64,000 nucleotides of DNA from an uncultured Candidatus Peribacteria bacterium (GTDB lineage Bacteria; Patescibacteriota; Gracilibacteria; UBA1369; UBA12473), in NCBI GenBank assembly GCA_964459205.1, contig CAYWKJ010000001.1, positions 2,759 through 66,758 of the forward strand, in the 5' to 3' direction. The translations under genes were made by a program, and so were the position numbers. Within the stretch, counting starts at the first letter, position 1, and the number at the start of each line of letters is the position of its first letter. Shown here piece after piece: positions 1-64,000 of this stretch. Under the pieces are notes generated by a model, which was not told the origin of the DNA, made no database searches, and saw only the letters and a list, made by a program, of their open reading frames with translations.

Positions 1-363
1 TACATTAGCGCGACTGGGGCCTTGTTTAATATAATTGCAAACCTGTTAGTGATTCCGACTTGGGGGTTCCGCGGAGCAGCTTTCACTAGTGTTTTGAGTG
101 AAATAATAATTGTGATTTTAGCGGCGATTATGCTTAAGAAATACTTTGATTATCGGCTTAAGCTTGGAGGGGCCTTTAAGATTGTTTTATCAGCTTTGGT
201 GATGGGCGTGGTGGTTTATGTTTTGCGTGATCCGCTTTATGCGCGAATTGAGAACTTTAACTTTGTGGTGCTAGTTCCGTTGGGGGCGCTTGTTTATGCC
301 GTAATGTTGTGGTTGACTGGAGTTGTTAGCAAGGAACGCCTTGCTCTTTTAAGAAGCAAATGA
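1..363 (+). CDS. C-terminal fragment of a multi-pass membrane protein, MOP/Wzx/MurJ-like flippase family (5' end outside window)
   Basis: Frame is open from base 1 (ORF track 22..363). Hydrophobic helices resemble polysaccharide/lipid-II flippase C-termini. It lies next to Mur-type genes. Confidence 0.4.
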   Translation, partial: YISATGALFNIIANLLVIPTWGFRGAAFTSVLSEIIIVILAAIMLKKYFDYRLKLGGAFKIVLSALVMGVVVYVLRDPLYARIENFNFVVLVPLGALVYAVMLWLTGVVSKERLALLRSK

Positions 364-1616
364 TGAAGACTTTTTATTTTGAAAAATATACTTACGACCC
401 AGAGAATGGGGTGGCTCGGTTTCATTACTCGTATGACCGAGAGCTTTATTTTGAAGAAGTTTTGGAATTTGAAAAAACCGAGACCGAAATTGAACCAGTA
501 TTGTTTCATTTACATTTGGCCCTGGGCATTAGTTATTATAAGGCTTACCTGGCGCCAGAAATTAAAGTTAAATCTGGGCAATTATCACGCGCCCAGGCGG
601 AGTTTTGGGATACGGTTTACACCAAAGGCTTGGGAGAGTTTTTCTACCAAAATAAAATTGATTTTAATGGATTGGTGAGGTTTCCGTATGGAGACAAAGA
701 GCCTGAAACAGCTACAGAGATTGGCGCAAAAGATCGCGCCTTGGTCCCACTTGGTGGAGGCAAAGATTCGTTAGTAACTGCCGGGATTTTACAGGAGAAA
801 GGAATTGATTTTGACGTGTTTACGTTGGGCTCTTATCCAATGATTGAAGAGCAAATTCGAGCTATGCAAAAACCTCATCATCTAATTAAGCGCACCATTG
901 ACCCACAACTTTTAGAGGAGAATAAAAAGGATGCCTTAAATGGGCATGTTCCGATTTCAATGATTTATGCTTTTACGGCACTGCTTACGGCGGTGGCGCA
1001 GGGGCATAAGTACATTGTGCTTTCTAATGAACATAGTTCTAATTATGGAAACGTTGAATACTTGGGAGAACAAGTTAATCATCAGTGGAGTAAGAGCTTG
1101 GAGTTTGAGAAAATGTTTAATAAATATGTACGGAAATTTGTGGCCGCGGATGTGTACTTTTTTAGTTTATTGCGCCCCATGTATGAGATTAAAATTGCAG
1201 AAAAATTCGCAACCATGGAATCTTGTTTGAATGTTTTTACGAGTTGTAATACGAACTTTAAAATCGCCGGACCAGGCCAAGATAAATGGTGCCTTAAATG
1301 TGCTAAATGTGCGTTTGTTTTTGCAATTTTGGCGCCGTTTGTGGCTAAGGAAAAGTTGGTGGCTGCTTTTGGCGGAAACTTATTTGCGGACGAAAACTTG
1401 TGGCCAATTTATGAAGAACTTCTTGGCGTGGGTGAAGTGAAGCCTTTTGATTGTGTAGGGACTCCTGATGAGGTTAAAAAAGCCATGGAAATGGCGCGTG
1501 AAGCGTATACCGGTGATGTTGTGATGGACAAGTTTGTGGCCTTAAATTTGCCGCCAGTTGAGGTGGATGTTTTTTCTATTTCTAATGAAAATATAATTCC
1601 TGATGGATTTAAATAA
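360..1616 (+). CDS. PP-loop (QueC/ExsB-like) ATP pyrophosphatase-fold protein, possibly MurL-type partner of the adjacent Mur ligase
   Basis: 418 aa. LVPLGGGKDSLV resembles the PP-loop SGGxDS motif. C-terminal CLKCAKC is a CxxCxxC cluster. It overlaps the downstream murD-like gene by 14 nt. Confidence 0.45.
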   Translation: MMKTFYFEKYTYDPENGVARFHYSYDRELYFEEVLEFEKTETEIEPVLFHLHLALGISYYKAYLAPEIKVKSGQLSRAQAEFWDTVYTKGLGEFFYQNKIDFNGLVRFPYGDKEPETATEIGAKDRALVPLGGGKDSLVTAGILQEKGIDFDVFTLGSYPMIEEQIRAMQKPHHLIKRTIDPQLLEENKKDALNGHVPISMIYAFTALLTAVAQGHKYIVLSNEHSSNYGNVEYLGEQVNHQWSKSLEFEKMFNKYVRKFVAADVYFFSLLRPMYEIKIAEKFATMESCLNVFTSCNTNFKIAGPGQDKWCLKCAKCAFVFAILAPFVAKEKLVAAFGGNLFADENLWPIYEELLGVGEVKPFDCVGTPDEVKKAMEMAREAYTGDVVMDKFVALNLPPVEVDVFSISNENIIPDGFK

Positions 1617-2793
1617 TCAAAAAGTTTTGGTGCTAGGAATGGGGCGAGAGGGGACAGCGACAGCTGAATATTTAGCTGCTAAATATCCGGATTGCGAAGT
1701 TACGACTGCGGATCAAAAAGATCCTGAAAACTATCCTAGTTCGCTGGCAGAATGGGATTTAGTTTTTGTTTCTCCGGGCATTCCGCCGCATGAACCATTG
1801 CTAAAAACTGCTAAAAAAATTACTACGGCGACGAATTTGTTTTTGGATGATTGCCAAGGAAAAGTCGTAGCAATAACAGGCTCAAAAGGGAAAAGCACAA
1901 CTGCAAGCTTGATTCATGCGATGCTGCCTGGATCGCATTTGGTTGGTAACATTGGAACGGCGGCGTTAGGAATTTTGAAAGATCATAATGACGAGGGGGA
2001 TGTTTTTGTTTTTGAAATGTCTAGCGCGCAGGCGAGTCGGCTTGTGAAGGGTCCGGATGTGGCTGTAATTTTAAATTTATTCCCAGAGCATTTGGATTAT
2101 CACGGGAGTGAAGAGGATTACTATGCGTCCAAATTACAGATTACAATGACGCAAAAAGAGGATGATGTGGTGATTTTTAATTCAAAAATCGCAGATCGCG
2201 TGGAGGGGAGTAGGGCTCAAAAAATGACCTGGGGAGAGGAGGAAATTTCAGAAAACATCCCTTTAATTGGCGAGCATAATAAAAAAAACATTCGCGCGGC
2301 CATGATGGCGGCACAAGTTGTGGGCGGAGAGGATATTAAAAATGGATTGAAAAACTTTAAACCATTGGAGCATCGGCTAGAGTTTGTGACTGAGATTAAT
2401 GGTGTGAAATTTTATAATGATTCAATTTCGACCGCTCCGGAGGCAACAATCGCTGCCTTGGAGGCCCTAGGACAGGTTGGAGTTTTGATTTTAGGAGGAT
2501 TGGATCGCGGGTATAAGTTTGATGAGCTCGCATTAAAAATTAAAGAAAAAGGAGTTCAAAATTTAGTTCTATTTCCAGAAACCAGCGTAAAAATTAAGAC
2601 TGCTTTGGGCAAATTTGAAGGCGAAATTCTGGAAACAGAATCTATGGAAGAAGCTGTGGCTTGGGCGCAAGAAAAAACAACTCCAGGCACTTGTTGCGTG
2701 CTCTCACCAGGAGCCCCAAGTTACAATTTGTATAAGAATTTTGAAGAGAGAGGAAAGGCGTTTAAATCTTCTCTAAAATCTCTCGGCCATTAG
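1603..2793 (+). CDS. murD: UDP-N-acetylmuramoyl-L-alanine--glutamate ligase (MurD family)
   Basis: 396 aa. N-terminal Rossmann-like VLVLGMGREG, Mur ligase P-loop ITGSKGKSTT, and a C-terminal Mur ligase domain. Confidence 0.75.
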   Translation: MDLNNQKVLVLGMGREGTATAEYLAAKYPDCEVTTADQKDPENYPSSLAEWDLVFVSPGIPPHEPLLKTAKKITTATNLFLDDCQGKVVAITGSKGKSTTASLIHAMLPGSHLVGNIGTAALGILKDHNDEGDVFVFEMSSAQASRLVKGPDVAVILNLFPEHLDYHGSEEDYYASKLQITMTQKEDDVVIFNSKIADRVEGSRAQKMTWGEEEISENIPLIGEHNKKNIRAAMMAAQVVGGEDIKNGLKNFKPLEHRLEFVTEINGVKFYNDSISTAPEATIAALEALGQVGVLILGGLDRGYKFDELALKIKEKGVQNLVLFPETSVKIKTALGKFEGEILETESMEEAVAWAQEKTTPGTCCVLSPGAPSYNLYKNFEERGKAFKSSLKSLGH

Positions 2794-3733
2794 TTGTCGC
2801 GATTTTAACGAGCTCTTCCACGTCGTAATAACGGCAGCTTTCGATCAAGAATAGAAGCTCTTCGAACACGTCGCCATCAATAAATGGGCAGAAGTAATCG
2901 TGAACATTATCGACGCCAAGGGCCACTTTTACGCCGGCTTCGACTAACTGCGGAACGGGAGCAATTGAGTTGTGAACCGGGGCCATTTTGTCGCGCATTT
3001 GTACGCCGTCGATCATCGAGCGTGGGCAAACCACTACTGGCATTTCGGCTTCTTTTATAAGCTTGATTACCTCGTGCATGTAATCGTCTTTTTGGGCGGC
3101 GAGCGAGCAGCAGTGAATCGCGTTTACGCGGCCTTGTAGGCCGTGCTCAATGACTTTGCGAGCGAGGAGTTCTGTGTCTTTTTCGTCGGGATCGTTGTTT
3201 TGGTCAATGTGGACGTCGACAGTCTTGTTGTGTTTTTTGGCCATTTCAAAAATGTAATCCAAATGTTCGGCCTGATTAGGTCTGTCGCGAGAGGGGAGGC
3301 CGCCGAGGACATCCACAAATGGGGCCGCTTTTTCGATCCATTCTTGGGCCTCGGGGTTCATGGCACCTTCTAGGACTTGTGAACAGATTTGGATGTCGAT
3401 GCGGTCTTTGTATTTTTCCTTAACTTCGAGGGCGGCCTCAACGCACATCATCCCAACTGTGTTATCTACATCGATGTTGGTGCGCGTTAAGGTGCAGCCT
3501 TGGGCAATCATTCGTTCAGCGCTTAGGGAAATTCGTTTCACCAATCCCTCATGCGTGTATTTTTCTTTAATTTGTTTCCATAAATCCCATTTCACCTCCA
3601 TGGAATCTAAGGTCATTTGTAAGGTTTCGGGGGAGATGACATAAGCTTTGTCAAAATGAGCGTGACAAGATACAAGTCCACCATTTTTAGCGATTTTTTC
3701 GCGGAGTAAAGCGTGAAGATCCCAAGGTTCCAT
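2762..3733 (-). CDS. Metal-dependent amidohydrolase, cytosine-deaminase-like
   Basis: 323 aa. Has SCHAHFDK (HxH-type metal site), internal His residues and GVDNVHD, as in the TIM-barrel amidohydrolase superfamily. Confidence 0.55.
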   Translation of the reverse strand: MEPWDLHALLREKIAKNGGLVSCHAHFDKAYVISPETLQMTLDSMEVKWDLWKQIKEKYTHEGLVKRISLSAERMIAQGCTLTRTNIDVDNTVGMMCVEAALEVKEKYKDRIDIQICSQVLEGAMNPEAQEWIEKAAPFVDVLGGLPSRDRPNQAEHLDYIFEMAKKHNKTVDVHIDQNNDPDEKDTELLARKVIEHGLQGRVNAIHCCSLAAQKDDYMHEVIKLIKEAEMPVVVCPRSMIDGVQMRDKMAPVHNSIAPVPQLVEAGVKVALGVDNVHDYFCPFIDGDVFEELLFLIESCRYYDVEELVKIATTNGREILEKI

Positions 3734-3736
3734 AGT

Positions 3737-5086
3737 TTAAGTGTTCATTAAAGTATTAATTTCCTTTTCAATGCGGTCGATGCCGAGATTTCCGGTACCT
3801 CCCTGATGGGTGGACATTTCTAGCCAGCGGTTAATGTCTTCCTCCGTAACATTTATTTTATCAATATTAGCCCCAATTTCGCGGTACGCATCGCGGAACG
3901 TCATGCCCTCTTTTACCCTTTCAAAAGCCTTATGTGCGGCAAACAGCCCCGGACAACTAAGCATGGATTTTGTAAGGATTTCCGTGTTTGGTTCGATATT
4001 ATCTAAAATCACTCCCATGGCCTCAAGTGACATTTCTGTGTAGCGCATGCCAAGGAAAAGCGGTCGTTTGATTTCTTGCCCATCTCGGTGATATCCAGAA
4101 ATTTTGTTCATAATATTTAAAGTAACTTCGTTGCGACAGGCCAGCACGGTGGCAGTGCGTCCCCGAATGAGCTCACCAACATCAAGATTCTTTTTTTGCG
4201 GCATAATCGACGAGCCAGTAGAAATTGAATCGTCCATCAAGAAAAACTGGAATTCCTGGGTCGTGAAGAACAATAAATCACAAGCCAAGCGATTCAAGGT
4301 AAGCATAATTTGTGAGCAAGCCTCCAAAACAAGGCCTTCGATTTTCCCGCGAGAATTGTGGCAGTAAATTACATTGTTTTGAGTTTTTTTAAATCCAATT
4401 TCTTTACTTAGCCAATCGCGATCAAAATCAAAAGGAGATCCGTATCCCGCTCCTGACCCAAGTGGGTTTTGATCTACAATTTGGTCGTTAATAGCGATTA
4501 ATAATTTGGCATCGTCCATGAGGCTCTCGGTGAAAGCCATAATCCAAGACCCCACAGTTGTTGGCATGGCTTTTTGCATGTGAGTGTAGCCAGGCATAGC
4601 CACCATTTCGTATTGTTTAGCAAATTCCACGCATTTAGTGGCTAGCGCTAATACTTGCTCCTGGATAATTTTAGATTTTCTTTTCAAAAACCAACGCATC
4701 ATTACTAAAACTTGATCATTTCGGGATCGCCCAGTGTGGATTTTTTTGCCAGTATCACCTAGCCTTTCTATTAAATAGTCTTCAATTTTGGTGTGAGAGT
4801 CTTCGTCTTCAACTTTTAGCTGAAATTTTCCTTTTTCATAAAGTTCCAAAATTTCGTCTAATCCCTTTTCAAGTTGGGCTAATTCTTCGGTGGTAATTAA
4901 GTCATGTCTTTCGAGTAAGCGAGCGTAACAACGGGAGCACCAAATATCATCAGGGATCATTTCTTGGTCATAAATGATGTCTTCGCCAGCGTTGTATTCT
5001 TCGACTGTTTTGTTTAAAGAGACTTCTTTGTTTTTAAACCAAATCTTCCGTTTGACGGTTTGGTCGGAATCTTTAGGGTCGCTCAT
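3737..5086 (-). CDS. argH: Argininosuccinate lyase-like (fumarate lyase superfamily)
   Basis: 449 aa. Carries GRSRNDQV and the signature GSSIMPQKKN. Confidence 0.7.
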   Translation of the reverse strand: MSDPKDSDQTVKRKIWFKNKEVSLNKTVEEYNAGEDIIYDQEMIPDDIWCSRCYARLLERHDLITTEELAQLEKGLDEILELYEKGKFQLKVEDEDSHTKIEDYLIERLGDTGKKIHTGRSRNDQVLVMMRWFLKRKSKIIQEQVLALATKCVEFAKQYEMVAMPGYTHMQKAMPTTVGSWIMAFTESLMDDAKLLIAINDQIVDQNPLGSGAGYGSPFDFDRDWLSKEIGFKKTQNNVIYCHNSRGKIEGLVLEACSQIMLTLNRLACDLLFFTTQEFQFFLMDDSISTGSSIMPQKKNLDVGELIRGRTATVLACRNEVTLNIMNKISGYHRDGQEIKRPLFLGMRYTEMSLEAMGVILDNIEPNTEILTKSMLSCPGLFAAHKAFERVKEGMTFRDAYREIGANIDKINVTEEDINRWLEMSTHQGGTGNLGIDRIEKEINTLMNT

Positions 5087-5161
5087 TTTTGAGGTTGTTA
5101 GGGGCCTTATTAAATTGTTCGTATTGTAGGGGCTAAACGCAGAGCTTTCAATGGTGCTTGA

Positions 5162-5190
5162 TTGCTTAATTTTGTGTTTTTTGGTATAAT
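5162..5190 (+). promoter_or_regulatory. Putative sigma70-type promoter of the RNase J gene
   Basis: TTGCTT, 17 nt spacer, TATAAT, with an upstream TGn extended -10. It lies 60 nt upstream of the ATG. Confidence 0.4.
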
Positions 5191-5249
5191 AAGGGTGTCA
5201 CGAATGGGGGAATAAGTGAATTATAGAATTAAAAAGATTAAAAATTTAA

Positions 5250-7208
5250 ATGAATCAAAGACAGAATACGGGGGAAGATGATAAAAAATTTCAGAAAAAG
5301 ATGGCTAATATCGACCAATGGCTCGATGAGCTTTCTCATGTGAAACCCGCAGCATCTCAGCCCAAACAAACTAAAAAAGCGGTACAACAAGCAGCGCCCA
5401 TAAAAGCTGCGCCTATTAAGGCAAAATCAGTTCAGAAAAATCGTCCGAATCCTCAGAAGAGGCGTCATCATAAAAAAACTAATAATTCAAGACGACGTAA
5501 TCACCCTGCGAAGCAAGGTCGCTCTAATAAAAAGGCTAAACACAATTTAAGGATCATTCCTTTGGGGGGATTTGAAGAGATTGGTAAAAACATGATGTTA
5601 TTTGAATATGGAAACGATATTTTAATCGTTGATATGGGATTTCAATTTCCAACTGAGGATATGCTGGGGGTAGATTATGTTATTCCAGATGTTACTTATT
5701 TAAAAAAGAAGAAGAAAAATATCCGGGGCGTGTTTTTAACGCATGGACATTTGGACCACATTGGTGGGCTTCCTTATCTTTTGCCTAAGCTTGGCTTTCC
5801 CCCTGTTTACGGAATGCCACTTACAATTGGCTTGGCTAAGCGCCAGTTAGAAGACTTTGGCCTGGGAGATAAGGTTAAATTGCACACTTTTCGGGCGGGC
5901 GATGTGTTTAAGCCTGGATGTTTTCGGCTTTCTTCGTTCCGAGTGAATCATAGTATTCCAGATGCCGTATCTTTTGTAATTGATACGCCGGTGGGACGAG
6001 TGGTGCATACTGGGGATTTTAAATTTGATAAAACCCCACATGATCAAAAGCCTGCAGATTTAAATATTATTAAAAAAGTGGGGCGGGAAGGTGTGTTGGC
6101 CCTTATTTCAGATAGCACCAATGCTTTGGAGCCGGGTCACACAACTTCAGAAAAAGTAATTGCTCAAAATTTAGATAAAATTATTAAAGAAGCGCCGGGA
6201 CGATTAATTGTGGCTTCATTTTCTTCACTAATTGGGCGGTTGCAACAAGTAATGGATTCTGCTGTCCGTCATAATCGAAAGGTTTTTATTTCTGGGCGCA
6301 GCATGATCACTAATGTGAAAATTGCGCAAGAGTTGGGGCTTATTAAGGTTCCCAAGGGGTTGATTATTGATATTAAAAAAATGAAAAAATACAAAGATCG
6401 CGAGATTATTGCCCTAACTACTGGTAGCCAGGGTGAAAACTTTGCGGCTTTGGCTCGAATTGCCACAGATAATCATGCTCATGTACGAATTCGCAAAAGC
6501 GACACTGTGGTTCTTTCGTCTTCGCCAATTATTGGGAATGAAACCTCGATTATTAAGGTTATTAATATGCTTTGTCGTCGTGGGGCGCGAGTAATTACTA
6601 ATAAAGATATTGATGTGCACACTTCTGGGCACGCCAAACAAGAGGAGCTAATGATGATGATTCGAATGCTTAAGCCAAAGTACTTTATTCCCGAACACGG
6701 AGATTATTATATGCGTTCAAGGCATGCAATTTTAGCTACAAAATGTGGAGTCGCAAAAAAGAATATAACCCTTATGGATAATGGGGAAGTGGTGGAAATT
6801 ACCCCTCAGCGCGTAATGCAAAAAACTAAGGAGCGCGTTCCGGCTGGCCACGTGATGGTGGAAGGCTCAGACCGCTCAGAAGTTGCCGCTGAAATTTTGA
6901 TGGATCGCCAATTAATGGCGGAAAATGGAGTGGTTACGGTTACCTTCCGCATGCGTCGAAAAGGTAAGGTTTTATCTGGAAAACCACAAGTTATTAGTCG
7001 TGGATTTGTGTTTGCAGACCAAGCAGATAAGGTCGTTAAAGGCATCCAAGTGGCTAGTGAAAAAGCTTATCGAACTTTTATGAAATCTCACAAGAAGCAG
7101 GCCCCGGAAAAGGAGTTCTTGATTTTTGTGCAAAGATCTGTGGATCGCAAGCTGGTTCGAATGCTAGATAAAAGGCCGTTAGTAATTCCGCAAATTATTT
7201 ATGTTTAA
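5250..7208 (+). CDS. rnj: Ribonuclease J (beta-CASP metallo-beta-lactamase) with a Lys/Arg-rich N-terminal extension
   Basis: 652 aa. Has THGHLDHIGG (HxHxDH) and overall RNase J layout. The first ~100 aa are basic and low-complexity. Confidence 0.85.
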   Translation: MNQRQNTGEDDKKFQKKMANIDQWLDELSHVKPAASQPKQTKKAVQQAAPIKAAPIKAKSVQKNRPNPQKRRHHKKTNNSRRRNHPAKQGRSNKKAKHNLRIIPLGGFEEIGKNMMLFEYGNDILIVDMGFQFPTEDMLGVDYVIPDVTYLKKKKKNIRGVFLTHGHLDHIGGLPYLLPKLGFPPVYGMPLTIGLAKRQLEDFGLGDKVKLHTFRAGDVFKPGCFRLSSFRVNHSIPDAVSFVIDTPVGRVVHTGDFKFDKTPHDQKPADLNIIKKVGREGVLALISDSTNALEPGHTTSEKVIAQNLDKIIKEAPGRLIVASFSSLIGRLQQVMDSAVRHNRKVFISGRSMITNVKIAQELGLIKVPKGLIIDIKKMKKYKDREIIALTTGSQGENFAALARIATDNHAHVRIRKSDTVVLSSSPIIGNETSIIKVINMLCRRGARVITNKDIDVHTSGHAKQEELMMMIRMLKPKYFIPEHGDYYMRSRHAILATKCGVAKKNITLMDNGEVVEITPQRVMQKTKERVPAGHVMVEGSDRSEVAAEILMDRQLMAENGVVTVTFRMRRKGKVLSGKPQVISRGFVFADQADKVVKGIQVASEKAYRTFMKSHKKQAPEKEFLIFVQRSVDRKLVRMLDKRPLVIPQIIYV

Positions 7209-7730
7209 AAAGTCGGACTTTTGAACATTTTTTGTGGAAACTCAATTAAATAGTTTTGCATAATAGGCTTTAAGTTTTTGGGATGAAATATAGAGTTTAT
7301 TAGTATTAATTCTGAAGTTTTGCGCAGGTTTTGCACAGGTTTTGCACATTTTTAAACAAGTTTTCAAGGATTAAAAATTTAGACAAGCTATTTATGGCTT
7401 AAATAAGCCGTGTTTACCTTGAGTTAGTTTTCAAGAATTTTACACAATTTTCATGAATATAAGCCAAAATTTAAGGCTTTTTGAATCATTTTTTTGTTTT
7501 TGGCTCAGGGATCACTTTTCTTTTATTTCAACTTTTTTGTACAAAGTCTTTGTTTTCGCTTAAGGCTGCGACTTTAATTAGATTTTACTTCAAATGTATA
7601 TTCACACTGTTTTTGTGGATTTGGAAAGCCCTTTCTATTACTACTAGTTATATATATTTATAATAAATTAATTGTCTTTTAGGTACTAAGTCTTATAATT
7701 GCACTAACGAACTTCTTAATAAGAATTTTT
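7209..7730. other. Candidate replication origin region upstream of dnaN
   Basis: 522-bp AT-rich non-coding gap. Contains DnaA-box-like 9-mers (TGTGGAAAC 7233, TGTGGATTT 7614). Has three tandem 11-bp units with TTTTGCRCA at 7316-7348 and an AT-only tract at about 7640-7675. Confidence 0.35.
7316..7348 (+). repeat. Three tandem 11-bp repeats (A)GGTTTTGC(A/G)C
   Basis: Read directly as agttttgcgc aggttttgcac aggttttgcac. A related GTTTTGCA occurs at 7254 and GTTTTCAAG at 7360 and 7427. Confidence 0.8.
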
Positions 7731-8840
7731 ATGAAAGTTAAATGTAAACAAAAGGATCTCTCCTTTGCTTTGAATTTAGTGAATCGAGCGGTCAGTCCAA
7801 ATACAACACTTCCGGTATTGAACAATATTTTAATGAAAGCCGAAGGAAAAAGGCTTTATTTTTCCGCTACAAACTTAGAGGTGGCCATGACTTATTTTAT
7901 TGATGTTGAGGTTTTCAATGAAGGATCGATTACAATCCCAGCCAAATTAATAACAAGTTATGTTTCTTTGTTGAAGGACGAAGAAGTTGAATTAAAACTT
8001 GAGGATCGTTTGAGTTTGTCTTTGAAGACCCCACTTTCTCATACAAAAATTAAAGGAATTGACCCAACAGAATTCCCAGTTATTCCTGAGGTTGAAAAAG
8101 GGGAAGAATTTGCCATTGCTTCTGAGGCTTTGGAGCGAGCAATTGGACAAACTGTTTTTGCGGCCTCTTCAAATGTTTCACGTCCGGTTTTAACTGGTGT
8201 TTTATTCCGTGTGGATAAAAAAGAGCTTTCCATGGTGGCCACAGATAGTTACCGTCTCTCTGAAAGAAAGGTGAATCTTAAAAAGGGAATTACTGATTTG
8301 CACGATTGTGTTGTTCCGGCGCACACCGTGTCGGAGCTTGGAAAGATTTTAAGCTTTTTTAATGAATCAATGGTTGATTGCCATGTTACAAAAAACCAGA
8401 TTTTATTTTCAGTTCAAAACCTAAAAATCATTTCTCGCTTAATTGATGGAAGCTTTCCTGATTATAAAAGAATTATTCCAAATAGTTCAAAAACCAACCT
8501 AGAAGTTAATGTTGAAGATTTTATTTTGGCAGTTAAAAAAGCCTCCTTGTTTGTGAAGGAGACTAACAATAATGTCAAAATTAGTGCAACCAATAATGGC
8601 AAACTAATTATCTCGACTGATGAAACTCAAATCGGTGAGGGCACAGCCGAGGTTGATGTGAAAATTGAAGGAGAAAATAACATGGTAGCCTTAAATGCCC
8701 AGTACATTTTGGATGTTTTGTCGCACATGAGTGACCAGACCATAAAACTTGGCATTGACAATAAGCTTTCCCCTGTTACAATAAAGCCCGAAAAAAAGGA
8801 GGCGCAGTATACGCATATAATCATGCCTCTTAAGTTGTAA
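7731..8840 (+). CDS. dnaN: DNA polymerase III beta sliding clamp
   Basis: 369 aa. Three-domain clamp length with typical N-terminal (..LNLVNRAV..) and C-terminal (..IIMPLKL) sequences. Confidence 0.9.
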   Translation: MKVKCKQKDLSFALNLVNRAVSPNTTLPVLNNILMKAEGKRLYFSATNLEVAMTYFIDVEVFNEGSITIPAKLITSYVSLLKDEEVELKLEDRLSLSLKTPLSHTKIKGIDPTEFPVIPEVEKGEEFAIASEALERAIGQTVFAASSNVSRPVLTGVLFRVDKKELSMVATDSYRLSERKVNLKKGITDLHDCVVPAHTVSELGKILSFFNESMVDCHVTKNQILFSVQNLKIISRLIDGSFPDYKRIIPNSSKTNLEVNVEDFILAVKKASLFVKETNNNVKISATNNGKLIISTDETQIGEGTAEVDVKIEGENNMVALNAQYILDVLSHMSDQTIKLGIDNKLSPVTIKPEKKEAQYTHIIMPLKL

Positions 8841-8847
8841 AAACGTT

Positions 8848-11800
8848 ATGAAGTTTCCGCATCCGCGAAACCAAGAAGTTCTCAAACTTTTTGGGAATCA
8901 TCGATATGTAACTTTATCTGGAGCAGGTAATTTTTCTTCCAAAGCTTTTCTGGTATCTGACATTTTGGACCAATATCCTGAGCTTAAAAAATTGGTTTGG
9001 ATTGTAAATGATAGCGTGGAACAAGAGTCTGCACATCGTGTTTTGCGAGATTGGACAGACTATGATGTAGAGATTTTAAATGAAGATGAAGGGCACTTTT
9101 CAATGATGCGTGTTTTATCAGCTTTGCTTGGTCCGGACAAGGTAGCGGCGGTTTTAACTTTTCAGCAGATTTTGGACCTTTATCCGAAAAAAGATGATTT
9201 AAAAAGAAAAACCTTACAAATTAAAGTTGGTGAAGAAATGAATTCCGCAGAGGTTTTTGAAACCTTGATTGATATGCAATATGAAGTTTCTGAGGATCCA
9301 TATTTGGAGCAAGGTCGTTATTTGCGGCACGGAGATGTTTTGGATGTTTTTCCGATTAATAGTCGAGAGGCGATTCGGATTGAATTAGAATTTGATCGAG
9401 TCTCTGCTATTTATACTTACGAACAAGGCGACCACCAAAAATTAAAGGATTTAAAGGAGGTTACGGTTTTCCCCCTTAATGTTTTTGAGAATACAGTGTC
9501 GATTTGGGATTATCTTGGAAAGGATGCGTTGTTGGTGGAGGATGAATTGGATTTAGCTGAGGATTTATATCGTGAGGTTGATAATATGGTTAAAAAGAGG
9601 CCAAATGATGTGGGCTATGTTTTGTTTACATCGTTTTTGGAGGAGAGTGAATACCACTTTCATTTACATTATTTGTCCGTTCTTAAATACCAAAATAAGT
9701 TGGATTTCTTGGAGGCTATGAAGGAGCGAACTTTGGATAAATGGCGGATTTATTTGTTCACAAAAAACGGAGAAGAGTTGCGTGAGTATTTTGACGATCG
9801 TCGAATTTTGCATGTTAATGACCCTTCAAAATTAGATGATGAGCGCGGAGGAATAGTCTTATTTGAATTAGAAAAAGAGCAGCCTTTCCCGCATGGATTT
9901 CAAAATCCTCATTTAAAATTGGCGTTGGTTACGGATAAAGAAATTATGGGATTGCGTGATGGAGCCCATAAAGATCCAGCCCAGCATGCAGTGTTTTTAG
10001 ACTTTTTAACAGGTTTAAAAATTGGTGATTACGTGGTCCACTCAGATCACGGAATTGCTCGGTTTAATGGGTTGGATAAGCGTACGATTGATGAAGTAAC
10101 GCGTGAGTATTTGCACTTGGCTTATGCCGAGAACGATAAACTTTTTGTGCCAATTGACCAGGCGGACAAGGTAAGTAAATTTATTGGAGCTGGAGATCAG
10201 GCGCCGCGTTTAACTCGCTTAGGATCAGCGGAGTGGTCAACAATTACTAATAAAGTTAAAAAAGAAACTCACAAAATCGCTAAGGAATTACTTAAGCTAT
10301 ACGCTGAAAGGCAGCGGGCAACAGGGCATGCTTACAAGACTGATGGCGTGCTGGAGGGCAAGTTTGCGGAGGAATTTCCATATGAAGAAACTCCAGGACA
10401 ATTACGAGCAATTCAGGACGTATCTAAGGACATGGAACGCGCTAAGCCGATGGATCGTTTGGTTTGTGGAGATGTTGGTTTTGGTAAGACCGAGGTAGCT
10501 ATGCGGGCTGCTTTTAAGGCCGTGCAGAGCGGCAAGCAAGTGGCAGTAGTGTCACCAATTACAATTTTAGCGGATCAACATTTTAAGTCTTTCACAAAAA
10601 GGATGATTGAGTTCCCGGAGGTGAGGATAGAAATGTTAAGCCGTTTTCGTTCGCCAGCTGAGCAAAAGAAAATTGTTAAAAAATTAAAAAATGGTGAAGT
10701 AGATATTATTATTGGAACTCACCGATTGATCCAGCCAGATATTGGATTTAAAAATTTAGGATTAGTGATTGTTGATGAAGAACAAAGATTTGGGGTGAAG
10801 CAAAAGGAAAAATTTAAAGAACTTCGTCGAGAAGTGGATATTTTGACGCTTACAGCGACGCCAATTCCGCGGACGCTAAATATTAGCCTGCATGGCTTGC
10901 GAGACATTACAACCATTACTACGCCTCCTCCTGGCCGTTTGCCAATCGTGACTGAAGTTCGACGTTTTTCATTTGGATTAATTCGTGAATCAATTTTGCG
11001 TGAATTAGATCGCGGCGGGCAAGTTTATTTCCTTCATAATAGAGTGCAAACAATTGATGAGATGGCCGACCGTCTTAAAAAATTAATTCCAGAAGCTAAG
11101 TTTATTACGGCTCATGGGAAGTTAAGCCCCCATGATTTAGAGGCTAGAATTATGTCTTTTAAGGAAAAAGAATATGATGTGCTGGTAAGTTCAACAATTA
11201 TTGAAAATGGAATTGATCTTTCTAATGCTAATACTTTAATTGTAAACAAAGCGGAGAAGTTTGGATTAGCCCAGCTTTATCAATTGCGAGGCCGAGTGGG
11301 ACGTAGCAAAAAACAAGCATACGCGTACTTTTTGTACCATTCACAGCGATTGCCATTAGACGCCAAGAAAAGACTTCGCGCCATTGTTGAGGCGTCTGAG
11401 CTTGGCGCCGGATTCCAAATTGCTATGAAGGATTTAGAAATTCGTGGCGCGGGAGATATTTTAGGAGCTAATCAACATGGGGCAATTCAAGTGGTGGGAG
11501 TAAGTCATTTTATCCGAATGTTAAATCAGGCGGTAGAAGATCAGAAAGAAGGACGTGAGGCTAAGGCAACAACAGATGTGCCGCGTGATGTTTCGATTGA
11601 AGTTCCTTTGCCAGCCTTTATTCCAGATGATTATATTGTGAGCGCTAAGGACAAGATCGGAATTTATCAGCGCCTAGCTTCAGCTGACAATTTTGATTAT
11701 CTTGAGGAATTAAAAGATGACATGGTGGAGGATTATGGACGCATGCCAAGAGAAGTGGCGAATTTGTTTAGCGTGTTGGAGATTAAATTATTAGCCAAGA

Positions 11801-12060
11801 GGGCGGGGCTTACTAATATTCGAGCGGAAAATATTCACGGAAAAGGGGAGCGCATAATTATACTTTCAATGTCTGATAAAGTGCGCCCGGAAAACATCTT
11901 AAGCTTATTAGAATTTAATGCTAAATGGTTGGTTAGCGGATCTAAATTAAAAGTTTCTTTTGAGGATTTGGGAGTTAATTGGGTGGACGGGCTTAAGATG
12001 AGCTTAAAAGAGCTAGGGAAAAAGGTAAAAAATCGCCCAGGAACTGAGGTGAAGAAATAG
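8848..12060 (+). CDS. mfd: Transcription-repair coupling factor
   Basis: 1070 aa. Has a CarD-like RNAP-interaction domain (YVVHSDHGIARF) and SF2 helicase motifs GDVGFGKTEVA, VDEEQRFG, TATPIPRT. Confidence 0.9.
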   Translation: MKFPHPRNQEVLKLFGNHRYVTLSGAGNFSSKAFLVSDILDQYPELKKLVWIVNDSVEQESAHRVLRDWTDYDVEILNEDEGHFSMMRVLSALLGPDKVAAVLTFQQILDLYPKKDDLKRKTLQIKVGEEMNSAEVFETLIDMQYEVSEDPYLEQGRYLRHGDVLDVFPINSREAIRIELEFDRVSAIYTYEQGDHQKLKDLKEVTVFPLNVFENTVSIWDYLGKDALLVEDELDLAEDLYREVDNMVKKRPNDVGYVLFTSFLEESEYHFHLHYLSVLKYQNKLDFLEAMKERTLDKWRIYLFTKNGEELREYFDDRRILHVNDPSKLDDERGGIVLFELEKEQPFPHGFQNPHLKLALVTDKEIMGLRDGAHKDPAQHAVFLDFLTGLKIGDYVVHSDHGIARFNGLDKRTIDEVTREYLHLAYAENDKLFVPIDQADKVSKFIGAGDQAPRLTRLGSAEWSTITNKVKKETHKIAKELLKLYAERQRATGHAYKTDGVLEGKFAEEFPYEETPGQLRAIQDVSKDMERAKPMDRLVCGDVGFGKTEVAMRAAFKAVQSGKQVAVVSPITILADQHFKSFTKRMIEFPEVRIEMLSRFRSPAEQKKIVKKLKNGEVDIIIGTHRLIQPDIGFKNLGLVIVDEEQRFGVKQKEKFKELRREVDILTLTATPIPRTLNISLHGLRDITTITTPPPGRLPIVTEVRRFSFGLIRESILRELDRGGQVYFLHNRVQTIDEMADRLKKLIPEAKFITAHGKLSPHDLEARIMSFKEKEYDVLVSSTIIENGIDLSNANTLIVNKAEKFGLAQLYQLRGRVGRSKKQAYAYFLYHSQRLPLDAKKRLRAIVEASELGAGFQIAMKDLEIRGAGDILGANQHGAIQVVGVSHFIRMLNQAVEDQKEGREAKATTDVPRDVSIEVPLPAFIPDDYIVSAKDKIGIYQRLASADNFDYLEELKDDMVEDYGRMPREVANLFSVLEIKLLAKRAGLTNIRAENIHGKGERIIILSMSDKVRPENILSLLEFNAKWLVSGSKLKVSFEDLGVNWVDGLKMSLKELGKKVKNRPGTEVKK

Positions 12061-12074
12061 GGGGTGCTGCTGGG

Positions 12075-12102
12075 TTGACAATTTTAAGGCTTTTGCCATA
12101 AT
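12075..12102 (+). promoter_or_regulatory. Putative promoter of element E1
   Basis: GGGTTGACA, 16 nt spacer, CATAAT. It starts 14 nt after the mfd stop codon. The same GGTTGAC-16-TATAAT layout precedes E2 and E3, and E5 has GGTTGACA with a 17-nt spacer and TAAAAT. Confidence 0.5.
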
Positions 12103-12190
12103 GAGATCCTGAATTTATTCGGGTCTGTTTTTTGGGCGTAAGATTTGATACCCATTTTGGGCGCTAGATTTTCCCCAGCTATGCAGAATT

Positions 12191-12659
12191 GACAACTGGA
12201 TGATAGATTTTGACGTTGGCTATTTGTTACTCATTAAATTGGGTGATGGTTAGCCAGCGTCAATATGCCATAGACGCTTGAGCAGAAGGAGTCCTGATGA
12301 GTAGAGTGATGCTGATCCTGCCAGGAGTATTGGCCTGGCTATGCCGAGGGATCGGGGGAGCTGAAGAGCTATACCCTCTGGTCCCGGCCATGTTTCCCGG
12401 TCGTGAGCCACCTCCGGGACGCGTGGAAAGAGTGCTCCCGCCTGAGGGGCAGCCGGTCACGGTCGTGCTGGTGATGCTCTGTTCGAAGGGCGAGACGTGC
12501 GAGGAGCTGTTCTGCCCGCACGAGGAAATCTGCCCGTATGATGACTGGCCGGTGGGCGGCACCCCAAGCTAGTTTGGGGCTGGAAAGCTAAAAAGCTTGC
12601 GTTTGCGGAAGGGGGAGGCGTCGTCTCCCCTGGTGTGAGGTTTCTATCATCCAGTTGTC
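12191..12659 (+). other. GC-rich helix-bracketed cassette E1 (arm to arm, 469 nt)
   Basis: Perfect 16-nt inverted repeat: GACAACTGGATGATAG (12191-12206) and CTATCATCCAGTTGTC (12644-12659). A 13-bp hairpin at 12210-12263 has one U-G wobble valid only on the + strand. Three GC-rich hairpins precede the 3' arm. Confidence 0.65.
12297..12572 (+). CDS. Hypothetical small protein inside E1 (91 aa, or a shorter Cys-rich C-terminal product)
   Basis: AAGGAG lies 5 nt before the ATG. The distal half has G/C-ending codons. GC-rich DNA also leaves the opposite strand open, so coding status is uncertain. Confidence 0.35.
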   Translation: MSRVMLILPGVLAWLCRGIGGAEELYPLVPAMFPGREPPPGRVERVLPPEGQPVTVVLVMLCSKGETCEELFCPHEEICPYDDWPVGGTPS

Positions 12660-12720
12660 CAAAGCCTTCAAACCAATTATGATTGGCTTACAGAAATTCT
12701 TGATTGCTCTTTTACACCAC

Positions 12721-13156
12721 GGGGATGTCTTGGTTTTGACAGGAAGAGTTCTGTCTTACTCACGGCCGTTACGGGATCGCGCTGTCTCCCGTTAGATCCG
12801 TCCAGCGCATATATAATTGCAAATTCTGAATTTGCTAAATCAGTTAATTACTGGGCAAACAAATTTGTTCCTCAGGGAATGAAGACTGTTCCTGCCTTTG
12901 CTTAATTATCAGATTTACAGATCGCCCTTTGCGCGATCGCGCCTTTTTAAGGATTGCTTTACGACTTATTTAGGCGTCATTTAGTAAAGATCGGAATTAA
13001 AGTGGAGGTTCAGCACTTTATGCCCTAAATTTTCCTTGTCCATTTATGAGAGCTTTTTGTTCGTCCTTTATTCTCATAAACATTAGAACGAACTATAACG
13101 GTAGATGTGGTAGGCAGCCTTTTTGGACGCGGGTTCAACTCCCGCCATCTCCACCA
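12721..13156 (+). ncRNA. ssrA: tmRNA (ssrA), 436 nt
   Basis: 5' GGGGATG pairs with 3' CATCTCC, including the G3-U wobble, followed by ACCA. 5' GGTTTTGACAGG resembles the conserved tmRNA 5' block. The 3' end GGACGCGGGTTCAACTCCCGCCATCTCCACCA nearly matches E. coli ssrA as I recall it. The tag frame runs from GCA at 12819 to TAA at 12903-12905. Confidence 0.9.
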
Positions 13157-13162
13157 GATTTT

Positions 13163-13822
13163 ATGTATGATGCGCCTTTTTATATCACCGGCAATCATGG
13201 GAATAATGCGTTTTCTTATGAAAAGCGTGGTGAAAATCCGCGGCTTTACGTGCCTTCATTAATTGAAGGTGATTTTCGTGATTTAAAGGTTGGGAAAGAG
13301 ATAGTATTTGAGGATTTTGAGGATGGTGAATTAAAGAGCTGCGAAGGGCTTAAGAATTTTGTGAAGATGGAGATTTTGGGAACGCCAACCGTGATTTTTG
13401 ATAATCATAATCATGCTTTTTATTTTTGGCATGAACAAGGCTTTAAGGACGCGATATTAATTCATGTGGACCAACACAAGGACACGCGTAAACCGAATGA
13501 ATGGTTTAAGGAAGATGCGTTTAAATACACAAACGAAGTTTTGAATGTTGGGAATTATATTCCGCCGGCCGTAGAGTGCGGGATGGTTAATGAGGTGGTT
13601 TCGATAACGGGTAATGCGGGATTAGACATGGTACCGAGACAGGGAAATGTGGTTTTAAATCTAGATCTAGATTTTTTTGTGGCGGAGATGGAGATTGATT
13701 TTGAAAAGGCACGGAAGTTTTTGCGGGCACAGGCCAAGAGGGCGGATTTTATTACAGTGGCTACGAGCCCGTTTTTTATAGGTCAAAATGAGGCACTTAA
13801 AATTTTAAAGAAGTTGTTTTAA
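13163..13822 (+). CDS. UPF0489-like hypothetical protein
   Basis: Start moved to ATG 13163, because the tracked 13046 start overlaps the tmRNA. Motifs FDNHNHAFYFW, HVDQHKD and LDLDFF resemble the UPF0489 family. Confidence 0.5.
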   Translation: MYDAPFYITGNHGNNAFSYEKRGENPRLYVPSLIEGDFRDLKVGKEIVFEDFEDGELKSCEGLKNFVKMEILGTPTVIFDNHNHAFYFWHEQGFKDAILIHVDQHKDTRKPNEWFKEDAFKYTNEVLNVGNYIPPAVECGMVNEVVSITGNAGLDMVPRQGNVVLNLDLDFFVAEMEIDFEKARKFLRAQAKRADFITVATSPFFIGQNEALKILKKLF

Positions 13823-13886
13823 TAGAATGGCTTGCTAGGCGAGAGGCTTTCCTTTATTTTAATGCCTTAAATTTAATCTGCCCCCA

Positions 13887-14699
13887 ATGCCCCCAAGAGG
13901 CGAGCCACAACTTTCGAAGGACCAGGCTAGAATGCCGCGATTTACTCTAACAAGAGGGATGCGGGATGCTTTTCTTGCCTTTAATCTTGATAAATGGGAG
14001 GCGGGCGGCTTGAAGGACTGGATTAGACATAGAGTGGGACTGGCGTATCAAAGAGGGGGTGATAGCCCGATTACATTTTTATCAGCTGGATGTGCAAGTG
14101 CGACCGACATTAATCAAATTGTGGATAGCTTAAGGCTCACTAACCGGGGAGTTAGGCACAGGATTATTGGATTAGGTTTGGATTTAAATCCTGTACCAGA
14201 ATTGGCCCAAAGGGTGCAGCTGCCTTTTGAAAGAGTTGAAAGGCCAGATTTTAAAATTCCGGCATTAAGAGGAATTCAATTAATGCGCGGCGATGTAGCT
14301 GATATGCATATGTTACCAGACAGTAGCATCGATGGGTTATGGTTAATGGGCGTAATGGCTTATGTGCGAGATAAATTAGCAGTCTTGAATGAAATAGACA
14401 GAGTTTTAAAGCCTGGAGGTTTTAGTTTTGCCTCATCGGTTGGCGCGGCCCTTACTGGTCCGCCATTAGAGGAAATCTTAGAAGACACACAAGGGGGAGA
14501 AAATTTTTCTTTATATAGAGATCAAGGCGCTTATCCCAGCATGGGAGGGCGCTGTGTAATTGGATATTATAAGCCAGAGGATCCTAGAGATAATGAATTT
14601 AGAGGATTTGATTATGAGTTTACAACAGCTCATCGTGTTCGCTCAAATTGCCCCCCAGGCTCTCACAGAGAATTGTTTTGTTGCAGCGAATATCGCTAG
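13887..14699 (+). CDS. Class I SAM-dependent methyltransferase-like protein
   Basis: 270 aa. FLSAGCASATD is motif I-like, and VLKPGGFSF is also present. The start codon is uncertain. Confidence 0.45.
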   Translation: MPPRGEPQLSKDQARMPRFTLTRGMRDAFLAFNLDKWEAGGLKDWIRHRVGLAYQRGGDSPITFLSAGCASATDINQIVDSLRLTNRGVRHRIIGLGLDLNPVPELAQRVQLPFERVERPDFKIPALRGIQLMRGDVADMHMLPDSSIDGLWLMGVMAYVRDKLAVLNEIDRVLKPGGFSFASSVGAALTGPPLEEILEDTQGGENFSLYRDQGAYPSMGGRCVIGYYKPEDPRDNEFRGFDYEFTTAHRVRSNCPPGSHRELFCCSEYR

Positions 14700-15469
14700 G
14701 CCGCCTTCTTAATTCCACACAAATAATAATGATTATCGTTTTCGTGAGCCTCAAAAGTTTCGGTTTGCTTGAAAGACTTTCTTAGCCTCCTAAAAGGGAT
14801 CATGGATTCATAAGCAAGTGGGACCTCATCGTCTTGGTGAAGATCTTGATAGGCTTCAGGATTGGTAAACCATTGATCAGCTAGGCCAATAAATCCACCA
14901 GATTTAGTGACACGTTCGATTTCAGAGGCGGTTTGTTTTTTGATTTTTTCATGAAGATTGCTAAAAAGAAATCCAGCTAAGCAAATATCAACCGAGCCAT
15001 CTTTTAAAGGGATTTCATGAGCAGACCCAACGATTCCTTTGGAGGTGCGCAGCTTTTCATAAAAGCGACTCTTTAAAAGTGAGCTAATAAGGGCGTGAGG
15101 AAATTCAAAATTCCGTTCTTGATTTTTAGAAATTACGCGTTCAGAAACATCAAGCATTATTAGTTTAACCTTATGAAGAAGATCTACGCGGGCTAGTTCT
15201 TGCATAATAAAAAGCGAAGTTAGAGCTCCAACAGCTGGCCCGAGGTCTAAGACTGTAATGCGTTTCATTCTCTCAAAGCGTCTTTTTTGATTAAAAAGAT
15301 ACATGCGAAACCCGCGCGTTAGGCCCAGATTTCCCTCAATCACAAAATAATCATTCATTAATTTTTCTTGGATGTAATTGTCTAGCCCCCCAAAACGAAT
15401 AATTGACGAAGTGATGAAGTCTTCGCAGGTTGGGGCGGGACCCGACTTTTTGTGTAAATTGTTTGACAC
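14696..15469 (-). CDS. Class I SAM-dependent methyltransferase
   Basis: 257 aa. Has VLDLGPAVGALT (motif I), MLDVS and TKSGGFIGLAD. Confidence 0.55.
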   Translation of the reverse strand: MSNNLHKKSGPAPTCEDFITSSIIRFGGLDNYIQEKLMNDYFVIEGNLGLTRGFRMYLFNQKRRFERMKRITVLDLGPAVGALTSLFIMQELARVDLLHKVKLIMLDVSERVISKNQERNFEFPHALISSLLKSRFYEKLRTSKGIVGSAHEIPLKDGSVDICLAGFLFSNLHEKIKKQTASEIERVTKSGGFIGLADQWFTNPEAYQDLHQDDEVPLAYESMIPFRRLRKSFKQTETFEAHENDNHYYLCGIKKAA

Positions 15470-15584
15470 AAGATTGCGGTGAAGATATTATGTTCCTTGC
15501 CTGATTTTTGGCTTAAAAAAGCTATTTATAAGCTTCATCTTATTAAGAAATTAAAAAATTGTCAATGGTCTTTAACAAAATATT

Positions 15585-16349
15585 ATGCTCGAAACACTTA
15601 TTCACTTAGGGCTTCCTAAAAAAGAAGCACAAATTTATTTGGCCTTATTAGAGCTTGGGCCCTCGTCAGTAACACAGATTTCTAAGCGCGCTAAAGTGCC
15701 AAGGACAAACGCTTATCATCTTTTAAACTCACTTGTGTCCCAGGGTTTAGTGAGTTCCCAAGAGGCTGATTCAAAAATGGTTTTTGCCGCGGCTGATCCT
15801 AAAATATTAACTAAAATGTTAAAAGATAAACGCGATGAATATGAGCGGCTTTGTAGGGAGGCTGATAAGTTTATTCCTGAGCTGCAGTCGGTTTACAATA
15901 AGGGCGATAACAAGATGAAGGTTAGATTTTTTGAGGGGGTAGAGGGGGTGATTAGTGTTTATGAAGACACTTTAAATTCTAAGAGTGAGATTTTGGCGTT
16001 TGCGTCAGTGGAGAATCAGCACGCATTTTTCCCTGGATACTTTCCGGCGTATTATACGCGACGAGCTAAAAAAGGGATTCCAGTGAGGTGTTTTGCGGCC
16101 GATAGCGAAGAGTCGCGGCGAATTCAAAAAATGGATGAAGTGCATTTGCGTCGAACTTATATTGTGCCTAGTAAATTCGAAATTTCTCCAGAAATTAATA
16201 TTTATGATGACAAGGTGGCAATTTTTTCTCTTAGCGAAAAATTCGGCGCCATAATAGAAAGTCCTGAAGTTGCCAACGCTTTCCGTAAAATGTTTGAGCT
16301 CGCTGATGAACGAGCTTCAGAATATGATAAAGATTTTAAAAAGTCTTAA
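15585..16349 (+). CDS. TrmB-family HTH transcriptional regulator
   Basis: 254 aa. The N-terminus LGLPKKEAQIYLALLELGPSSVTQISKRAKVPRTNAYHLLNSL is typical of TrmB winged helix. Confidence 0.7.
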   Translation: MLETLIHLGLPKKEAQIYLALLELGPSSVTQISKRAKVPRTNAYHLLNSLVSQGLVSSQEADSKMVFAAADPKILTKMLKDKRDEYERLCREADKFIPELQSVYNKGDNKMKVRFFEGVEGVISVYEDTLNSKSEILAFASVENQHAFFPGYFPAYYTRRAKKGIPVRCFAADSEESRRIQKMDEVHLRRTYIVPSKFEISPEINIYDDKVAIFSLSEKFGAIIESPEVANAFRKMFELADERASEYDKDFKKS

Positions 16350-16906
16350 ACTCGTTCGCAATATTCTCCAGTTTCAGTGTTTATGCGGATGGTGTCACCT
16401 TCTTTTACAAAAATAGGGACTGAAATCATAACTCCAGTTTCAACTTTGGCTGGTTTGGTAACTTTTCCCTGGGCGGTGTCCCCACGAACAGCAGGCGAGG
16501 TTTCAATTACTTTTAAATTAACTTTTGGTGGCAACTGGACATTAATTGGCCTGCCGTCAAAGTTTTGAATATCTACGTCAGACCCGTCTAAAAGATAGTT
16601 GGCCTGGGATCCAAGATCGTCTTTAGAAAAGGAAAACTGTTCGTAAGTTTCAGAATCCATAAAAAAGTACTCATCTCCTTGATGGTATAAAAATTGCGCA
16701 CGAGTAAATCCCACCTCAGCTGGTTCGATTTTTTCGCTTCCTTGGAAAGTCATAGGGATAGTGTTGCCAGTAAGCAGGTTTTTGACTGTAGTTTTCATAA
16801 CGCCACCGCCACGAGCTTGTTTAGAAAAAGAGGAGCTAGTTATGACGTAAGGCTCGCCTTTAACTTGAATAGCGGTTCCCACCCGAAGTTGAGCAATTGA
16901 GTACAT
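16346..16906 (-). CDS. efp: Translation elongation factor P
   Basis: 186 aa from ATG 16906 (MYSIAQLRVG..). Three OB-like domains with EF-P-like sequence. The tracked longer start overlaps the neighbouring gene. Confidence 0.85.
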   Translation of the reverse strand: MYSIAQLRVGTAIQVKGEPYVITSSSFSKQARGGGVMKTTVKNLLTGNTIPMTFQGSEKIEPAEVGFTRAQFLYHQGDEYFFMDSETYEQFSFSKDDLGSQANYLLDGSDVDIQNFDGRPINVQLPPKVNLKVIETSPAVRGDTAQGKVTKPAKVETGVMISVPIFVKEGDTIRINTETGEYCERV

Positions 16907-16917
16907 AAAATAATTGT

Positions 16918-18153
16918 TTAAGATTTGTGTAATTTCGGCGCTAGGATAATACCTAAAGCTGTATAAATAAAGATTAAAATTGGAGCGTAAAGGAGTGAAT
17001 TTACGAAAACAGAATGAATTAATAGGCCGCAAAATCCACAAAAAAACCCGAGAGCAAGGGGCTCGCGCCTTTTGTGAAAGCTTGTCCAAAGAATTGTGAC
17101 AATGAGCCAAAGATAAGTAGCTGCACCCAGGATTCCAGTGGTGGCCAGGATAGTAAGAATAGTGGAGTCAGAGCCGGTGGCGGCATGATGTGTATCTTCG
17201 GTCATAAATCCATAGCGAGCTTGAGCGTTAGCGTAAGTGTTATAGCCGACGCCAAGTAGAGGATGGTCTTTGAAAATTGTGAGAGCATTGCCCCAAGAAT
17301 CTAAACGGAGACGAGCCGAGGCGTCTGGTAGTTCATAAGTTTCGGTTACAAATGATTTAGCACTAAAGTAAAGATCTTCCACGCGATCTTGGGCCCGACT
17401 AGACACGGAAACCAGAAGAAGACAGGCAATAAAACCAATAAGTAGTAATTTGCGCGACTTTAAGAGTCCAATTAGGCCAACGCCAGCAATTAAAGCTAGA
17501 TAAGCGCTGCGGGAATAGGTAAAGGCGAGCGCCATAAGAAGAATAGCCAAGAGGCCGGCTAAGGGGATTTTTTTTGGCCATTTTTGGCGATTAGTAAGTT
17601 TGCCAATGGCGAGACACGACACAAAGGCGAGCATTCCTCCTACAAAATTAGGATCAAACCAGGTAGAAAGTAAGCGGTTTTGATGCGGGTCCCAGCCTTC
17701 TTCTAGGGCCATTTGAGTGAAATCAGGGTAAATTTTGAGCTGGATAAAGCCAAATATCGCTATTAGAAATGCGGCTCCAAAAATTATATTGGTTAACTTG
17801 CGACGCGTTGGCACATGACTAGAAAGGTCAAGTGCCATAAAAAACAAAAAGAAATATTCAATGAAACGGATTAGATAAAGACTGCTTCCAAGGGTTTCCC
17901 CAAAAGATAGAGCCCGTGCGCCATTTATTAGTGAAATAAAAGCAATGGCTATGAAGATTAAGAAAGGCAAAAGCAGGGCGCTGTATGGCCAGTGGCGATC
18001 TATGAAAATTTTGTAAATTACAAAAACTCCAATTGTCCCGGCAATTAACAGATCATTGGGCAAGATTTCTGGCCCAATTGGTAAGCGCCCAAGTTCGCCG
18101 AGGGCAACGAACAGAAAAATTAAGCCAAAAAGAAAAGTAAATAATTTACGCAT
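16918..18153 (-). CDS. O-antigen ligase / Wzy_C-domain membrane protein
   Basis: 411 aa, about 10 TM helices, with the TYSRSAYLAL loop region typical of the O-antigen ligase family. Confidence 0.6.
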   Translation of the reverse strand: MRKLFTFLFGLIFLFVALGELGRLPIGPEILPNDLLIAGTIGVFVIYKIFIDRHWPYSALLLPFLIFIAIAFISLINGARALSFGETLGSSLYLIRFIEYFFLFFMALDLSSHVPTRRKLTNIIFGAAFLIAIFGFIQLKIYPDFTQMALEEGWDPHQNRLLSTWFDPNFVGGMLAFVSCLAIGKLTNRQKWPKKIPLAGLLAILLMALAFTYSRSAYLALIAGVGLIGLLKSRKLLLIGFIACLLLVSVSSRAQDRVEDLYFSAKSFVTETYELPDASARLRLDSWGNALTIFKDHPLLGVGYNTYANAQARYGFMTEDTHHAATGSDSTILTILATTGILGAATYLWLIVTILWTSFHKRREPLALGFFCGFCGLLIHSVFVNSLLYAPILIFIYTALGIILAPKLHKS

Positions 18154-18208
18154 ATAAAAACAGCTTAAGGTAAGTTGCCTGTTTGCGGCAAGTTGTTAGA
18201 ATGGATTT

Positions 18209-18805
18209 ATGCAGAAATTTTTAATTGCGACCGGAAATATTGGGAAATTTGGTGAGATTTCAGCTGTGCTTCAGGATTTGCCTTATGAGTTACTGTCTTT
18301 AAAAGATTTAGGGGAAGTTATGCAAGTTAAGGAGGACGGCGAAACACATGATGAGAACGCTTTTATTAAGGCGCGGGCTTTTTTTAAAGAAGTTGGTTGT
18401 ATGACGTTGGGTGAGGATTCGGGGCTAGAGGTTGATGCGCTTAAAGGTGAGCTAGGATTGCATACTAGGCGTTTTGGGGCTGGGCATGAGGCTAGTGATG
18501 AGGAGTGGCTTAAGCATTTTTTGGAGCGCATGGAAAATGTTCCAGATGAACAAAGGACAGCGCGGTTTGTTTGTAGTGCAGCTCTAATTTTGGAGAATGG
18601 GGAGGAGCATTTATTTAATGGGGCGGCAGAGGGAGTGATAACCCGGGAGCCTGAGGCTAAGATTTTGCCGGGATTGCCTCTTAGTTCAGTTTTTAAGCCT
18701 GAGGGATTTGATCGCGTTTATGCGGCTTTAACAAAAAAAGAAAAGGCCCAGATTAGTCATCGGGGCCTTGCCATTGGTCGGGTGCGGGGTTTTCTTATTC
18801 AGTAA
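18209..18805 (+). CDS. rdgB: Non-canonical purine NTP pyrophosphatase (RdgB/HAM1 family)
   Basis: 198 aa. Has IATGNIGKFGEI, GEDSGLEVDAL and SHRG motifs. Confidence 0.8.
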   Translation: MQKFLIATGNIGKFGEISAVLQDLPYELLSLKDLGEVMQVKEDGETHDENAFIKARAFFKEVGCMTLGEDSGLEVDALKGELGLHTRRFGAGHEASDEEWLKHFLERMENVPDEQRTARFVCSAALILENGEEHLFNGAAEGVITREPEAKILPGLPLSSVFKPEGFDRVYAALTKKEKAQISHRGLAIGRVRGFLIQ

Positions 18806-19259
18806 CTTCTTCGGGAGACTCTGTGGTCGTTTCCTCATCATTTTCAAGTGGGCTTTCTTCGGCTTCGACATTATCGTAGGTCCCAGCTGGCTCAATAATT
18901 ACAAGAACATTGAGTGGAGCTTGTTCTTGGTTGGTAGTGTAGCTGACAAAATCGCCAGCTTCGTTAATAAAGTAACGACCAGTTTTAAAAGATGAATCTA
19001 GAAGCCAGCTATTTTCTTCCATGGATATTTCGAGGTAAGCAAAGAAATCCACACGGCTCATGGCAACGTCGTAATTGTGGTTTTCTACTGGTCCGGAAAT
19101 AATAGTGCGTGCCCAAGTTGAATCGTCAGGCAAAGCAACAGCCGCCCAGCCAGCAATTGGTCCATGGTGCACAATTTTTATGGTTTCTTCTTCGTCGCCA
19201 CAGGCAGTAAGGGATAAAGCGAGGACAGCGATAACAAGAAAAGATAATAGTTTTTTCAT
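18795..19259 (-). CDS. Hypothetical lipoprotein
   Basis: 154 aa. Signal peptide with lipobox LSLTAC. Confidence 0.5.
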   Translation of the reverse strand: MKKLLSFLVIAVLALSLTACGDEEETIKIVHHGPIAGWAAVALPDDSTWARTIISGPVENHNYDVAMSRVDFFAYLEISMEENSWLLDSSFKTGRYFINEAGDFVSYTTNQEQAPLNVLVIIEPAGTYDNVEAEESPLENDEETTTESPEEVTE

Positions 19260-19337
19260 AATATTGGGGATAAATAAACGGATTTAAGGGCGGACGAAAA
19301 AATAGCACTTTTTAAGGTGCGTGGCAATAGGGTTGGT

Positions 19338-19981
19338 GACAACTGAATGATGAAAGATGGTTCGAGTCTCCCCGCTCCGGACGGCCTCGGGGCCGAACGG
19401 GCGCGGGGGGGGTCGGGACAATCAGCGGGTCGGGGTCGGGATCTCCTCGCGGGACTGCGGGCTGGGGCCGCCGGGCGCAGGGCCGGTGGTGGCGGTCTGG
19501 CGGAAGTAGCTCCGGGCCTCGGTCGAGAACGAGCCGTCCATCACCAAGTTCTTGACGGCGCGGTTCTGGACATCGAACTCGGCGATGTTGTCCTGGAGCG
19601 TCTGCAGGATGTAGTGGCCGTCCCGGAGCTGGCCATCATCGGAGATGCATTCGGGGACCAGCTTGATCGTGAAGAGGTCGCGAACGAGAACGTCGCCCGG
19701 CTTGATCTTCAGCTTGGGCTGCGCGTTCTTGACGACGAAGACGAAGCCACGGCTGGAGTCGCCCGAACAGTTCGGAACAACCACGACGTAGAAGCCATCC
19801 TTGAGGCCGTTTTTGGTGGTGATGCAGTCGCCCGGCAGGACGATGTGGAAAGTAGGCAGTTTTGCCATGTGAACTCCCTATGGGTTAACGGGGGATGGAC
19901 ACCATTGCTAAGAGGGCGCCGCTTTTTACCTTCAAAAAAAGCAAAAAGCGACACCCAAGCAGCATTCATCATTCAGTTGTC
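19338..19981 (-). other. GC-rich helix-bracketed cassette E2 (644 nt, sense on minus strand)
   Basis: Perfect 16-nt inverted repeat GACAACTGAATGATGA (19338-19353 / 19966-19981). A 14-bp hairpin at 19914-19956 has two U-G wobbles valid only on the minus strand. A 3' hairpin sits at 19382-19395. Confidence 0.7.
19422..19868 (-). CDS. Hypothetical protein, cargo of E2 (148 aa), foreign high-GC codon usage
   Basis: GGGAG lies 5 nt before the ATG. Third codon positions are almost all G/C, unlike every housekeeping gene in the window. The amino-acid composition is balanced. Confidence 0.65.
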   Translation of the reverse strand: MAKLPTFHIVLPGDCITTKNGLKDGFYVVVVPNCSGDSSRGFVFVVKNAQPKLKIKPGDVLVRDLFTIKLVPECISDDGQLRDGHYILQTLQDNIAEFDVQNRAVKNLVMDGSFSTEARSYFRQTATTGPAPGGPSPQSREEIPTPTR

Positions 19982-20134
19982 AAAGTCTATGTTTAGAGAG
20001 AGTTTAACAACTAACTAGTAGTATTAAATTCCACTCTAGTAATATAGATCCGGGTCTATCCCCAGAAGTAGATTGCTAGCGCGAAACATTAGCTGCCCAC
20101 CTCTATGGATGACGGAATTAGGGTGGTGAATATT

Positions 20135-20162
20135 ATTATAGTGTTTTTTGAAAAAGAGTCAA
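20135..20162 (-). promoter_or_regulatory. Putative promoter of E2
   Basis: On the minus strand: GGGTTGACT, 16 nt spacer, TATAAT. Confidence 0.5.
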
Positions 20163-20177
20163 CCCTAATGGTTGACT
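20157..20177 (-). terminator. Palindrome AGTCAACC/GGTTGACT followed by a T-run, putative E3 terminator that contains the E2 -35
   Basis: 8-bp stem with a 5-nt loop, then CTTTTTCAAAAAA on the minus strand. It lies 12 nt past the E3 3' arm. Confidence 0.4.
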
Positions 20178-20189
20178 TAAAGGATTGGT

Positions 20190-20848
20190 GACAACTGAAC
20201 GATGGTTTTCCGCTCCGAACGACTCCGTAGTCGAACGGGCGGATCAGGGCTTGTTTAGCGGTTGGGGAGGAGCTTGGAGAAGATCTCGGAGAGAGCTCTT
20301 CTCAGGATTGCGAGGCGAGAGTTTGGTACGATTCTGTAGTAGCTGTGAGTGTAAGGATTTACCAGTGGGCGTTCGTACTTTTTGGTTACAACGACCAGCC
20401 TGTGCGTTGGGGTTGTTGTGGCGTGGGTTTCCCCATCAGTTGTTTTGTATAGAGGATAGGTTCCGCTTTTTAGATTCGCATGGCACCGTACCTCGTTGGT
20501 ATCCTGATCTATCCATGCCCATTGTTGGCGGCAGCCGATGCGTACGATGAACCATTCTTTACCAAAAGGATCATTTTCATCGTACTCATATATGCCTCTA
20601 GTGCGGGCAACGCGTGGCAGGGAAAAACCTTCTGGATCGAGGCCTTTTATGGCTAGATCCTTACGAGAGTGGGTCCATTTTCCCCATGCGAAGAGGAAAG
20701 GAAAAACTTTCAAGGCATTGTCCTATGTTGCAGTCTGCCCCATGGCAGTCCTGCGGGTAAGCACCACTATTTCTGGGTGCCACTTTTTATCTTTAAAATA
20801 GTTAAAAATAAGAAGCGACACCCAGGTGTTATTCATCATTCAGTTGTC
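20190..20848 (-). other. GC-richer helix-bracketed cassette E3 (659 nt, sense on minus strand)
   Basis: Arms are 20190-20205 and 20833-20848. They form 15 contiguous bp on the minus-strand RNA, including one U-G wobble that would be a C/A mismatch on the plus strand. A 13-bp hairpin at 20773-20825 has two wobbles valid only on the minus strand. A 3' hairpin sits at 20220-20233. Confidence 0.7.
20255..20713 (-). CDS. Hypothetical protein, cargo of E3 (152 aa, TTG start as tracked)
   Basis: Long ORF with protein-like composition. No similarity to the E2 cargo. The RBS is weak (AGGAC) and the start codon is uncertain. Confidence 0.5.
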   Translation of the reverse strand: MKVFPFLFAWGKWTHSRKDLAIKGLDPEGFSLPRVARTRGIYEYDENDPFGKEWFIVRIGCRQQWAWIDQDTNEVRCHANLKSGTYPLYKTTDGETHATTTPTHRLVVVTKKYERPLVNPYTHSYYRIVPNSRLAILRRALSEIFSKLLPNR

Positions 20849-20939
20849 AAAATCTATATGTTTAGAGAGAGATTAACTACTAGCTAAAGTGTTAAGGCCT
20901 ACCCTAAGGATATAGGCCTGGATCAATTTCCAGTAGTTT

Positions 20940-20967
20940 ATTATAATGCTTTCCTTAAAAAGGTCAA
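20940..20967 (-). promoter_or_regulatory. Putative promoter of E3
   Basis: On the minus strand: GGGTTGACC, 16 nt spacer, TATAAT. It begins 3 nt after the PBP1A stop codon. Confidence 0.5.
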
Positions 20968-20970
20968 CCC

Positions 20971-23643
20971 TTATTCAACCTGTACTTCAATGGTTGCACC
21001 CGTCCGATAGCCTAACTCATCATAGGCATAAGCCTCAATGGTGTATTCACGGCCAGAGGCAGCATTGGTAGCGGCCCTGATTTGGCCAGTATAAGGAGCA
21101 GAGACAGCTGTGTATTGGAGAGTTCCGTCTAAATAGTATTCAACTTTTTCTAAACCATTTAAAGCTTCAACTTCAACTTCAATAATGTTTTGGCCGCGAC
21201 TTACTAAGCTGTACGGGGAAGGAAAAGTAATGAAAATTACTGGCTGTTTAGCCCAAGTGGAAGCAGTGTGAATTTCATCTAAGTCAGTTGGTTCTAAAAA
21301 TTCTTCTTCGTCCATGGCGGCAGCCCAGGCATCAACGCCCACTTGCCAAGTTGGGTAGTAATCCATAATGGCAATATGTTGTTGGAATTCTTTTTCCTCT
21401 AAGGACCATTCCGGCGAGTATTCAGTGGCAACTAGGCCGGTAAATCCATCAACCACAGCGGTGGCCCACAAAGTGTCTACTTCGGTGGGGACATTAAAAC
21501 TGGCGAATTTTTCAGTCACAATCATATCTTCTGGCGTATAGTCTGAAGGGAGTTTTCCACTAGATTTTGTTACTGCCATTTCTACAATTTCGGCTGGCTG
21601 AGGGAAAGCCTCAGAGTCTAATTCAGACAAAGCATTGGTCATGTAGTCGTTCCAAATTGTAGCAGCAGAATCATATCCATTGGCATGGTAGTACATGGGT
21701 TCACCGTCCGCATTTCCAACCCACACTCCAGTTGCTATTTTGGTGCTGTAGCCAAGAGTTAGAGCGTTGTTTGGAGCATTTTCACCGTATTCATCTTTTT
21801 TGTTACTGGTTCCGGTTTTAGCAGCAACATGGTGCCCGCTTACGCGTAGGCGTGGCCCCAGATTTATAGCAGAATCAGAGAGAATATCAGTTATTAAGTA
21901 GGCAACTTGTGGGTCTAGGGCCTCGGTTCCAACTTGGTCTTCCCATTTTTCTAGAATATCTCCATCACTGTTTTCAATTTTTAAAATTGGGGAAATTTCT
22001 TGCTTAATTCCACTATTCGCAAAAACGCTGTAAGCGCCTACAAGATCTAGTAAGCGAACTTCACCGCTTCCTAAAGCGAGTGGCCAGCCATATCCAATGG
22101 AGTCATCTAGTTCAATTCCAAAGCCTTCCATGAATGGAATGATCTCAGTTTCTTGGCCAGCTAAGAAGTAAGATTTAATAGCGGGGATATTGCGGGAAAG
22201 AGCAAGGGCTTCGCGAACACGAATGGGGCCTAGGAAGGTTCCATCGTAGTTTTGAGGCCATTCGCCAGGCCCAAATTGAGTTTCTACATCGTATAAAACA
22301 GTGGCCGGACTATAACCATTTAAAAATGTTAAAGCGTACACAAAAGGCTTAAATGATGATCCTGGTTGTCGGTAGCGAGTAGCAATATTTACATTTCCAT
22401 CAATTTCTTCGTCAAAATAATCAGCTGATCCAACCATGGCTAAAATTTGACCAGTTTGCGGGTGAACCGAAACTAAGCTGGCATTGTTAGCGCCAAATTC
22501 AGAGGCATTGCGTTCGCGATAGGTTTCTACAGCTTCTTCGGCGTATCCTTGCATAGTGGGATCAAGAGTGGTGTAGACTTTTAGGCCACCTTGCTCAACT
22601 ACATCTTTGCCGTATTTATCTTCGATCAACTCTTTTACATAGAGAACAAAATGAGGAGCTTGAATGTTTTCGCGATAGGAAATGAATTCAATCGCCCATG
22701 ATTCTTCGAGTGAAAGTTGCATTTGGCCTTCAGTGATCATGTCTTGATCTTCCATGGCTGCCAAAACAATATCTGTTCGTCCGGGGAGATATAGAGTAGT
22801 TCCGTTAGCTAGCTCGATATTTGATCCGATTAATCCACGAACGTATTCATCAAGGTTTAAATCTTCGTAAGAAACAATAGAGCGATCTAGTAATTGCTCT
22901 TCAGTGAATTCAACTGTGAGGTAAGAGTTGCGATTACTTCCATAAGGTGAATAACGAGTGGGAGCCTTAGGCAAAGAAGCCATAATGGCACTCTCGGTGA
23001 GAGTTAAATCTGTGGCTGCTTTATCAAAGTAAGTTTTAGCAGCAAGCTCAGCGCCATAAGCATTATTTCCGTAAGGGATTTCATTTAAATATAATTCAAA
23101 AATTTCTTCTTTATTAAAGCGGCTTTCAACACGGATAGCTAAAATTAGTTCTTGGAGTTTTCGAACATAAGTTTGTTCGGGTGATAAGAAAATATTTTTA
23201 ACAAGTTGTTGAGTAATAGTGGAGCAGCCACGTCGGATTCCAACACCAAAAATTTCATGGGCTACTGCTTTTGCATAACAAGGAAGGTCAAATCCATAGT
23301 GTTCATAAAATTCATCATCCTCAACCGCAATAGTGGCATCTAATAAATAAGGAGAAATGTCTTCAATGGGAATGATTTCGCGGTTTTCCTCGCCATGTAC
23401 TGCATAAAGAATGTTGCCTTCACGGTCCATGATTAACGTAGATTCAGCCTGAAGCAGGTCTTCTCCAGAGCTAACATCAGGAAGGCCGCGGCTAAAAATC
23501 AACACAATTAAAATAACAAAAATGAAACCACTAATAAAAGTAATACTAAAAATCAAAATTACCCATTGGAGCCACCGTTTCCATAAAGGAAGCATAGGAT
23601 GGGGGCGTAGTTTTTTGTATAGGTCGTGAAAAGTTCGAGACAT
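20971..23643 (-). CDS. Class A penicillin-binding protein (PBP1A, glycosyltransferase + transpeptidase) with C-terminal extension
   Basis: 890 aa. GT51 motifs EDDEFYEHYGFD and RGCSTITQQLVKN. Transpeptidase motifs SSFKP, SRN and KTGTS. Confidence 0.9.
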   Translation of the reverse strand: MSRTFHDLYKKLRPHPMLPLWKRWLQWVILIFSITFISGFIFVILIVLIFSRGLPDVSSGEDLLQAESTLIMDREGNILYAVHGEENREIIPIEDISPYLLDATIAVEDDEFYEHYGFDLPCYAKAVAHEIFGVGIRRGCSTITQQLVKNIFLSPEQTYVRKLQELILAIRVESRFNKEEIFELYLNEIPYGNNAYGAELAAKTYFDKAATDLTLTESAIMASLPKAPTRYSPYGSNRNSYLTVEFTEEQLLDRSIVSYEDLNLDEYVRGLIGSNIELANGTTLYLPGRTDIVLAAMEDQDMITEGQMQLSLEESWAIEFISYRENIQAPHFVLYVKELIEDKYGKDVVEQGGLKVYTTLDPTMQGYAEEAVETYRERNASEFGANNASLVSVHPQTGQILAMVGSADYFDEEIDGNVNIATRYRQPGSSFKPFVYALTFLNGYSPATVLYDVETQFGPGEWPQNYDGTFLGPIRVREALALSRNIPAIKSYFLAGQETEIIPFMEGFGIELDDSIGYGWPLALGSGEVRLLDLVGAYSVFANSGIKQEISPILKIENSDGDILEKWEDQVGTEALDPQVAYLITDILSDSAINLGPRLRVSGHHVAAKTGTSNKKDEYGENAPNNALTLGYSTKIATGVWVGNADGEPMYYHANGYDSAATIWNDYMTNALSELDSEAFPQPAEIVEMAVTKSSGKLPSDYTPEDMIVTEKFASFNVPTEVDTLWATAVVDGFTGLVATEYSPEWSLEEKEFQQHIAIMDYYPTWQVGVDAWAAAMDEEEFLEPTDLDEIHTASTWAKQPVIFITFPSPYSLVSRGQNIIEVEVEALNGLEKVEYYLDGTLQYTAVSAPYTGQIRAATNAASGREYTIEAYAYDELGYRTGATIEVQVE

Positions 23644-23871
23644 TTTGTATGATTAATTCCTAAGGAGTTATACCAGATTTTGAGGAGAAAATTAAGAGGG
23701 GCAATAGGAATTTGATACCTTTTTCTCAACTGGAAGGAACCTTTTTGGATGCATGATCCAAAAAGAACCCTTCTCGCTGCGCGGGATGTTTTCGAAAAAG
23801 CTTCAAATTCCTTTACCCCTTTATTCTCTCTCTGTACAATTGATTTGTTAAAAATTAATCTTATCTATGTT

Positions 23872-24837
23872 ATGGCTCTTACAATTCAGCAAATTTATGA
23901 TTTAGTCATTGCGAGTGGGCGCAAAAATGACCCTCGAACCAAGAAAGAAATTGATCTTCAGTTAAAAGACGCAAAAGATGCATATAAAAAGCTTGATAAG
24001 AAGAAAAAATCGTTTTTTGATAAGGATTCGATGGTGAACCCTTACGCTGATTCACGTGTTTTGCATGGGAAAATGGGCACCAAGATAAAGACTTTAATGG
24101 CCTGCATTGATGCTGAAGTCCCAGAGTTATTATTGGTGAATGAATTACGGAAAAACGGCAAAAAAATCGATTTAGTTTTTACGCATCATCCAGAGGGTAA
24201 GGCTTTGATGGATTTGACTAAGGTGATGCCAATGCAGGAGGCGATTATGGAGGCGCTGGGGGTACCGATTAATGTAATTGAAAAGTTATTGGAACCACGT
24301 GCCAAGAAAATTGATCGTGCTTTGCATGCGGATAATTTTAATCGGGTGGCTGATGCAGCGCGTTTATTAGAAATTCCATTTATGAATTGTCATACTCCGG
24401 CCGATAATCATGTGCATAAATTTTTGGAAGATTTTGTTAGCAAAAAGCGATCAAAAATGCGCCATTTAAAGGATTTAACAGAAGCCTTGCTGGATATTCC
24501 AGAATTTGCGGAAGGTGCAAAAATGAGCTCCGCACCAGTTATTGTGTCGGGTAGCCCAACCTCTAAACTTGGAAAAGTTGCGGTTACAGGCATGACTGGC
24601 GGGACCTCTGGTAATGAGGATATTTATGAGGCGCTTAGTCGTTCTGGGGTTAGCACAATTTTGGCTATGCATATGAGTGAGGCGCACCGCGAAAAAGCGG
24701 AAAAGCAACACATTAACATTATTGTTACCGGGCACATGGCGAGTGATAGCTTAGGGATGAATTTGATTTTGGATCAATTCGAAAAGAAGGGCATAAAAGT
24801 GATTCCAGCTGGCGGATTAATGAGATTTAAGCGTTAA
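23872..24837 (+). CDS. NIF3-family dinuclear metal-centre protein
   Basis: Start moved to ATG 23872 (MALTIQQIYD). Has DLVFTHHPE and C-terminal TGHMASD motifs. Confidence 0.6.
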   Translation: MALTIQQIYDLVIASGRKNDPRTKKEIDLQLKDAKDAYKKLDKKKKSFFDKDSMVNPYADSRVLHGKMGTKIKTLMACIDAEVPELLLVNELRKNGKKIDLVFTHHPEGKALMDLTKVMPMQEAIMEALGVPINVIEKLLEPRAKKIDRALHADNFNRVADAARLLEIPFMNCHTPADNHVHKFLEDFVSKKRSKMRHLKDLTEALLDIPEFAEGAKMSSAPVIVSGSPTSKLGKVAVTGMTGGTSGNEDIYEALSRSGVSTILAMHMSEAHREKAEKQHINIIVTGHMASDSLGMNLILDQFEKKGIKVIPAGGLMRFKR

Positions 24838-24841
24838 ATCT

Positions 24842-25411
24842 ATGGCCAAAATAGATATTCTTATTGATGGCTATGCCAAAAAACTTGATGATGGCTGGAT
24901 TGTGAATCCAACGGTGGTTTTGGTGCAAGGTAAGGGTAAAAATTTAATAGTTGACCCTGGGGCGGATCGAAAGGCGCTGTTAGATTCTTTGGAAGAGCGT
25001 GGTCTAGGCCTTGATGATATTGATGTGGTTTTTTTAACGCATGGCCATACAGACCACGTGCTTTTAGTTGGGATTTTTGAGAGGGCGCGTGTTTATAATT
25101 TTACAGAAATTTACGAAGGGATTCGGGAGTGGGAGCATGCTAATCGGATAGAGGAGTTGGATTTAGAAATTTTGCCAACCCCTGGCCACATGCCAGATCA
25201 TTGTTCCTTGGTTGTTCCGACTGATGAGGGAGTGGTAGTGGTGGCTGGTGATGTTTTTTGGTGGGTTGAGGGCGAGGAGCAGATTATTGAGATTGAAAGG
25301 CCGGATCAACATTTTGCGTCAGACCCGGCGGCCTTGATTGAAAGTCGAAAAAAGGTACTCGAAATTGCAGACTTTATTATTCCAGGACACGGGGTAATGA
25401 TGAAGGTTTAA
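24842..25411 (+). CDS. MBL-fold metallo-hydrolase
   Basis: 189 aa. Has LTHGHTDH and TPGH motifs. Confidence 0.7.
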   Translation: MAKIDILIDGYAKKLDDGWIVNPTVVLVQGKGKNLIVDPGADRKALLDSLEERGLGLDDIDVVFLTHGHTDHVLLVGIFERARVYNFTEIYEGIREWEHANRIEELDLEILPTPGHMPDHCSLVVPTDEGVVVVAGDVFWWVEGEEQIIEIERPDQHFASDPAALIESRKKVLEIADFIIPGHGVMMKV

Positions 25412-27801
25412 GTTCGAACTTTTCCTCCTAGCTTTTCGATTTCTTTAAAGGCAGCTTTTTGAGTGTCTTGATATTCTTGGTCATTTAGAGTGCGTTCGTC
25501 ATGGCGAAGTTCAATGGAAAAGGCGAGTGATTTTTTATCTTCTGGGATGTTTTGGCCCTCGTAAATATCAAACAGTTTTATGGAGTGAATAAGCTTGTGT
25601 GGGTCAGCTTTTTTAAGAGCTGCTTCAATGTCTGCTACTTGGGTTTTGCGATCAATTAAGAAAGAAACATCAAAGGCCATGCTCGGGAATTTAGGTAAAG
25701 ATCGGAAAGTTGCGAGGTCGCGGCCATGTTCGGCTAAGCGCGTGAAATTAACCTCAAAAATTCCTACTTTGTGATCAAGGTCATGCTCTTTGGCTACGGC
25801 TGGATGTAGAGTGAAAATATACCCAATTCCTTTGCCGCGCATCATGATTTCCAAGCATTTTTTGGGATGTGCATATGGTGGTGGAGTTTTGCAATCGCGG
25901 AGGGTTACATTAGGTGCTCGGAACCCTTCTTGGAAAGATTCAAAGGCGCCTTTAATGCGGTGGAAAACCTCGTCTTTAGCTTGAGAGGCAATAGCCCCAA
26001 TGAGCCATTTTTCTTCGAGTGGCATGTACTCACCGACTTCTTGATAAGTGTGGCCGACTTCAAACAATTTCATTTCGGGAAAGTTTTTTTCGTTTTGCGT
26101 AATGGATTTAAGCATTCCAGGGACAAGACTGACGCGCATGTGGGTTTGGTCAACTGTTAGCGGGTTTAATACTTTGATATGGCGCATGTCTTCTAATCCG
26201 AATTTTTGGAATATTTCTTCGTTATAAAATGAGTAATTCATAACTTCAGTGAAGCCAAGATTGGCGCTCAGAATATTACGAACAGCGTGCTTGTGAAAAC
26301 GTTCTTCGTTTTCGATTGGAAGATTGATGGGAAGATGTGGTATTTCAGCGGGAATAGAGTCATAACCAATAATGCGGGCGATTTCTTCGGTAATGTCTTC
26401 TTCAATATCAACATCGCCAGTGGCGCGGTGAGATGGGATAGTAATTTTAAGTTTTTTCCCTACTGCAGTGACCCCAAATTCAAGCGAAGTCAGAATGCGC
26501 TTCATCTCGGCGGTAGAAACTTTTACGCCAATTTTGTTGCTGATGACAGCTGGGTCAACAGTCATGGTGATTTTTGGCTCTTTCCAGTTTCCTGTGGTGA
26601 CGATTGGGCTAGCAATTTTTAGATCTGGGCAAGTTTCTTGAAGCAAAACAAGGGCGCGTTTGATAGCTATTTCCGTGAGGGCAGGATCAAGCCCTTTTTC
26701 GAATCTTTGCGAGGAATCAGAACGAAGGCCGTGACGCGTGGAAGTGCGGCGAATTGTTGAGGCGTGAAAATTAGCAGCTTCCAAAACAATTTCGGTCGTG
26801 TGGTCATTAATTTCGGAATTTACACCCCCCATAACACCGGCTAAAGCTACCGGCTTATCTCCATCACAAATAAGCAAGTCTTCTTCTGTTAATTTGCGTT
26901 TTTTGTGGTCAATTGTTTCAAGGGTTTCGCCTTTTTTAGCAAAACGAGCGATTAAAGTGTCTTTTTTAATAAAGCCACGATCATAAGAGTGCATTGGTTC
27001 ACCAAGTTCTAACATTATGTAGTTGGTGACATCAACGATGTTATTAATTGGGCGAACACCAGCGGCTTCTAAATGCGCCTTTATCCAATCGGGAGATTGT
27101 TTGGTTCTTAAATTTGTAACAATGCAGCCAGAAAACCTAGGACAGCCATCTTTGGCCTCAACTTTGATAGTTAGTTTTTCTTTGCCAGGAGTTCCTTTGA
27201 ATTTAAGAAAGGAATTGATTTTTTTGAGTGGTTTTTTGAGCAAACAGGCAACTTCACGGGCAAGGCCATAATGCCCCCATAAATCTGGACGATGGGTGAG
27301 GGATTTGTTGTCGACATCAAAAATTGCGTCGTTTAAATGAGCAGCTTCCACAAAAGGTGTTCCGGGTTTGACGTTGTTTTCAAAAAAGCGAATATCAACC
27401 CCTTCTGTTTTAAGTCCGAGCTCTTGATCCAGGCATAGCATTCCTTCGGACATGACGCCGCGCAATGGTTTTTTCTCGATTTTCATTCCTGTTGGCAGGG
27501 TGGTTGGAGCTACAGCAACTGGGACGCGATAGCCAGTTTTCATGGCCACCATTTGTCCAAAAATTAATTGAATGGCGTCTTTTTTCCCAATATCAACTTT
27601 AGCAACACTGAGTTTGTCAGCATCGGGGTGAGGCGTGATTTTAAGTATTTTTCCAACAACAACTCCATCGAATCCTTTTTTTTGATCAATAACCCCCTCA
27701 ATTTCAGCGGTGTGCAAAGTAAGTAGTTCGCCAAGTTTCTCCGGAGAAACGGAATTGGGGATGTCTACAAAATTTTTAAGCCAGTTGAGGGAAATTTTCA
27801 T
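25408..27801 (-). CDS. pheT: Phenylalanine--tRNA ligase beta subunit
   Basis: 797 aa. N-terminal tRNA-binding OB domain, B3/4 and B5 domains, and a C-terminal anticodon-binding-like domain. Confidence 0.9.
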   Translation of the reverse strand: MKISLNWLKNFVDIPNSVSPEKLGELLTLHTAEIEGVIDQKKGFDGVVVGKILKITPHPDADKLSVAKVDIGKKDAIQLIFGQMVAMKTGYRVPVAVAPTTLPTGMKIEKKPLRGVMSEGMLCLDQELGLKTEGVDIRFFENNVKPGTPFVEAAHLNDAIFDVDNKSLTHRPDLWGHYGLAREVACLLKKPLKKINSFLKFKGTPGKEKLTIKVEAKDGCPRFSGCIVTNLRTKQSPDWIKAHLEAAGVRPINNIVDVTNYIMLELGEPMHSYDRGFIKKDTLIARFAKKGETLETIDHKKRKLTEEDLLICDGDKPVALAGVMGGVNSEINDHTTEIVLEAANFHASTIRRTSTRHGLRSDSSQRFEKGLDPALTEIAIKRALVLLQETCPDLKIASPIVTTGNWKEPKITMTVDPAVISNKIGVKVSTAEMKRILTSLEFGVTAVGKKLKITIPSHRATGDVDIEEDITEEIARIIGYDSIPAEIPHLPINLPIENEERFHKHAVRNILSANLGFTEVMNYSFYNEEIFQKFGLEDMRHIKVLNPLTVDQTHMRVSLVPGMLKSITQNEKNFPEMKLFEVGHTYQEVGEYMPLEEKWLIGAIASQAKDEVFHRIKGAFESFQEGFRAPNVTLRDCKTPPPYAHPKKCLEIMMRGKGIGYIFTLHPAVAKEHDLDHKVGIFEVNFTRLAEHGRDLATFRSLPKFPSMAFDVSFLIDRKTQVADIEAALKKADPHKLIHSIKLFDIYEGQNIPEDKKSLAFSIELRHDERTLNDQEYQDTQKAAFKEIEKLGGKVRT

Positions 27802-27815
27802 GGTATATTGTTGCT

Positions 27816-28259
27816 ATGCAAGAATCTTTATTAGATGAGAGATTAAAAGGAGCTATTTTAAGGGCAGGGAAAGAGTTGCCTTCAGATGTTGTGAGTTTTT
27901 ATGTCCAGAAGACCGGGCATAAAATTGATATTGTGATTTATGAGGCAATGATTGATCATCGCTGGAAGAAAGGTCGAATGGGAGCGGTTTACAGTAACGT
28001 TTTATTGCTGGTTATAGTTGGCTATATTTTATATGGAGCGGTTACTGAGGGGTCGATTGAGGGGCAGGAATTTGCCGCAACTACAATGACTATTTTTATT
28101 GCAGTCTTTTTCTTTCTTATTGCAGCTGGGAATTTAGCTTTGCGTTGGTTTCGGAAGCCGACTAAGAATTTTTATAAGCTTATAACTCCCAAGTTGGACG
28201 TTAAAGACCTGTATACAGCGATTGATAATTTAAAGAGCAATGTCGGAAAGCCCGACTAG
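27816..28259 (+). CDS. Hypothetical membrane protein
   Basis: 147 aa with two central TM helices. Confidence 0.4.
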   Translation: MQESLLDERLKGAILRAGKELPSDVVSFYVQKTGHKIDIVIYEAMIDHRWKKGRMGAVYSNVLLLVIVGYILYGAVTEGSIEGQEFAATTMTIFIAVFFFLIAAGNLALRWFRKPTKNFYKLITPKLDVKDLYTAIDNLKSNVGKPD

Positions 28260-29296
28260 AACTGTTCAGCAAAGCGAAGATCGCCGCTGGTTAAATGTCG
28301 AATGTCGTCGATGCCATAACGCATCATAACGAGTCTAGTTAGGCCAAAGCCAAAGGCCCAGCCTTGATAAACATCAGGATCAACACCACCGGCTCGGAGA
28401 ACATGGGGGTGAGTCATGCCGCAGCCCATAAATTCGATCCAGCCAGTGCGTTTACAAACTTTACAGCCTTTTCCGTCACAGAAAATACAAGACATGTCGA
28501 GTTCGAGTCCGGGCTCCACAAACGGGAAATAACCTGGCCTAAAGCGGATTTTCATCTCTTTTTTGAATAATCGTTGAAGGAATTCAAGCATCACGCCTTT
28601 TAAATGGGCAATAGAAATGTCTTTGTCGATCATAAGGCCTTCAACTTGGTCAAAGGTGTGTTCATGTGAGGCGTCAGTAGCTTCGTTACGGAAAACTCGT
28701 CCCGGAACAATAATTCGCAATGGGACTCCATGCTTTTTCATGGCGCGAATTTGATTAGGCGAAGTGTGCGTGCGGAGAACTAAGCGGCCCTCTTTTTTAT
28801 CGGCTTTTTTGTCGATAAAGAAAGTATCTTGCATGTCACGAGCTGGATGATCAGCCGGGATATTAAGTCCTTCAAAATTATAGTACTCGCTTTCGATTTC
28901 CGGGCCATCGATCACAGAAAAGCCCATTTGTTGAAAAATGCGTTCAACTTCTTCTTGGACCTGATAGAGTGGGTGGATATGACCTTGTTTGTAGCCTTCT
29001 CCGGGCTGAGTTAAGTCAATCCATTCATCGCTTAAGGCTTTAGAAATTTCCTCACGTTCGAATTCGTTCTGCTTAAGCTTAAATTTTCCTTCAAGTTGAA
29101 TTTTTAGTTCATTGGTGGCTTTCCCAAAAGTTTTTTTATCTTCAGAGGAAAGGTGCTTAAGTCCGCGGAGCAGCATGGTGAGCTCGCCTTTGCGGCCGAG
29201 ATATTTGGTGTGGTAAGCGTCTAAATTCGCGCTCGTCTTAACTTGGTCGAGGGCGGCTAGGGCTTCTTTTTCGAGTTTTTTTAAGTCTTCTTGCAT
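28256..29296 (-). CDS. pheS: Phenylalanine--tRNA ligase alpha subunit
   Basis: 346 aa with class II aaRS motifs (HPARDMQDTF, FRPGYFPFVEPG, GFGLTRL). Confidence 0.9.
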   Translation of the reverse strand: MQEDLKKLEKEALAALDQVKTSANLDAYHTKYLGRKGELTMLLRGLKHLSSEDKKTFGKATNELKIQLEGKFKLKQNEFEREEISKALSDEWIDLTQPGEGYKQGHIHPLYQVQEEVERIFQQMGFSVIDGPEIESEYYNFEGLNIPADHPARDMQDTFFIDKKADKKEGRLVLRTHTSPNQIRAMKKHGVPLRIIVPGRVFRNEATDASHEHTFDQVEGLMIDKDISIAHLKGVMLEFLQRLFKKEMKIRFRPGYFPFVEPGLELDMSCIFCDGKGCKVCKRTGWIEFMGCGMTHPHVLRAGGVDPDVYQGWAFGFGLTRLVMMRYGIDDIRHLTSGDLRFAEQF

Positions 29297-29350
29297 AACG
29301 CTACGTAGTTTAGCGGGGTTGGAGCTAGATGTTAAGCTCTTGTTTTAACT

Positions 29351-29803
29351 TTGAGTTGGGTTAGTAAGATTTCTCAGGATGAATTAAGAAGAGGTTGCCG
29401 TTTAGATTGCGTGTTAGATTGTCGCTCCTTGGCTAAACTAAACCAGATGGAGGCTCCTCAAAGTGAAAGGAATCTTCCCCACAATCAGAGAGTTCAGCAA
29501 AGAACTCTAAGGTTTTTAAGAGAATGGGGGTTTGAGATTGGCATGGCGGACGCAAGTCATTTAAGAAGGCTTTTGAGAGATGTTGACCTTGCAAATAAGC
29601 AATTAGATCGAAGGGGAGTAATATTAGATTATCAAAGGGTCACAATGGAAGCTGTGTATAGATGGCTTTTCCGGGTTCATGGCATTGATGTTAATAATTA
29701 CATTCCTCACGAAGTTAGAATGAACTATGAAAAGCTCTCCGAGAAAATGAGAGATATTGCGGTTATTGTGAATAGAAGAAACAGGGAAAGTGAAATGTTG
29801 TAA
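29351..29803 (+). CDS. Hypothetical protein
   Basis: 150-aa ORF. No recognisable motif and the start is uncertain. Confidence 0.3.
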   Translation: MSWVSKISQDELRRGCRLDCVLDCRSLAKLNQMEAPQSERNLPHNQRVQQRTLRFLREWGFEIGMADASHLRRLLRDVDLANKQLDRRGVILDYQRVTMEAVYRWLFRVHGIDVNNYIPHEVRMNYEKLSEKMRDIAVIVNRRNRESEML

Positions 29804-29858
29804 AACAAAAAGACCCCCAATAAATGAGGGCCTCTTTATCTCAGGAATGAGGGATTTC

Positions 29859-30134
29859 TTATTTAACAGCGTCTTTAAGAGTCTTGCCAGCTTTGAAAGC
29901 AGGAAGCTTCATTGAAGGGATTTGAATCTTTTCGCTTGGGTTACGTGGGTTAACACCAGTACGAGCAGCACGTTTGCTAACACGGAAAGTTCCGAAACCA
30001 GTAATGGTAACGTTTTGACCTTTTTTGAGTGAGGTGGTGATTGTTTCGAGCATTGCTTCTAGAGCAATTGCAGCAGCTTTTTTAGTAATACCAGCACTCT
30101 GGGCGGCTGCGTTAATGAGGTCTTGCTTTGTCAT
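29859..30134 (-). CDS. hup: HU/IHF-family DNA-binding protein
   Basis: 91 aa. Has MTKQDLI.. and GFGTFRVSKRAARTGVNPRNP, the beta-arm signature. Confidence 0.9.
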   Translation of the reverse strand: MTKQDLINAAAQSAGITKKAAAIALEAMLETITTSLKKGQNVTITGFGTFRVSKRAARTGVNPRNPSEKIQIPSMKLPAFKAGKTLKDAVK

Positions 30135-30308
30135 TTTTTAGCAAAGATTAAGAATAAAGAGACTGAGTCCGATTATAAGCGAGCGCTTTTTAAGCGCAAG
30201 GCTTTTTTGTTGCATGGAAAAGAAAAGTGTTGATTAATGGCTTATTTATGGGAAAATTCGAGCCCCTGGTTGCAAAACTGTTAGAAATACTATAAATGTA
30301 TTAAGCGT

Positions 30309-32537
30309 ATGACAAAAAACTTAGTCATTGTTGAGTCGCCGGCGAAAGCTAAGACAATTTCCAAATTTCTTGGGAAAGACTATACCGTAAAAGCTTCTAT
30401 GGGGCATGTGCGGGATCTTCCTAAATCGCAAATGGGAATTGATACTGAGAAGCATTTTGAAGCCACTTATGTGATTTCGCCAGATAAGAAAAAGGTTATT
30501 AAAGATCTGAAAAGTAAGATTAAAGCGGATACGACCGTGTGGCTCGCAACTGATTGCGACCGTGAAGGGGAAGCAATTGGATGGCATTTGCAAGAAGCTT
30601 TGAAATTAAAAAAGAGCAAGACGCATCGAATTGTTTTTCATGAAATTACTAAGCCAGCCATTATGGCCGCGTTAGAGGATCCACAAGAATTAAAAGAACA
30701 CTTAATTGACGCGCAGCAAGCTCGTCGAGTTTTGGATCGTTTAGTTGGTTATGAGCTTTCACCATTACTTTGGAAAAAAGTTCGGTACGGGCTTTCAGCG
30801 GGACGCGTGCAAAGTGTAGCGGTTCGTTTGATTGTAGATCGAGAACGTGAGCGCGACGCTTTTGAAAAAGAAGAATACTGGAGCGTAAGCGGAGAGTTTT
30901 ATGGGAAGAAGAAAACAGATACTTTTGAGGCCAAACTTCTTAAAAAAGATGACAAAAAGCTAGAAATTAAGAACGAAAAAGAAGCAAAAAAGATTTTGAA
31001 AGATTTAGATAAGGCAGAATTCAAAATTGAAAAAATTGAACATAAAGAAGTTAAAAAGAATCCAGCGCCACCATTTACAACATCAACTTTGCAACAGGAG
31101 GCCGCACGAAAATTGCGCATGTCTGTTAAAAAAACCATGGTAGTTGCGCAGCAGCTTTATGAGGGGATTAATATTGGAAAGCACCATCATGGTCTTATCA
31201 CTTACATGCGTACAGATTCGGTTAGTTTGTCTAATACGGCTACTGCGGCCATTAAAAAAATGGTGACTGAGGACCATGGAAAGGAATATGCCTTAGATAA
31301 ACCCCGAACTTTTAAGAGCAAAAAAGGCGCCCAAGAAGCGCATGAAGCAATTCGTCCGGTGGATGTGACTTTAAAACCAGCGGATTTAGAAGAGTACTTG
31401 GATAAGGATCAATTAAAACTTTATAAGTTGATTTGGAAACGCGCGATTGCGAGCCAGATGTCGCAAGCGATTATGGATCGCGAAAAAGTAGACATTTTAG
31501 ATAAAAAGCATAAATATTTGCTTCGGGCGAATGGGCAACGAGTTAAGTTCCCCGGGTTTATGAAAGTTTATATTGAAAGTTATGATCATCCAGATGATCA
31601 AACTAAGCACGATGAGCATTTGCTTCCAGAGCTTAAGGAAAAACAAGCAGTGCATACTAAAGAATTAGTGCCAGCCCAGCATTTCACTCAGCCCCCACCA
31701 CGTTATACTGAGGCGAGCTTGGTTAAAAAATTAGAATCTGAAGAGATTGGACGACCATCAACTTACGCTCCGACAATTACAACAGTTATTAATCGTGGTT
31801 ACGTAGAAAAAGATGAAGGAACACTTAAGCCAACAGATACGGCGTATGTAGTGACGGATGTTTTGGTGAAGCATTTTTCAACGATTGTAGATGTTCATTT
31901 TACCGCTAAAATGGAGGATGATTTAGATCGCATTGCCGAAGGAAAAGAAGATTGGGAAGAGTTTATGGCTGATTTTTATAAACCTTTCCACAAAAATATT
32001 GAAACTAAGATGAAAACTATTAAGAAAGAGGACGTGGTAAATGAAGAAACAGATGAGATTTGTGAAAAATGCGGATCTCCCATGGTGAAAAAACTAGGGC
32101 GTTTTGGGAAATTTTTGTCTTGCTCTAATTATCCAGAGTGTAAGCACGCTAAGCCGATTGGAGAAACAAAGGAAGAAGAAAAGGAATTTGAGGATTTGCA
32201 GAAGAAATTGGGTGGTAAAAAATGCTCTAAGTGTGGTGGTGAAATGGAGGTTAAGAAAGGTCGATATGGAGAATTTTTGGGATGCTCAAACTATCCGAAA
32301 TGCAAAAACATGCAGTCAATTGTGAAGTTTGCTGGAGTAAAATGCCCAGAATGTAAGGGTGGCCAACTAATTGAAAGACGCACCAGAAAAGGAGCAAGAG
32401 TCTTTTATGGGTGTAATAAATTTCCAAAATGTAAATTTGCGCTTTGGAACAAGCCAGTTGATAAGAAATGTAAAAAATGTAAGAGCATTATGATCGAAAA
32501 AGACGATAAAGTGGTGTGCTCTAAATGTAAGGAGTAA
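30309..32537 (+). CDS. topA: DNA topoisomerase I
   Basis: 742 aa. TOPRIM (LVIVESPAKAKTI), active-site region ITYMRTDS, and four C-terminal Cys4 zinc ribbons. Confidence 0.92.
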   Translation: MTKNLVIVESPAKAKTISKFLGKDYTVKASMGHVRDLPKSQMGIDTEKHFEATYVISPDKKKVIKDLKSKIKADTTVWLATDCDREGEAIGWHLQEALKLKKSKTHRIVFHEITKPAIMAALEDPQELKEHLIDAQQARRVLDRLVGYELSPLLWKKVRYGLSAGRVQSVAVRLIVDRERERDAFEKEEYWSVSGEFYGKKKTDTFEAKLLKKDDKKLEIKNEKEAKKILKDLDKAEFKIEKIEHKEVKKNPAPPFTTSTLQQEAARKLRMSVKKTMVVAQQLYEGINIGKHHHGLITYMRTDSVSLSNTATAAIKKMVTEDHGKEYALDKPRTFKSKKGAQEAHEAIRPVDVTLKPADLEEYLDKDQLKLYKLIWKRAIASQMSQAIMDREKVDILDKKHKYLLRANGQRVKFPGFMKVYIESYDHPDDQTKHDEHLLPELKEKQAVHTKELVPAQHFTQPPPRYTEASLVKKLESEEIGRPSTYAPTITTVINRGYVEKDEGTLKPTDTAYVVTDVLVKHFSTIVDVHFTAKMEDDLDRIAEGKEDWEEFMADFYKPFHKNIETKMKTIKKEDVVNEETDEICEKCGSPMVKKLGRFGKFLSCSNYPECKHAKPIGETKEEEKEFEDLQKKLGGKKCSKCGGEMEVKKGRYGEFLGCSNYPKCKNMQSIVKFAGVKCPECKGGQLIERRTRKGARVFYGCNKFPKCKFALWNKPVDKKCKKCKSIMIEKDDKVVCSKCKE

Positions 32538-32632
32538 AGAAGCGTCTTTATAAGGTTAGATGCTATTGCCAAAAAGGCTTTTTTTTGGTAAAATAAAGAG
32601 ATTTAAAAATAAAAACTTAAACCTAAATCATC

Positions 32633-35600
32633 ATGAAACACAAAAAACTCTTTTGGTTCAGCCTGGTGCCGACCTTTTTCATCCTTGCTGTGATGGCATT
32701 TTCTTCTGTTGCGTTGAGTTATTTTAGCCCGCCAGATGATAGTGGGGCTGTAACTGGTGTGACTTATTTAAATAACGACTCAACAGCGTTGAAAAAGGAA
32801 GCTTATCGAATAGATTTTCAGGTAGGGAATTGGTCGATTAAGGATGTTAAAGCCGCAATTGCTACGGAAAGAGCGAAAGGGAGCACAATTGCTTCAAATA
32901 AGAATCTTGAATTTGATCCAGATGGTGAAGTATATGATACGCAAAGATACGCTTACTTAGCGAATGGGAAATGGATAGATTTTGGAATATGTTCAGATCC
33001 ACAATCTGCTTGTTATAACAACAGAGTAAGGGTGGATTTGGACTTAACAGGACCATTAGCAGGCACTGGTGATGCTTATTGGTCAGGTCGAGCTTATTGG
33101 AGTGAGTCTGAAAATGGTGACGTTATTAATGATGGTTGGATTACATTTGATTGGAATTGCGACAAAGTAGAAGGAAAATGTAGCATTGAGGATCGAGTGC
33201 GTACGGATTTAGAGACAGAAGTTGTGAGTGGGTATGCGTATAGTCCAGAATTAGGTTGGCTTAATTTTAGGAATAGTAAGGAGGCTAAATACACTGTGCT
33301 TCAAGACTTGTTAGAAGTGGAAGAAGTAGAAGGATGTACCAGCATGGAAGATTTAAATGACGGCGACGTTTACCATGTAGGTGATACCTTTGTAGATTCC
33401 GGCGTTACAGTAGAGGCAATGGCCTTTCAATGGTCTGACGAAAGCTGGACATCTGCTGGGGAGACTAAAGTGAAAACTGGTACCAAGGCCGGAGGTAGCG
33501 GCAATGACTTAATGGTTAATAATATTTCTTTGGATTTTGATTTTGGGGCGTCTATATCAGGCTTAACCATGAATTTTGGTGAGTATGGAGGAAATCTTAA
33601 TCTAAAGGTTAATGATGAGCTTCGTAATTTTAATAATTTTGCGGATATTGATGGTGTTACCATTGGTGATGTAACAGCCTCGGTGACAAATGGTAATGGC
33701 AATGATAAAGGTTCATTAACATTGGATGGCACGATTAGTACATTTATTGTGGGAGGACAAGAATTATATGTTGATGATATTTGTTCAGCCGGAGAAGTAG
33801 AGACAATTCTGGTGCAGCCTATAGTTACTCTAACCCCAGATCCAGAGGACGTTACAAAATACGGCCAAGGTGGAGGCGAAGGAGCGCCTTTGGCTGATGG
33901 AGAGGATTATTATTCTTTGTCAGTTAGATTGCTTGAAACTGGTTCAATGGAAAACTTAACTGATGATTATGATGTTTCTATTGAAGTTACTCCAACTGAG
34001 GATTCATTTGTTTATAGAGATCAAGTTACTCGTTTAGATACAGATTTGGGAGCAATTGTTTTTGATGATGTTGCTTATAGCCCATCTGATGAGGCGTTTA
34101 AAGTAAGAATTCGTTCTTGGGCGCCAACTTCTAATGTGAATGGTTATGATCAAGATGCGGATGGGGATATGGATTATTACTTTGATCATGATCCAGAGGA
34201 CGCCTCTGGTTATGCTCGTTCTGATGTGGCTAATAAATATGAAATTGCCTCTATTGATATAACAGTTACTGGCGATGATGAGGTTGAATTTATAGCCTTG
34301 GAAGAAGAGTTAGTGGCGCCGCTTTGGGGGCTTACTGAGGATCAGGTAGATCTTAAATTCGCGCCGGCCATTGAAATAACTAATTTGGGTCGAGAATCCG
34401 GCGAAGCTATGGATTATTCGATTCCAAGCGTTCCAGACGAGGCGATTAATTTAAATGGTTTGGTGACAGTATGGAGTGAAGTATCAGATTTCCAAGAACT
34501 TTCATTTACAGTTAATTCTACGCTTAATTCGGGAGCATATTATTATTTATTTGATAGCAATAGTAATGGGAATTTTGTCCCGGATGAGGATGGAGCGTTT
34601 GTTGCTTCAACTTTTACCCCTGGTGGAATGACTCCTGACACGGATTTAATAAGCGCTTTTAATCACACAGGTTATTATGTCCCAGTAGATGGCTATGATC
34701 GAAGTACGGGATTAGGTAGCGGTTCAGCTGGTGGAATGATTCAAAAAACAATGCTAGTTAATGCTGATGGTTATCAGGCGGCGATAGCAGCTGTACATTC
34801 AAAAGAGCCTTTCTTTTCTAAGTTAGCTCGTTGGATGAATCCATTTTTGAAAGCTAATGCCTTAGCTATATCTAAAGATACGAGCCGTCCAGACTTAACA
34901 ATTACTAATATTTATAGGGATGGAGGCAATGAGCAACTAGTAGTTGTAGTTGAAAATATAGGAGATGATGATGTGGTTACATATCAAAATGATCCTTATA
35001 TTTACATTTACATTGATAGTGTTCGAGAGTGGACTTATTCGTATAGCACCTTGGCTGATCAGTCGTTTTTAAGTGCTGGCGGAAGTAGTGAGATCCGTCC
35101 GCAGGTTTTGGATGATGAGGCTTTGCAATATGTTGTAGAGGCCTGTGTGGACCCACGTGATTATGTTAATGAAAGTGACGAAGATAATAACTGTTACAAA
35201 GCTCAAATCGAATCTGAGCAGCTTTATTCAGATTTAATTATTAGTAGTATTTATCGAGATGATTCTAATAATCAGCTAGTAATTGAGCAGATGAACACTG
35301 GAGAAGGCGATGTAACAAGTGAAGAAGGAAATACTTATATTTGGATTGATGGAATTTTGTCATGGACTTATTCTTGGAGCACTTTGAGTGAGGCTAATAA
35401 AGAGTTTATGATTGCTGGTCAAAGTTCAGAAATTAGACCAGAGACTCTTACCCCAGATGGAGATCATTCCGTGCAAGCTTGTATTGATTACAATGGCGAG
35501 ATTGAAGAATCTGATGAGAATAATAACTGTACTTTTGCGGTTATTGGGGCTGGAGCTGATGTTGATCCGCTTTATGATCCATATATTGGTTATGCGATTG

Positions 35601-36637
35601 CGGATGAAGGAGTTACTTTTACAGTTCGTTATTATACTCACTATATGCCACTTACCGCTGGCGGGACTATTGGTTACAATGTGCCAGCCTATGACACCAA
35701 AGCAGAAGCTGATATTTCTGGTTCAGTGACTAGCTCAGAAAGTTTTGGCGCTGATTCAGGAATTGAAAATGTTGGTGGTGAATTTGATACTGATGTTCTT
35801 AGAAACCAACTTTATCAACGCTATAAGCAAATTGCGAAGGGAGCTGGTGACCCAGGCGGAGGAGCTATTTATGGGGCCATGCATCAGTCTGGTGGGGCAG
35901 AATTAATGGGTGGGGATGTGTTGTTCTTTACTGGCGATGTTATGATTAGCGCCTTGGAGGATGATTACAATGAAAAGACAATTATTGTGGAAGGTGGAAA
36001 TGTGTTTATTGATGATAATTTGAGTGGCCAGAGTTCAACTGGGCTGCTTGTTTTCCGTGATGCAACTGGTAATGGTGGTAATGTTTATGTTCATCCAGAT
36101 GTTACAGATATTCTTGCGGTTAACTTGTTTGCGGATGGCGGTCTTTACTCTTACGATGGTGATTCTGATAATATTACTCAGCCAGATTATTTAGGCTATC
36201 AAGATATTTTAACTGATTGGGATTTTAACACTAGACAAGAAACACTAACTAATCAGTTAGCTTGGACTGGTTCAATTATCGCTGATAATACAGTGGCTGG
36301 CGCAAGCGATCTTTCGGCCATGACTTTGCCAAGTGGTGAATCAACTAGTGATCGATTGGAGGCTGCGGAAAGCAGCTTGTCTGACCTGCGAACATTTGTA
36401 GCTTGTTGGGTTCAAACTGATGAATACGGAACCCCAGTTGATATAGATGAGGATGGATATAGTGGCTATGACGCTAGTGGAGACTTAGATTATGGAGACA
36501 TGGAAGATTGTGAAGGCTTTGAAAGAGCTGCATATTTTGAATATGATGGAGATTTAGAAAACGCAAATAACACACCATTCTATCTTGAATATGTGCCACC
36601 AAGTTCAACCTTGCCAGTTTTTGTAAGGGAGTCTTAA
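32633..36637 (+). CDS. Giant secreted/cell-surface protein with two CARDB-like repeats
   Basis: 1334 aa with an N-terminal TM/signal anchor and acidic, Asp/Gly-rich sequence. Two paralogous modules, PDLTITNIYRDGGNEQLVVVVENIGDDDV..ESDEDNNC and DLIISSIYRDDSNNQLVIEQMNTGEGDV..ESDENNNC, resemble CARDB domains. Confidence 0.6.
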   Translation: MKHKKLFWFSLVPTFFILAVMAFSSVALSYFSPPDDSGAVTGVTYLNNDSTALKKEAYRIDFQVGNWSIKDVKAAIATERAKGSTIASNKNLEFDPDGEVYDTQRYAYLANGKWIDFGICSDPQSACYNNRVRVDLDLTGPLAGTGDAYWSGRAYWSESENGDVINDGWITFDWNCDKVEGKCSIEDRVRTDLETEVVSGYAYSPELGWLNFRNSKEAKYTVLQDLLEVEEVEGCTSMEDLNDGDVYHVGDTFVDSGVTVEAMAFQWSDESWTSAGETKVKTGTKAGGSGNDLMVNNISLDFDFGASISGLTMNFGEYGGNLNLKVNDELRNFNNFADIDGVTIGDVTASVTNGNGNDKGSLTLDGTISTFIVGGQELYVDDICSAGEVETILVQPIVTLTPDPEDVTKYGQGGGEGAPLADGEDYYSLSVRLLETGSMENLTDDYDVSIEVTPTEDSFVYRDQVTRLDTDLGAIVFDDVAYSPSDEAFKVRIRSWAPTSNVNGYDQDADGDMDYYFDHDPEDASGYARSDVANKYEIASIDITVTGDDEVEFIALEEELVAPLWGLTEDQVDLKFAPAIEITNLGRESGEAMDYSIPSVPDEAINLNGLVTVWSEVSDFQELSFTVNSTLNSGAYYYLFDSNSNGNFVPDEDGAFVASTFTPGGMTPDTDLISAFNHTGYYVPVDGYDRSTGLGSGSAGGMIQKTMLVNADGYQAAIAAVHSKEPFFSKLARWMNPFLKANALAISKDTSRPDLTITNIYRDGGNEQLVVVVENIGDDDVVTYQNDPYIYIYIDSVREWTYSYSTLADQSFLSAGGSSEIRPQVLDDEALQYVVEACVDPRDYVNESDEDNNCYKAQIESEQLYSDLIISSIYRDDSNNQLVIEQMNTGEGDVTSEEGNTYIWIDGILSWTYSWSTLSEANKEFMIAGQSSEIRPETLTPDGDHSVQACIDYNGEIEESDENNNCTFAVIGAGADVDPLYDPYIGYAIADEGVTFTVRYYTHYMPLTAGGTIGYNVPAYDTKAEADISGSVTSSESFGADSGIENVGGEFDTDVLRNQLYQRYKQIAKGAGDPGGGAIYGAMHQSGGAELMGGDVLFFTGDVMISALEDDYNEKTIIVEGGNVFIDDNLSGQSSTGLLVFRDATGNGGNVYVHPDVTDILAVNLFADGGLYSYDGDSDNITQPDYLGYQDILTDWDFNTRQETLTNQLAWTGSIIADNTVAGASDLSAMTLPSGESTSDRLEAAESSLSDLRTFVACWVQTDEYGTPVDIDEDGYSGYDASGDLDYGDMEDCEGFERAAYFEYDGDLENANNTPFYLEYVPPSSTLPVFVRES

Positions 36638-36831
36638 GCGAATTTAATCGTAAAGAAAAGGATCAAAATTGCTAATGCAATAAGGGTAGAGAAAACAATG
36701 TAAACCCAAATAGCAAAATGGCTAGTGCGGTTTAAATAGCGAAATCTTCCAGCTTGCATAACAGCTAGGGCGCCTATAATTGCTAAGGCGAGCAGGAGAA
36801 TCAGCACGATGACTAAAAAGAAGAGTTGCAT
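36634..36831 (-). CDS. Small two-TM membrane protein
   Basis: 65 aa, strongly hydrophobic. Confidence 0.35.
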   Translation of the reverse strand: MQLFFLVIVLILLLALAIIGALAVMQAGRFRYLNRTSHFAIWVYIVFSTLIALAILILFFTIKFA

Positions 36832-36843
36832 AAACGACTAGCG

Positions 36844-38265
36844 TTAAGCATTTGCCACAAAAGAATCATACCACGACATATCAACCTCTGGATGTTTTTT
36901 CATAACATCGGCTACTACTTTTACGGCGCGATGTAGGCGTTCTTTGTCTTGGGATTCAAAGCGCATGGTGAGGTTGGGAGTGGTATTAGAGCAACGGATA
37001 ATGCCCCAAGTGTCTTGGTCAAACAGCATGCGCACTCCGTCAATGGTTATGCAGTCATAACTGGCAACAAAATGATCCTTGAGTTCGTCGACAATGCGGA
37101 ATTTGTGTTCGTCTGGGCAAGAAACTTTGATTTCTGGGGTAGCGCAAGTTTTAGGAAGCTCGTCGAAATATTCAGATAGTTTTTTGGTGTCGCGGCCTAG
37201 GAGGGCCAGGGTGCGGAGTGCAGCCACAAAAGCATCGTCGAATCCGTAATAATCTTCGGCAAAGAATAAATGGCCACTGACTTCTCCGGCAAGCAAAGCG
37301 CCTTTTTCCTGCATGGTTTTTTCTATAAAAGAGTGTCCGGTTTTGGCCATAACGGGATTGCCACCGTGTTTTTTGATGAGTTCAGGTACTATTTGAGAGG
37401 CTTTTACGTCAAAGACGACTGTGGCGCCGGGTTGGCGAGAAAGTAAATCTTCGGCTAGGAGTAATAAGTGAAGGTCTGCAGCATAGTGTTTGCCGTTTTC
37501 GTCGATTAAGCCAATCCGGTCACCATCCCCATCAAAGCCGATCCCAATATCATATTCTCCAGTTTTCATAACCTCGATAAGTTCGGTTAGGTTTTCTTCG
37601 TCTTCTGGGTTGGCTTCGTGGTTAGGGAAGTTCCCATCTAACTCACAAAAAAGCTCTTTGACTTCACAGCCAAAAGCGCGGAATAAGTCGGGTGCAAATT
37701 TTCCAGAAATTCCATTGCCAGCGTCTACCGCAATTTTTAGCGGCCGATCGATTTTGATCATTTTTTTCATGTCTTCTAAATAGAGATCAAATAAATCGTC
37801 GCGCTTGGTCAGTTTTCCTTCACCTTCTGTAAAAGAGCTTTCTTCGATGATATTGAGTACAACTTGTAGTTCGTCGCCGCAGATAGCGTGGGCCATTTTG
37901 CCAACCACTTTTATGCCATTGTATTCTTTGGGGTTATGACTGGCTGTGATGTTAATTCCACCGTCCATTTCGAGCTTGCAAGTGGCGTAGTAGAGGAGTG
38001 GGCTGCTAGCTAAATCAATATCAGTAACGTTGCAGCCAGTGGAGAGCATTCCTTTGATGAAAGCCTCTTTGATTTCGGGGGTGCTTAAGCGATTGTCGCC
38101 GCCAACTACGATTTCGGGGCCACTGTGCGCAAGCAAGTAAGTCCCGATTCCTTTTCCAATTAACTCTGCGGTTTCAGGATTCAGGTCTACTGGTTTATCA
38201 GAGGCTGGTTTATGGGCGATTCCACGGATATCATAGGCGCGAAAAATAAGGGGGTTTACTGGCAT
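36844..38265 (-). CDS. Phosphomannomutase/phosphoglucomutase family
   Basis: 473 aa. Active-site loop ITASHNPKEYNG and metal loop FDGDGDR. Confidence 0.85.
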   Translation of the reverse strand: MPVNPLIFRAYDIRGIAHKPASDKPVDLNPETAELIGKGIGTYLLAHSGPEIVVGGDNRLSTPEIKEAFIKGMLSTGCNVTDIDLASSPLLYYATCKLEMDGGINITASHNPKEYNGIKVVGKMAHAICGDELQVVLNIIEESSFTEGEGKLTKRDDLFDLYLEDMKKMIKIDRPLKIAVDAGNGISGKFAPDLFRAFGCEVKELFCELDGNFPNHEANPEDEENLTELIEVMKTGEYDIGIGFDGDGDRIGLIDENGKHYAADLHLLLLAEDLLSRQPGATVVFDVKASQIVPELIKKHGGNPVMAKTGHSFIEKTMQEKGALLAGEVSGHLFFAEDYYGFDDAFVAALRTLALLGRDTKKLSEYFDELPKTCATPEIKVSCPDEHKFRIVDELKDHFVASYDCITIDGVRMLFDQDTWGIIRCSNTTPNLTMRFESQDKERLHRAVKVVADVMKKHPEVDMSWYDSFVANA

Positions 38266-38759
38266 GTTTGAATTCGGTTAGGGCCATTAATGTTCTTAAG
38301 ATACTGAGCAACAGCGGGAGGCACAAGGTTTTCCCAGTTTTTTTCTTCTTTCATGCTGAGTCGGACCTGGGTGCCAGTAATGTTTTCAACAAAATTCACA
38401 TTAAGAACTTCGTATTGGTCATGGTTTTTAAAAAGTTTTTTAACGATTTTTGAGCCAGTATAAATAGATTGGAAGGGTGGGACAAGACGAGAGACATGAT
38501 CTACCCAAAGATCGTAATTATTAATGTTTCGAACTGGAATAATTGTGTAGCGATCGCGTGGGATAGCTAGTTTATCTAAGGTGGCAGTGATCATTTCCCA
38601 GCGTTCGCGAGTTGTAAAAGGATTGTCTGGCTCGTGGTGGTTTTCAGCGCTGCCAATTCCGATTATTAGAAAGTCGCACTTTTTTAAAGCATGCAAAACT
38701 ACACTTAAATGCCCCTTATGAAAAGGTTGGAAACGGCCGATGTAGAGGGAAGTGTTCAT
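38256..38759 (-). CDS. Nicotinamide-nucleotide adenylyltransferase (archaeal-type cytidylyltransferase fold)
   Basis: Start moved to ATG 38759. Has YIGRFQPFHKGH, an HxGH-type motif. It is adjacent to nadE. Confidence 0.65.
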   Translation of the reverse strand: MNTSLYIGRFQPFHKGHLSVVLHALKKCDFLIIGIGSAENHHEPDNPFTTRERWEMITATLDKLAIPRDRYTIIPVRNINNYDLWVDHVSRLVPPFQSIYTGSKIVKKLFKNHDQYEVLNVNFVENITGTQVRLSMKEEKNWENLVPPAVAQYLKNINGPNRIQTCQ

Positions 38760-38766
38760 GTGGTCA

Positions 38767-39522
38767 TTATACAGCAAGAGCCGGTGGCATCTCACGCTTG
38801 TGTTTATTTAACTTGATGAGCTTCTGGATTTTTTCAACAAGAGCGGCCGGGTAGCCAGCTTTTATAATGCTTGGTTTGCGTTTTCCCTCTTCGATCATTT
38901 GAAGAACAGCATCAAGAACGCGGTAATTGGCGCCAAGATCGTTTTCGTCAGTTTGATTGGCTTCGAGTTCCGCGGTTGGGGCTTTTTGGATAATTTCTCC
39001 AGGGAGATTTAAATATTCAGCTAAAAGGTAGACATCAGTTTTGTAGAGATTAGCTAGAACTTCAATGTCAGCGGCTAGGTCACCGTATTTAGTGCCGTAA
39101 CCAAGTAGGATTTCGCTTTTGTTAGACGTTCCGAGTACGAGTGCCTTATGAGTGTTAGCAAAACTATATAAAAGTCCGGCGCGAACGCGGGCTTTAGTAT
39201 TCATTTGAGCAACGCGATTTGGTTTCCAGGGTGCGATATTAAAATCTACAGCTAAGGCATTAATTGGTTGATAGTAGCTTTTAACCTTAAAAAAGTCAGT
39301 AAGAGCTTTGGCGTGTTGGATGTTTTCGTCGCGAGTTACGCCGAGCTCAGGAAGAATAAGAGCAAAAACGTTTGAAGACCCTAAGGCATCAACCGCGATT
39401 TTAAAAGTTAAGGCAGAATCAATTCCACCACTTAGTCCGACAACTGCTTTGCGGAAATTGTTTTTTTGAAAATAATCGCGCAGTCCTTTAACAAGCTTTT
39501 TGTGAACTTTTTCCATATCCAT
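38767..39522 (-). CDS. nadE: NH3-dependent NAD+ synthetase
   Basis: 251 aa with PP-loop GLSGGIDS. Confidence 0.85.
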   Translation of the reverse strand: MDMEKVHKKLVKGLRDYFQKNNFRKAVVGLSGGIDSALTFKIAVDALGSSNVFALILPELGVTRDENIQHAKALTDFFKVKSYYQPINALAVDFNIAPWKPNRVAQMNTKARVRAGLLYSFANTHKALVLGTSNKSEILLGYGTKYGDLAADIEVLANLYKTDVYLLAEYLNLPGEIIQKAPTAELEANQTDENDLGANYRVLDAVLQMIEEGKRKPSIIKAGYPAALVEKIQKLIKLNKHKREMPPALAV

Positions 39523-39534
39523 TTTTAGAGCAGG

Positions 39535-39975
39535 TTATCTAGTTTTGTAACTTTGTTGGAGATCTCGGTCCATTTCGCGTTTTTTGATGGTTTCGCGCTT
39601 GTCATGTTTTTTCTTTCCGCGGCCAACGCCTATTTGAACTTTGATGCGGCCGTGAAGAGTAAAAATTTTGAGAGGAACAATGGAAATTCCGGGAGTATCC
39701 AAAAAGGAATTAACTTTATCGATTTCTCGACGATTTAGCAAGAGTTTTCGCTTGCGCTTGCCATTTCCGTCGGGTTGATTGGCTGGCTGATAGGGAGATA
39801 TTTGAACATTTTCAAGCCAGGCTTCATTGTTTTTTACGGAAATAAATCCTCCTTTGATTTGGATTTTTTTGGCGCGGATCGCTTTGACTTCGTAGCCGTG
39901 TAAGACTAGTCCGGCCTCGAATTTGTCGATAATTTCGTAATCGAAAAAAGCCTTTTTGTTCTTGATAATTTCCAT
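39535..39975 (-). CDS. smpB: SsrA-binding protein
   Basis: 146 aa. N-terminal NKKAFFDYEI, an OB-like core and a basic C-terminal tail. Confidence 0.9.
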   Translation of the reverse strand: MEIIKNKKAFFDYEIIDKFEAGLVLHGYEVKAIRAKKIQIKGGFISVKNNEAWLENVQISPYQPANQPDGNGKRKRKLLLNRREIDKVNSFLDTPGISIVPLKIFTLHGRIKVQIGVGRGKKKHDKRETIKKREMDRDLQQSYKTR

Positions 39976-40028
39976 AGTGACTAGATTTTATCGACCTTTT
40001 ACGCGTTCGTCCAATTCTGACTGGGTGT

Positions 40029-40544
40029 TTAAATCAGCCAGGGGTGTTTTTTAACGAATTTAAGCTTGCTCCACCAATGATGCAGGCTAAAAGCATAGCC
40101 GCAACGTGTTTGGGGGAGTAGTAGTAGCACAAAAGCGTAAGCAATATGATCGTCGAGAAAGGGATGATGTTCTGGGGGTAGGGCGGCTAAATACATGAGA
40201 ATCATCATCAAAGCTCCGGAATAACCAGCAATTTTGGTGCCAACCCCGAGTAATAAAGCGAGACCAATACCAAGTAGCCCAATCATAAATAGCCAGTCTA
40301 CAAATAGGTTGCCAGCCATGGCTTGAAAAATTTCAGCGAAAGGCCCCTTAGTGGCGTAAGTTAAAAATCCATAAGTTGGCGAGCCGCCAGCTAGCCAGGC
40401 ATCTTCGGGGACAGTAGCAAAGCCAAGGCCAAATAGTTTATCTATAAAAGCCCAAAAGAAAATGCCGCCCATGACGAGTCGCAAGCCAGCAAAGATAATT
40501 TTTCTATAAAGTGTGGGAGCAGGGCAAAAATGAGGGAATTTCAT
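40029..40544 (-). CDS. DoxX-family membrane protein
   Basis: 171 aa, four TM helices, DoxX-like sequence. Confidence 0.5.
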   Translation of the reverse strand: MKFPHFCPAPTLYRKIIFAGLRLVMGGIFFWAFIDKLFGLGFATVPEDAWLAGGSPTYGFLTYATKGPFAEIFQAMAGNLFVDWLFMIGLLGIGLALLLGVGTKIAGYSGALMMILMYLAALPPEHHPFLDDHIAYAFVLLLLPQTRCGYAFSLHHWWSKLKFVKKHPWLI

Positions 40545-40674
40545 GGGAGAGGGTTAAGATTTAAAAGAATTATATCATTGATGAGTGGATCTTTGTTAAT
40601 AAACAAGAAAATTAGTAAAAACAAAGGAACAAGAGTATTGTTAATTAAATCTCATTCGATTAATTAATATTTAT

Positions 40675-41046
40675 ATGAAAAACATATTTATTCTGCCCTT
40701 ATTTATAATAGTTTTATTTGTAATGACTGCCTGTTCATCTGCCACGCTAGAAAATAATACTGAAAATGCTAGTTTAGTTTTGGCCGAGACTGCTTGCGTG
40801 ATGCTGGATTCAAACACAAGTAATGAAGAAAAAGTAGAATTAGCCAATGCCCTACCTGTTAAATACGGATTTGAAGATCCTCAAAGTATGGATGCATATA
40901 TAGATTCACTTAAAGGCACAGATGAAGCAATTATTCTTGTTGAAAACACCGCCAAAAATATTGGTTTATTTTGCGAAGATATTTTTATTGAAAATGGGTT
41001 GAGCCCGTATGATGTTGCTAGTGAGTCGCTCCAATCAATACTTTAG
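40675..41046 (+). CDS. Hypothetical lipoprotein
   Basis: 123 aa with lipobox VMTAC. Confidence 0.45.
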   Translation: MKNIFILPLFIIVLFVMTACSSATLENNTENASLVLAETACVMLDSNTSNEEKVELANALPVKYGFEDPQSMDAYIDSLKGTDEAIILVENTAKNIGLFCEDIFIENGLSPYDVASESLQSIL

Positions 41047-41943
41047 ATGCTTGTTGAGCCACTTAAAAATCCCAATAGTTGTGCCCCAAGGGATTTCAGA
41101 GATTATTAATAAAAGCGCAATTTCTGGGGTGAAGAATTTAAAAGCTAACACGATTCCTAAGCCAGCGTTGGGGTAAGCCTTGGTTGTAGCAAGAGCAATA
41201 CGGTCTTTTTTGGAGCGCCAAGGCGCTATAAAGTAACCAACCAAATAAAGCGCAAAGAAAATGGCGTAGAGATAGACAAGATAATTAAGTACCGAGAGAG
41301 GGTTTTCCAGAATATAGTCGGATTGATACGCAACAACTGAGTACATCACAAACGAAATAAATATAACGCTTAAACCATTTAACGATGGCTTGATTTTTTT
41401 AACAGTTTTTGGGGAGTAGGTTTTTAGGATTTGCGAAATTAAAAGAGGTACGAAAATAGTAAGGATGAGGGTTCCAAACATTCCTAACATATCTAATTCA
41501 ATAGTGGTGTCGGTAAGCAGCCAAAAAAGCCCAATCATGCTAAAGGGCACAATCAAATTAATAATGGTTACAATGGTCAAACTAAGCGCGGCATTGCCTT
41601 TTGCCATATCTGTTAAAGCAGGGGCGGCAACCGCTGATGGGAGTGAGGCAAAAAGCAAAAATCCAAGAGCAAGTTCTGGAGTCAAAAATTTCATTACCAT
41701 AAATAATAAAATGGGAATGATGACTATATAAGCAGCTAGAATATAAATTAGGAAAATTGGTTTTTTGAGCTCTTTGGTTATGGCCGCAGAATCGGTTTTT
41801 ACGAAAGTGACCAACATTAAAGCAATGATGGCGTGTAAAACGTACTCATGAGAGAACGGGCTTAATTCTGGCAAGAGTAGGCCGACTATCATGGCCACAA
41901 TAATGGCCAGGGAGGCGTGTTTTTCGAGAAATTTTAATATCAT
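41035..41943 (-). CDS. Bile acid:Na+ symporter (BASS/SBF) family transporter
   Basis: 302 aa, about 9-10 TM helices, with SLPSAVAAPALTDMAKGNAALS. Confidence 0.55.
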   Translation of the reverse strand: MILKFLEKHASLAIIVAMIVGLLLPELSPFSHEYVLHAIIALMLVTFVKTDSAAITKELKKPIFLIYILAAYIVIIPILLFMVMKFLTPELALGFLLFASLPSAVAAPALTDMAKGNAALSLTIVTIINLIVPFSMIGLFWLLTDTTIELDMLGMFGTLILTIFVPLLISQILKTYSPKTVKKIKPSLNGLSVIFISFVMYSVVAYQSDYILENPLSVLNYLVYLYAIFFALYLVGYFIAPWRSKKDRIALATTKAYPNAGLGIVLAFKFFTPEIALLLIISEIPWGTTIGIFKWLNKHLKY

Positions 41944-42027
41944 AATTCGCGTTTAAGTATACAGTTTTGGTGGCGTAAAGGGGAGATCTCGTTTAGACTA
42001 AGATTAATTAATTTAACCTCCCTTTTT

Positions 42028-42873
42028 ATGGATGGCGAAACTCCTGGATTTACTCCACCACAAGATCCTGCCCCTCAATCTTCTACCCCACAAGATTCTG
42101 CCCCACAAACCCCGCCTGCTTCTCCGGCCGGCTCTACGCCCCCTCCAGTTAATACCCCTCCTGTTTCTGGAAAATCTCCTTTTGGATCACGAAATGTGAT
42201 TATTGCTATTATTGTCGTAGTTTTAGTAGTTGTTGGAGGAGTTGCTTATTGGAATCAACAGCAGCAAGAAAAGGAATTACAAGAATTTTTTGACATGTTA
42301 GATGATTTTGAAGATTACGATTACGATTACGACTATGATTATGAATATGAAACAGGCTACGATACTTCTTATGGAGAACGTGATAGTTATTTAAGTTATG
42401 AGTCTGTAACGCCAGGTTATTACACTTATTCTGATCTTAAATACTGGTTTGATATGGATTACCCAATGGATTGGGAATTAGATGTGGATGATTCAATTGT
42501 AGCTGTAACTTTTTTGAGTCCTTACTCAGATGATTTAGATTATTTTGCTGAAAACGTAAATGTGACTACCGAAGATATTTCTTGGTATGGGCCAATGACC
42601 TTGGATGAATATGGCGAAGCCTCAATGGAGCAAATTGAGTTAGCTTTACCAGGTTACGAAATTGTTGAAATTCGTGATAGTTGGCTAGGAAATCATGAAG
42701 CTCAGTATATTTTGGGGTCCTATGTAATGGGGTCTTTTGATACTCGAATTATGTCTGCCTTCACCTTGGTAGATGGCACCGCTTATGTAGTTACTTATAC
42801 CTACGAAGCTGGAAATGCCGATCTTTATCAAGATGTAGTTGATTACATGATGACTACGTTTGAGGTTTGGTAA
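42028..42873 (+). CDS. Hypothetical membrane-anchored protein with Pro-rich N-terminus and an Asp-Tyr repeat
   Basis: 281 aa. One TM helix, then the low-complexity run YDYDYDYDYEYE. Confidence 0.4.
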   Translation: MDGETPGFTPPQDPAPQSSTPQDSAPQTPPASPAGSTPPPVNTPPVSGKSPFGSRNVIIAIIVVVLVVVGGVAYWNQQQQEKELQEFFDMLDDFEDYDYDYDYDYEYETGYDTSYGERDSYLSYESVTPGYYTYSDLKYWFDMDYPMDWELDVDDSIVAVTFLSPYSDDLDYFAENVNVTTEDISWYGPMTLDEYGEASMEQIELALPGYEIVEIRDSWLGNHEAQYILGSYVMGSFDTRIMSAFTLVDGTAYVVTYTYEAGNADLYQDVVDYMMTTFEVW

Positions 42874-42963
42874 GCCAAAACGTAAGGTTTTCTTTAGTCG
42901 CTGGAAAGAACCTCATTTGATGCATGCTCAAATGAGAATCTTCTGCCGTTGGCTTGAATGTGA

Positions 42964-43054
42964 TGGCGGAGAGAGGGGGATTCGAACCCCCGGTGACAAA
43001 AAATGCCACACACGCTTTCCAAGCGTGCTCCTTAAGCCACTCGGACATCTCTCC
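42964..43054 (-). tRNA. tRNA-Ser (anticodon GGA)
   Basis: Cloverleaf read by hand. Acceptor GGAGAGA/TCTCTCC, anticodon loop TTGGAAA, long variable arm, T-arm GGGGG-TTCGAAT-CCCCC, and an encoded CCA. Confidence 0.9.
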
Positions 43055-43077
43055 GTGATGGGTTGTTTAGGGACGAA

Positions 43078-43269
43078 TTAGATTTTTTTGGTCAAGGTAC
43101 GAAGACAACGAGTGCAGACTTTTTTCTTCTGAAAGCTTTTGGAGGCAGCGTCCCAGAGGCGCTTAACCACTAGATTCGGGAGAAAACGACGTTTAGTTTT
43201 GCGTTGGGAATAACTTACGTTGTGCCCAGTAGCGGGACGTTTTCCACAGGTTTCACAGACTTTTGACAT
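43078..43269 (-). CDS. rpmB: 50S ribosomal protein L28
   Basis: 63 aa. [32 protein letters not shown]. Confidence 0.9.
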
Positions 43270-43382
43270 AACAAATAGTTAGATTCGGCCCGCCAAAAAT
43301 ACTATGTGGGCTCCTGTTTGGCAAGGGAAAGTGAGAAGGGGGGGCGCTTGCACCCATGGCGTGGTTCGCGTAAAACAGATGT

Positions 43383-44006
43383 ATGGTAGATATTTATTTC
43401 ATTATTGCGTTGGTGGTGGCCATTACTGTGCATGAGTTTTCACATGCTTGGATGGCTAATTATTTAGGGGATCCTACGGCTAAGTATCAGGGGCGAGTAA
43501 CCCTAAATCCGCTTAAGCATTTGGATGTTTTTGGGACGATTATGTTGTTTTTGGTTGGACTTGGTTGGGGGAAGCCAGTGCCGGTTAATCCACGTAATTT
43601 AAAAAATTTAAAAAGAGATTCCGCTCTGGTTTCGTTAGCGGGGCCGCTTTCTAATATTTTAGTGGCCATAGTGGTGGCTTTTCCTTATAAATATCTGGTA
43701 ATGAATGAGGGGGCAGAATGGATTGTGCTGACTTTGCAGGCGGTTTTTGATTTAAATTTACTTTTAGCGATATTTAATTTATTGCCATTACCGCCCCTAG
43801 ATGGGTCTAAGATTATTGGGGTTTTTGTGCCGCGTCGGCTTGAGCGGATGTATCAAAATTTCTTACATGATGGAATTAAATGGTTTATTGCCGTGATTTT
43901 GGTAGATTCGTTTATTTTTGGCAGGATGTTTGGATTTTCAATCTTGTGGGTAATTATTGGAACTGTGTATCAGTTATTAGCAGGATTAATTTTAATTGGA
44001 ACTTAA
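43383..44006 (+). CDS. Site-2 protease family (M50) zinc metalloprotease
   Basis: 207 aa. HEFSHAW (HExxH) sits in a TM helix, and LPLPPLDG is present. Confidence 0.75.
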   Translation: MVDIYFIIALVVAITVHEFSHAWMANYLGDPTAKYQGRVTLNPLKHLDVFGTIMLFLVGLGWGKPVPVNPRNLKNLKRDSALVSLAGPLSNILVAIVVAFPYKYLVMNEGAEWIVLTLQAVFDLNLLLAIFNLLPLPPLDGSKIIGVFVPRRLERMYQNFLHDGIKWFIAVILVDSFIFGRMFGFSILWVIIGTVYQLLAGLILIGT

Positions 44007-44107
44007 ATTTAAGGTAGAGCAAGAGGTTTTTTTACAGCATCTGGTGTTTTTATATGTGTAAGAGCACAAGATGTGGTTGTTTAAGCCAAAAAATAGCGTT
44101 TTGCTTT

Positions 44108-44136
44108 TTGACGGGAGGGGCCATTTTTAGTAAAAT
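44108..44136 (+). promoter_or_regulatory. Putative sigma70-type promoter driving a plus-strand non-coding transcript
   Basis: TTGACG, 17 nt spacer, TAAAAT. Confidence 0.45.
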
Positions 44137-44143
44137 GTATGCG

Positions 44144-44395
44144 CTCTACTTGGTACGTATTCGATCTTTTAATACTCTCTCACCTATTCTCACCTAAGGG
44201 ATTCCAATATTTCTTTCTGCTGTGGCGGAAAGCGTGAGGTTTCCCACCTGTCTTAACAGGGGTAGTATTTGGATCCCTACGGCCTTAAGCGGAGTGACTT
44301 AAATTTATTTAAGTCCGCGTTTAAGGAGGTCGCCCCAGCTTAGGCTGGGGGGATTTTCTTTATCCCATGGGGAAACCAGGGTTTCCCCCTAGGTA
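44144..44395 (+). ncRNA. Candidate hairpin-dense non-coding RNA (unclassified)
   Basis: No ORF of 60 aa or more. Consecutive strong hairpins: CCTGT-CTTA-ACAGG, a composite stem of about 20 bp at about 44290-44340, CCCCAGC-TTAG-GCTGGGG, GGGAT..ATCCC, and GGGGAAACC/GGTTTCCCC. Confidence 0.3.
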
Positions 44396-44521
44396 ACCCC
44401 CTTCGTTAAGGTTGTTCGTAAAAAGTAAGCTTCGCTAAACTTCGTAAAATTTTCCTCGGGGCCCGCGAGACCCGGAGAAAAATGTTTACTACGTGCGCTC
44501 AGCTTATTTTTGCTCACGCTT
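44396..44521 (+). repeat. Copy A of a conserved module of about 115-130 nt (second copy at 47605-47734)
   Basis: About 94% identity to copy B over roughly 114 nt, by hand alignment. Contains TTGTTC-18-TAAACT, a CTCG..CGAG hairpin, and GGAG followed by ATG of a tiny sORF (44482-44553, MFTTCAQLIFAHAFYILAYQKRL). Confidence 0.7.
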
Positions 44522-44551
44522 TTTATATTTTGGCGTATCAAAAAAGATTGT

Positions 44552-45046
44552 GACAGCACGAGTTTTGGTGGTGGTTAAAGGCGGACCCATGGGCCCGGGA
44601 GGGGGACTCTTCTCGCGGCGCTCGGCGCCGGTCGTCGAATGAGTCCTCGCCTCCTCTGGCGGCCGCAGGTGGGCACTGGGGGAGCGTTCATGGTTGTTCT
44701 CGCCGTCGTCACAGCGGCCGAAGCCACTGCTCAGGGTCGAACGCACACAGTTTCATTCCCAGCACCGGACTTAGATTCCGGTAGTAGTCGAAGTATTCAG
44801 TTTTGCGGTCGCCTAGTAGACGTTCTACTAGGACTTTGGGAACCCGATCAGCCGGCGTATGGCTAGGTCAGGTCCAGCGCCTCGTGGTACGTGATCTCGA
44901 TGTTGCGACCGTGCGTGTCCAGGATCTCGATGTGGTAGTGCGCCTGCATGGCTTCACCTCAAACCTTTCTCCCATTTCTGGGCGACAACCTCTTATACAG
45001 AAGATGAGAAGCTGGCGTCCAGAAATGAGTTAAAACCCGTGCTGTC
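44552..45046 (-). other. GC-rich helix-bracketed cassette E4 (495 nt, sense on minus strand)
   Basis: Arms are 44552-44566 (GACAGCACGAGTTTT) and 45032-45046 (AAAACCCGTGCTGTC). They form 15 bp on the minus-strand RNA with one G-U wobble that would be an A/C mismatch on the plus strand. Confidence 0.65.
44863..44949 (-). CDS. Small ORF in E4 (28 aa, MQAHYHIEILDTHGRNIEITYHEALDLT)
   Basis: GAGGTG lies 5 nt before the ATG. 27 of 28 codons end in G or C. Confidence 0.4.
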   Translation of the reverse strand: MQAHYHIEILDTHGRNIEITYHEALDLT

Positions 45047-45139
45047 AAATGTCAGCCTGCTTTAATGAGGGGTAGCCGTTCCTTGGGGTGGAAGACGAAT
45101 CCTACAATTGCTGCAGGGAAGCCAAAAAGGCTTGGTTTG

Positions 45140-45169
45140 ACCTTAGCGAAGGGCGGGGCTTATTGTCAA
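45140..45169 (-). promoter_or_regulatory. Putative promoter of E4
   Basis: On the minus strand: TTGACA, 18 nt spacer, TAAGGT. This is weaker than the others, but the spacing to the 5' arm (93 nt) matches E1, E3 and E5. Confidence 0.3.
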
Positions 45170-45328
45170 TAAATTTTGCTTATTGACAAAATGGGGCAGG
45201 ACGACGTCGCACCCCCGGCGGTCAGGTTGGGACTTAAACTGGATATGTCAAACCTGTGCTTTAAGTCTTTTTTACCTTGCCCCTGATCGCTCCTTATGTT
45301 AAATTTGCGCTCGCCGACTACCAATTAA

Positions 45329-45403
45329 GCCGAGGTAGCTCAGGGGTAGAGCACACCCATGGTAAGGGTGGGGTCGTGAGTTCAAATCTCATTCTCGGCT
45401 CCA
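45329..45403 (+). tRNA. tRNA-Thr (anticodon GGT)
   Basis: Cloverleaf read by hand. Acceptor GCCGAGG/TCTCGGC, anticodon stem CACCC/GGGTG with loop ATGGTAA, T-loop TTCAAAT, and an encoded CCA. Confidence 0.85.
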
Positions 45404-45438
45404 GTTTCCAACTAATTTAATCTTGATACTTAATTCAA

Positions 45439-45633
45439 ATGAGCAAAGGAAAATCTACATTCTGCGACTGGCGTTGTCCTGATTGCAATAAAACGCATTC
45501 AACAAAGCCTTATAACAAGCGCAATAACGAGACTATTGGAAAAGAATTTTCTAAGTTCTGTAACCAGTGTCGTGCTCACAAGACCTTTTTCAGAAAAGAT
45601 ACGAGCAAAGGAAGCCTTGGAAACAAGCGCTAA
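45439..45633 (+). CDS. rpmG: 50S ribosomal protein L33
   Basis: 64 aa. CxxC..CxxC zinc ribbon with NKRN and KFCNQCRAHK, matching the L33 pattern. Confidence 0.7.
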   Translation: MSKGKSTFCDWRCPDCNKTHSTKPYNKRNNETIGKEFSKFCNQCRAHKTFFRKDTSKGSLGNKR

Positions 45634-45671
45634 ATCTGCGACACTAAGTTACACATTTAACATTTTTTGTC

Positions 45672-47462
45672 ATGGTTCAAAAGTTCCTCCCGCTTACCTT
45701 GATTGGCGTACTTGTTGCCAGTCTTTTTAGTTTAACTGGCTGCGTTGGTGGCCCATCTTTTATAGAAGTGCATTCTTCAAATGAAGGGTATTTAATCGAA
45801 GAGGTTCTTCCACACGATACTTGGTTTGCCTTAAGTGTTTCTACTTTGGATATAAATCAACAAACCTTTTTTCATGATTTTGTAGCGCGTTTTACAGATG
45901 ATCCAAATGAATTTCGAAACCAAATTTTGTCTGGGATAGATGACAATCTTGCAACCATTGATATGTCTTATATTGATGATATTCAGCCAATTTTAGGCGA
46001 AGAAGGAACGCGATTTATGCTGGCTCTTTCGGAAGGGAATAATGGTGATGCAATTACTCATGCTGGCGTGACATTGCAAGATCCAGAGTTGGCAGAGCAA
46101 TTATTTGAAGATTTAGAAGCTGAGGGACGTTTTGTGCGAAAAGTAGTGAAGGATTATGACCTTTATTTTAATGTGTACGCCGAAGAACAGGAGCAAGATG
46201 TGTTTTATTTTGCAGTTTATGATGATTTGTTTTTGATTGCTAATGATTCAGATGAGTTGGCTGAGATGGTTGATTTAGCAAAAAGTAAAGGTGATTATTC
46301 ATTGTGGTCAAAAGATATTTATCAGGCAGTGACTCAAGAGTTGCCAACTGAACACGTGGGAATGATGTTTATGGACGGTGAATATTTGGCTGGACGTGGC
46401 TCAACGGATTTTGCTGGCATGGGAATTTCTAATAATTTGGCACCTTATTTAGCGGGGCAAGGTATGGCATTTGTGGCTGATGAAGATGGTCTTAAAATGA
46501 GTGGAATTGCTCTTGGTAATCGAGAAAAAATTGACGCTGATGATATGAGTTTGGATGAACTTCAGGCTAAAAAGCGTTATTTGGCAGAAGATATGCCCGG
46601 CGTGAATTTGGGTGTTTATTTAGAATCTTATGATATGGCGCGAGCGATTAAGCAGCAAATGGGTGATGATGAGGGGGCCATGCTTTCGGCTTATATGGCA
46701 CTGCTTGGACTAGATCCTAGTACAGATATTAGTGAGTTTTTATCAGAGGGTTATGCTGTTGCTTTGCATGAAAATAGCGGGTTTTTGCCTGGGGTTACGA
46801 TTATGATGGATGTTTCAGATGGATTTGAAAGCGCAGAAGAGTTGATTGATAATCTGGATGCCCAAATTGCTGGTTTATTAGGAGTATTCCAATTACAAGG
46901 CGGAACAATTGCTGAAGCTATTTCTAAGGAGGAAGTAGAGGTTTTAGGGCGCCAATTTGATCAAATTACTTTAGATTTAGATAGTTTGATGGCTCTTTAT
47001 GATACTACTGGGGCTTTTAGTTTGCCGGATGAAGTTCAAGGTCAGACTGCGGATTTAATTTACGGCGTAACTGATGATCATCGCTTAATTATTTCTACTT
47101 ATGAAGGTTGGGTTGAAGAAATGCATTTGATGTTGGATGATACAGAGGTTTATGAGGAAACTTTGGCTCATTTGAAGGGCTATAAGGAAGGGGTTGTGTA
47201 TATTGATTTTGATGAATTAACAGAGTTTATGAGTGCTTTTGAGGCTTTCCGTGAAGCTCTTCGGAATGATGCTGAGCTTTTGAGCGCCGAAGTAGCAACA
47301 GAGGCTGAGGAGGGGACAGAAGGAGAGATTGTTTCCGATGTTGAGGTAGCAGAAATTGATTGGGATGAGTTTTTGGAACCACTAAAGAGCTTTGCTTTTT
47401 CTAGTAATGCTAGTAAGTACGAAGTTGAGTTAGGAGGTGTGGTTCTGTTGGATGAGGAGTAA
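45672..47462 (+). CDS. Hypothetical acidic lipoprotein
   Basis: 596 aa with lipobox LTGC. Confidence 0.45.
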   Translation: MVQKFLPLTLIGVLVASLFSLTGCVGGPSFIEVHSSNEGYLIEEVLPHDTWFALSVSTLDINQQTFFHDFVARFTDDPNEFRNQILSGIDDNLATIDMSYIDDIQPILGEEGTRFMLALSEGNNGDAITHAGVTLQDPELAEQLFEDLEAEGRFVRKVVKDYDLYFNVYAEEQEQDVFYFAVYDDLFLIANDSDELAEMVDLAKSKGDYSLWSKDIYQAVTQELPTEHVGMMFMDGEYLAGRGSTDFAGMGISNNLAPYLAGQGMAFVADEDGLKMSGIALGNREKIDADDMSLDELQAKKRYLAEDMPGVNLGVYLESYDMARAIKQQMGDDEGAMLSAYMALLGLDPSTDISEFLSEGYAVALHENSGFLPGVTIMMDVSDGFESAEELIDNLDAQIAGLLGVFQLQGGTIAEAISKEEVEVLGRQFDQITLDLDSLMALYDTTGAFSLPDEVQGQTADLIYGVTDDHRLIISTYEGWVEEMHLMLDDTEVYEETLAHLKGYKEGVVYIDFDELTEFMSAFEAFREALRNDAELLSAEVATEAEEGTEGEIVSDVEVAEIDWDEFLEPLKSFAFSSNASKYEVELGGVVLLDEE

Positions 47463-47492
47463 TTTCGTGCTATAAATTGGCCAGCACATTGT

Positions 47493-47566
47493 AGGGGCGT
47501 GGTGAAATGGTATCACAGGGGTCTCCAAAACCTCTAGTGCGGGTTCGATTCCTGCCGCCCCTGCCA
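47493..47566 (+). tRNA. tRNA-Trp (anticodon CCA)
   Basis: Acceptor AGGGGCG/CGCCCCT, anticodon loop CTCCAAA, T-loop TTCGATT, and an encoded CCA. Confidence 0.9.
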
Positions 47567-47572
47567 TTAAAT

Positions 47573-47596
47573 CGCAGGGACAAACCTGCGGTTTTT
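47573..47596 (+). terminator. Rho-independent terminator after tRNA-Trp
   Basis: CGCAGG-GACAAA-CCTGCG followed by GTTTTT. Confidence 0.6.
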
Positions 47597-47604
47597 CCCC
47601 ACGC

Positions 47605-47734
47605 ACCCCCTTTTCCCTAAAAGGTTGTTCGCAAAAAGTAAGTTTCGCTAAACTTCGTAAAATTTTCCTCGGGACCCACGAGACCCGGAGAAAAATGTTT
47701 ACTACGTGCGCTCGACTTATTTTTGCTCACGCTT
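47605..47734 (+). repeat. Copy B of the conserved module (see 44396-44521)
   Basis: Same layout as copy A. The sORF at 47695-47742 encodes MFTTCARLIFAHAYL. The module ends 17 nt before the E5 3' arm. Confidence 0.7.
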
Positions 47735-47751
47735 ATTTATAATTGAGTTGG

Positions 47752-48112
47752 GACAAGGTGATAGTGAGTTCGTGTCCCTCCTGCCGCCGTATATGGGCAG
47801 GTAGGGAGCGCTCGAAGAGTGTTTCAATGATAGTTTCCGCCTAAAGGCGTCTTTTCAAAGAATATCTCACCAATGGGAGCTGATCGCTACGCCGCTGCTA
47901 GAGGCCGCGGAGAGCGGCTTCGATGCCAGCGACGAGACATCCAATCCCGCCGGACACGCTAAGCCCAATAATGAAAAGACTCATTGAGCCTCCTATGTAA
48001 GAGAATGCGCCCACAAGGGACGCGACTAACCTTGGCTCATTCCGAAGGCAGCCACAAACTGGTTTTACAAATAAGCTCATGGCTGGCTTCGGAAGCCTAC
48101 TATCACCTTGTC
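47752..48112 (-). other. GC-rich helix-bracketed cassette E5 (361 nt, sense on minus strand)
   Basis: Perfect 14-nt inverted repeat GACAAGGTGATAGT (47752-47765 / 48099-48112). A hairpin of about 17 bp at 48034-48097 lies next to the 5' arm. Confidence 0.65.
47898..47984 (-). CDS. Small hydrophobic peptide in E5 (28 aa, MSLFIIGLSVSGGIGCLVAGIEAALRGL), type-I-toxin-like
   Basis: Consensus AGGAGG lies 4 nt before the ATG. It predicts a single TM helix rich in small residues. The tracked 60-aa version starts inside the 5' hairpin with no RBS. Confidence 0.45.
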   Translation of the reverse strand: MSLFIIGLSVSGGIGCLVAGIEAALRGL

Positions 48113-48204
48113 AAATCCTGCTTAGGCACGAGAAACGAATACGCATCGGGGATGGATTCGTATCTACGGTTGATTTGCAGGCCTGGGCAATTCCCAGGAG
48201 GGGT

Positions 48205-48233
48205 ATTTTAGGTTGGAAGGATTAATTTGTCAA
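48205..48233 (-). promoter_or_regulatory. Putative promoter of E5
   Basis: On the minus strand: GGTTGACA, 17 nt spacer, TAAAAT. The -35 contains the TGA stop codon of the upstream gene. Confidence 0.5.
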
Positions 48234-49174
48234 CCTTTAGCGCCTGGAGCACTTAACTCTTCCCAGTCCATGTATTTGATATTTAATCCTCCTAACACTT
48301 GAGCCGGAATAGTGTTTACTGCCGGCCCTGCATTGTGAGTGAAGGAGCGTGTAATTATTACTGCTTCTAAGGCGTAGACTAGTTTTTTGCTGTAACCAGC
48401 TGATTTGGCGAATTTAGAAACTTTAGAAATTCCTCCTAGCAAGAAAGCCACAGATAAAATAAACGTAACTGCTGGAATAACCTTATCATTGGTTTCCATG
48501 TGTTTATATTGAAATTTCAAAAATTCCCAAGCCAATACATAGTCTTCATATTCCATTTCAGTTAAGGTTTTTGTAGAGTTTTTTAAATCCCGCCAGGTCT
48601 CGGGATCAAATAATTCAACTAAGCCTGTAGCGACCGACTCAATCGCGTTTGCCGGCATTAACATATAACGCTGAAAATCGCTTAGCTCACTACGGTTAGT
48701 CCAGTACATTACAGCTTTATCCGTATATGAATCTGGGAAAATTTCTTTGTATAATTCATCTGCAAATTTAATTAATTCTTGTTCTTGTTCTTTTGTAAGA
48801 GTTTCAAAAACTTGAGGGTCGATTGTCTCGCCACGAACAATCGGCCCCATGACGGATTCAGGGCTATTAAGTGAATCTTCGGTAAACCAGAAGTTAACCG
48901 ATACAGCGAGTTTGTTATAAAGCTCTACATAGTCAAGTATTTCATCATCTGATTTTTCTTGTACCTGGTCTAATGTTGTTAGAATTTCTTCCATTTGATC
49001 TAAGGTCAAGTTCATGGTTAGGTTTTCTCTTTCAATTCGTTCAAAAAAATCAGGATAGTTTTCTTGCAATTGTCCGTAGGCTCGACGAAATGATTCTAAA
49101 TCGGATCGATATTCGGGGAGACGTTCGCGTAATTTATTTACATTAATTGTTGGGACTTCGGGGGAATCTGCCAT
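48230..49174 (-). CDS. Hypothetical protein with a C-terminal TM segment
   Basis: 314 aa, acidic and helical. No recognised motif. Confidence 0.45.
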   Translation of the reverse strand: MADSPEVPTINVNKLRERLPEYRSDLESFRRAYGQLQENYPDFFERIERENLTMNLTLDQMEEILTTLDQVQEKSDDEILDYVELYNKLAVSVNFWFTEDSLNSPESVMGPIVRGETIDPQVFETLTKEQEQELIKFADELYKEIFPDSYTDKAVMYWTNRSELSDFQRYMLMPANAIESVATGLVELFDPETWRDLKNSTKTLTEMEYEDYVLAWEFLKFQYKHMETNDKVIPAVTFILSVAFLLGGISKVSKFAKSAGYSKKLVYALEAVIITRSFTHNAGPAVNTIPAQVLGGLNIKYMDWEELSAPGAKG

Positions 49175-49209
49175 GGGTTTGAGTTAAAAATATGAATCAA
49201 TTATACTAT

Positions 49210-49542
49210 TTAAAAGTCTAAAATAACCTCGAGTGTTCCACTTCCGCCGCGATCTCGGCGGCCTTCGTAAACACGAGCTACATTGGGGTGGTTTTGGAGG
49301 TATTTTTTAAGAAAAGGCTTGATGATTGGCATTCCTTTGGCGGAATGGAGGCCTTTGCCGGTGATGAATAAAACTTTGGTTAGATTGCGGCGTTCGCAGG
49401 TTTCGAGGAATTCGTCGGCTAGGGCTTGAATGTCTTGATTGCGCAGGCGGCCGCGATTATGAAAATCAAATTTTGCTTGAGGCTTACTCAAGTTATCGTA
49501 CTTATTATTCTTTTGGGGGCGCTGTTTTTTGCGTTTGGCCAT
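49210..49542 (-). CDS. Smr-domain protein
   Basis: 110 aa. Has FDFHN.., LFITGKGLHS and GGSGTLEV, typical of Smr domains. Confidence 0.6.
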   Translation of the reverse strand: MAKRKKQRPQKNNKYDNLSKPQAKFDFHNRGRLRNQDIQALADEFLETCERRNLTKVLFITGKGLHSAKGMPIIKPFLKKYLQNHPNVARVYEGRRDRGGSGTLEVILDF

Positions 49543-49548
49543 AGTTAT

Positions 49549-50709
49549 TTATGCCTCTAAAACTTGCTTGTATTCAAGTTTGTAAATGTAGAGGAAGGTT
49601 AGGGCCAAAGAAAGTAAATAAGGAGCGATAATCAATCCAGGCAGACCCATAGTGAAGATTCCTCCTAAGATTGTGAGGAAGGAAAGTAGGGGATGAATGC
49701 GGGCGCTTTCACCAATAACAATGGGCTTGATAAAGTTGTCGACTGTGCCAACGACAAACATTCCCCATAAAACTAAGAATAATCCGGCAACCCAGTGACC
49801 AGTGATAAATAGAATTAAAGCGGCGGGGATCCAAATAAGGGTGGCGCCAACATATGGAACAATTGAGAAAAAGGCCATGATCGTACCCCAAAAAGCAGCG
49901 TTTTCAATGCCTGCTAAAGCAAAACCAATACCTCCTAAAAATCCTTGTGCCATAGCAGCACCAAAAATTCCATAAAGGATGCCGCGGCTCATAGCTTGGA
50001 GTTTATCGAATAAGATTTTTCGATATTTGCGCGCGACGGGGATGAGCTCTTTGAACTCATGAATAACTTTGTCTCCGTCGCGCAGGAAGAAGAAAGTTGA
50101 GAGTAGCAGTACAAATAAATGAAAGGCCAGAACAGATAAGGATTTGGCAAACGAGGTAGTTTGAGCCACTAGGAACTGACTTACATTTTGCACGGCACTG
50201 GTGGCAAATCCGACCACATCTTCCATTTTAATGGGCGCAAAATCACTGGCTTGTTCAATGTATTTTCCGACAAAGCTATTTTCAATTTTTTCGGGGATTA
50301 ATTGAACATCATCAAAAACATCACCAACATGAATTTCTACATAAGAATAAATATCAATCGCTTGATCTGTGATGTAAGAAACAAACCAGGTTACTGGAGC
50401 TAGTAAAATTCCTAAAATCAGCATAAAACTAATAATACTAGCCGCAGTCCTTTTATTATTAAGGACTTTTAGGATTCGTCGATGTATTGGGTAGAATCCG
50501 GTGGCAATAACGGCGCCAATTACAATTGATGGCAGGAATGGGCTGATAATCCAAATAATGGCGATAAGTAGAGCTATAAGTCCGCCTAAAATAAAATATT
50601 TAGGGATATCTTCTAGAACAACGTGAGTATCAATTTTAGGAGACCTAGATTTTGGTTTGGATTTTTTGGTAGGTTTTTTGGGAGGCATATTAAAAGGGAT
50701 TAAAAACAA
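49549..50709 (-). CDS. AI-2E family transporter (PerM/UPF0118)
   Basis: 386 aa, about 8 TM helices, family-typical C-terminal half. Confidence 0.65.
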   Translation of the reverse strand: MFLIPFNMPPKKPTKKSKPKSRSPKIDTHVVLEDIPKYFILGGLIALLIAIIWIISPFLPSIVIGAVIATGFYPIHRRILKVLNNKRTAASIISFMLILGILLAPVTWFVSYITDQAIDIYSYVEIHVGDVFDDVQLIPEKIENSFVGKYIEQASDFAPIKMEDVVGFATSAVQNVSQFLVAQTTSFAKSLSVLAFHLFVLLLSTFFFLRDGDKVIHEFKELIPVARKYRKILFDKLQAMSRGILYGIFGAAMAQGFLGGIGFALAGIENAAFWGTIMAFFSIVPYVGATLIWIPAALILFITGHWVAGLFLVLWGMFVVGTVDNFIKPIVIGESARIHPLLSFLTILGGIFTMGLPGLIIAPYLLSLALTFLYIYKLEYKQVLEA

Positions 50710-50756
50710 TCTTCATCTTAAACAAAAACCCGCTTTAAGGAAAGTTGAAGAGCTGG

Positions 50757-53132
50757 TTAACTTGTTTTGTCTGGCTCAACGTTGTAGTAGGTAAAAAGAA
50801 ATTCAGCTAATTCGTGGAAAATTGGCCCAGCGGTGGCGGCTCCCCATTCAACTGTTTTCGGCCGATCCAGTTTAACAAGTACGGTAAATTGGGGGTCTTC
50901 AATTGGAGCAAATCCTACAAATGACGTGATAGTAGTACCACGCCCAGATAATGCACGGCCCCATTTATAAGTTTGAGCAGTACCAGTTTTCCCGGCAACA
51001 TAATGATTGTCTATGGCAGCTAGAGGAGCGCCTTGTTCTACAACAGCCGTCATCATAGCTGTTACTTGATCGCAGGTTTCTTCGGTTAACACGCGGCGAA
51101 CAATTTCAGGCTCAAATTCATTCATTCGGCCATCTGCTTCTTCAATATAGTCAACAATGTAAGGCTGCATAAGTAAGCCACCATTGGCAATAGTTGAGAT
51201 CGCAGTGATAAGTTGAACCGGAGTTACAGAAATACCTTGGCCAAAAGCTTTAGTAACTAATTCAGATTCTGCCCAAAAATCATAATATTCTAAAAGCCCG
51301 GAATGTTCATTTTCAAATTCAATGTGAGTTTTTTCAGTAAACCCGAAAGCCTCTAAATAATCATAAAAAAGAGCCTTTCCTAATTCTTGGGCCACAAAAG
51401 CCATTCCCGTATTATCGGAATGAATAAGAACTTCCGTCATAGTGGAAGTGCCATAGTACACATCATTAAAAGTGTGAATTTCGTATTCATCGACTTGAAT
51501 TGGGCCATTGGAGTAAAAGGTTGTGTAAGGAGTAACTTCACCGGCATCAATAGCCGAAGCCATCGCAACGGGCTTAAAAACAGACCCTGGCTCGTATGGC
51601 AAAGTAACGGCTTTTAATTGATAAACTTCGGGGCCAACGTCATTTGTGTATTTAAAGTAAGCGTCTTTTTCTGCATCATAAAAAACTTCTATTCTTTGGT
51701 CTGGGTCTTTACGAATATAAAGGTAAATGCGCTCATTTTCTTCCTCTCCAACTCGATAAAGAAATTCTTCTTGGTCTTCGGGGATTTCTATTTCTTCGAG
51801 TTCGTAGGCATCACCATAATTATTAGGATCAAAGGTGGGGTAATGAGCCATGGCTAGGATTTTCCCAGTGGCTGGTTCTTGCACAATTATAAGACCGCTG
51901 TCAGCCTGGAATTCTTCGACGCCCTTAGCGAGCACGGATTCAGCTTCAGCCTGAATGGTTCGGTCTAAAGTCAGCATAATATTGGATCCATCAATTGCTT
52001 CTTGGATTTCACTGTCTCCCACGGTTATTTGTTTTCCGCTGGCATCAATTTGAGAGGTGAAATATCCAGTTTGGCCTTTAAGCTCAATTTCGAACATGCT
52101 TTCTAGGCCGTATTGTCCAGTGCTAGTGGCATTGGTGTAGCCTAATATTTGAGCCGCTAATTCTCCCTCGGGATAGTAGCGGTAATATTCTTCTTGGAGG
52201 CGAATGCCAAAAAAAGCGGCCTCTTCTTCATCCTGTAGTCGTTCTATTTCTTGCGAAGATTCATGCGGGAGTTTTCGTTGTAAAATCACATAACGATTGC
52301 GTCCCTCTAAAATACTTTCTAGATTATCTTCTTCAACATTTAAAATTTCAGCCAGGTCTTTAGCTACAGACCCTTTGTTAGAAATTTGAGGAGGATAAGC
52401 ATAAAGTGAGCCGTTTTCCGTGATTTCTACTCCTGGTAAGTAGAGATTATTAATGGCATCGATATAAGTTGGCTCCAAGTCTTCGGTAAGAAGAATTACA
52501 GATCGGGTTTTTTCGCTTAAAGTGTCAATGAGTTCTTGTTGAAACAGCATGTAAAGTTCTTCGTCGGTGTGGAGTTTTAAGTCAGTGTAAGAAAGAAGGT
52601 TTTCTAAATTGATGGTGCTTTCAGTTTCTTCGACATGCTCTTCCCATTCGGCTTCTTCTTCCTCGCTTTCTTCAGATTCTTCATCTGCTCCTTCCATTTC
52701 TTCTAAAGATTCAAAAGTTTTTTCGTATTCACGGAGTAGATTTTCATAACGTTCTTGATCGCGTTCTTGTTCTTCTTCTAAATCAAAAAGTAGGGGAGTT
52801 AAGGTCTCGCCCACATAAGTAGGATCTTCAATTAGGGTTGGGTCAGCGTAAACTAATTTAAAAGTGGTGTTGGTGGCTAGAGCGTATGGTTCATCTGAGT
52901 TGCGATCTTGAATTAGGATTTCTCCACGCCGGGCCGGGATTTCTGTATAACCTTGGTTTTTTTCAAAAGCAATTTGTTGGTAATAACCAGCTTTAATTAC
53001 TTGCAAAAAGAAAAGTCGTACAAAAATTATAAAAATTATTATGAATCCCAACGCAATAAGGACCGTGATCCGGTTCATTGGGAGTTCACGAAAGTGTTTG
53101 CGGTATTTAAAGAGGGTTTTAGCTTTGGCCAT
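50757..53132 (-). CDS. Class B penicillin-binding protein (PBP2/FtsI-type transpeptidase)
   Basis: 791 aa with an N-terminal TM anchor. Motifs SVFKP, HSDN and KTGTA. An acidic insertion lies in the pedestal domain. Confidence 0.85.
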   Translation of the reverse strand: MAKAKTLFKYRKHFRELPMNRITVLIALGFIIIFIIFVRLFFLQVIKAGYYQQIAFEKNQGYTEIPARRGEILIQDRNSDEPYALATNTTFKLVYADPTLIEDPTYVGETLTPLLFDLEEEQERDQERYENLLREYEKTFESLEEMEGADEESEESEEEEAEWEEHVEETESTINLENLLSYTDLKLHTDEELYMLFQQELIDTLSEKTRSVILLTEDLEPTYIDAINNLYLPGVEITENGSLYAYPPQISNKGSVAKDLAEILNVEEDNLESILEGRNRYVILQRKLPHESSQEIERLQDEEEAAFFGIRLQEEYYRYYPEGELAAQILGYTNATSTGQYGLESMFEIELKGQTGYFTSQIDASGKQITVGDSEIQEAIDGSNIMLTLDRTIQAEAESVLAKGVEEFQADSGLIIVQEPATGKILAMAHYPTFDPNNYGDAYELEEIEIPEDQEEFLYRVGEEENERIYLYIRKDPDQRIEVFYDAEKDAYFKYTNDVGPEVYQLKAVTLPYEPGSVFKPVAMASAIDAGEVTPYTTFYSNGPIQVDEYEIHTFNDVYYGTSTMTEVLIHSDNTGMAFVAQELGKALFYDYLEAFGFTEKTHIEFENEHSGLLEYYDFWAESELVTKAFGQGISVTPVQLITAISTIANGGLLMQPYIVDYIEEADGRMNEFEPEIVRRVLTEETCDQVTAMMTAVVEQGAPLAAIDNHYVAGKTGTAQTYKWGRALSGRGTTITSFVGFAPIEDPQFTVLVKLDRPKTVEWGAATAGPIFHELAEFLFTYYNVEPDKTS

Positions 53133-53170
53133 GGGGTCTCATGGTAAACGAAACCCCTATAAGATTCAAT

Positions 53171-54217
53171 TTAAACTTGGGCTCGATCTCTTTGGAAAAT
53201 TGCGCGGAGGTCAACTCTTTCTCCTTCTGGCAAGTATGAGTTTAGGTTGTGACGAACACTGCCACGTAAATCTTTATATTGAGCGTCATCTATTTTTCCA
53301 TTTTCATACATTCTTTGCGTGCGTTCAGCTACAGCGGTCACGGTTTCGGGGGTAGCAAAACCACTGTAAGCTCCAGAAAATTTGTCTACAATTGCAATAA
53401 AAGTTTCTGGAGTAACTGTTCGTGGGCTGTAGGCAATTTCTCTTAAAAGTTGGTCCATGGCCTGCACTTCTTCGGGGTATTGTAGGATGTCTCGATCAAG
53501 GGCGGTGGTTAAAAGGGCTTCGCCGATTTGAGTTCGTTGTTCGGGGCTCAAGTCATTTCTATCCATGATTCCGGTTTCCTCACCCTCGCTATATAGAATA
53601 TCTAAAGCAACCGTTGGAGAGGAATTGGAAACGAATGCGGCGCTTCGATCAACCGCTTTTTGTACTTGTTTTGGGCGTGCTAGAGGTGAGCCCGGGAAAG
53701 TTTTGACATATTTGTTGGGGGCCACGTCGTAAGCTAGTTGCGCTAAATCGTCAGGTAACCCAGTAAGGTATAAAGGAACAAAGGGGTTTTCTTTGCTGGG
53801 TGGGTTGGCTTGGTATTGTTGCAAATGAAGACTGGCGACTGCTGGGTTTTGGTTTAATTGTGCGAAAAACACAATTGATTCTGGCCGATTTAAGCCCCTT
53901 CCCATTCCTATTTCTTTAGAAACTTGAAGTATTTGCTCAGCTGTCCCTGGAGATAGATTTTTTTGTGCGGATAGGGATACTAATAAATCTGTGTCTCCCG
54001 TTTCTAAAGCAAGTTGGCAGACTCTGGATTCTTCTGACCCAGTCATGTCTGCGCCTTTATCTAGATAGTGTTGGGCTAATTCAGCTTCTTCCATGCCACC
54101 AACCATGGCAGAAACCTCTTCATCGGCATCTTCTAGCCAATCAGCGGTTTCATCGGAAATAAGGTCGTGTTCTTGGGCGGCATCTACTGCGGCATCAAAG
54201 GCATCTTCGAATCCCAT
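53171..54217 (-). CDS. Hypothetical protein
   Basis: 348-aa ORF with no recognised motif. Confidence 0.4.
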   Translation of the reverse strand: MGFEDAFDAAVDAAQEHDLISDETADWLEDADEEVSAMVGGMEEAELAQHYLDKGADMTGSEESRVCQLALETGDTDLLVSLSAQKNLSPGTAEQILQVSKEIGMGRGLNRPESIVFFAQLNQNPAVASLHLQQYQANPPSKENPFVPLYLTGLPDDLAQLAYDVAPNKYVKTFPGSPLARPKQVQKAVDRSAAFVSNSSPTVALDILYSEGEETGIMDRNDLSPEQRTQIGEALLTTALDRDILQYPEEVQAMDQLLREIAYSPRTVTPETFIAIVDKFSGAYSGFATPETVTAVAERTQRMYENGKIDDAQYKDLRGSVRHNLNSYLPEGERVDLRAIFQRDRAQV

Positions 54218-54228
54218 GGTTTATGAGG

Positions 54229-54645
54229 TTAAATTTGAGGAATAATACTTACTTTTACTTGAGGTGGAGTTTTCCCAAGCCAGGCAAGAAAATTATCGTT
54301 ATTAATGCTGGCAAGTTCTTCTAAAAGAGTGCTCCAGTTTTTAGGGTCGGTTTCCATAATGTTTTCTAAGGCTTCTTCACTGATTTTTTCCAAAAATTCC
54401 ATTTCATCTTTTTGGATTAGGTCTTGAATTTCTTGGAGAAAAGGGTGGGCCGCCAGAAAAGTAGTTAGCGACTCAACAAAAGATTCTACTCCAGGCTTAG
54501 AAAGGACATTTTTTTTGAAATTATCCAAGACATTCAACATTTCATCTTTATCAATTTTGCCACTTTTAGCGTGTTTTTTTATAGCTTGAAGTGTTTTTTT
54601 GGCGATTTGTTTTTTATGCTTAAAAAGCCTTTTTGGTAAGAGCAT
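54229..54645 (-). CDS. Hypothetical protein
   Basis: 138-aa ORF, helical. Confidence 0.35.
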   Translation of the reverse strand: MLLPKRLFKHKKQIAKKTLQAIKKHAKSGKIDKDEMLNVLDNFKKNVLSKPGVESFVESLTTFLAAHPFLQEIQDLIQKDEMEFLEKISEEALENIMETDPKNWSTLLEELASINNDNFLAWLGKTPPQVKVSIIPQI

Positions 54646-54714
54646 AAGATATAATTAATTATATAATTATACCATATTCTTACTTAGATTGCAACCTGGC
54701 CTTATCTTTTTAAA

Positions 54715-57168
54715 TTACCAATCCAATTCCAAGTAATTTTGTTCCTCAAGCGTATCTATGTCACTGGCCTTAATATTACTTGTGGCGATGGTGTATAAGG
54801 TGTCGCCGATGTAGATAATACGTGAAATATTGCTGTAATAGTCATACCACTCCCAGTATTCGCCTTCTATGGCGCCATCTTCATAGTTAGTGATTGTGCC
54901 CCTTAGATCAAAACCAGTTTCATCGAAGTCATAGATATAAGCACCTTGGAAAACGTAATCTCCAGAAGTGCTAGCGGAGGCCTCGGGATCATCTTGAATT
55001 GCTAAGGTCACCGGGAAAGCCATTAAGCCTTTATCTTCATCAAATAAAAGAGCTTTGTGATTATAAAGAAGTTCGCTGGTAGTGCCGCGATCGCCAATTC
55101 CTTCGCTATCAACCTGTTTGGGATGCTCTTCGTCACTAACATCAAATAAGGACATTTTCATGCCTTGGTACCACGCAAAATCCATGCTGCGAGCCGCCTC
55201 TTCCTCTTCTTCGGGGTCTTCGGCGTCTTTACCAAATCCAATTAAGTAATCAGTCCCATAAGGTTGTAAGTAATCACTATAACCAGGGACTTTTAGTTCG
55301 CCGGCAATGTAAGGATGAGTGGGATTGGATAGATCGAGCACAAAAAGTGGATCAATTTTTTTGAATGTAACAATGTAGCCGGTGTCGCCCATAAATCGAG
55401 AAGAATAAATAGTTTCTCCGGGGGCCATTCCCTCAATTGACCCTGTGATGTCTAGGCTCATATTTAAAACATACAAGTTATTGCTAGAAGGCGGATCAGA
55501 CCAGAAAGATCCTTCAGTAGTCGCAATTCTAAAGTGGTTATCGTATTCATCCATACTAAATTGATTCAAAATCGTGCCCGGGACTTTGCCAGACTTTTCA
55601 TAATCAAGCTCGCCGTCATCTAAGGCAAAGCGGTGCACAAGAGTTTTGGCATTGCTCCAGTCATAATAATAATCATTGTAATCGTAATTCGTAGAAGCTA
55701 CGTAAAGGTTTTCCGTAGAGGAGTAAACATTTTCACTGCTTCCGATCAATACTTCTTTATCAATTTCGCCGTCATCGTCATCAAGGGGGACAGCGACGGT
55801 AATAACGTAATTTAGTTCGCGTTCGCGCGGGATGTATTTAAGATCTGTACAGCCAACCATGTAGTCCTCTTCTCCGGTAGCTGAATCATAAAAGCGTGGC
55901 AAAACCTCTTCGACATTTAAGTCTTCGAGCGCAAAATCATAATAGTAATAACTAAGGTCAAACTTGTTTAGAATTAAGTAAAGCGTGTCATCGATTTTGC
56001 GTGAATCATTGTAGTCACCATCAAATTCAATCTCACGGATCAAGGTTGGATCAGAGCGGTCTTCAATATCATAAATAAAAGCAGCAGTTCGAGATTGATG
56101 ATAGTAAGGAAGGTAAATGGCGTCGAATTCTCCGTAATAATCAAATTCGGAGTAGTTGTTTCGATCCCCAATAACTATTAATTGATCACCATCAACGTAA
56201 ATTTCTGAGGGGCTAAAATAGCCCTCATCATTGTCATAATCAATAACCGCGATTTCTTGCATGTTTTCGGATGGATAAGCTTCGATAATGCGAATTGTGG
56301 AGCCAGAGCCAATCATATAAATATATTGGCCATCATTTTTTACAGTGTCAGCCTCGTCTACTCCAGAAACTTGAACATTTGTTTCGGAATAATCATCGCT
56401 CGCGGATTCACCGCCAGAAGAAGGTTCAGCGCTTGATTCCACGGAATCTGCGGTGTCCATATCTTCTTCTTCGTACCAATCATCCCAGTAATAATCAGGT
56501 GGTTCGTCTAAGAAAAGTTCTTTGAGCTCCGCACAAGATTCAACTGGTATTAATTCACCCTCGAGTTCTTTGTATTGAAGAGATTCAAGATCACCTTGCT
56601 CTTCTTGGATGCGCCAAATAACTTCGGACATTTCACCACGGGCAATAGATTTGTCCAAATCGCTAATAGAGGTTGGGATAGCAGCAAGTTCGGCAATGGG
56701 TTCAACGTATTGCCGATACCAAGGGTCCGTAGTTTCGGTAGTAGTGAGTTCAAGATCTAGAGCATTGGCAATGATTTTCCCAGCTTCGGCAAAATTAATT
56801 TCATTAGCCGGCTGAAAAGTTCCATCTTCATAGCCATCTACTAAGCCGATTTCTTGTCCGTAACAAATGTATTTAGCAAACCATTCGTCAGTTACATCTG
56901 GAAAACAATTATCTCCAGAGGCATCATCAGTAATAGACTCAACCACAATTTTCATGAATTCTGCGCGGTTGATTTTGTTTAAAGACTGGAAAGTTCCGTC
57001 ATCATATCCTTCTACAATATCGTTTTCTTGCATCCAGGTAATTGCTTCGTAACTAGGGTCATCATCATCTAAATCAGAGAAAGTAGTAACTTCTTGGCTG
57101 GCCACGCCAAGTGGTATGGAAATTATTAAAAGGGCTCCGCAAAGAACTAAGGAAAGAAATTTTTTCAT
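54715..57168 (-). CDS. Secreted SLH-domain plus beta-propeller (PF09826-like) protein
   Basis: 817 aa with a signal peptide. Two SLH-like repeats (FSDL..AITWMQENDIVEGYDDGTFQ and FPDV..ICYGQEIGLVDGYEDGTFQ). NVQVSGVDEADTVKNDGQYIY is typical of the beta-propeller family. Confidence 0.6.
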   Translation of the reverse strand: MKKFLSLVLCGALLIISIPLGVASQEVTTFSDLDDDDPSYEAITWMQENDIVEGYDDGTFQSLNKINRAEFMKIVVESITDDASGDNCFPDVTDEWFAKYICYGQEIGLVDGYEDGTFQPANEINFAEAGKIIANALDLELTTTETTDPWYRQYVEPIAELAAIPTSISDLDKSIARGEMSEVIWRIQEEQGDLESLQYKELEGELIPVESCAELKELFLDEPPDYYWDDWYEEEDMDTADSVESSAEPSSGGESASDDYSETNVQVSGVDEADTVKNDGQYIYMIGSGSTIRIIEAYPSENMQEIAVIDYDNDEGYFSPSEIYVDGDQLIVIGDRNNYSEFDYYGEFDAIYLPYYHQSRTAAFIYDIEDRSDPTLIREIEFDGDYNDSRKIDDTLYLILNKFDLSYYYYDFALEDLNVEEVLPRFYDSATGEEDYMVGCTDLKYIPRERELNYVITVAVPLDDDDGEIDKEVLIGSSENVYSSTENLYVASTNYDYNDYYYDWSNAKTLVHRFALDDGELDYEKSGKVPGTILNQFSMDEYDNHFRIATTEGSFWSDPPSSNNLYVLNMSLDITGSIEGMAPGETIYSSRFMGDTGYIVTFKKIDPLFVLDLSNPTHPYIAGELKVPGYSDYLQPYGTDYLIGFGKDAEDPEEEEEAARSMDFAWYQGMKMSLFDVSDEEHPKQVDSEGIGDRGTTSELLYNHKALLFDEDKGLMAFPVTLAIQDDPEASASTSGDYVFQGAYIYDFDETGFDLRGTITNYEDGAIEGEYWEWYDYYSNISRIIYIGDTLYTIATSNIKASDIDTLEEQNYLELDW

Positions 57169-57298
57169 GGGGATGTGTTGTTAAAAATACATAGGCATTT
57201 TAGCATGCGAGGTTTAGAACGATGAATAAATAATAAAGTTACATGGGAACCTAGGACGCCATGTGATATTTTAGAGCCACGTATTTATAAGAAATTTT

Positions 57299-58561
57299 AT
57301 GGAAAAAGCAACTCTCCCAAGTGGGCTCCGAGTTTTGACTCAAAAAATAGAGGGCACAAAATCAGTTACAGTTTTGATTTTAGCGAAAGCTGGTTCGCGT
57401 TGTGAAACTGCGGATATTCGCGGACTTTCACATTTTTTAGAGCATATGTTTTTTAAAGGCGGTGAAAAGTACGCTAATACAAAAGAGGTTTCTGAGGCGA
57501 TTGATTCCGTGGGAGGTGAGTTTAATGCTTTTACGGGGAAGGAATACGTTGGTTATTACGTGAAAGTGGCATCTGATCACAAAGATATGGCCATGGATGT
57601 TTTGGCGGACATGTTATTGACCGCAAAATTGGATCAAAAAGAGATTGATAAAGAGCGAGGCGTGATTTTGGAGGAATATAATATGTATCAAGACACACCG
57701 ATGTATCAGGTTGGTTGGGATTTTGAAAAATTGCTTTTTGGTGATCAGCCGATGGGCTGGGATCAAATTGGGTTAACTGAGGTAATTGGGCGTTTGGGGC
57801 ATGATGATTTTGTGAATTATAAGAAAAAGTTGTACCGCCCAGACAATTTAGTAATTACCGTGGCCGGTGATGTGGATCATGATGAAATGATGAAAGCTAT
57901 TGGTGAGCGGTTTGAAATGGAAGCGCAAAAAACAGAGTTTGCGTGGCAGCCGATTGAGGATAATGATTCGGCTGATCGCGTTATTTTACAGAAGAAAAAA
58001 ACAGAGCAGGGACATGTTGTGGTGGGGGTGCGAGGTTATCCGGAATCGCATGATGACAATATGGCTATGAAGATGCTTTCTATAATTTTGGGAGGGAATA
58101 TGAGTTCACGGATGTTTTTGAATGTGCGTGAAGCTAAGGGGTTGGCTTATTATATTCAGTCTTCAACTGATGATTATACGGATGCCGGGGTGCTTTCGAC
58201 GCGAGCGGGGGTGGATTTGAATCGGGTGGATTTGGCGGTTTCCGCGATTTGTGAGCAATATGCAGACGTGCGGGATAATGGAGTCCCTGAGGATGAATTA
58301 CAAAAGGCCAAAGATTATTTAAAAGGTAAAATGGTGTTGCGCTTAGAAGATTCAGAAGAATATGCGCATTTACTTGGGAAATATGAAGTTTTGTATGATG
58401 AGGCGCGATCTCCAGAAGACGTGATTGAAATGATTGATGGCGTGACTGCGGCCGATATTGCGCGAATTGCCAAAGAGATCTTCCAAGAAGATAAGCTTTA
58501 TTTAGCTGGGATTGGGCCCTGGGAAGACAAAGAACGATTTTCTAAGCTTCTGCAGTTGTAG
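57299..58561 (+). CDS. M16 family zinc peptidase
   Basis: 420 aa with the inverted zinc motif HFLEH. Confidence 0.8.
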   Translation: MEKATLPSGLRVLTQKIEGTKSVTVLILAKAGSRCETADIRGLSHFLEHMFFKGGEKYANTKEVSEAIDSVGGEFNAFTGKEYVGYYVKVASDHKDMAMDVLADMLLTAKLDQKEIDKERGVILEEYNMYQDTPMYQVGWDFEKLLFGDQPMGWDQIGLTEVIGRLGHDDFVNYKKKLYRPDNLVITVAGDVDHDEMMKAIGERFEMEAQKTEFAWQPIEDNDSADRVILQKKKTEQGHVVVGVRGYPESHDDNMAMKMLSIILGGNMSSRMFLNVREAKGLAYYIQSSTDDYTDAGVLSTRAGVDLNRVDLAVSAICEQYADVRDNGVPEDELQKAKDYLKGKMVLRLEDSEEYAHLLGKYEVLYDEARSPEDVIEMIDGVTAADIARIAKEIFQEDKLYLAGIGPWEDKERFSKLLQL

Positions 58562-59096
58562 GACGTGTTGGAGGGTGGTCGGGAAAAGCCCTCTCAATTT
58601 TGTCGTAGTATCCGCCGGTAGCGCTAGGGGGCTGAATTTTTATTACTTCAATTTCGAAAGCTGTTCTTTGTCCAATTTGAATTGGTCTTGTTGTAGTTTG
58701 GTCTGCTTGCAACCCCATAACAGCTTTAGAAAATGGAGCTTGATATGAATATAGATTTTGGCCGGTATCTAGTTCTCCAAAAGCGCCAATAGTGAAAGTT
58801 CTTTCTTCATCATCACCATCACTCCATTCAATTTGAACAGTAACAGTGCTACCAATTCTAACGTGGCTGTCTTGTTCAGGCGGAGTTGTTATTTGCATTC
58901 TTGCTAGAGCATCTTGTAAGTGACTGGCGCTAGCGGCTGCCTGGTTCGCAATTTGTTCTCCATGCCCTCTGTCCCAAGCGTCAGTGCTGCCATCAGCAGT
59001 TAATTCGCCAGAGCTAGAGATAGGCCTAAGTTTTTCAGCAACTTCAGCTTTTGTACGATCATGCCCCCAAGGGGTGAACACGTTAGTAGTTTGCAT
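58542..59096 (-). CDS. GreA/GreB C-terminal-domain-like protein
   Basis: 184 aa. The C-terminal half (GSTVTVQ..TFTIGAFGELD..YSYQAPFSKAVMGL) resembles the Gre factor FKBP-like domain. Confidence 0.35.
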   Translation of the reverse strand: MQTTNVFTPWGHDRTKAEVAEKLRPISSSGELTADGSTDAWDRGHGEQIANQAAASASHLQDALARMQITTPPEQDSHVRIGSTVTVQIEWSDGDDEERTFTIGAFGELDTGQNLYSYQAPFSKAVMGLQADQTTTRPIQIGQRTAFEIEVIKIQPPSATGGYYDKIERAFPDHPPTRPTTAEA

Positions 59097-59210
59097 AATT
59101 TAAGTTTATTATTTGATTGAATTTTAGCGCGTTTTTATTTTATGTCAAATGACTTGTTTATTTTGTCGGGTACAGTTAATCTTGTTGACGCTAATTTCTA
59201 ACTAAATTTT

Positions 59211-59675
59211 ATGGAACGGACACTTATTTTAATTAAACCAGATGGGATCCAACGTGGGCTGATTGGCCAGATTATTGGTCGGTTTGAAAGAAAGGGCCTT
59301 AAAATGATTGGCCTTAAAATGATGCCTTTAAATGAAGCGATTTTGCGTGAACATTATGCGCATATTGCAGATAAGAGTTTTTATCCGGGAGTGGAGAAAT
59401 TTATGATGGGTTCTCCGGTGGTGGCAATGTGTATTGAGGGGCTAGAAGTTGTAGAAGCTGTTCGTCTTATTACTGGCATTACAAATGCGCGTAAAGCAGA
59501 GGCTGGCTCAATTCGTGGTGACTATGCTATGAGTCTTTCTTGTAATGTGATTCATGCTTCGGATTCAGTAGAAAATGCCGAAAAAGAAGTAGAGAGATTT
59601 TTTAAGGAAGATGAGCTTTATGGTTATCACAAAACTGAATACATGCATGTTTATAACGACGAGGAACTAGCTTAA
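59211..59675 (+). CDS. ndk: Nucleoside diphosphate kinase
   Basis: 154 aa. Has ERTLILIKPDG and NVIHASDS (active-site His). Confidence 0.9.
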   Translation: MERTLILIKPDGIQRGLIGQIIGRFERKGLKMIGLKMMPLNEAILREHYAHIADKSFYPGVEKFMMGSPVVAMCIEGLEVVEAVRLITGITNARKAEAGSIRGDYAMSLSCNVIHASDSVENAEKEVERFFKEDELYGYHKTEYMHVYNDEELA

Positions 59676-59684
59676 AGTTTAAAT

Positions 59685-60737
59685 ATGTTGGCCGAAACCC
59701 TCCTAATTTTATCTGGTTTGTACTTGGCTTGGAGCCTGGGTGCGAATGACGCTGGGAATATTATTTCTACAGCTGTTGGGTCGCGTACGATTTCGTACAA
59801 AAAAGCGATTTGGGTTTTTATTATTTGTTTAGCGATTGGGGCAGTTTTCTTTTCGGGGGAAGTTATTAAGACGGTGAGTTCCGGGATTGTGCCTAGTGAG
59901 GTAATTGGAATGAATCAGGCGACGATTGCTTTGTTTGTGGCGGCTGGATGGGTTCATTTTGCGACTTGGAAAAAGTGGCCAGTTTCGATTAGCCAATCTG
60001 TTGTGAGTGCGGTTTTGGGAGTGGGGATTGTGGAAAGTTTGCGCGTGGGAGTGAATTTGATTTTTTGGGAAAAAGTTTTGATTTTGGCGGGAGTTTGGTT
60101 GTTTTCACCGGTGATTGGATTTTTGGTGGGCTGGATTTTGTTTAAGGTTGTGCATGGGTTTGTGCGCCATCGGCACCTTTATTTTAAAGACACATTGCAT
60201 GATTTGTTTACAGATCCAATTGAGACGGTAGGGGAGATTGTAAGTGGTGAATTGAGGCGAAGGGAGAAGGTTTTTAAAGGGATTTTGTTGTTTTCGGCGG
60301 GATATATGGCGTTGGCCTTGGGATCGAGTACCGTGGCGGCCACAACTGGTTTGCTGTGGTCTGGGTTTGGGGGAATAGAGGTTGATTTTGATTTATTAGG
60401 AGCTTTAAAAATTGGAGTTTTGGTGGCCGTAATACTCGGAATTGTGACTTTTGGAAAAAGATTGATCGATTTTATGGGAAATCGGTTGGTTAAGTTGAAT
60501 GCTTTGCGAGGGGGGATTATTCAATTTGCTACGGCTTCGGTGATTTTGGGGTGTGCTTTGATGGGGTATCCAGTTTCTTCGACTGGAGTTTTTGTAGGGT
60601 CTTTTTTGGGAGTTGATTCTGGTGAAGACCATCCAAAAATGAAAAAACATGCGGCTCGTAGCTTGTGGATGGCGTTTTTGGTAACGATTCCGGTGGTGGT
60701 TGGAGTTTCGGGTTTGGTTAGTTGGGTTTTGGGTTGA
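59685..60737 (+). CDS. PiT-family inorganic phosphate transporter
   Basis: 350 aa. N-terminal GANDAGN signature and multiple TM helices. Confidence 0.7.
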   Translation: MLAETLLILSGLYLAWSLGANDAGNIISTAVGSRTISYKKAIWVFIICLAIGAVFFSGEVIKTVSSGIVPSEVIGMNQATIALFVAAGWVHFATWKKWPVSISQSVVSAVLGVGIVESLRVGVNLIFWEKVLILAGVWLFSPVIGFLVGWILFKVVHGFVRHRHLYFKDTLHDLFTDPIETVGEIVSGELRRREKVFKGILLFSAGYMALALGSSTVAATTGLLWSGFGGIEVDFDLLGALKIGVLVAVILGIVTFGKRLIDFMGNRLVKLNALRGGIIQFATASVILGCALMGYPVSSTGVFVGSFLGVDSGEDHPKMKKHAARSLWMAFLVTIPVVVGVSGLVSWVLG

Positions 60738-60789
60738 CGTTTAGTGGAAAACGGGTATATATTTAGCGCCGTTAATTCACCCCCACCCC

Positions 60790-61818
60790 ATGAAATTAGA
60801 CTTGCCAGTTTTTGAAACTTTTAAAGACGAAGCCGAAGGCTTTGACCGATTAGTAAACCCGGGACATTTTGTTGCGGACCATACACAGGCCCGTCTTTTG
60901 CAGCTTGGTGATGATCTAGAGCGGTTGCGGGATCAAGCGCGGGAGGCTGATTTAGGCCAGTATCAACATTTTTCAAATCCTTTTAAACCAAGAGTTGAGG
61001 GTTTTGAGGGAAAAGATTTTTCATGGATGGCAGAGGCTATGACAAAAGATTTTAGAAGGATGGGGTGTGAGCCTTATTTGACTTATCAATTGATCCGGAG
61101 GGCTGGGTTGTTAGATTTACCAGAAGGAAAAGAGGTAGAGGTAAGAGATGTTTTTTCGTTTATGGGGGAGGCCGCCTTAATGATACAAAGAATAAGAAAC
61201 AAGATGGGGAAGGTTAATGCAACTTGGATATTTGAACCAGGGGATTATGAGACGCAAATGAGAATAGGCGCAATGTTAATAAAGGCTGGAGATCGTGAAA
61301 AGATTGATTTAGAACCAGAAGCAATAAATACAATTCCTAAATATTCTGATAGTGAGCCTGGAATCCCATTTTTGCATCGCAGCCGTGGTGATCAACACAC
61401 GGTTGTATTAGGAGGGGTTGAGGTGGCAAATCCAGAAGCAATGTTAGCTAGAGTTTTGAAAACAATTAGAAAGATTAAAGACCCAACCATGGTGCCAGAT
61501 ATGACAGTTTTACCGCAAGCAAGTTGGCCAGGGGTTTATAGTAGAATGGCAACTCCGCCATATTTTATTGAGGAAGCAGGGTTAGATATTCAAGCTTTAC
61601 AGAGAATTATGAGGGCTTATTTGAAAGGCGGACGAATAACAGGAGAATTACAGCATTTTTCGGCTCGGTTGTTGTCTGCGGCGCGAGCTAAAGTTGTGAG
61701 TGAAAATGCTAGAATTAGGGATGGTGGCTTAGAGGCTAAATTTGAGGAAGTTCAGGAATGGGAAAAAGTTCAATATCCGCCGATTCATATAATTACGGTT
61801 GAAAAAAAAGTTGACTAA
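60790..61818 (+). CDS. Hypothetical protein
   Basis: 342-aa ORF with no recognised motif. Confidence 0.4.
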   Translation: MKLDLPVFETFKDEAEGFDRLVNPGHFVADHTQARLLQLGDDLERLRDQAREADLGQYQHFSNPFKPRVEGFEGKDFSWMAEAMTKDFRRMGCEPYLTYQLIRRAGLLDLPEGKEVEVRDVFSFMGEAALMIQRIRNKMGKVNATWIFEPGDYETQMRIGAMLIKAGDREKIDLEPEAINTIPKYSDSEPGIPFLHRSRGDQHTVVLGGVEVANPEAMLARVLKTIRKIKDPTMVPDMTVLPQASWPGVYSRMATPPYFIEEAGLDIQALQRIMRAYLKGGRITGELQHFSARLLSAARAKVVSENARIRDGGLEAKFEEVQEWEKVQYPPIHIITVEKKVD

Positions 61819-61867
61819 ATTTGTTAGGTGGTTATATTTATCACCTCAAAATTAATAAAAATTAATA

Positions 61868-62110
61868 ATGTCGGATCCAACTGTTCTTGGATCCACCCCA
61901 CCAGAAGTCGCCCAAGAAGGGCAGCTAACTCAAGCTGAGCCAATTGAAGAATTGCCACCTGGTGATGCGCTCCGATTAGATGCGTTGAGAGCGCGTTTGA
62001 ATATGCCAGAAAAAGCAGCAGGATTAGAAACCTTGGCAGCCGCAGGGTTAAATGTGCCAGAACATCGCCATGTTTATTTAGAGAGGAATCCGCAGAAGGG
62101 CAGCGGCTAA
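61868..62110 (+). CDS. Hypothetical small protein
   Basis: 80-aa ORF, co-directional with its neighbours. Confidence 0.3.
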   Translation: MSDPTVLGSTPPEVAQEGQLTQAEPIEELPPGDALRLDALRARLNMPEKAAGLETLAAAGLNVPEHRHVYLERNPQKGSG

Positions 62111-62115
62111 GAATT

Positions 62116-62586
62116 TTGTTAATTGAAAAATATGAGAGATTGTTAGAATTGGCCGAAGAATATCCGCAGTACATGTTAATGATTCCAAGAATAGTAGTTG
62201 CTTTTCACCCTAATCAAAGTCGGAGGCTCGGGATCCCAGAGCTAGATAGGCTTTATGAATTAAGGCAACAATTAATGGAAAATGCTTCAGTTCAATATCG
62301 AGGTTATTCAAAACTTGACATTGGAATGCAGGGGCCGGTAGATAATCATTGTCGGTTTGGAGTGGTGGGGCCACAGCAAATAGCAGTTATGTTTAGCGGT
62401 AAAATATGGAAGCCAAAAGGGACTGATCCGGGGCGCTGGTGCCCACCTAGTTTTGTAGAGGAGTCTCCGCAGGATCCAATTAAGAATTTGAAAGATGGAG
62501 ATCGGGTGCTAGTGATGGTAAAGAGAAAAGATAAGGACCCAGCAAATAAGGATCCGCGAGTTTCTGTGTTGCCGATGGAGGGGTAG
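62116..62586 (+). CDS. Hypothetical protein
   Basis: 156-aa ORF with a TTG start as tracked. An internal ATG start is possible. Confidence 0.35.
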   Translation: MLIEKYERLLELAEEYPQYMLMIPRIVVAFHPNQSRRLGIPELDRLYELRQQLMENASVQYRGYSKLDIGMQGPVDNHCRFGVVGPQQIAVMFSGKIWKPKGTDPGRWCPPSFVEESPQDPIKNLKDGDRVLVMVKRKDKDPANKDPRVSVLPMEG

Positions 62587-62607
62587 ATTTGCTAGGATTC
62601 TGGCGCT

Positions 62608-63762
62608 ATGAAATCATTACTTTTAGAACGGGGTTCGTTTTGGTTGCGATCACAGGATCAGATTTTTGTGGGGCTTGGTGTGGCCAAAGAATGGAAAGCA
62701 AAAACTTTGGAGGAGGCGCAGGTGGCTTTGCAGGAAATGCGAAAGACGCCAGGATTTAAAGCTGGGTATTTTAGTTATGATTTTGGGGTGATGTGGCAAG
62801 GAGTAGAAGCTCAGAAAAAAGACCCGCTTAAGACCCCATTGTTGCATTTTGTGATGCCAAAGGAGCTTTTTGTCTTTGAGGCGGACAGCCTGGAGGCTTA
62901 TAAATTTTTGGAGCAGGAGGTTTTTGAGGCAACAGATCCGCGGGCGGATTTAACCCAAACAGAGTATGAGGAACAGATTGGAAAAATTCATCAACTACTT
63001 AGAGAGGGCGAGACTTATGAAGTAAATTTTGCGCAGCGGTTTGCTGGGGAATTTAAAGGGAATCCATTAGAAGTTTTTCGGCGTTTGAATGAGTTAAACC
63101 CGTCGCCGCATGCTTGTTATTTTAATTTTGATCCGATTATGGTTGTGAGTTGTTCGCCGGAAAGATTGGTTCGTGGTAAGCAAGAAAATGGGCGAATGGT
63201 TTTGGAAACACGGCCGATAAAAGGGACGGTCCCGCGTGGCAACACTCCCGAGGAAGATGCCGCATACATTGAGCAGCTTTTGGCCAGCAAAAAAGACGAG
63301 GCTGAGCTGAATATGATTGTGGATTTAGCGCGTAATGATTTGGGTCGAGTTTGTGAAATTGGCTCGGTGGAGGTAACGGAGCATCGCGCTATAGAATCCT
63401 ATTCGCATGTTCATCATACGATATCTAATGTTCGGGGTGTTCTGCGCGATAGTTTGGATTGGGTAGATGTTGTGAAGGCCCTTTTTCCAGGAGGGTCAAT
63501 TACTGGTGCCCCTAAGTATCGGACTATGGAAATTATTGATAATTTAGAGCCTTGTTTGCGCGGAATTTATACAGGATCGGCCGGTTATATTGATGAAAAT
63601 GGGCAGTTTGATTTTAATATTTTGATTCGGACTTTCGCCTTTAATTTAGAACAGCAAAAATATTCCTATCATTCTGGCGGGGCAATTGTAATTGATTCAG
63701 AGGCGAGCGCTGAATATGAGGAAACATTGCAAAAAGCAGCGGCTTTAAAAGGAGTGCTGTAG
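62608..63762 (+). CDS. pabB: Chorismate-binding enzyme, aminodeoxychorismate/anthranilate synthase component I-like
   Basis: 384 aa. Has SPERL, TRPIKGT, DLARNDLGRV and PGGSITGAPK motifs. Confidence 0.7.
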   Translation: MKSLLLERGSFWLRSQDQIFVGLGVAKEWKAKTLEEAQVALQEMRKTPGFKAGYFSYDFGVMWQGVEAQKKDPLKTPLLHFVMPKELFVFEADSLEAYKFLEQEVFEATDPRADLTQTEYEEQIGKIHQLLREGETYEVNFAQRFAGEFKGNPLEVFRRLNELNPSPHACYFNFDPIMVVSCSPERLVRGKQENGRMVLETRPIKGTVPRGNTPEEDAAYIEQLLASKKDEAELNMIVDLARNDLGRVCEIGSVEVTEHRAIESYSHVHHTISNVRGVLRDSLDWVDVVKALFPGGSITGAPKYRTMEIIDNLEPCLRGIYTGSAGYIDENGQFDFNILIRTFAFNLEQQKYSYHSGGAIVIDSEASAEYEETLQKAAALKGVL

Positions 63763-63852
63763 TGAGTTGTTAAATCTTATTAACCATACTTACTTGATTT
63801 AATTTAAGTGGGTGTTATTTTGAATTTCCATTATTCTTTAATCCTTTTAATT

Positions 63853-64000
63853 ATGGGAGATGTTATAAAATTTCCTGGCGGCGAGCAAGTGGCAGACCCG
63901 CTTGAGGATGGCCCGCCAGGTCATAAAATTCGGATTGCTGGGGGGCAGGATTTAGATTTTGATCCTAACTTGCAAGGGGCGCGCAAGCAGGTGGCAGATC
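63853..64000 (+). CDS. Possible 5' end of a hypothetical gene running off the window
   Basis: ATG at 63853, with the frame open to the window end. No clear RBS. Confidence 0.25.
   Translation, partial: MGDVIKFPGGEQVADPLEDGPPGHKIRIAGGQDLDFDPNLQGARKQVAD

Follow-up and report, generated by a model that had tools for sequence, protein, structure and literature searches.

Promoter-led modules with a conserved folded leader RNA and paired ends around GC-rich small genes in uncultivated Peregrinibacteria

Long-range pairing between the 5′ and 3′ regions is a hallmark of the hok and aapA1 mRNAs, and structured 5′ ends block RNase J in B. subtilis. The modules analyzed here have the long-range pairing in common with hok and aapA1, but differ by a leader of ~90 nt before the 5′ arm. 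In arrangement they are similar to tRNA operons (a shared promoter in species C; tmRNA and tRNA-Thr as neighbours), and their ends are similar to a tRNA acceptor stem, with U(-1), G(+1) and, in part, CCA-like overhangs. The module helix, at 14-17 bp, is shorter than would suit classical RNase III cleavage. None of the described RNA or mobile-element families matches these helix-clamped modules. An earlier sequence-only reading could not place them in a named ncRNA family, and Rfam likewise gave no match, even at permissive thresholds.

The window (the whole stretch of DNA analyzed, 64 kb) belongs to the chromosome of a member of the Peregrinibacteria/Peribacteria (CPR). Each module opens with a strong promoter, continues with a folded leader RNA that is highly conserved, and then has a GC-rich small gene with paired ends. 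There are several copies per genome, and the carriers are uncultivated Peregrinibacteria (CPR) that form a small clade. Directly downstream of the modules, and in the same orientation, are tmRNA, tRNA-Thr, a conserved hairpin RNA or, again, another module. The order of promoter, leader, closing helix, 5′ hairpin, SD/ORF and 3′ arm, which had been read from five elements of the window (E1 to E5), is real and is conserved across species.

All five inverted repeats that the sequence-only reading had located were recovered by the repeat search. In E1 (plus strand), the repeat 12191-12207/12643-12659 is 17 nt long and 100% complementary. Its 5′ arm (12191-12207) is GACAACTGGATGATAGA, found by both the inverted-repeat and GACA scans, and its 3′ arm (12643-12659) is followed 62 nt downstream by the tmRNA gene start on the same strand. 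The other four modules are on the minus strand. For E2, the search gave 19337-19362/19957-19982, with the 5′ arm at 19965-19981 and the 3′ arm at 19338-19354; a 3′ hairpin (19371-19404) precedes the 3′ arm, and ACCA and a terminator-like hairpin follow it. The E3 repeat (20189-20204/20834-20849, 94% complementary) comprises a 5′ arm at 20834-20848, with one U·G to the 3′ arm at 20190-20204. Before this 3′ arm stands a conserved CCGCCCGTTCG...CGTTCGGAGCGG hairpin (20210-20242), and after it ACCA and a terminator overlapping the E2 -35 box. The E4 repeat (44551-44566/45032-45047, 94% complementary) pairs the 5′ arm GACAGCACGGGTTTT (45032-45046) with the 3′ arm at 44552-44566, including one G·U. 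In E5, the arms GACAAGGTGATAGT (48099-48112) and 47752-47765 form a 14-nt repeat, 100% complementary, and a 3′ hairpin at 47775-47807 precedes the 3′ arm. The helices of E2, E3 and E4 are one pair longer (TGACA/TGTCA).

A GACA...TGTC scan of the 64 kb (at least 12 nt, at most one mismatch) returned the five module repeats and one chance-like 12-nt pair. With no restriction on sequence, block shuffles contained ~7 inverted repeats of 14 nt or longer. Thus, by estimate, 7/256, or roughly 0.03, would be expected with a GACA start, versus five observed. The claim that the outer end is always GACA/TGTC holds for the five window elements, but not beyond them: the helix of one family member in a related species is closed by AAAGCACAGGTTTGAC, and GACA is thus not shared by all members.

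Across 11 modules from four species, the first 14 bp of the closing helix depart from Watson-Crick pairing at five positions (~4 independent). All of these are G·U when read on the ORF strand, and no A·C mismatch was found. E3 and the window E4 have one each and the species-B counterpart of E4 has three. This confirms that the internal imperfections of the E3 and E4 arms are G·U only on that strand. Together with the compensatory changes in hairpins and leader described below, it supports the proposed action at the RNA level on the ORF strand.

Both the minimum-energy and the centroid folds of full-length transcripts contain the paired arms and the 5′ hairpin (z = -8.1, -7.1 and -4.8), and leader and paired ends fold independently in this context. 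The 5′ hairpins had been described for E1 (12210-12263), E2 (19914-19956), E3 (20773-20825) and E5 (48035-48097; by folding), and this was correct; the omission of E4 was not, since folding and comparison with species B reveal an imperfect hairpin at 44971-45029, kept in another species by compensatory changes. Hairpin pairs are kept through U·G, CG/UG and UA/GC exchanges, and some positions are U·G in 5-7 of seven sequences. The E1 hairpin contains U·G pairs valid on the plus strand only and shows compensatory changes against its L006 counterpart; E1 also has a GC-rich 3′ hairpin at 12611-12630 (by folding). At the helix foot, -1 is U and +1 is G in 10/10 GACA modules. The 3′ overhangs are ACCA (three modules), ACAA (three), CCAA (two), CAAA (one) and GUUU (one); an NCCA-like overhang is exact in 3/10 modules, and L006 lacks it. 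CCA is encoded in each of the four tRNA and tmRNA genes of the window.

E1, E4, E5 and E2 have a common P1/P2/P3 leader fold, and in the consensus fold 13 of the 23 predicted pairs show compensatory changes. A covariance model, a kind of check that the sequence-only reading had called for, recovered a leader withheld from its training set (E=6e-4). The E1 leader (12104-12190; fold z = -2.6, 76 bits with the model) is composed of the P1 hairpin, the P2 closing helix enclosing a hairpin, and AUU. The E2 leader (19982-20134, 101 bits) is 153 nt long, an extra 5′ domain of ~60 nt preceding the standard ~90 nt. The E3 leader lies at 20849-20939 (94 bits), that of E4 at 45047-45139 (fold, comparison with species B, covariance model) and that of E5 at 48113-48204 (fold z = -3.9, consensus fold, covariance model). 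Species W and B share 89% identity in the E4 leader, versus 79% in tmRNA and ~70% in protein-coding DNA. This very high conservation suggests that the leader has a job beyond being cut off.

The promoters and their spacings to the 5′ arm were as the sequence-only reading gave them. On the module strand, the four sigma-70 consensus matches of 11/12 are the promoters of E1 (TTGACA-16-CATAAT, 12075-12102), E2 (TTGACT-16-TATAAT, 20135-20162), E3 (TTGACC-16-TATAAT, 20940-20967) and E5 (TTGACA-17-TAAAAT, 48205-48233); at a further 11/12 match, 15463-15491 (+), there is no module. The E4 promoter (TTGACA-18-TAAGGT, 45140-45169) is below the scan threshold but is conserved in species B, as is a 10-bp palindrome, TTGTCAATAA/TTATTGACAA (45163-45189), that overlaps it. 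By the scan coordinates, the -10 to 5′ arm distances are 88 (E1), 153 (E2), 91 (E3), 93 (E4) and 92 nt (E5). Three promoters lie on or near the preceding stop codon, also as claimed: E1 14 nt past that of mfd (Mfd by Pfam), E3 3 nt past that of PBP1A, and E5 at 0 nt, overlapping that of ORF 48230-49174.

Windowed GC placed the GC-rich islands where they had been seen (0.54-0.585 versus ~0.41 in the background). An SD precedes each sense-strand cargo ORF. The E1 cargo (12297-12572, 91 aa, GC3 0.72, SD GAAGGAG) has a Cys-rich C-terminus, the E2 cargo (19422-19868, 148 aa, GC3 0.88) two 'L.DG.Y' beta-type repeats, and the E3 cargo (20255-20713, 152 aa, GC3 0.51) an uncertain TTG start. The E4 cargo (44863-44949, 28 aa, GC3 0.97) is His-rich and followed by a 3′ UTR of 294 nt (GC 0.62), and the E5 ORF (47898-47984) encodes a 28-aa hydrophobic Gly-rich peptide. 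PADLOC and Pfam gave no match to the cargos. For the E2 cargo, a search of 5.8 billion proteins returned nothing, and exhaustive phmmer gave only weak matches to Ig-like repeats. The view that the cargos are unrelated stands for E2 against E3, where similarity is undetectable, but is too strong otherwise: the E2 cargo has a distant homologue in the species-C cargo at the counterpart locus (BLASTP E=4e-5), and kinship is still recognisable between the E4 peptide of the window and that of species B. To call the genes foreign-looking is probably misleading. Species W, B and C retain GC3 of 0.83-0.97 in their counterpart modules (~0.97 by hand count for the B E4 ORF), although their ordinary genes are only ~70% identical in nucleotides; thus, GC richness looks maintained rather than recently imported. 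Selection for a particular fold does not explain it, since the interiors (CDS plus 3′ UTR) fold no better than shuffled sequences of the same composition (z = -0.2 to -1.7).

Counterpart modules occupy the corresponding loci in related species, where they stand upstream of tmRNA, downstream of PBP1A or next to tRNA-Thr. The tmRNA sites are empty in species B and C, and the PBP1A site is empty in species F, with boundaries 3 nt past the stop codon and 2-3 nt past the 3′ arm. The unit gained or lost is the whole block from promoter to 3′ arm, rather than the stretch between the arms. In species C, two modules stand under one promoter, with the leader repeated between them. The sole database copy of the E1 cargo is on L001, a public contig of 978 nt whose start lies 14 nt ahead of the E1 5′ arm and whose other end falls 2 nt before the 3′ end of mature tmRNA. 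These boundaries hint at a transcript-derived contig; for a DNA assembly they would be an odd coincidence.

We consider the helix to be, tentatively and at somewhat less than an even chance, an mRNA processing and stability clamp, whose base-paired end imitates either the acceptor stem of a tRNA or an RNase III stem. The near-consensus sigma-70 promoter would fire, and the first ~90 nt would fold into the P1 hairpin and then the P2 helix enclosing the P3 hairpin. After 3-4 A/U residues, the 5′ arm would pair, across several hundred nucleotides, with the downstream 3′ arm, and the closing helix of 14-19 bp would stack beside the long 5′ hairpin and the GC-rich 3′ hairpin. An endonuclease would then remove leader and trailer at the helix foot. 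RNase P is one candidate, to which U(-1)|G(+1)...C-A/C-C-A-A would look like an acceptor stem; an RNase III-type enzyme is equally possible. With its trimmed ends buried in the duplex, the mRNA would resist 5′-3′ decay by RNase J, which is encoded at 5250-7208, and 3′-5′ exonucleases. Clamping may also permit excision of the module from longer transcripts. Counting against this proposal are the member whose helix lacks the GACA start, the shortness of the helix for RNase III, the mostly inexact NCCA-like overhangs, the ordinary folding of the interiors and the very high conservation of the leader.

It is unlikely that the 5′-3′ helix and 5′ hairpin act as a type I toxin-like translational lock, keeping the mRNA of a harmful small protein inert until processing, under control of an antisense or trans RNA. 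The pairing as in hok and aapA1, the E5 peptide with its strong SD (AGGAGG) and the E4 cargos of 28 aa in the window versus ~40 aa in species B would fit such a lock. However, other cargos are 91-313 aa, including a signal-peptide protein, and the leader keeps the 5′ arm away from the transcript 5′ end. The SDs are free of arm sequestration in the predicted folds, promoter scans gave no prominent antisense promoter, and the PADLOC and Pfam results also argue against it.

We hold it just as doubtful that the scaffolds are homology arms or recombination sites, into which GC-rich genes are repeatedly swapped from an outside pool; the outcome would be like that of integrons, although here each cassette has its own promoter. 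Scaffolds are 74-93% identical between species while interiors are almost unalignable, composition switches sharply at their border, and E2 and E3, adjacent and with the same arms, carry dissimilar cargos; presence or absence at the same site also fits. However, at ~70% housekeeping-gene identity a weakly constrained interior would be unalignable anyway, and cargos at counterpart loci retain residual homology. No close cargo homologue was found outside the clade, and no integrase in the window or the flanks of related loci. Modules are identical, in the same orientation, across 3-6 independent assemblies per species, with neither inversion nor within-species variation.

That constancy also speaks against repeats acting in the DNA, as MITE-like transposon ends or crossover sites of an invertible (phase-variable) segment, which we regard as very unlikely. 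Repeats of 14-19 bp do surround segments of 0.35-1.2 kb with a common outer TGACA/TGTCA, and TTGAC(A) recurs in the -35 box at each module's left edge. Nevertheless, the inserted or absent block takes in promoter and leader outside the repeats, protein recognition of DNA does not predict one-strand-only G·U mismatches, and locus-specific arms would require several recombinases. No target-site duplication was found at the modules, and no integrase, transposase or reverse transcriptase in the window or the +/-10 kb flanks of related loci, bar one serine recombinase gene in one assembly only (L172). Least probable of all, the interiors would be non-coding structured RNAs with ORFs as GC by-products: long ORFs arise on either strand of GC-rich DNA (for example one of 223 aa, antisense, in E2), the cargos have no database family and the E4 interior is mostly 3′ UTR, but the SD-led sense ORFs show strong codon-position asymmetry (GC1/2/3 of 0.59/0.42/0.88 in E2 and 0.68/0.39/0.95 in species C module a), peptide motifs common to species survive, and the folds do not exceed shuffled ones.

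As the best explanation, we take the loci to be self-contained expression units, each for one small protein, in which the RNA scaffold does the work. With the helix as a processing and stability clamp, expression could be sustained for small proteins that evolve fast, some of which appear to be secreted, membrane-active or metal-binding.

A repeat search of the window recovered all five inverted repeats where the sequence-only reading had placed them, each closing one of the modules E1 (plus strand) and E2 to E5 (minus strand). When the 64 kb were scanned for GACA...TGTC repeats, the pairs of E1–E5 and one 12-nt, chance-like pair were obtained. After shuffling, about seven inverted repeats of 14 nt or more were obtained irrespective of their sequence, and the number of GACA-initial repeats expected by chance was estimated at about 0.03, against the five observed. 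The enclosed segments were confirmed as GC-rich islands, with a GC content of 0.54–0.585 compared with about 0.41 for the genome. Five 11/12 matches to the sigma-70 consensus were detected in the scanned regions. Four of these are the promoters of E1, E2, E3 and E5, and the fifth (15463-15491, plus strand) is outside any module; the promoter of E4 is weaker than the other four. The coordinates from the promoter scan agreed with the distances from the -10 box to the 5′ arm that had been read by eye (88, 91, 93, 92 and 153 nt) and with the placement of three promoters near upstream stop codons. Folding of the full-length transcripts reproduced the arm-to-arm pairing, with a long hairpin immediately after the 5′ arm and an independently folded leader. 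The same features were present in the minimum-energy and centroid structures, with z values of -4.8 to -8.1.

A perfect 10-bp palindrome, TTGTCAATAA-N7-TTATTGACAA (45163-45189, minus strand), overlaps the -35 box of E4 and is kept in species B, one of the relatives analyzed below. It looks like an operator and suggests that the E4 module may be controlled by a repressor. In E1 and E2, a U-rich run follows the leader hairpin P1 and was flagged by the terminator scan (12108-12133 and 20049-20066, respectively); no such run follows P1 in the E4 leader. Attenuation within the leader of E1 and E2 is a possibility.

As a housekeeping region of a CPR genome, the window encodes mfd, dnaN, RNase J, pheST, topA, PBP1A, smpB, tmRNA and tRNAs. 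We assigned it to the Peregrinibacteria/Peribacteria because syntenic loci occur in MAGs of those names and the closest proteins are so named. HIP1-like GCGATCGC sites were also seen in the window; the cyanobacterial host that these could indicate was rejected, based on the Peregrinibacteria synteny and the protein names. The species of the window is called W here. Its relatives are species A (locus L006), species B (L014, L160-164 and L171-176), species C (L071, L165-166 and L169-170), species D, E and F (L173, L183 and L184) and distant Peregrinibacteria (L177-182). A scan of genome contigs with the 16-mer TTGACAACTGRATGAT gave mostly chance matches, and both arms were found in three of the at least 120 loci listed. 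In viral contigs, the arm and the E4 leader as queries yielded single chance matches or none. A metagenome scan with a DUF3352 alignment gave nine loci, the distant ones of which have no modules.

Modules are present at identical loci in some species and cleanly missing in others. At the tmRNA locus, W (E1) and A carry a module; in B and C there is none, and tmRNA follows mfd after about 30-90 nt. The locus between PBP1A and a lipoprotein gene holds two modules with one promoter each in W, one module in B, and two modules under one shared promoter in C, where a 150-nt leader is repeated between them. In F this locus is empty. Judged by the gap there, the insertion starts at the -35 box, 3 nt downstream of the stop codon, and extends 2-3 nt beyond the 3′ arm. 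At the M50-tRNA-Thr locus, E4 in W has a counterpart in B, and only the 3′ half of the leader is left in C. Species B has an extra module on the opposite strand, directly upstream of tRNA-Thr (L171, 8530-9591, plus strand), with the usual leader architecture, a cargo with a signal peptide and the closing helix AAAGCACAGGTTTGAC. Its 3′ hairpin and 3′ arm persist in W and C. In W, the remnant (45195-45262) consists of the 3′ arm GTCAAACCTGTGCTTT at 45247-45262 and a shortened 3′ hairpin, the leader and cargo being gone. Since this arm also occurs in W, we considered whether the 3′ arm was pre-existing target DNA copied in inverted form. This was rejected: because the 3′ hairpin of the module is retained as well, the sites in W and C are deletion remnants, not virgin sites. 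E5 has so far been found only in W.

The search of relatives with a covariance model of the leader, about 300 kb of Peregrinibacteria DNA, matched only the known modules and gave no leader match in the distant Peregrinibacteria species. Therefore, the family appears to be small and limited to one clade.

Some neighboring sequences also vary. An ORF of 314 aa directly upstream of E5 (48230-49174, minus strand) has no Pfam or PADLOC match and, like E5, is missing from the DUF3352-Smr interval of B and C. This interval, beside tRNA-Trp, is a variable spot. In one species-B assembly (L172, 54-2411), the stretch just upstream of the M50 peptidase gene carries genes for an HTH protein and a large serine recombinase, and in another (L171) unrelated genes occupy that spot. 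This M50 integration hot spot is about 1.5 kb from the modules, which are identical in L171 and L172.

The evidence favors a pairing that would act as RNA read from the ORF strand. The sequence-only reading had noted wobble pairs valid only on that strand, and the wider comparison extended this: in the first 14 bp of 11 closing helices, five G·U pairs of the sense strand were the sole non-Watson-Crick pairs. Uncompensated arm substitutions were sought in the same positions, and neither A·C nor transversion mismatches were detected. Three of the wobbles belong to the B counterpart of E4, in which leader and arm otherwise share about 90% identity with W. The 5′ hairpins likewise bear strand-specific wobbles, with some columns U·G in five to seven of the seven sequences, and between W and B one hairpin stretch changed from UUU/AAA to UGG/CCA. 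The leaders share a fold, namely the P1 hairpin and the helix P2 around P3, with compensatory changes at 13 of the 23 predicted pairs. Between W and B, the leader is 89% identical, tmRNA 79% and coding DNA about 70%. This extreme conservation of the leader suggests that it may have a further role, for example nuclease recruitment or a put-like modification of RNA polymerase. HK022 put and EAR are cis-acting leader RNAs located right after promoters. They have several features in common with the leader of the modules: a pair of neighboring stem-loop domains that together span about 85 nt, a position immediately downstream of the transcription start and ahead of hairpin-rich sequence, and a conservation above that of their surroundings; however, sequence and covariance-model similarity to the leader is lacking. 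With the gathering threshold of Rfam 15, only tmRNA and three tRNAs were detected in the window, and permissive E-values gave only chance-level miRNA and lncRNA matches in the five regions. Thus, as first supposed, the modules match no named ncRNA family, even in permissive scans.

Sense ORFs have an upstream Shine-Dalgarno sequence and a marked codon-position asymmetry, from which we consider them to be coding. An alternative in which the interiors are non-coding is therefore extremely improbable. GC3 is 0.88 in E2, 0.85 in the B cargo, 0.95 and 0.83 in those of C, 0.97 in E4 and 0.72 in E1, against 0.33-0.35 in host genes. E5 encodes a hydrophobic peptide of 28 aa and E4 a His-rich peptide, also of 28 aa. 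The cargos at the tmRNA locus are Cys-rich (77-91 aa), and those at the PBP1A locus (93-313 aa) have 'L.DG.Y' beta-type repeats and share the C-terminal motif Y-R-Q-T-G-x-T-V-P; one further cargo is a secreted acidic protein. The earlier description of the cargos as unrelated stands for E2 and E3, between which no similarity was detectable, but not throughout: E2 matched the second species-C cargo with E=4e-5, and W and B have E4 peptides that can be aligned. Searches of Pfam, PHROGs and PADLOC assigned the cargos to no family, and a PDB sequence search gave two chance-level matches only (E about 0.2). For E2, a word-indexed search gave no homologue; exhaustive phmmer gave weak matches only, to Ig-like/SprB repeats. 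AlphaFold prediction of a cargo structure, run without an alignment, had a pLDDT of 40. The 3′ UTRs of the interiors are also GC-rich (0.53-0.75). Selection for an unusually stable interior fold was rejected, as z values against composition-matched shuffles were only -0.2 to -1.7. The cargos are foreign-looking in that their codon usage is far from that of the host; the very high GC3 of the counterparts in W, B and C, however, argues against a fresh import. These values argue for a GC richness that may be maintained. If it is selected and not inherited from a donor, the question becomes what holds synonymous sites at a GC3 of about 0.9 when the genome itself is AT-rich.

Based on these results, we tentatively favor, at a little short of an even chance, a closing helix that serves as a clamp for processing and stability. 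In this model, the primary transcript would fold as leader plus clamp, and a nuclease would cut at the foot of the helix. Both ends of the trimmed mRNA would then lie in duplex, beside the long 5′ hairpin and the GC-rich 3′ hairpin. Such duplexed ends would protect the mRNA in an organism encoding RNase J, the gene for which is in the window.

The foot of the helix and the tRNA-operon-like arrangement point to end maturation of the RNase P or tRNA type as the specific route that may be used. Acceptor-like helices are known RNase P substrates. All ten GACA modules have U at -1 and G at +1, the first pair being G-C, and their 3′ overhangs read exactly ACCA in three, ACAA or CCAA in five and lack the motif in two. 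The tRNA and tmRNA genes of the host in the window all encode CCA. Like the members of a tRNA operon, modules either follow one another in arrays or immediately precede tmRNA, tRNA-Thr or another stable RNA. Thus, they share with pre-tRNA, pre-tmRNA, pre-4.5S RNA and external-guide-sequence complexes a 5′ leader ending in U, a first G opposite C, an A/C-rich 3′ overhang (exactly ACCA in three) and a place in tRNA-operon-like arrays or beside tRNA and tmRNA genes. In contrast to these substrates, they have no T-arm or cloverleaf, ARAGORN and Rfam find nothing, most overhangs are not RCCA, and their helix exceeds the 12 bp of a stacked acceptor and T stem.

Alternatively, the cut might be of the RNase III type. 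An RNase III stem is a duplex of about two helical turns that is cleaved with a 2-nt stagger, and the closing helix, at 14-19 bp, is of borderline length for this. Like the stems of 16S and 23S rRNA precursors and phage T7 early mRNAs, the modules pair distant flanks around an RNA. In those systems, leader and trailer are removed at the helix and each unit of an array is excised separately; for the modules, such cleavage is our proposal. Unlike those stems, the modules enclose the mRNA of a small protein within a helix of only 14-19 bp; the foot of this helix is conserved over 4 bp (GACA/UGUC), and a structured leader, likewise conserved, precedes it.

A Logan contig of 978 nt (L001, run SRR8146440), identical to 12177-13154 of the window, starts 14 nt before the 5′ arm of E1 and ends 2 nt upstream of the mature tmRNA 3′ end. 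It looks transcript-derived and would fit co-transcription and leader removal, of which it gives only a hint. An exact-protein look-up yielded no further transcript-like contigs for E2 and E5.

It is conceivable, but in our estimate unlikely, that the leader and the tRNA-acceptor-like clamp mark particular mRNAs for a dedicated fate, as an undescribed RNA-level system. The tRNA-maturation machinery would then excise exceptionally nuclease-resistant mRNAs or, more speculatively, these would be packaged or passed to the host cell of an episymbiotic CPR bacterium. Such a hand-over could explain why codon usage, with GC3 values up to 0.97, is kept far from that of the 41%-GC genome across species.

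A translational lock like that of type I toxin mRNAs would also involve such pairing, and we regard this explanation as improbable. Like hok/Sok, aapA1/IsoA1, tisB and zorO, the modules have long-distance 5′-3′ pairing in a structured mRNA for a small protein, and the toxin-like E5 peptide fits a small (less than about 60 aa), hydrophobic toxin. However, the large cargos do not fit: those of E1, E2, E3 and the other species have 77-313 aa, and one of them is secreted. The E4 peptide is small but polar, and a leader of about 90 nt lies outside the helix. No strong antisense promoter was detected in the promoter scans.

It is equally doubtful that the modules form a recombination platform importing GC-rich genes. 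They resemble integron cassettes and phage 'morons' as small, compositionally distinct genes between resident genes at recurring sites and, like morons, have their own promoter and terminator. Against such a platform stand the residual homology among cargos and the failure to find outside homologues or an integrase. Because ordinary genes are only about 70% identical in nucleotide sequence, a poorly alignable interior is expected and is not itself proof of cassette swapping. The modules lack attC and attI, and four of them have their own 11/12 sigma-70 match, whereas integron cassettes are promoterless and rely on a common Pc promoter for expression. Their context, unlike that of morons, is not a prophage. 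In both comparisons the repeats of the modules differ by flanking the gene and acting on one strand as RNA. Among about 50 window ORFs scanned, no integrase, recombinase, transposase or reverse transcriptase was found, and within 10 kb on either side of the related loci the only recombinase was the serine recombinase of L172, which is not IntI-type. The initial reading, which could not place the modules among integron cassettes, was upheld, as repeats flank the ORF in place of a single attC hairpin and no integrase is in the window.

A DNA-level transposon or inverton is very unlikely. Correia/NEMIS and ERIC elements are also co-transcribed inverted repeats whose RNA helices are possible nuclease targets, some with promoter hexamers. 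They are, however, non-coding MITEs of 100-150 bp with target duplications and near-identical copies, whereas the modules have arms that differ by copy, ORFs inside, no duplication and a tiny copy number. IS elements and MITEs did not fit either, since a target-site duplication is lacking and the flanks are not direct repeats. Empty sites place the start of the inserted block at its promoter, which lies about 120-180 nt beyond the 5′ arm, and no transposase was found in the 64 kb of W and pieces of about 20 kb from relatives. Nor did the window ORFs or the precomputed Pfam lists of related loci contain the reverse transcriptase domain of a retron. An inverton was rejected because four modules had the same sequence and orientation in six, five, five and three independent assemblies, at the consensus level, and no invertase was found. 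A diversity-generating retroelement or hypermutation was likewise rejected, with zero differences among independent assemblies at the consensus level, no reverse transcriptase and no internal cargo repeat. DNA-level explanations are thus disfavored by the missing target duplication, the block extending beyond the repeats, the locus-specific arms, the fixed orientation and the lack of recombinase or reverse transcriptase in the window.

Other RNAs adjoin the modules. E4 and E5 are each followed directly by a copy of a rod-like RNA about 120-140 nt long (44408-44524 and 47621-47737, minus strand), and the two copies are 94% identical. This RNA also follows tRNA-Trp in B and C, where there is no module, and occurs in L181, one of the distant Peregrinibacteria. 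Compensatory changes are evident in its stem (GUAAA...UUUAC and GCCGCAA...UUGCGGC). No Rfam family matched it, and it has the appearance of a conserved ncRNA of this phylum that has yet to be described. The tmRNA (12721-13156, plus strand) is long, 436 nt, with an unusually long predicted tag of 28 residues, ANSEFAKSVNYWANKFVPQGMKTVPAFA; the tag region differs in B and C. In W and L006 no separate tmRNA promoter is obvious, and transcription may start at that of E1.

Long-range 5′-3′ helices around transcripts are known in rRNA precursors, T7 mRNAs and type I toxin mRNAs. We found no description in the full-text literature, and no match in Rfam 15, of the combination seen here: a conserved structured leader, a helix whose foot is conserved and whose interior is locus-specific and covaries, paired terminal hairpins, a promoter for each module, a small ORF of extreme GC3, and several copies per genome that are gained and lost as units within a CPR clade. 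To our knowledge, the RNA handling of CPR bacteria, which are uncultivated and have very small genomes, is almost unstudied. Several kilobases of the genome in this clade go to repeated, strongly promoted modules, with a leader conserved above tmRNA and coding parts whose codon usage stays foreign to that of the remaining genome. The covariance model of the leader is a direct means to take a census of the family. Should the clamp indeed act in processing and stability, the modules would represent a compact, natural way to make long-lived mRNAs in an organism of the RNase J type and would give a handle on small proteins important for a symbiotic lifestyle.

What the first reader, a model, noticed from the sequence alone, without database searches (positions are those of the whole stretch)
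12075..12659. Element E1: promoter plus helix-enclosed GC-rich RNA inserted between mfd and the tmRNA gene
GGGTTGACA-16-CATAAT starts 14 nt after the mfd stop. The 88-nt leader contains a stem (AGATCC/GGGTCT) followed by GTTTTTT, which could attenuate. Next comes a perfect 16-bp long-range helix (12191-12206 with 12644-12659). A 13-bp hairpin follows at 12210-12263, then AAGGAG-5nt-ATG opening a 91-aa ORF whose distal half has G/C-ending codons and four Cys. Three GC hairpins precede the 3' arm (CCCCAA/TTGGGG, AAGCT/AGCTT, GGGGAG/CTCCCC). The 3' arm ends only 61 nt before the mature tmRNA 5' end, so E1 and ssrA may share a transcript.
Basis: partly seen in the sequence, partly recalled or inferred. 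Interest (0 to 1): 0.75.

Follow-up and report, generated by a model that had tools for sequence, protein, structure and literature searches.

The report
Helix-bracketed small-gene cassette before tmRNA
The GC-rich piece between mfd and the tmRNA gene is a real insertion: one of at least five look-alike, RNA-helix-enclosed small-gene cassettes in this candidate-phyla-radiation (Peribacteria) genome, each carrying a different orphan gene, and matching no described RNA, protein or mobile-element family.

Summary
The long-range helix is 17 bp, not 16. E1 is an insertion: the closest relatives have only 22-81 nt between mfd and ssrA. One more distant relative (L002) has the same scaffold at the same site with unrelated GC-rich content.

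E1 is not unique. The window holds five units (E1-E5) with the same directional layout:
- a sigma-70 promoter;
- a hairpin at the 5' end of the leader;
- an RAUUU-UGACA junction;
- a 14-19 bp closing helix;
- a 53-64 nt 5' hairpin;
- a Shine-Dalgarno (SD) site and a small ORF of 27-152 aa;
- GC hairpins, then the 3' arm.

The helix sequences differ between units but stay complementary. All 4 non-Watson-Crick pairs are G-U on the predicted sense strand. The 5' hairpins hold 27 G-U pairs on the sense strand against 5 on the antisense. The structure therefore acts in RNA.

The contents are unrelated orphans. E2 and E4 have GC3 of 0.88-0.97, against about 0.35 in host genes.

Best reading (0.42): an IVS-like processing and stability bracket that lets an accessory gene sit inside a host transcription unit, here the ssrA leader. 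Processing, expression and mobility are all untested.

The parts
12075..12102 (+). Sigma-70-type promoter (TTGACA-16-CATAAT, TG-extended). It sits at the position of the ssrA promoter in relatives.
   Evidence: 11 of 12 matches. Compare L085 and L086. The same GGGTTGAC type occurs upstream of E2, E3 and L002.
12108..12133 (+). Leader hairpin at the 5' end of the transcript (CCUGAAUUUAUUCGGG) followed by a U-run. It is homologous to CCUGGRRAUUGAYCCAGG in E3, E5 and L002.
   Evidence: The U-run is not conserved in the other units.
12134..12190 (+). Rest of the leader, with two about 15-nt direct repeats (UGGGCGNNAGAUUU) at 12133-12147 and 12158-12172 (a third copy, 12197-12211, lies in the 5' arm). 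It ends in the conserved junction RAUU-UGACA.
   Evidence: repeat families D1 and D2. (alignment of the six units).
12191..12207 (+). 5' arm of the closing helix (GACAACTGGATGATAGA).
12210..12263 (+). Long 5' hairpin: 22 bp including 6 G-U pairs, dG -31.3 kcal/mol on the sense strand against -15.4 on the antisense.
12286..12572 (+). SD site AAGGAG (12286-12291) and the 91-aa orphan ORF (12297-12572). The N-terminus is hydrophobic and the C-terminal half is Cys-rich.
   Evidence: No homologue was found. The AlphaFold2 model has pLDDT 39.
12562..12630 (+). Three GC-rich 3' hairpins: CCCCAA/TTGGGG, AAGCT/AGCTT and GGGGAG/CTCCCC.
12643..12659 (+). 3' arm of the closing helix (TCTATCATCCAGTTGTC).
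12660..12720 (+). 61-nt spacer to the tmRNA. It holds a small hairpin, a weak promoter-like site (TTGTCC-17-TATGAT, 12655-12683) and about 24 nt homologous to the ssrA leader of relatives.
12721..13156 (+). tmRNA gene (ssrA), 436 nt, with a 28-aa tag. It is the downstream partner of E1 and not part of the element.
19337..20165 (-). Sister unit E2. Promoter at 20165-20135. Closing helix 19982-19965 with 19354-19337. 148-aa ORF at 19868-19422 with GC3 0.88.
20189..20970 (-). Sister unit E3. The promoter at 20970-20940 follows the PBP1A stop codon directly. Closing helix 20849-20834 with 20204-20189 (one G-U pair). 152-aa ORF at 20713-20255.
   Evidence: Empty sites in L002 and L086.
44551..45169 (-). 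Sister unit E4. Promoter-like site (TTGACA-18-TAAGGT) near 45169-45140. Closing helix 45047-45032 with 44566-44551 (one G-U pair). 28-aa ORF starting at 44949 with GC3 0.97.
47752..48233 (-). Sister unit E5. The promoter at 48233-48205 has its -35 hexamer overlapping the stop codon of the upstream gene. Closing helix 48112-48099 with 47765-47752. 28-aa hydrophobic peptide ORF starting at 47984.

Best explanation
E1 is one copy of a small, lineage-restricted family of 'helix-bracketed expression cassettes' found in a low-GC Peribacteria (CPR) genome. It is inserted in the 5' leader of ssrA, directly downstream of the promoter that follows mfd.

Shown:
- E1 is an insertion.
- It shares a conserved directional scaffold with four other units in the window and with one unit in a related genome.
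- The scaffold helices are maintained in sense-strand RNA.
- The enclosed content differs in every unit, and in some units it carries the codon signature of a high-GC coding sequence.

Inferred mechanism:
1. The unit is transcribed from the promoter at 12075. Together with ssrA this would give a precursor of about 1050 nt.
2. The 17-19 bp closing helix pairs the two ends of the cassette.
3. The helix, together with the conserved single-stranded RAUUU junction on its 5' side, serves as an endonucleolytic processing and insulation site. RNase III would cut within the helix, or an RNase Y/E-type enzyme would cut at the junction.
4. Cleavage releases a discrete small mRNA. Its 5' end is shielded by the helix remnant and the 22-26 bp hairpin, which matters because the genome encodes the 5'-exonuclease RNase J. 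Its 3' end is shielded by the GC hairpins.
5. Cleavage also frees the downstream tmRNA precursor, whose 5' end RNase P then trims.

This is the logic of an rRNA intervening sequence. The bracket makes an insertion into a host transcription unit harmless while the cassette's accessory small protein is still expressed.
For: Insertion:
- Empty mfd-ssrA sites in L081, L085 and L086.
- Empty PBP1A-lipoprotein sites in L002 and L086, where the window carries E3 plus E2.

Family:
- Five GACA-initiated inverted-repeat pairs in the window against about 0.05 in shuffles. None was found in the roughly 80 genome loci from other Peribacteria held (about 1 Mb), and none by the related scan of the 80 metagenome loci (about 1 Mb more).
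- The alignment shows a shared promoter, leader hairpin, junction, helix and SD site.
- E1 and L002 are homologous up to the start codon and again at the 3' arm, and unrelated in between.

RNA-level structure:
- Closing helices: 96 Watson-Crick pairs, 4 G-U and 0 A-C on the sense strand.
- 9 of 16 helix pairs covary, and 0 of 500 shuffles reach the observed values.
- 5' hairpins: 27 G-U pairs on the sense strand against 5 on the antisense, and every hairpin is more stable on the sense strand.
- The closing helix and 5' hairpin appear in the minimum-free-energy fold of all six units, with z from -5.9 to -7.7.

Coding content:
- GC at codon positions 1/2/3 is 0.59/0.42/0.88 for E2 and 0.59/0.24/0.97 for E4.
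- The distal part of E1 has GC3 of 0.83-0.90. Host genes have about 0.35.

Context:
- RNase J is encoded at 5250-7208.
- No terminator-like site lies between E1 and ssrA.
- The Coxiella IVS is a 428-nt element with a 28-bp terminal stem, an ORF, and RNase III cuts in the stem (PMC4990558).
Against: - There are no expression or cleavage data. RNase III and RNase Y were not looked for in this genome.
- A 14-19 bp helix is short for a classical RNase III site.
- E2-E5 are not inside stable-RNA precursors, so they do not need to be removed from anything.
- L082-L084 carry a bracket-less small ORF behind the same kind of promoter and leader hairpin. The bracket is therefore not indispensable for a cassette at this site.
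- The E1 and L002 ORFs have only weak or no coding signature, and no homologue exists for any of the enclosed ORFs. The single-sequence AlphaFold2 models are unconfident, with pLDDT about 39-40.
- The evidence rests on six units from two genomes.
Confidence: 0.42

Rival explanations
1. Type I toxin-antitoxin-like or hok-like locus. The 5'-3' pairing of the full-length mRNA (fold-back inhibition, or long-distance interaction) keeps a toxic small protein untranslated until the RNA is processed. The cassette persists as an addiction or defence module.
For: - Each unit has its own promoter, a small ORF, and 5'-3' pairing of the transcript.
- E5 encodes a 28-aa hydrophobic peptide (MSLFIIGLSVSGGIGCLVAGIEAALRGL).
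- The SD site and start codon are about 97% paired in E4, and the E5 start codon is 97% paired with its SD at 62%.
- The E1 ORF begins with a hydrophobic segment.
Against: - The E2 (148 aa), E3 (152 aa) and E4 products are not hydrophobic.
- SD pairing in E1-E3 and L002 is no higher than the unit average.
- No conserved antisense promoter or antisense RNA was found. The only candidate is a 9-of-12 site at 12195-12168.
- No PADLOC search was run.
Confidence: 0.17
2. The inverted repeats act in DNA. Either they are the terminal repeats of a non-autonomous mobile cassette (MITE- or MIC-like, moved by a transposase encoded elsewhere), or they are recombination sites of an invertible ON/OFF switch for the enclosed ORF.
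For: - Perfect or near-perfect 14-19 bp inverted repeats lie 330-630 bp apart, with a conserved outermost TGACA.
- Presence or absence varies between relatives.
- The content has foreign composition.
- The promoter lies outside the repeats and the ORF inside, which suits an inversion switch.
Against: - Every mismatch in the repeats is a G-U on the sense strand, and the adjacent hairpins show a strong G-U strand bias. This points to selection on RNA.
- Sequence shared between copies extends beyond the repeats into the promoter, leader and trailer.
- No flanking target-site duplication was seen.
- No two copies are near-identical.
- All five units are in the ON orientation.
- No transposase, invertase or integrase is among the 20 neighbouring proteins scanned.
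Confidence: 0.15
3. E1 and its sisters are non-coding structured RNAs, and the ORFs are incidental. GC-rich sequence has few stop codons. The function would lie in the very stable RNA body, for example as a nuclease roadblock, a decoy or a scaffold.
For: - Fold z-scores are very negative, from -5.9 to -8.9.
- GC-rich intergenic islands in AT-rich genomes are classic hallmarks of non-coding RNA.
- L002 has no convincing ORF, with GC at codon positions 1/2/3 of 0.77/0.61/0.68.
- No protein homologues were found.
Against: - The interiors share no sequence or common fold, and no Rfam family matches.
- A conserved CAUAGGAG-type SD site sits at the correct distance from a start codon in the units.
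- Strong three-base periodicity in E2, E4 and distal E1 shows real coding sequence, past or present.
Confidence: 0.1
4. Retron-like or other reverse-transcription template. The closing helix would correspond to the a1/a2 repeats that bracket an msr-msd RNA.
For: Terminal inverted repeats enclose a hairpin-rich RNA that is transcribed from its own promoter.
Against: - No reverse transcriptase gene follows any unit. A tmRNA, another unit, or a hairpin repeat follows instead.
- None is among the scanned neighbours.
- The units are 2-3 times longer than known msr-msd RNAs and carry an SD site and an ORF.
Confidence: 0.03

Closest known systems
Intervening sequences (IVS) of bacterial 23S rRNA genes, for example the 428-nt Coxiella burnetii IVS (PMC4990558)
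   Same: Both are selfish-looking insertions of about 0.4-0.5 kb in the precursor of a stable RNA. Both are closed by terminal inverted repeats that form a long stem, enclose an ORF, differ in GC content from the host, and are patchy among relatives. In the IVS, RNase III cuts within the stem.
   Different: E1 lies in the 5' leader of ssrA, not inside an rRNA helix. Its stem is 17-19 bp against 28 bp. Its ORF is an orphan with a good SD site, not an S23p protein. The sister units E2-E5 are free-standing with their own promoters. The enclosed content differs in every copy. Cleavage has not been tested.
Type I toxin mRNAs with 5'-3' long-range pairing (hok fold-back inhibition, Helicobacter AapA1; from my own knowledge)
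   Same: Both have their own promoter, a small ORF, and full-length mRNA ends that pair. E5 encodes a 28-aa hydrophobic peptide with an occluded start codon.
   Different: No antisense RNA gene is evident. Most of the products are not small hydrophobic peptides. SD occlusion is not general across the units.
Correia repeat-enclosed elements and other MITEs (PMC2649163)
   Same: Both are intergenic elements bounded by inverted repeats. When transcribed, the repeats form a helix that RNase III can bind or cut. The ends resemble promoter hexamers (TTGACA, TTGTCA).
   Different: The units are 3-5 times longer and carry unrelated coding content. There is no target-site duplication, no high-copy near-identical family, and conservation extends outside the repeats.
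Integron gene cassettes, phage 'morons' and mobile insertion cassettes (from my own knowledge)
   Same: All are modular units carrying unrelated, mostly orphan ORFs of foreign composition, inserted between host genes. E3 and E2 lie in tandem.
   Different: Each unit has its own promoter and an RNA-level bracket. No attC-like site, integrase or prophage context was found.

Membership tests
rRNA-type intervening sequence (IVS) | Terminal inverted repeats form a long stem that encloses the element in the precursor RNA. | tested here: met
   The 17-19 bp helix is in both the minimum-free-energy and centroid folds.
rRNA-type intervening sequence (IVS) | Located inside a helix of a 23S or 16S rRNA gene. 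| tested here: not met
   E1 lies in the ssrA 5' leader. E2-E5 lie in intergenic spacers.
rRNA-type intervening sequence (IVS) | Excised by RNase III without religation. | not testable with these tools
   This needs RACE, a Northern blot or an in vitro cleavage assay.
Type I toxin-antitoxin (hok/sok or AapA/IsoA type) | Small (under about 60 aa) hydrophobic membrane toxin. | tested here: inconclusive
   Met for E5 (28 aa, hydrophobic). E1 is 91 aa with only a hydrophobic N-terminus. E2-E4 are not hydrophobic.
Type I toxin-antitoxin (hok/sok or AapA/IsoA type) | 5'-3' long-distance pairing of the primary toxin mRNA that occludes translation initiation. | tested here: inconclusive
   The pairing is present in all units. 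The SD site or start codon is strongly paired only in E4 and E5.
Type I toxin-antitoxin (hok/sok or AapA/IsoA type) | A cis-encoded antisense RNA with its own promoter. | tested here: inconclusive
   Only a weak 9-of-12 antisense promoter-like site at 12195-12168. It is not conserved in the other units.
MITE or mobile insertion cassette | Terminal inverted repeats at the true ends of the mobile unit, flanked by a target-site duplication. | tested here: not met
   Inverted repeats are present, but similarity between copies runs beyond them. No flanking direct repeat is seen.
MITE or mobile insertion cassette | Multiple near-identical copies, or a parent IS element with the same ends. | tested here: not met
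   The interiors are unrelated. No transposase is among the 20 neighbours scanned. The rest of the genome was not available.
Integron gene cassette | An attC recombination site at the 3' end, in an array next to intI, attI and Pc. | not tested
   No attC model was available. By inspection each unit has its own promoter, and no integrase is among the scanned neighbours.
Inverton (invertible phase-variation switch) | The segment between the inverted repeats is found in both orientations, with a cognate invertase. | not testable with these tools
   No reads were available. All five units are in the ON orientation, and the repeat mismatches are sense-strand G-U pairs.
Retron | A reverse transcriptase gene adjacent to the a1/a2-bracketed non-coding RNA. 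| tested here: not met
   A tmRNA follows E1. No reverse transcriptase is among the scanned neighbours.
Any Rfam RNA family | A covariance-model match. | tested here: not met
   Only tmRNA and tRNAs match. Nothing plausible reaches E <= 1 on E1-E5.

The most novel reading that the evidence does not exclude
The conserved scaffold is a gene-capture and expression platform. The scaffold consists of the promoter, leader hairpin, closing helix, 5' hairpin, SD site and start codon, then the 3' hairpin and 3' arm. Unrelated foreign coding segments would be exchanged into it. The evidence is that the same site and scaffold hold different content in the window and in L002, and that E2 and E4 have GC3 of 0.88-0.97 in a 42% GC genome. 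This would be an integron-like cassette system with an RNA-level bracket and no known integrase. CPR bacteria might use it to sample genes from high-GC neighbours or hosts.
Probability: 0.15. Interest if true: 0.85.

Novelty: new variant of a known kind. Interest (0 to 1): 0.6.

Why it matters
If the bracket is a processing and stability module, it shows how a tiny, gene-dense CPR genome can take accessory genes into the leaders of essential transcription units such as ssrA without harming them.

It would also define a compact natural 'insulated expression cassette': promoter, 5' hairpin, closing helix, SD site, ORF and 3' hairpins.

The unrelated orphan contents, some with a foreign high-GC codon signature, raise the question of how and from whom these episymbiont-type bacteria acquire genes.

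The family is also a clean, testable case of 5'-3' mRNA end pairing in an organism that encodes RNase J.

Tried and rejected
- **Known RNA families.** Rfam at gathering threshold on the whole window, and in E-value mode on all unit regions, gave only tmRNA and tRNAs.
- **Protein families.** Pfam and PHROGs scans of the E1-E3 ORFs and the E1 antisense ORF gave nothing.
- **Homologues of the enclosed ORFs.** The 5.8-billion-protein search found only the window's own products. An exhaustive HMMER search of 1.84 billion representatives with the E2 ORF gave five weak hits. These match a roughly 40-aa stretch resembling part of the Ig-like repeats of large multi-repeat, surface-type proteins, and I do not take them as true homologues. 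tblastn and blastn against phages and plasmids found nothing.
- **Structure prediction.** Single-sequence AlphaFold2 models of the E2 and E1 ORFs had pLDDT 40 and 39, which is uninformative, so no fold search was run.
- **Phage association.** The E2/E3 20-mer had 0 hits in IMG/VR. The E1 15-mer had 64 single, unpaired hits, which I read as chance.
- **More family members.**
  - A scan for inverted-repeat pairs across about 2 Mb of Peribacteria loci found only L002.
  - A permissive G-U-tolerant scan mostly returned chance hits; the two I inspected (L020, L041) lie inside coding sequence.
  - L021 carries an unrelated palindromic element.
- **Strain-level variation.** Exact-protein look-ups returned only two short Logan contigs from a single run, SRR8146440. 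That run appears in no indexed paper.
- **Strand choice from whole-unit folding energy.** This was not decisive, because the G-rich antisense strands of E2-E4 fold as well as or better than the sense strands. The G-U counts in the conserved helices were decisive instead.
- **tRNA-like or RNase P minihelix idea.** The features are U at -1, G at +1 and 3' GUC-ACCA. They fit E2 and E3 fully but not E1, E4 or E5, so I keep this only as a side note.
- **Literature.** Searches for a prior description in Peribacteria or CPR genomes found none.
Full report
**1. The observation**

- The mfd-like ORF ends at 12060.
- TTGACA-16-CATAAT with an upstream TG lies at 12075-12102 and matches 11 of 12 positions.
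- A short stem with a T-run follows at 12108-12133.
- A perfect inverted repeat joins 12191-12207 to 12643-12659. It is 17 bp, one more than reported, and reaches 19 bp with one mismatch.
- Directly inside the 5' arm is a hairpin that reaches 22 bp when G-U pairs are counted.
- AAGGAG, 5 nt, then ATG opens a 91-aa ORF at 12297-12572.
- Three GC hairpins precede the 3' arm.
- The tmRNA starts 61 nt after the arm, at 12721.
- Interior GC is 59-67% against 42% for the window.
- The + strand RNA 12110-12720 folds at -256.5 kcal/mol (z = -8.9), with the closing helix and 5' hairpin in both the MFE and centroid folds. The - strand gives -204.5 kcal/mol (z = -4.6).
- An independent Logan assembly (L001) reproduces 12177-13154 base for base.

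**2. E1 is an insertion**

Mfd relatives place the window in the Peribacteria/Peregrinibacteria, part of the CPR. The mfd-ssrA spacer varies widely among relatives:

| Locus | Mfd identity | Spacer | Content |
|---|---|---|---|
| L081 | 88% | about 22 nt | none; 'TGCTCTTTTACA' just upstream of the tmRNA is shared with the window |
| L086 | 73% | 64 nt | only a TTGACT-17-TAnAAT promoter about 30 nt before the tmRNA |
| L085 | 76% | 81 nt | the same kind of promoter |
| L082-L084 | 74% | 384 nt | promoter, leader hairpin and a 79-aa ORF, with no bracket |
| L002 | 75% | 659 nt | an E1-like bracketed unit |
| window | - | 660 nt | E1 |

The E1 versus L002 alignment shows homology in these parts:
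- the promoter;
- parts of the leader;
- the 5' arm, where 15 of 15 nt are identical;
- the 5' hairpin, which carries compensatory changes;
- the SD site and start region;
- the 3' arm.

The GC-rich interior aligns only at random level.

The promoter at 12075 occupies the place of the ssrA promoter in L085 and L086. The last ~24 nt before the tmRNA resemble their ssrA leader. The inserted piece is therefore most simply about 12103-12696, inside the ssrA leader. That makes co-transcription with ssrA likely but unproven. No terminator-like site lies between them, but a weak promoter-like site (9 of 12) exists at 12655-12683.

**3. E1 belongs to a family**

The arm sequence recurs with 3 mismatches at 19338, 19965 and 20832. 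A scan for GACA-initiated 15-nt inverted-repeat pairs lying 150-1200 nt apart finds five pairs in the window, against about 0.05 in shuffles. It finds none in the roughly 80 genome loci from other Peribacteria.

| Unit | Strand | Outer ends of the closing helix |
|---|---|---|
| E1 | + | 12191 to 12659 |
| E2 | - | 19982 to 19337 |
| E3 | - | 20849 to 20189 |
| E4 | - | 45047 to 44551 |
| E5 | - | 48112 to 47752 |

In transcript orientation all five units, and L002, have the same order of parts:
1. a (G)GGTTGAC -35 hexamer and a TATAAT-like -10;
2. a hairpin at the 5' end of the leader, CCUGGRRAUUGAYCCAGG in E3, E5 and L002;
3. a conserved RAUUU-UGACA junction;
4. a closing helix of 14-19 bp;
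5. a 53-64 nt hairpin, starting 2-8 nt after the helix;
6. a CAUAGGAG-type SD site and an ORF;
7. GC hairpins;
8. the 3' arm, followed by CCAAY.

The ORFs are 91, 148, 152, 28 and 28 aa in E1-E5, and about 47-65 aa in L002.

E3 and E2 together form a 1.6-kb insertion between the PBP1A stop codon and a lipoprotein gene. L002 has 57 nt there and L086 about 85 nt.

**4. The helices act in RNA, on the predicted sense strand**

- Beyond UGACA the arm sequences differ between units but remain complementary. Nine of 16 pairs show changes on both sides, 93.8% of cells are paired against 75% in shuffles, and 0 of 500 shuffles reach the observed values. The register alignment for this test was made by hand.
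- Covariation alone would also fit co-evolving DNA repeats. The wobble pairs discriminate between the two.
- The closing helices contain 96 Watson-Crick pairs, 4 G-U and 0 A-C on the sense strand.
- The six 5' hairpins contain 27 G-U pairs on the sense strand against 5 on the antisense. Each is more stable on the sense strand, with dG from -26.6 to -34.5 against -15.4 to -28.9 kcal/mol.
- RNAalifold recovers a consensus hairpin in which 7 of 14 pairs are compensatory.

**5. The enclosed content**

- The interiors share no DNA similarity.
- None of the ORFs has a Pfam or PHROG match.
- The 5.8-billion-protein search finds no homologues.
- An exhaustive HMMER search with the E2 ORF finds only a ~40-aa resemblance to Ig-like repeat strands.
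- Phage and plasmid collections give nothing.
- Even so, E2 (GC at codon positions 1/2/3 of 0.59/0.42/0.88), E4 (0.59/0.24/0.97) and the distal part of E1 (GC3 0.83-0.90) show the three-base periodicity of coding sequence shaped in a high-GC background.
- Host genes in the window have GC3 of about 0.35.
- E3 is compositionally neutral, but its 152-codon ORF is unlikely by chance at 49% GC.
- The L002 ORF is not convincing.
- High-GC Peribacteria exist, at 58.5% GC (PMC4736985) and up to 64% in the fetched loci. They are possible donors, but no donor was found.

**6. How it most likely works**

The conserved part is an RNA frame, and the variable part is a small gene. The window encodes RNase J at 5250-7208. 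RNase J is a 5'-exonuclease that structured 5' ends block; this property is established knowledge, not tested here.

The frame has a 5' hairpin at the start of the transcript. It has a helix that pairs the two ends of the cassette, next to a conserved single-stranded RAUUU. A large hairpin sits just inside the 5' end, and GC hairpins sit just inside the 3' end.

My best reading (0.42) is a processing and insulation bracket:
1. An endonuclease cuts in the helix (RNase III) or at the junction (RNase Y/E type).
2. This releases a discrete small mRNA protected at both ends.
3. The flanking host RNA is left intact. For E1 that is the tmRNA precursor, which RNase P trims anyway.

The closest precedent is the rRNA intervening sequence. 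The Coxiella IVS is 428 nt, has a 28-bp terminal stem and an ORF, differs in GC from its host, and is cut by RNase III in the stem (PMC4990558). All cleavage steps proposed here are inferred.

**7. Rival explanations**

- **Type I toxin-like control by 5'-3' pairing (0.17).** This fits E5, a 28-aa hydrophobic peptide with 97% start-codon pairing, and E4. It does not fit the larger, non-hydrophobic products, and no antisense RNA is evident.
- **DNA-level repeats, as a MITE/MIC or an inverton (0.15).** This fits the perfect repeats and the presence/absence pattern.
  - The sense-strand G-U bias argues against it.
  - Conservation runs beyond the repeats.
  - There is no target-site duplication.
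  - All units share one orientation.
  - No recombinase or transposase is among the 20 neighbours scanned.
- **Purely non-coding RNA (0.10).** The conserved SD site and the codon periodicity argue against it.
- **Retron-like template (0.03).** There is no reverse transcriptase nearby.

The attenuator suggestion for the leader stem is not supported. The homologous hairpins in the other units have no U-run.

**8. Comparison with known systems, and novelty**

The units fail at least one defining feature of each family I could test:
- IVS: they are not in rRNA.
- MITE/MIC: no target-site duplication, and the copies are not near-identical.
- Retron: no reverse transcriptase.
- Rfam: no match.
- Integron and inverton membership could not be tested properly.

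Functionally the units look most like an IVS or an RNase III-bracketed insert combined with a 'moron'-like accessory gene. I found no prior description.

I file the family as a new variant of a known kind. The most novel reading that the evidence does not exclude is a cassette-capture platform, at about 0.15.

The limits of the evidence are six units from two genomes, no expression data, and no access to the rest of either genome.

Noticed in passing
window 44408-44524 and 47621-47737; L086 about 5815-5915: A 117-nt repeat, 94% identical between its two copies, lies just 3' of E4 and E5 in the - strand sense. It folds into a roughly 95-nt imperfect hairpin that is more stable on the - strand (z = -3.1). 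L086 has a sequence-diverged version of the same shape next to tRNA-Gly (z = -4.8). It has no Rfam match. It could be a conserved terminator, a REP-like element, or a small RNA of this clade.
   Followed up: partly
L082 4460-4843 (also L083 and L084): In three metagenome contigs the mfd-ssrA spacer holds a promoter, a leader hairpin (CUCGGAGUUUGUUCCGGGG) and a GC-rich 79-aa ORF, but no closing helix. This is a bracket-less relative of E1, or an independent small-gene insertion at the same hot spot.
   Followed up: partly
window 48228-48233 (- strand), 60731-60738 (+ strand) and 20970 (- strand): Promoter -35 hexamers of the form GGTTGAC(A) overlap or directly abut the stop codon of the upstream gene. 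In two cases the TGA of TTGACA is itself the stop codon. This looks like a normal feature of this very compact genome.
   Followed up: partly
window 20722-20708 (- strand): In E3 the ATG at the scaffold's usual distance from the SD site is followed by a stop after two codons (AUG CCU UGA). The 152-aa ORF starts at a TTG that overlaps this stop. This suggests either reinitiation or a decayed start.
   Followed up: no
window 12133-12211: Three direct repeats of about 15 nt (UGGGCGNNAGAUUU and UGGAUGAUAGAUUUU) are spaced 25 and 39 nt apart in the E1 leader. The last one overlaps the 5' arm. This may be a protein-binding or nuclease-site motif. The AGAUUUUGAC junction recurs in E2, E3 and E5.
   Followed up: no
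window 19337-19341 with 19978-19983, and 20189-20193 with 20845-20850: In E2 and E3 the base of the closing helix reads U(-1) G(+1)ACAAC ... GUUGUC-ACCA. This resembles a tRNA acceptor stem with discriminator A and CCA, and so a possible RNase P minihelix substrate. E1, E4 and E5 fit only partly.
   Followed up: partly
window 12721-13156; L002 9864-10296: The tmRNA of this clade is long, 433-436 nt, and encodes an unusually long 28-aa tag (ANSEFAKSVNYWANKFVPQGMKTVPAFA in the window).
   Followed up: no
L021 3613-3792: A different Peribacteria genome has an unrelated element about 90 nt after mfd. It has 26-bp perfect inverted repeats and a nested palindrome, and no ORF. It looks like a MITE or REP-like element or a complex terminator.
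   Followed up: partly
window 4756-4775 with 5523-5542: A 20-nt G-U-tolerant inverted-repeat pair about 750 nt apart, with normal GC inside, was flagged by the permissive scan. It spans the end of one ORF and the region upstream of the RNase J gene. I did not examine it.
   Followed up: no
window 5250-8840: RNase J (5250-7208) and dnaN (7731-8840) lie just upstream of mfd. The window may therefore be close to the replication origin.
   Followed up: no

What the first reader, a model, noticed from the sequence alone, without database searches (positions are those of the whole stretch)
44552..45169. Element E4 next to tRNA-Thr: different arm sequence, same architecture
The arms GACAGCACGGGTTTT and AAAACTCGTGCTGTC (minus-sense RNA) give 15 bp with one G-U that would be an A/C mismatch on the other strand. 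The flank TTTGACA matches the other elements. TTGACA-18-TAAGGT lies 93 nt upstream. GAGGTG-5nt-ATG opens a 28-codon ORF (44863-44949) in which 27 of 28 codons end in G or C. It is followed by a perfect 8-bp hairpin CTAGTAGA-ACG-TCTACTAG and about 300 nt of very GC-rich sequence with no convincing ORF, possibly a decayed gene or structured RNA.
Basis: partly seen in the sequence, partly recalled or inferred. Interest (0 to 1): 0.65.

Follow-up and report, generated by a model that had tools for sequence, protein, structure and literature searches.

The report
Clamped GC-rich small-ORF RNA unit
E4 is a real, self-contained minus-strand gene for a roughly 0.6-kb, GC-rich, highly folded RNA whose two ends are held together by a long-range helix around a 28-codon reading frame; it is one of at least five such units in this Peregrinibacteria (CPR) genome and matches no described RNA, protein or mobile-element family.

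Summary
The arms (44552-44566 / 45032-45046), the TTTGACA flank, the TTGACA-18-TAAGGT promoter, the GAGGTG-5-ATG 28-codon ORF (GC3 0.96), the 8-bp hairpin and the ORF-less GC-rich tail are all present.

The arms alone are at chance level. However, the window holds five units with one architecture: a sigma-70 promoter, a two-hairpin leader, (T/A)TTGACA plus a 5' arm, hairpin P2, an SD and ORF, a 3' hairpin, and a 3' arm ending in TGTC.

The organism is a marine Peregrinibacteria bacterium. Two related species carry E4 at the same site. The 5' arm is identical in all three species. The 3' arm changed only by C-to-U (G-U on the sense strand) and a small deletion. P2 and the post-ORF hairpin are kept by 14 compensatory pairs.

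The interior is only 16-58% identical, against 83-89% for the leader and about 78% for the flanking genome.

Rfam, Pfam, PHROGs, PADLOC, NCBIfam, phage and plasmid collections gave no match. No recombinase or reverse transcriptase lies in the 64 kb.

Best reading: an end-clamped, structure-locked small-protein or dual-function RNA. It resembles type I toxin mRNAs and RNAIII but is not a member of either. Function is inferred, not shown. The cassette-like ORF swap between E2 and E3 is unexplained.

The parts
45140..45169 (-). Promoter of the E4 unit. The -35 TTGACA is at 45164-45169, followed by an 18-nt spacer and the -10 TAAGGT at 45140-45145.
   Evidence: Sequence. The -35 is invariant and a -10-like hexamer stands at the same position in L002 and L004. 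It was not listed by the consensus scan because the -10 matches only 3 of 6. The equivalent promoters of E1, E2, E3 and E5 score 11/12.
45050..45133 (-). 5' leader of about 84 nt. It has a 5'-terminal hairpin hp1 (about 45119-45133) and a long bipartite hairpin hp2 closed by CCUGC/GCAGG (about 45056-45117) with a C-rich apical loop, ACCCCAA.
   Evidence: Fold. It is 83-89% identical in L002 and L004. A 62-68-nt core is 98% identical in L003, against about 73-80% for the flanking genome. The same two-hairpin layout, with different sequence, occurs in the leaders of E1, E5 and E6, and a similar two-hairpin layout without the CUGC/GCAG closing stem in E3.
45032..45049 (-). UUU + 5' arm of the long-range helix P1 (sense UUUGACAGCACGGGUUUU).
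   Evidence: It is 16/16 identical in L002 and L004. P1 is predicted with high probability: the summed pair probability between the first and last 28 nt is 15.8.
44973..45027 (-). Hairpin P2, directly after the 5' arm.
   Evidence: Ten base pairs show compensatory double changes among window, L002 and L004. An analogous P2 stands at the same position in E1, E2, E3 and E5 (E2/E3 alignment).
44863..44960 (-). SD GAGGTG (44955-44960) and the 28-codon ORF (44863-44949, MQAHYHIEILDTHGRNIEITYHEALDLT).
   Evidence: GC1/2/3 is 0.61/0.25/0.96 with strong 3-periodicity. L004 has a 40-codon His/Asp-rich ORF at the same place, with local nucleotide similarity (DT[H/D]xR[N/I]IE). BLASTP did not find this significant. 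L002 has an unrelated 25-codon ORF. No family match.
44812..44832 (-). Hairpin P3, after the stop codon (CCUAGUAGA-ACG-UCUACUAGG).
   Evidence: The L002 hairpin at the aligned position is CCCUGACGG...CCGUCAGG, giving 4 compensatory pairs. L004 has CUCGGCGA...UCGCCGGG after its stop codon (read by eye; MAFFT did not align it).
44567..44811 (-). GC-rich structured 3' domain with no convincing ORF. It includes the hairpin CCGGA-AUCUAAG-UCCGG (44765-44781) and the segment CAUGGGUCCGCCUUUAACC, which pairs with the SD/AUG region in the minimum-free-energy fold.
   Evidence: Translations. Periodicity. Fold. It is partly homologous to L002: the CCGGA hairpin and the CCCACCUGCGG... block. No Pfam, phage or plasmid match.
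44547..44566 (-). 3' arm of P1 (sense AAAACUCGUGCUGUC) plus the flank ACAAU.
   Evidence: In L004 the arm is AAAGCUCGUGUUGUC. All three positions that are not Watson-Crick there are G-U or U-G on the sense RNA: one is shared with the window and two are L004-specific. L002 lacks 3 nt at the base but gains 3 bp at the top.
44540..44546 (-). U-tract (CUUUUUU) 5 nt after the 3' arm. It may be a termination point.
   Evidence: It is conserved in L002 and L004. A similar UCUUUUUU follows the 3' arm of the sixth element in L004. It is not a general feature: E1 and E5 lack it, and E2/E3 have separate terminator hairpins.
44408..44524 (-). D1, a 117-nt sequence downstream (in the sense direction) of E4. 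It is repeated at 94% identity downstream of E5 (47621-47737). Whether it belongs to the transcript is unknown.
   Evidence: It is present in L002, L003 and L004 in two variants.
12189..12662 (+). Paralogous unit E1. The promoter is at 12075-12102, the ORF has 91 codons, and the unit ends 60 nt before tmRNA.
19337..19984 (-). Paralogous unit E2. The ORF has 148 codons (GC3 0.89) and is an orphan.
20188..20851 (-). Paralogous unit E3. It has the same chassis as E2 but an unrelated 152-codon ORF.
47750..48115 (-). Paralogous unit E5. The ORF has 60 hydrophobic codons. The unit is followed by the second D1 copy and lies next to tRNA-Trp.

Best explanation
E4 is an independent minus-strand transcription unit, not a transposon end or a dead gene.

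Layout of the RNA (roughly 0.6 kb, or 0.7 kb if it reads through into D1):
- It is GC-enriched and highly structured.
- A 5'-terminal hairpin and a second long hairpin form a strongly conserved leader.
- A 15-16-bp long-range helix (P1) has an invariant GACA/UGUC base. It ties nt ~90-105 to the 3' end.
- Inside P1 lie hairpin P2, an SD with a 28-codon ORF, hairpin P3 and a roughly 250-nt structured tail.

Proposed mechanism (inferred):
- The clamp and the terminal hairpin make the RNA compact and resistant to RNase J and to 3' exonucleases.
- In the full-length fold the SD and AUG are paired with a segment just inside the 3' arm, so translation is held off.
- Processing or a trans-acting factor would then open the lock. 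Candidates are cleavage in P1 by a double-strand RNase, or 3' trimming.
- The product is a small peptide. The conserved C-rich leader loop and the 3' domain may also act as regulatory RNA.

The same chassis carries unrelated small, mostly GC-rich orphan ORFs in E1, E2, E3 and E5.

What is shown: the anatomy; conservation of P1; covariation in P2 and P3; family membership; absence of known homologues.

What is inferred: transcription, the translation lock, processing, and any biological role.
For: Architecture:
- The architecture is repeated five times, with strong promoters for E1, E2, E3 and E5.
- The strict element search has no false positives.

Orthologues in two species at the same site:
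- P1 has 12 invariant pairs, 2 pairs changed GC/UA to GU/UG, and none broken inside the helix.
- P2 has 10 compensatory pairs and P3 has 4.
- 94.7% of cells are paired. The covariation measures were reached by 0 of 500 shuffles. Slid controls give 0-5 compensatory pairs.

Strand:
- The conserved helices hold 16 G-U cells against 6 A-C cells on the sense strand.
- Promoter, SD and ORF all point the same way.

Fold:
- z = -5.9 against shuffles.
- P1 is predicted with high probability in all eight elements folded.
- The SD/AUG of E4 is paired to nt 461-480.

Context:
- The leader fold is shared by paralogues with different sequence.
- RNase J is encoded in the window.
- Published precedent for a 5'-3' long-distance interaction that stabilises an mRNA and hides its SD until 3' processing: AapA1 of H. 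pylori (PMC5416894). For hok see PMC9841398, which was listed but not read; the hok details are from my own knowledge.
Against: - There is no expression data. No RNA run holds the sequence.
- The SD-to-3' pairing is seen only in the window copy. It is not in the three-species consensus.
- The small ORF is not conserved in L002, and its similarity to the L004 ORF is not significant by BLASTP. The peptide may therefore not be the point.
- The peptide is hydrophilic, unlike type I toxins, and no antisense promoter was found.
- Whole-element folding energy does not favour the sense strand, which is a composition effect.
- A purely RNA-level model does not explain three things: why GC3 stays at about 0.95 in a genome with GC3 of about 0.33; why the interior is far more diverged than the flanks; and how E2 and E3 came to share a chassis but not an ORF.
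Confidence: 0.5

Rival explanations
1. Cassette platform acting at the DNA level. The arms and their invariant GACA/TGTC core are recombination sites, recognised as hairpins or by structure as integron attC sites are. Foreign GC-rich ORFs are inserted or swapped at these sites into a resident promoter-leader 'landing pad'.
For: - E2 and E3 share promoter, leader, arms, P2 and the 3' hairpin at 75-90% identity, but carry unrelated ORFs with sharp boundaries.
- The cargo ORFs are orphans. Four (E1, E2, E4 and E6 in L004) have GC3 well above the host.
- The E4 interior is 16-58% identical between species, while the leader and 5' arm are 83-100% identical.
- Units are gained, lost and decayed between related species: L003 holds a remnant, L086/L087 lack the unit, and a remnant of a sixth unit stands at 45208-45265.
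- The units sit next to tRNA and tmRNA genes.
Against: - No integrase, transposase or reverse transcriptase lies in 64 kb.
- There are no target-site duplications.
- In E2/E3 the swapped segment lies inside P2 and the 3' hairpin, not at the arms.
- The arms flank the ORF rather than follow it, and they lack the attC R-box consensus.
- Mismatches in the arms are G-U on the transcribed strand.
- P2 and P3 covary as RNA helices.
- No excision or empty-site joints appear in four metagenome runs.
- No copies were found in phage or plasmid collections, or among viral contigs.
Confidence: 0.2
2. Essentially non-coding regulatory or structural RNA. E4 acts through its conserved leader loop and 3' domain, like S. 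aureus RNAIII, and the 28-codon ORF is incidental or vestigial.
For: - The leader core is nearly invariant in four species, while the ORF is not conserved in L002.
- The roughly 300-nt tail has conserved hairpins but no ORF.
- Size (about 500 nt), a small ORF in the 5' third and long-range helices resemble RNAIII (my own knowledge, not tested here).
- C-rich apical loops occur in the E4 and E5 leaders.
Against: - The ORF has a good SD and extreme codon-position periodicity (GC2 0.25, GC3 0.96).
- E1 and E2 clearly encode proteins in the same chassis.
- No target can be named.
- Rfam has nothing similar.
Confidence: 0.2
3. Intervening-sequence-like insert. The P1-closed segment interrupts a host small RNA made of the leader plus D1. 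It is cut out at the P1 stem by RNase III, as happens with rRNA intervening sequences.
For: - The conserved leader and the conserved D1 flank the variable insert in both E4 and E5.
- L003 keeps leader and D1-like sequence without the insert.
- The long perfect stem would be a plausible RNase III substrate (inference).
Against: - E1, E2 and E3 have no D1.
- The E4 and E5 leaders differ in sequence while their D1 copies are 94% identical.
- The L003 leader has lost hp1 and the promoter, so it looks like a remnant rather than an intact gene.
- A U-tract lies between P1 and D1.
Confidence: 0.07
4. Decayed horizontally acquired gene, with a chance inverted repeat.
For: - GC-rich composition.
- A 52-codon open +1 frame with weak periodicity after the 28-codon ORF.
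- A single 15-nt inverted repeat is expected by chance about three times per window.
Against: - The arms are conserved in two other species, with only pairing-compatible changes.
- Internal helices covary.
- The same architecture occurs five times.
- No homologue of any frame was found.
Confidence: 0.03

Closest known systems
Type I toxin mRNAs with a 5'-3' long-distance interaction (H. pylori aapA1/IsoA1; hok/Sok)
   Same: - A stand-alone small-ORF transcript with its own promoter.
- The full-length RNA is compact because its 5' region pairs with its 3' end.
- The SD is sequestered, and activation needs processing (PMC5416894; the hok details are from my own knowledge).
- There are multiple chromosomal paralogues.
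- E5 encodes a 60-aa hydrophobic peptide.
   Different: - The E4 peptide is hydrophilic and rich in His and acidic residues.
- E2 and E3 ORFs are about 150 codons.
- No antisense antitoxin promoter was found.
- E4 is two to three times longer.
- There is a conserved two-hairpin leader upstream of the clamp.
- GC content is far above the host's.
- The SD lock is not shown to be conserved.
Dual-function RNAs such as Staphylococcus aureus RNAIII (514 nt, encodes the 26-aa delta-haemolysin)
   Same: - About 500 nt.
- A short ORF in the 5' third.
- A long structured 3' domain.
- Long-range helices that close domains.
- C-rich hairpin loops.

This is a comparison of architecture from my own knowledge.
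   Different: - No sequence or Rfam relationship.
- No known targets.
- The chassis also carries 60-150-codon ORFs in the paralogues.
Integron gene cassettes and attC sites
   Same: - Units the size of single small ORFs.
- Orphan cargo of foreign composition.
- Recombination sites defined by structure, with a short conserved core and variable paired arms.
- One tandem pair (E3-E2).
   Different: - The arms enclose the ORF at 360-660 nt spacing, instead of forming a compact 57-150-bp site after it.
- The core is GACA/TGTC, not RYYYAAC/GTTRRRY.
- Each unit has its own promoter and leader.
- No integrase was found.
- The units are scattered as singletons.
Intervening sequences of 23S rRNA, and MITE-like repeats that form RNase III hairpins when transcribed (e.g. 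Correia elements)
   Same: - Terminal inverted repeats that pair in the transcript.
- Sporadic presence among relatives.
- Some intervening sequences carry a small ORF.
   Different: - E4 is not inside rRNA.
- The arms differ between copies.
- There is no target duplication.
- The unit is much larger than a MITE and has conserved internal helices and its own promoter.

Membership tests
Type I toxin-antitoxin (hok/Sok, aapA/IsoA type) | Small (under about 60 aa) hydrophobic membrane toxin | tested here: not met
   The E4 peptide MQAHYHIEILDTHGRNIEITYHEALDLT is hydrophilic. The L004 counterpart is rich in His and Asp. Only E5 encodes a hydrophobic 60-mer.
Type I toxin-antitoxin (hok/Sok, aapA/IsoA type) | Antisense RNA gene overlapping the toxin mRNA | tested here: inconclusive
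   No plus-strand sigma-70-like promoter lies inside 44552-45046. None lies inside E2, E3 or E5. A consensus scan cannot exclude weak or non-canonical promoters, and there is no RNA-seq.
Type I toxin-antitoxin (hok/Sok, aapA/IsoA type) | 5'-3' long-distance pairing that sequesters the SD in the primary transcript | tested here: inconclusive
   P1 is well supported. The SD pairs with nt 461-480 in the window copy. That pairing is absent from the three-species consensus.
Integron cassette / attC | IntI-type tyrosine recombinase and attI nearby | tested here: not met
   Pfam over all ORFs of at least 110 aa in the window found housekeeping genes only.
Integron cassette / attC | Compact attC (57-150 bp) after the ORF, with R''/R' cores RYYYAAC / GTTRRRY | tested here: not met
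   The arms lie 360-660 nt apart around the ORF. The core is GACA/TGTC.
TIR transposon / MITE | Target-site duplication flanking the terminal inverted repeats | tested here: not met
   The flanks of all five elements show no direct repeat.
TIR transposon / MITE | The same terminal repeat sequence in all copies (transposase binding site) | tested here: not met
   Beyond the 4-bp core, the arms of E1-3, E4 and E5 are unrelated. Homology also extends outside the arms, into leader, promoter and D1.
Retron (msr-msd with a1/a2 repeats) | Adjacent reverse transcriptase | tested here: not met
   No reverse-transcriptase domain in the window.
Described structured RNA families (Rfam 15, including OLE, GOLLD, ROOL, HEARO, raiA, riboswitches, ribozymes, group I/II introns) | Covariance-model match | tested here: not met
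   Gathering-threshold scan of the window: tmRNA and 3 tRNAs only. Relaxed scans over E4 and E2/E3 returned only chance miRNA-like and other sub-threshold hits with E of 0.3-10.
Known protein families for the cargo | Profile match in Pfam, PHROGs, PADLOC or NCBIfam, or a sequence homologue | tested here: not met
   The E2 and E3 cargos have no homologue among 5.8 billion clusters. Full HMMER for E2 gives only weak hits to Ig/PKD-type repeat strands.

The most novel reading that the evidence does not exclude
The units are a modular RNA 'expression capsule' system specific to this CPR lineage. A conserved promoter-leader-clamp chassis holds small orphan ORFs that are repeatedly replaced or rapidly diversified. 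The ORFs are kept at a codon composition (GC3 up to 0.96) foreign to the symbiont itself.

Two non-exclusive radical readings are not excluded:
- (a) A recombinase-independent or trans-encoded cassette-exchange mechanism uses the structured arms.
- (b) The clamped, nuclease-resistant mRNAs are made for use outside the producing cell, for example translated in a GC-rich host of this epibiont. That would explain the non-native codon usage.
Probability: 0.12. Interest if true: 0.9.

Novelty: new variant of a known kind. Interest (0 to 1): 0.66.

Why it matters
CPR (Patescibacteria) bacteria have tiny genomes and are thought to carry little regulatory RNA. Here about 5% of a 64-kb core-genome stretch is given over to a family of strongly promoted, GC-rich, end-clamped RNAs carrying orphan small ORFs. 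The RNA structure is supported by real covariation.

If the model is right, it would be, to my knowledge, the first case in CPR bacteria of the 'locked mRNA' principle known from type I toxins. It would also give a sequence and structure signature for finding small-protein genes that gene callers and homology searches miss.

Three unexplained features make this a good place to look for a new mode of gene turnover or of host-symbiont interaction:
- GC3 is held at 0.9 or above against a host GC3 of 0.33.
- The interior evolves much faster than the flanks.
- The chassis is shared while the ORFs are swapped.

Tried and rejected
- Rfam at gathering and relaxed thresholds: nothing.
- Pfam, PHROGs, PADLOC and NCBIfam on all cargo ORFs and on six frames of the E4 tail: nothing.
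- Large-database homology for the E2 and E3 cargos: none, or self only.
- Full HMMER for E2: only weak hits to Ig/PKD-type repeats.
- AlphaFold of E2 was unusable (pLDDT 39), so no fold search was run.
- Phage and plasmid BLAST of E4 DNA, tblastn of the E2 protein against both, and tblastn of a read-through E4 peptide against plasmids: no match.
- Viral contigs: the leader pattern gave 0 hits. The E1-3 arm pattern gave 7 hits without partner arms, which I take as chance.
- The metagenome scan with the leader core found only the L004 species again.
- RNA evidence: no run holds the locus, and three same-study metatranscriptomes gave zero coverage, which is uninformative.
- DNA runs: no excision joints and no cargo variants.
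- TTTGACA alone is not enriched in the window (13 observed, 13.7 expected).
- Comparing sense and antisense folding energy to fix the strand failed because of base composition.
- The ideas of tmRNA-like RNA, a permuted-intron circular RNA, flanking ribozymes, a retron and a REP/RAYT element were dropped. There were no Rfam hits or reverse transcriptase, and D1 is absent from E1-E3.
- The 5' TTGACA as an internal promoter was rejected, because no -10 lies at 16-18 nt in any element (read).
- A simple leader regex is not specific outside the known copies.
Full report
**What is at the coordinates**

- The arms are GACAGCACGAGTTTT (44552-44566) and AAAACCCGTGCTGTC (45032-45046).
- On the minus-sense RNA they give 14 Watson-Crick pairs and one G-U. 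That position would be an A/C mismatch on the other strand.
- The minus-strand heptamer TTTGACA (45043-45049) also stands at the ends of three other elements.
- TTGACA-18-TAAGGT lies at 45169-45140(-).
- GAGGTG, 5 nt and ATG open a 28-codon ORF (44863-44949) with GC1/2/3 of 0.61/0.25/0.96. Host genes have GC3 of 0.28-0.37.
- The hairpin CTAGTAGA-ACG-TCTACTAG is at 44813-44831.
- The remaining roughly 300 nt are very GC-rich and hold no ORF with a start and SD.

By itself a 15-nt inverted repeat with one mismatch is not remarkable. Shuffled windows contain 2.9 +/- 1.7 such repeats. The real window contains 9, and 6 of them belong to the elements.

**A family of five in the window**

Composition, repeat search and reading of the sequence show five units:
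- E1, 12189-12662 (+)
- E2, 19337-19984 (-)
- E3, 20188-20851 (-)
- E4, 44550-45049 (-)
- E5, 47750-48115 (-)

Each has, in the sense direction:
- a sigma-70 promoter (11/12 consensus matches for E1, E2, E3 and E5);
- a leader of 80-144 nt;
- (T/A)TTGACA followed by a 5' arm;
- a hairpin (P2);
- a start codon and ORF, preceded by a recognisable SD in E1-E4 but not in E5;
- a GC-rich hairpin;
- a 3' arm ending in TGTC followed by (A/C)C..AA.

The ORFs have 91, 148, 152, 28 and 60 codons.

A search for TTGACA + arm ... arm' + TGTC, with G-U allowed, finds exactly these five and the E4 orthologues. It finds nothing else in roughly half a megabase of Peregrinibacteria loci.

Aligning the P1 helices shows:
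- The first four pairs (GACA/UGUC) are invariant.
- 11 of the 17 pairs differ between members while 95% of cells stay paired.
- This test is partly circular, because the elements were found as inverted repeats.

**Organism and orthologues**

The flanking M50 protease places the window in marine Candidatus Peregrinibacteria/Peribacteria, part of the CPR.

The whole window is core genome. It encodes MurD, RNase J, DnaN, Mfd, EF-P, two PBPs, PheST, TopA, SmpB, NadE, L28 and L33. No recombinase, transposase or reverse transcriptase is present.

Status of the E4 site in relatives:

| Locus | Relatedness to window | State of the E4 site |
|---|---|---|
| L002 | M50 89% identical | Element present at the same site |
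| L004 | M50 79% identical | Element present at the same site |
| L003 | M50 83% identical | Only a truncated leader, TTTGACA and D1-like sequence |
| L086, L087 | DUF3352 63% identical | Whole unit absent |

The site lies between a 6S-like RNA gene and tRNA-Thr. All further metagenome hits were the L004 species with an identical element.

**Test of the arms and of internal structure**

Results for the three E4 orthologues:

| Segment | Result |
|---|---|
| Leader | 83-89% identical |
| P1 5' arm | 16/16 identical |
| P1 3' arm | Changed only by two L004-specific C-to-U changes (G-U on the sense RNA), a G-U shared by all three species, and a 3-nt deletion at the base in L002 |
| P2 | 10 pairs with compensatory double changes |
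| P3 (post-ORF hairpin) | 4 pairs with compensatory double changes between window and L002 |
| Interior | 16-58% identical |

- Overall, 94.7% of cells are paired. None of 500 column shuffles reach the observed number of compensatory pairs or covariation score. Sliding the partners by 1-3 columns leaves 0-5 compensatory pairs.
The stems are CUAGUAGA/UCUACUAG in the window, CUGACGG/CCGUCAG in L002 and CUCGGCGA/UCGCCGGG in L004. The L004 stem was read by eye.
- Within these helices there are 16 G-U cells and 6 A-C cells on the sense strand. Together with promoter, SD and ORF orientation, this points to the minus-sense RNA.
- Whole-element folding energies do not discriminate the strands, because the sense strand is C-rich.
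- The 511-nt RNA folds 5.9 standard deviations better than shuffles.
- P1 is predicted with high probability in all eight elements folded.

**Leader**

The E4 leader folds into a 5'-terminal hairpin and a long bipartite hairpin. The second is closed by CCUGC/GCAGG and has a C-rich apical loop. E1, E5 and the L004 element E6 have the same layout with different sequence. E3 has a comparable two-hairpin leader without that closing stem.

The core of the E4 leader is almost invariant in four species, while the surrounding genome is 73-80% identical.

**Cargo**

- The E2 and E3 proteins have no relatives among 5.8 billion clusters.
- Full HMMER for E2 finds only weak matches to strands of Ig/PKD-like repeats.
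- No cargo ORF matches Pfam, PHROGs, PADLOC or NCBIfam.
- E4 DNA, its six frames and a read-through peptide match nothing in Pfam, phages or plasmids.
- E2 and E3 share promoter, leader, arms, P2 and a 3' hairpin. That hairpin has two compensatory pairs (CGGCC/GGCCG against CGACU/AGUCG). Their SD+ORF segments are unrelated, with sharp boundaries.
- The E4 and L004 small ORFs show a local resemblance (DT[H/D]xR[N/I]IE), and both have GC3 of about 0.95. BLASTP does not find this significant.
- L002 carries an unrelated 25-codon ORF.

**Interpretation**

The evidence establishes a conserved RNA structure, not a transposon and not a dead gene.

The most economical mechanism is an end-clamped, structure-locked small-ORF RNA:
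- The terminal hairpin and P1 protect the ends. RNase J is encoded nearby.
- In the window copy the SD/AUG is paired with a segment just inside the 3' arm.
- This is the logic shown experimentally for AapA1 (PMC5416894) and, from my own knowledge, for hok (see also PMC9841398, listed but not read).

I do not file E4 as a type I toxin, for three reasons:
- The peptide is hydrophilic.
- No antisense promoter was found.
- The SD lock is not conserved in the three-species consensus.

For E4 in particular, an RNAIII-like dual or purely regulatory role is a serious alternative, because the leader and helices are conserved better than the ORF.

**What the RNA model leaves open**

Three facts are not explained.
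- GC3 of about 0.9 or higher persists in both diverged orthologues, although the host GC3 is about 0.33.
- The evolutionary rate jumps at the P1 boundary.
- E2 and E3 share a chassis but not an ORF.

These facts keep a cassette-exchange reading alive. Against it:
- There is no recombinase, no target duplication and no empty-site joint.
- In E2/E3 the swapped segment lies inside P2 and the 3' hairpin, not at the arms.

**Limits**

- Only three orthologues of E4 exist in the data I could reach.
- There is no transcript evidence.
- The 28-aa peptide itself was not searched against the large protein database.

**Verdict**

E4 is a member of an undescribed family of clamped, GC-rich small-ORF RNAs in marine Peregrinibacteria. 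The mechanism is inferred by analogy.

Noticed in passing
window 44108-44350 (+): Probable 6S RNA gene. Rfam RF00013 matches 44140-44299 at 34.7 bits, below the gathering score of 46.4 (E 1.6e-4). It has its own TTGACG-17-TAAAAT promoter (44108-44136) and a terminator (44333-44350). The region aligns at about 78-80% with L002 and L004, and recognisably similar sequence is present in L086 and L087.
   Followed up: partly
window 44408-44524 and 47621-47737: 117-nt direct repeat (D1, 94% identical). It lies just downstream, in the sense direction, of E4 and of E5. It follows plus-strand terminators: that of the 6S-like gene and a likely one, read by eye, after tRNA-Trp. Two sequence variants exist in L002, L003 and L004. 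Its nature (3' domain of the transcripts, separate small RNA, or repeat) is unresolved.
   Followed up: partly
window 12189-12721 (+): E1 ends 60 nt upstream of the tmRNA gene on the same strand. The only promoter-like site between them uses the end of E1's 3' arm (TTGTCC, 12655) as its -35, with TATGAT as the -10. The tmRNA may therefore be co-transcribed with E1, or started from within E1's end.
   Followed up: partly
window 19337-20851 (-): E3 and E2 form a tandem pair. The terminator hairpin of E3 (20177-20157) overlaps the -35 of the E2 promoter. The chassis is 75-90% identical but the ORFs are unrelated: 152 codons with GC3 0.51 against 148 codons with GC3 0.89.
   Followed up: yes
window 47898-48080 (-): The E5 ORF encodes a 60-aa hydrophobic, glycine-zipper-like peptide (MSLFVKPVCGCLRNEPRLVASLVGAFSYIGGSMSLFIIGLSVSGGIGCLVAGIEAALRGL) with an internal GG. 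It has no SD, and its start codon is fully paired in the predicted fold. It resembles a toxin or bacteriocin.
   Followed up: partly
window 45208-45265; L004 2453-3411: L004 carries a sixth unit (E6, plus strand) between the E4 promoter and tRNA-Thr. It has a 155-157-codon ORF whose N-terminus reads like a signal peptide (by eye) and is GC-rich. It is flanked by a perfect 16-nt inverted repeat, AAAGCACAGGTTTGAC / GTCAAACCTGTGCTTT. The window and L003 keep only its 3' end, including the right arm. Its arm core (AGCACRGGTTT) and its leader (GTAGGATTTGT) resemble those of E4.
   Followed up: partly
window 45160-45190: Back-to-back -35 hexamers form a palindrome (ATTGTCAATA ... TTATTGACAA). This looks like a shared divergent promoter region for E4 and the lost E6.
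   Followed up: no
window 44720-44869 (-), sense nt 181-330 of E4: A 52-codon open frame in the +1 frame relative to the 28-codon ORF, with no start codon and weak codon periodicity. It may be the remnant of a longer ancestral ORF, or chance.
   Followed up: partly
window 12189-12215, 19960-19984, 20825-20851: The 5' arms of E1-E3 contain ATG or ATGATG, opening short upstream frames that run through P2 (17, 87 and 38 codons). None has an SD. In E4, a TTG at the P1 base opens a 29-codon frame that stops inside the SD of the main ORF. These are probably not translated.
   Followed up: no
L091 825-2411: One strain of the L004 species has a large serine recombinase (Resolvase/Recombinase/Zn_ribbon_recom), a small HTH-domain gene and an unannotated 100-aa ORF upstream of the M50 gene, where other contigs of the same species show different gene calls. 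This looks like a strain-specific insertion unrelated to E4.
   Followed up: no
window 2762-3733 (-): An amidohydrolase gene sits in a stretch of 0.48-0.50 GC, against about 0.42 for the window. It has none of the element architecture.
   Followed up: no
window 12721-13156 (+): The tmRNA is long (436 nt) and encodes a long tag peptide, ANSEFAKSVNYWANKFVPQGMKTVPAFA.
   Followed up: no
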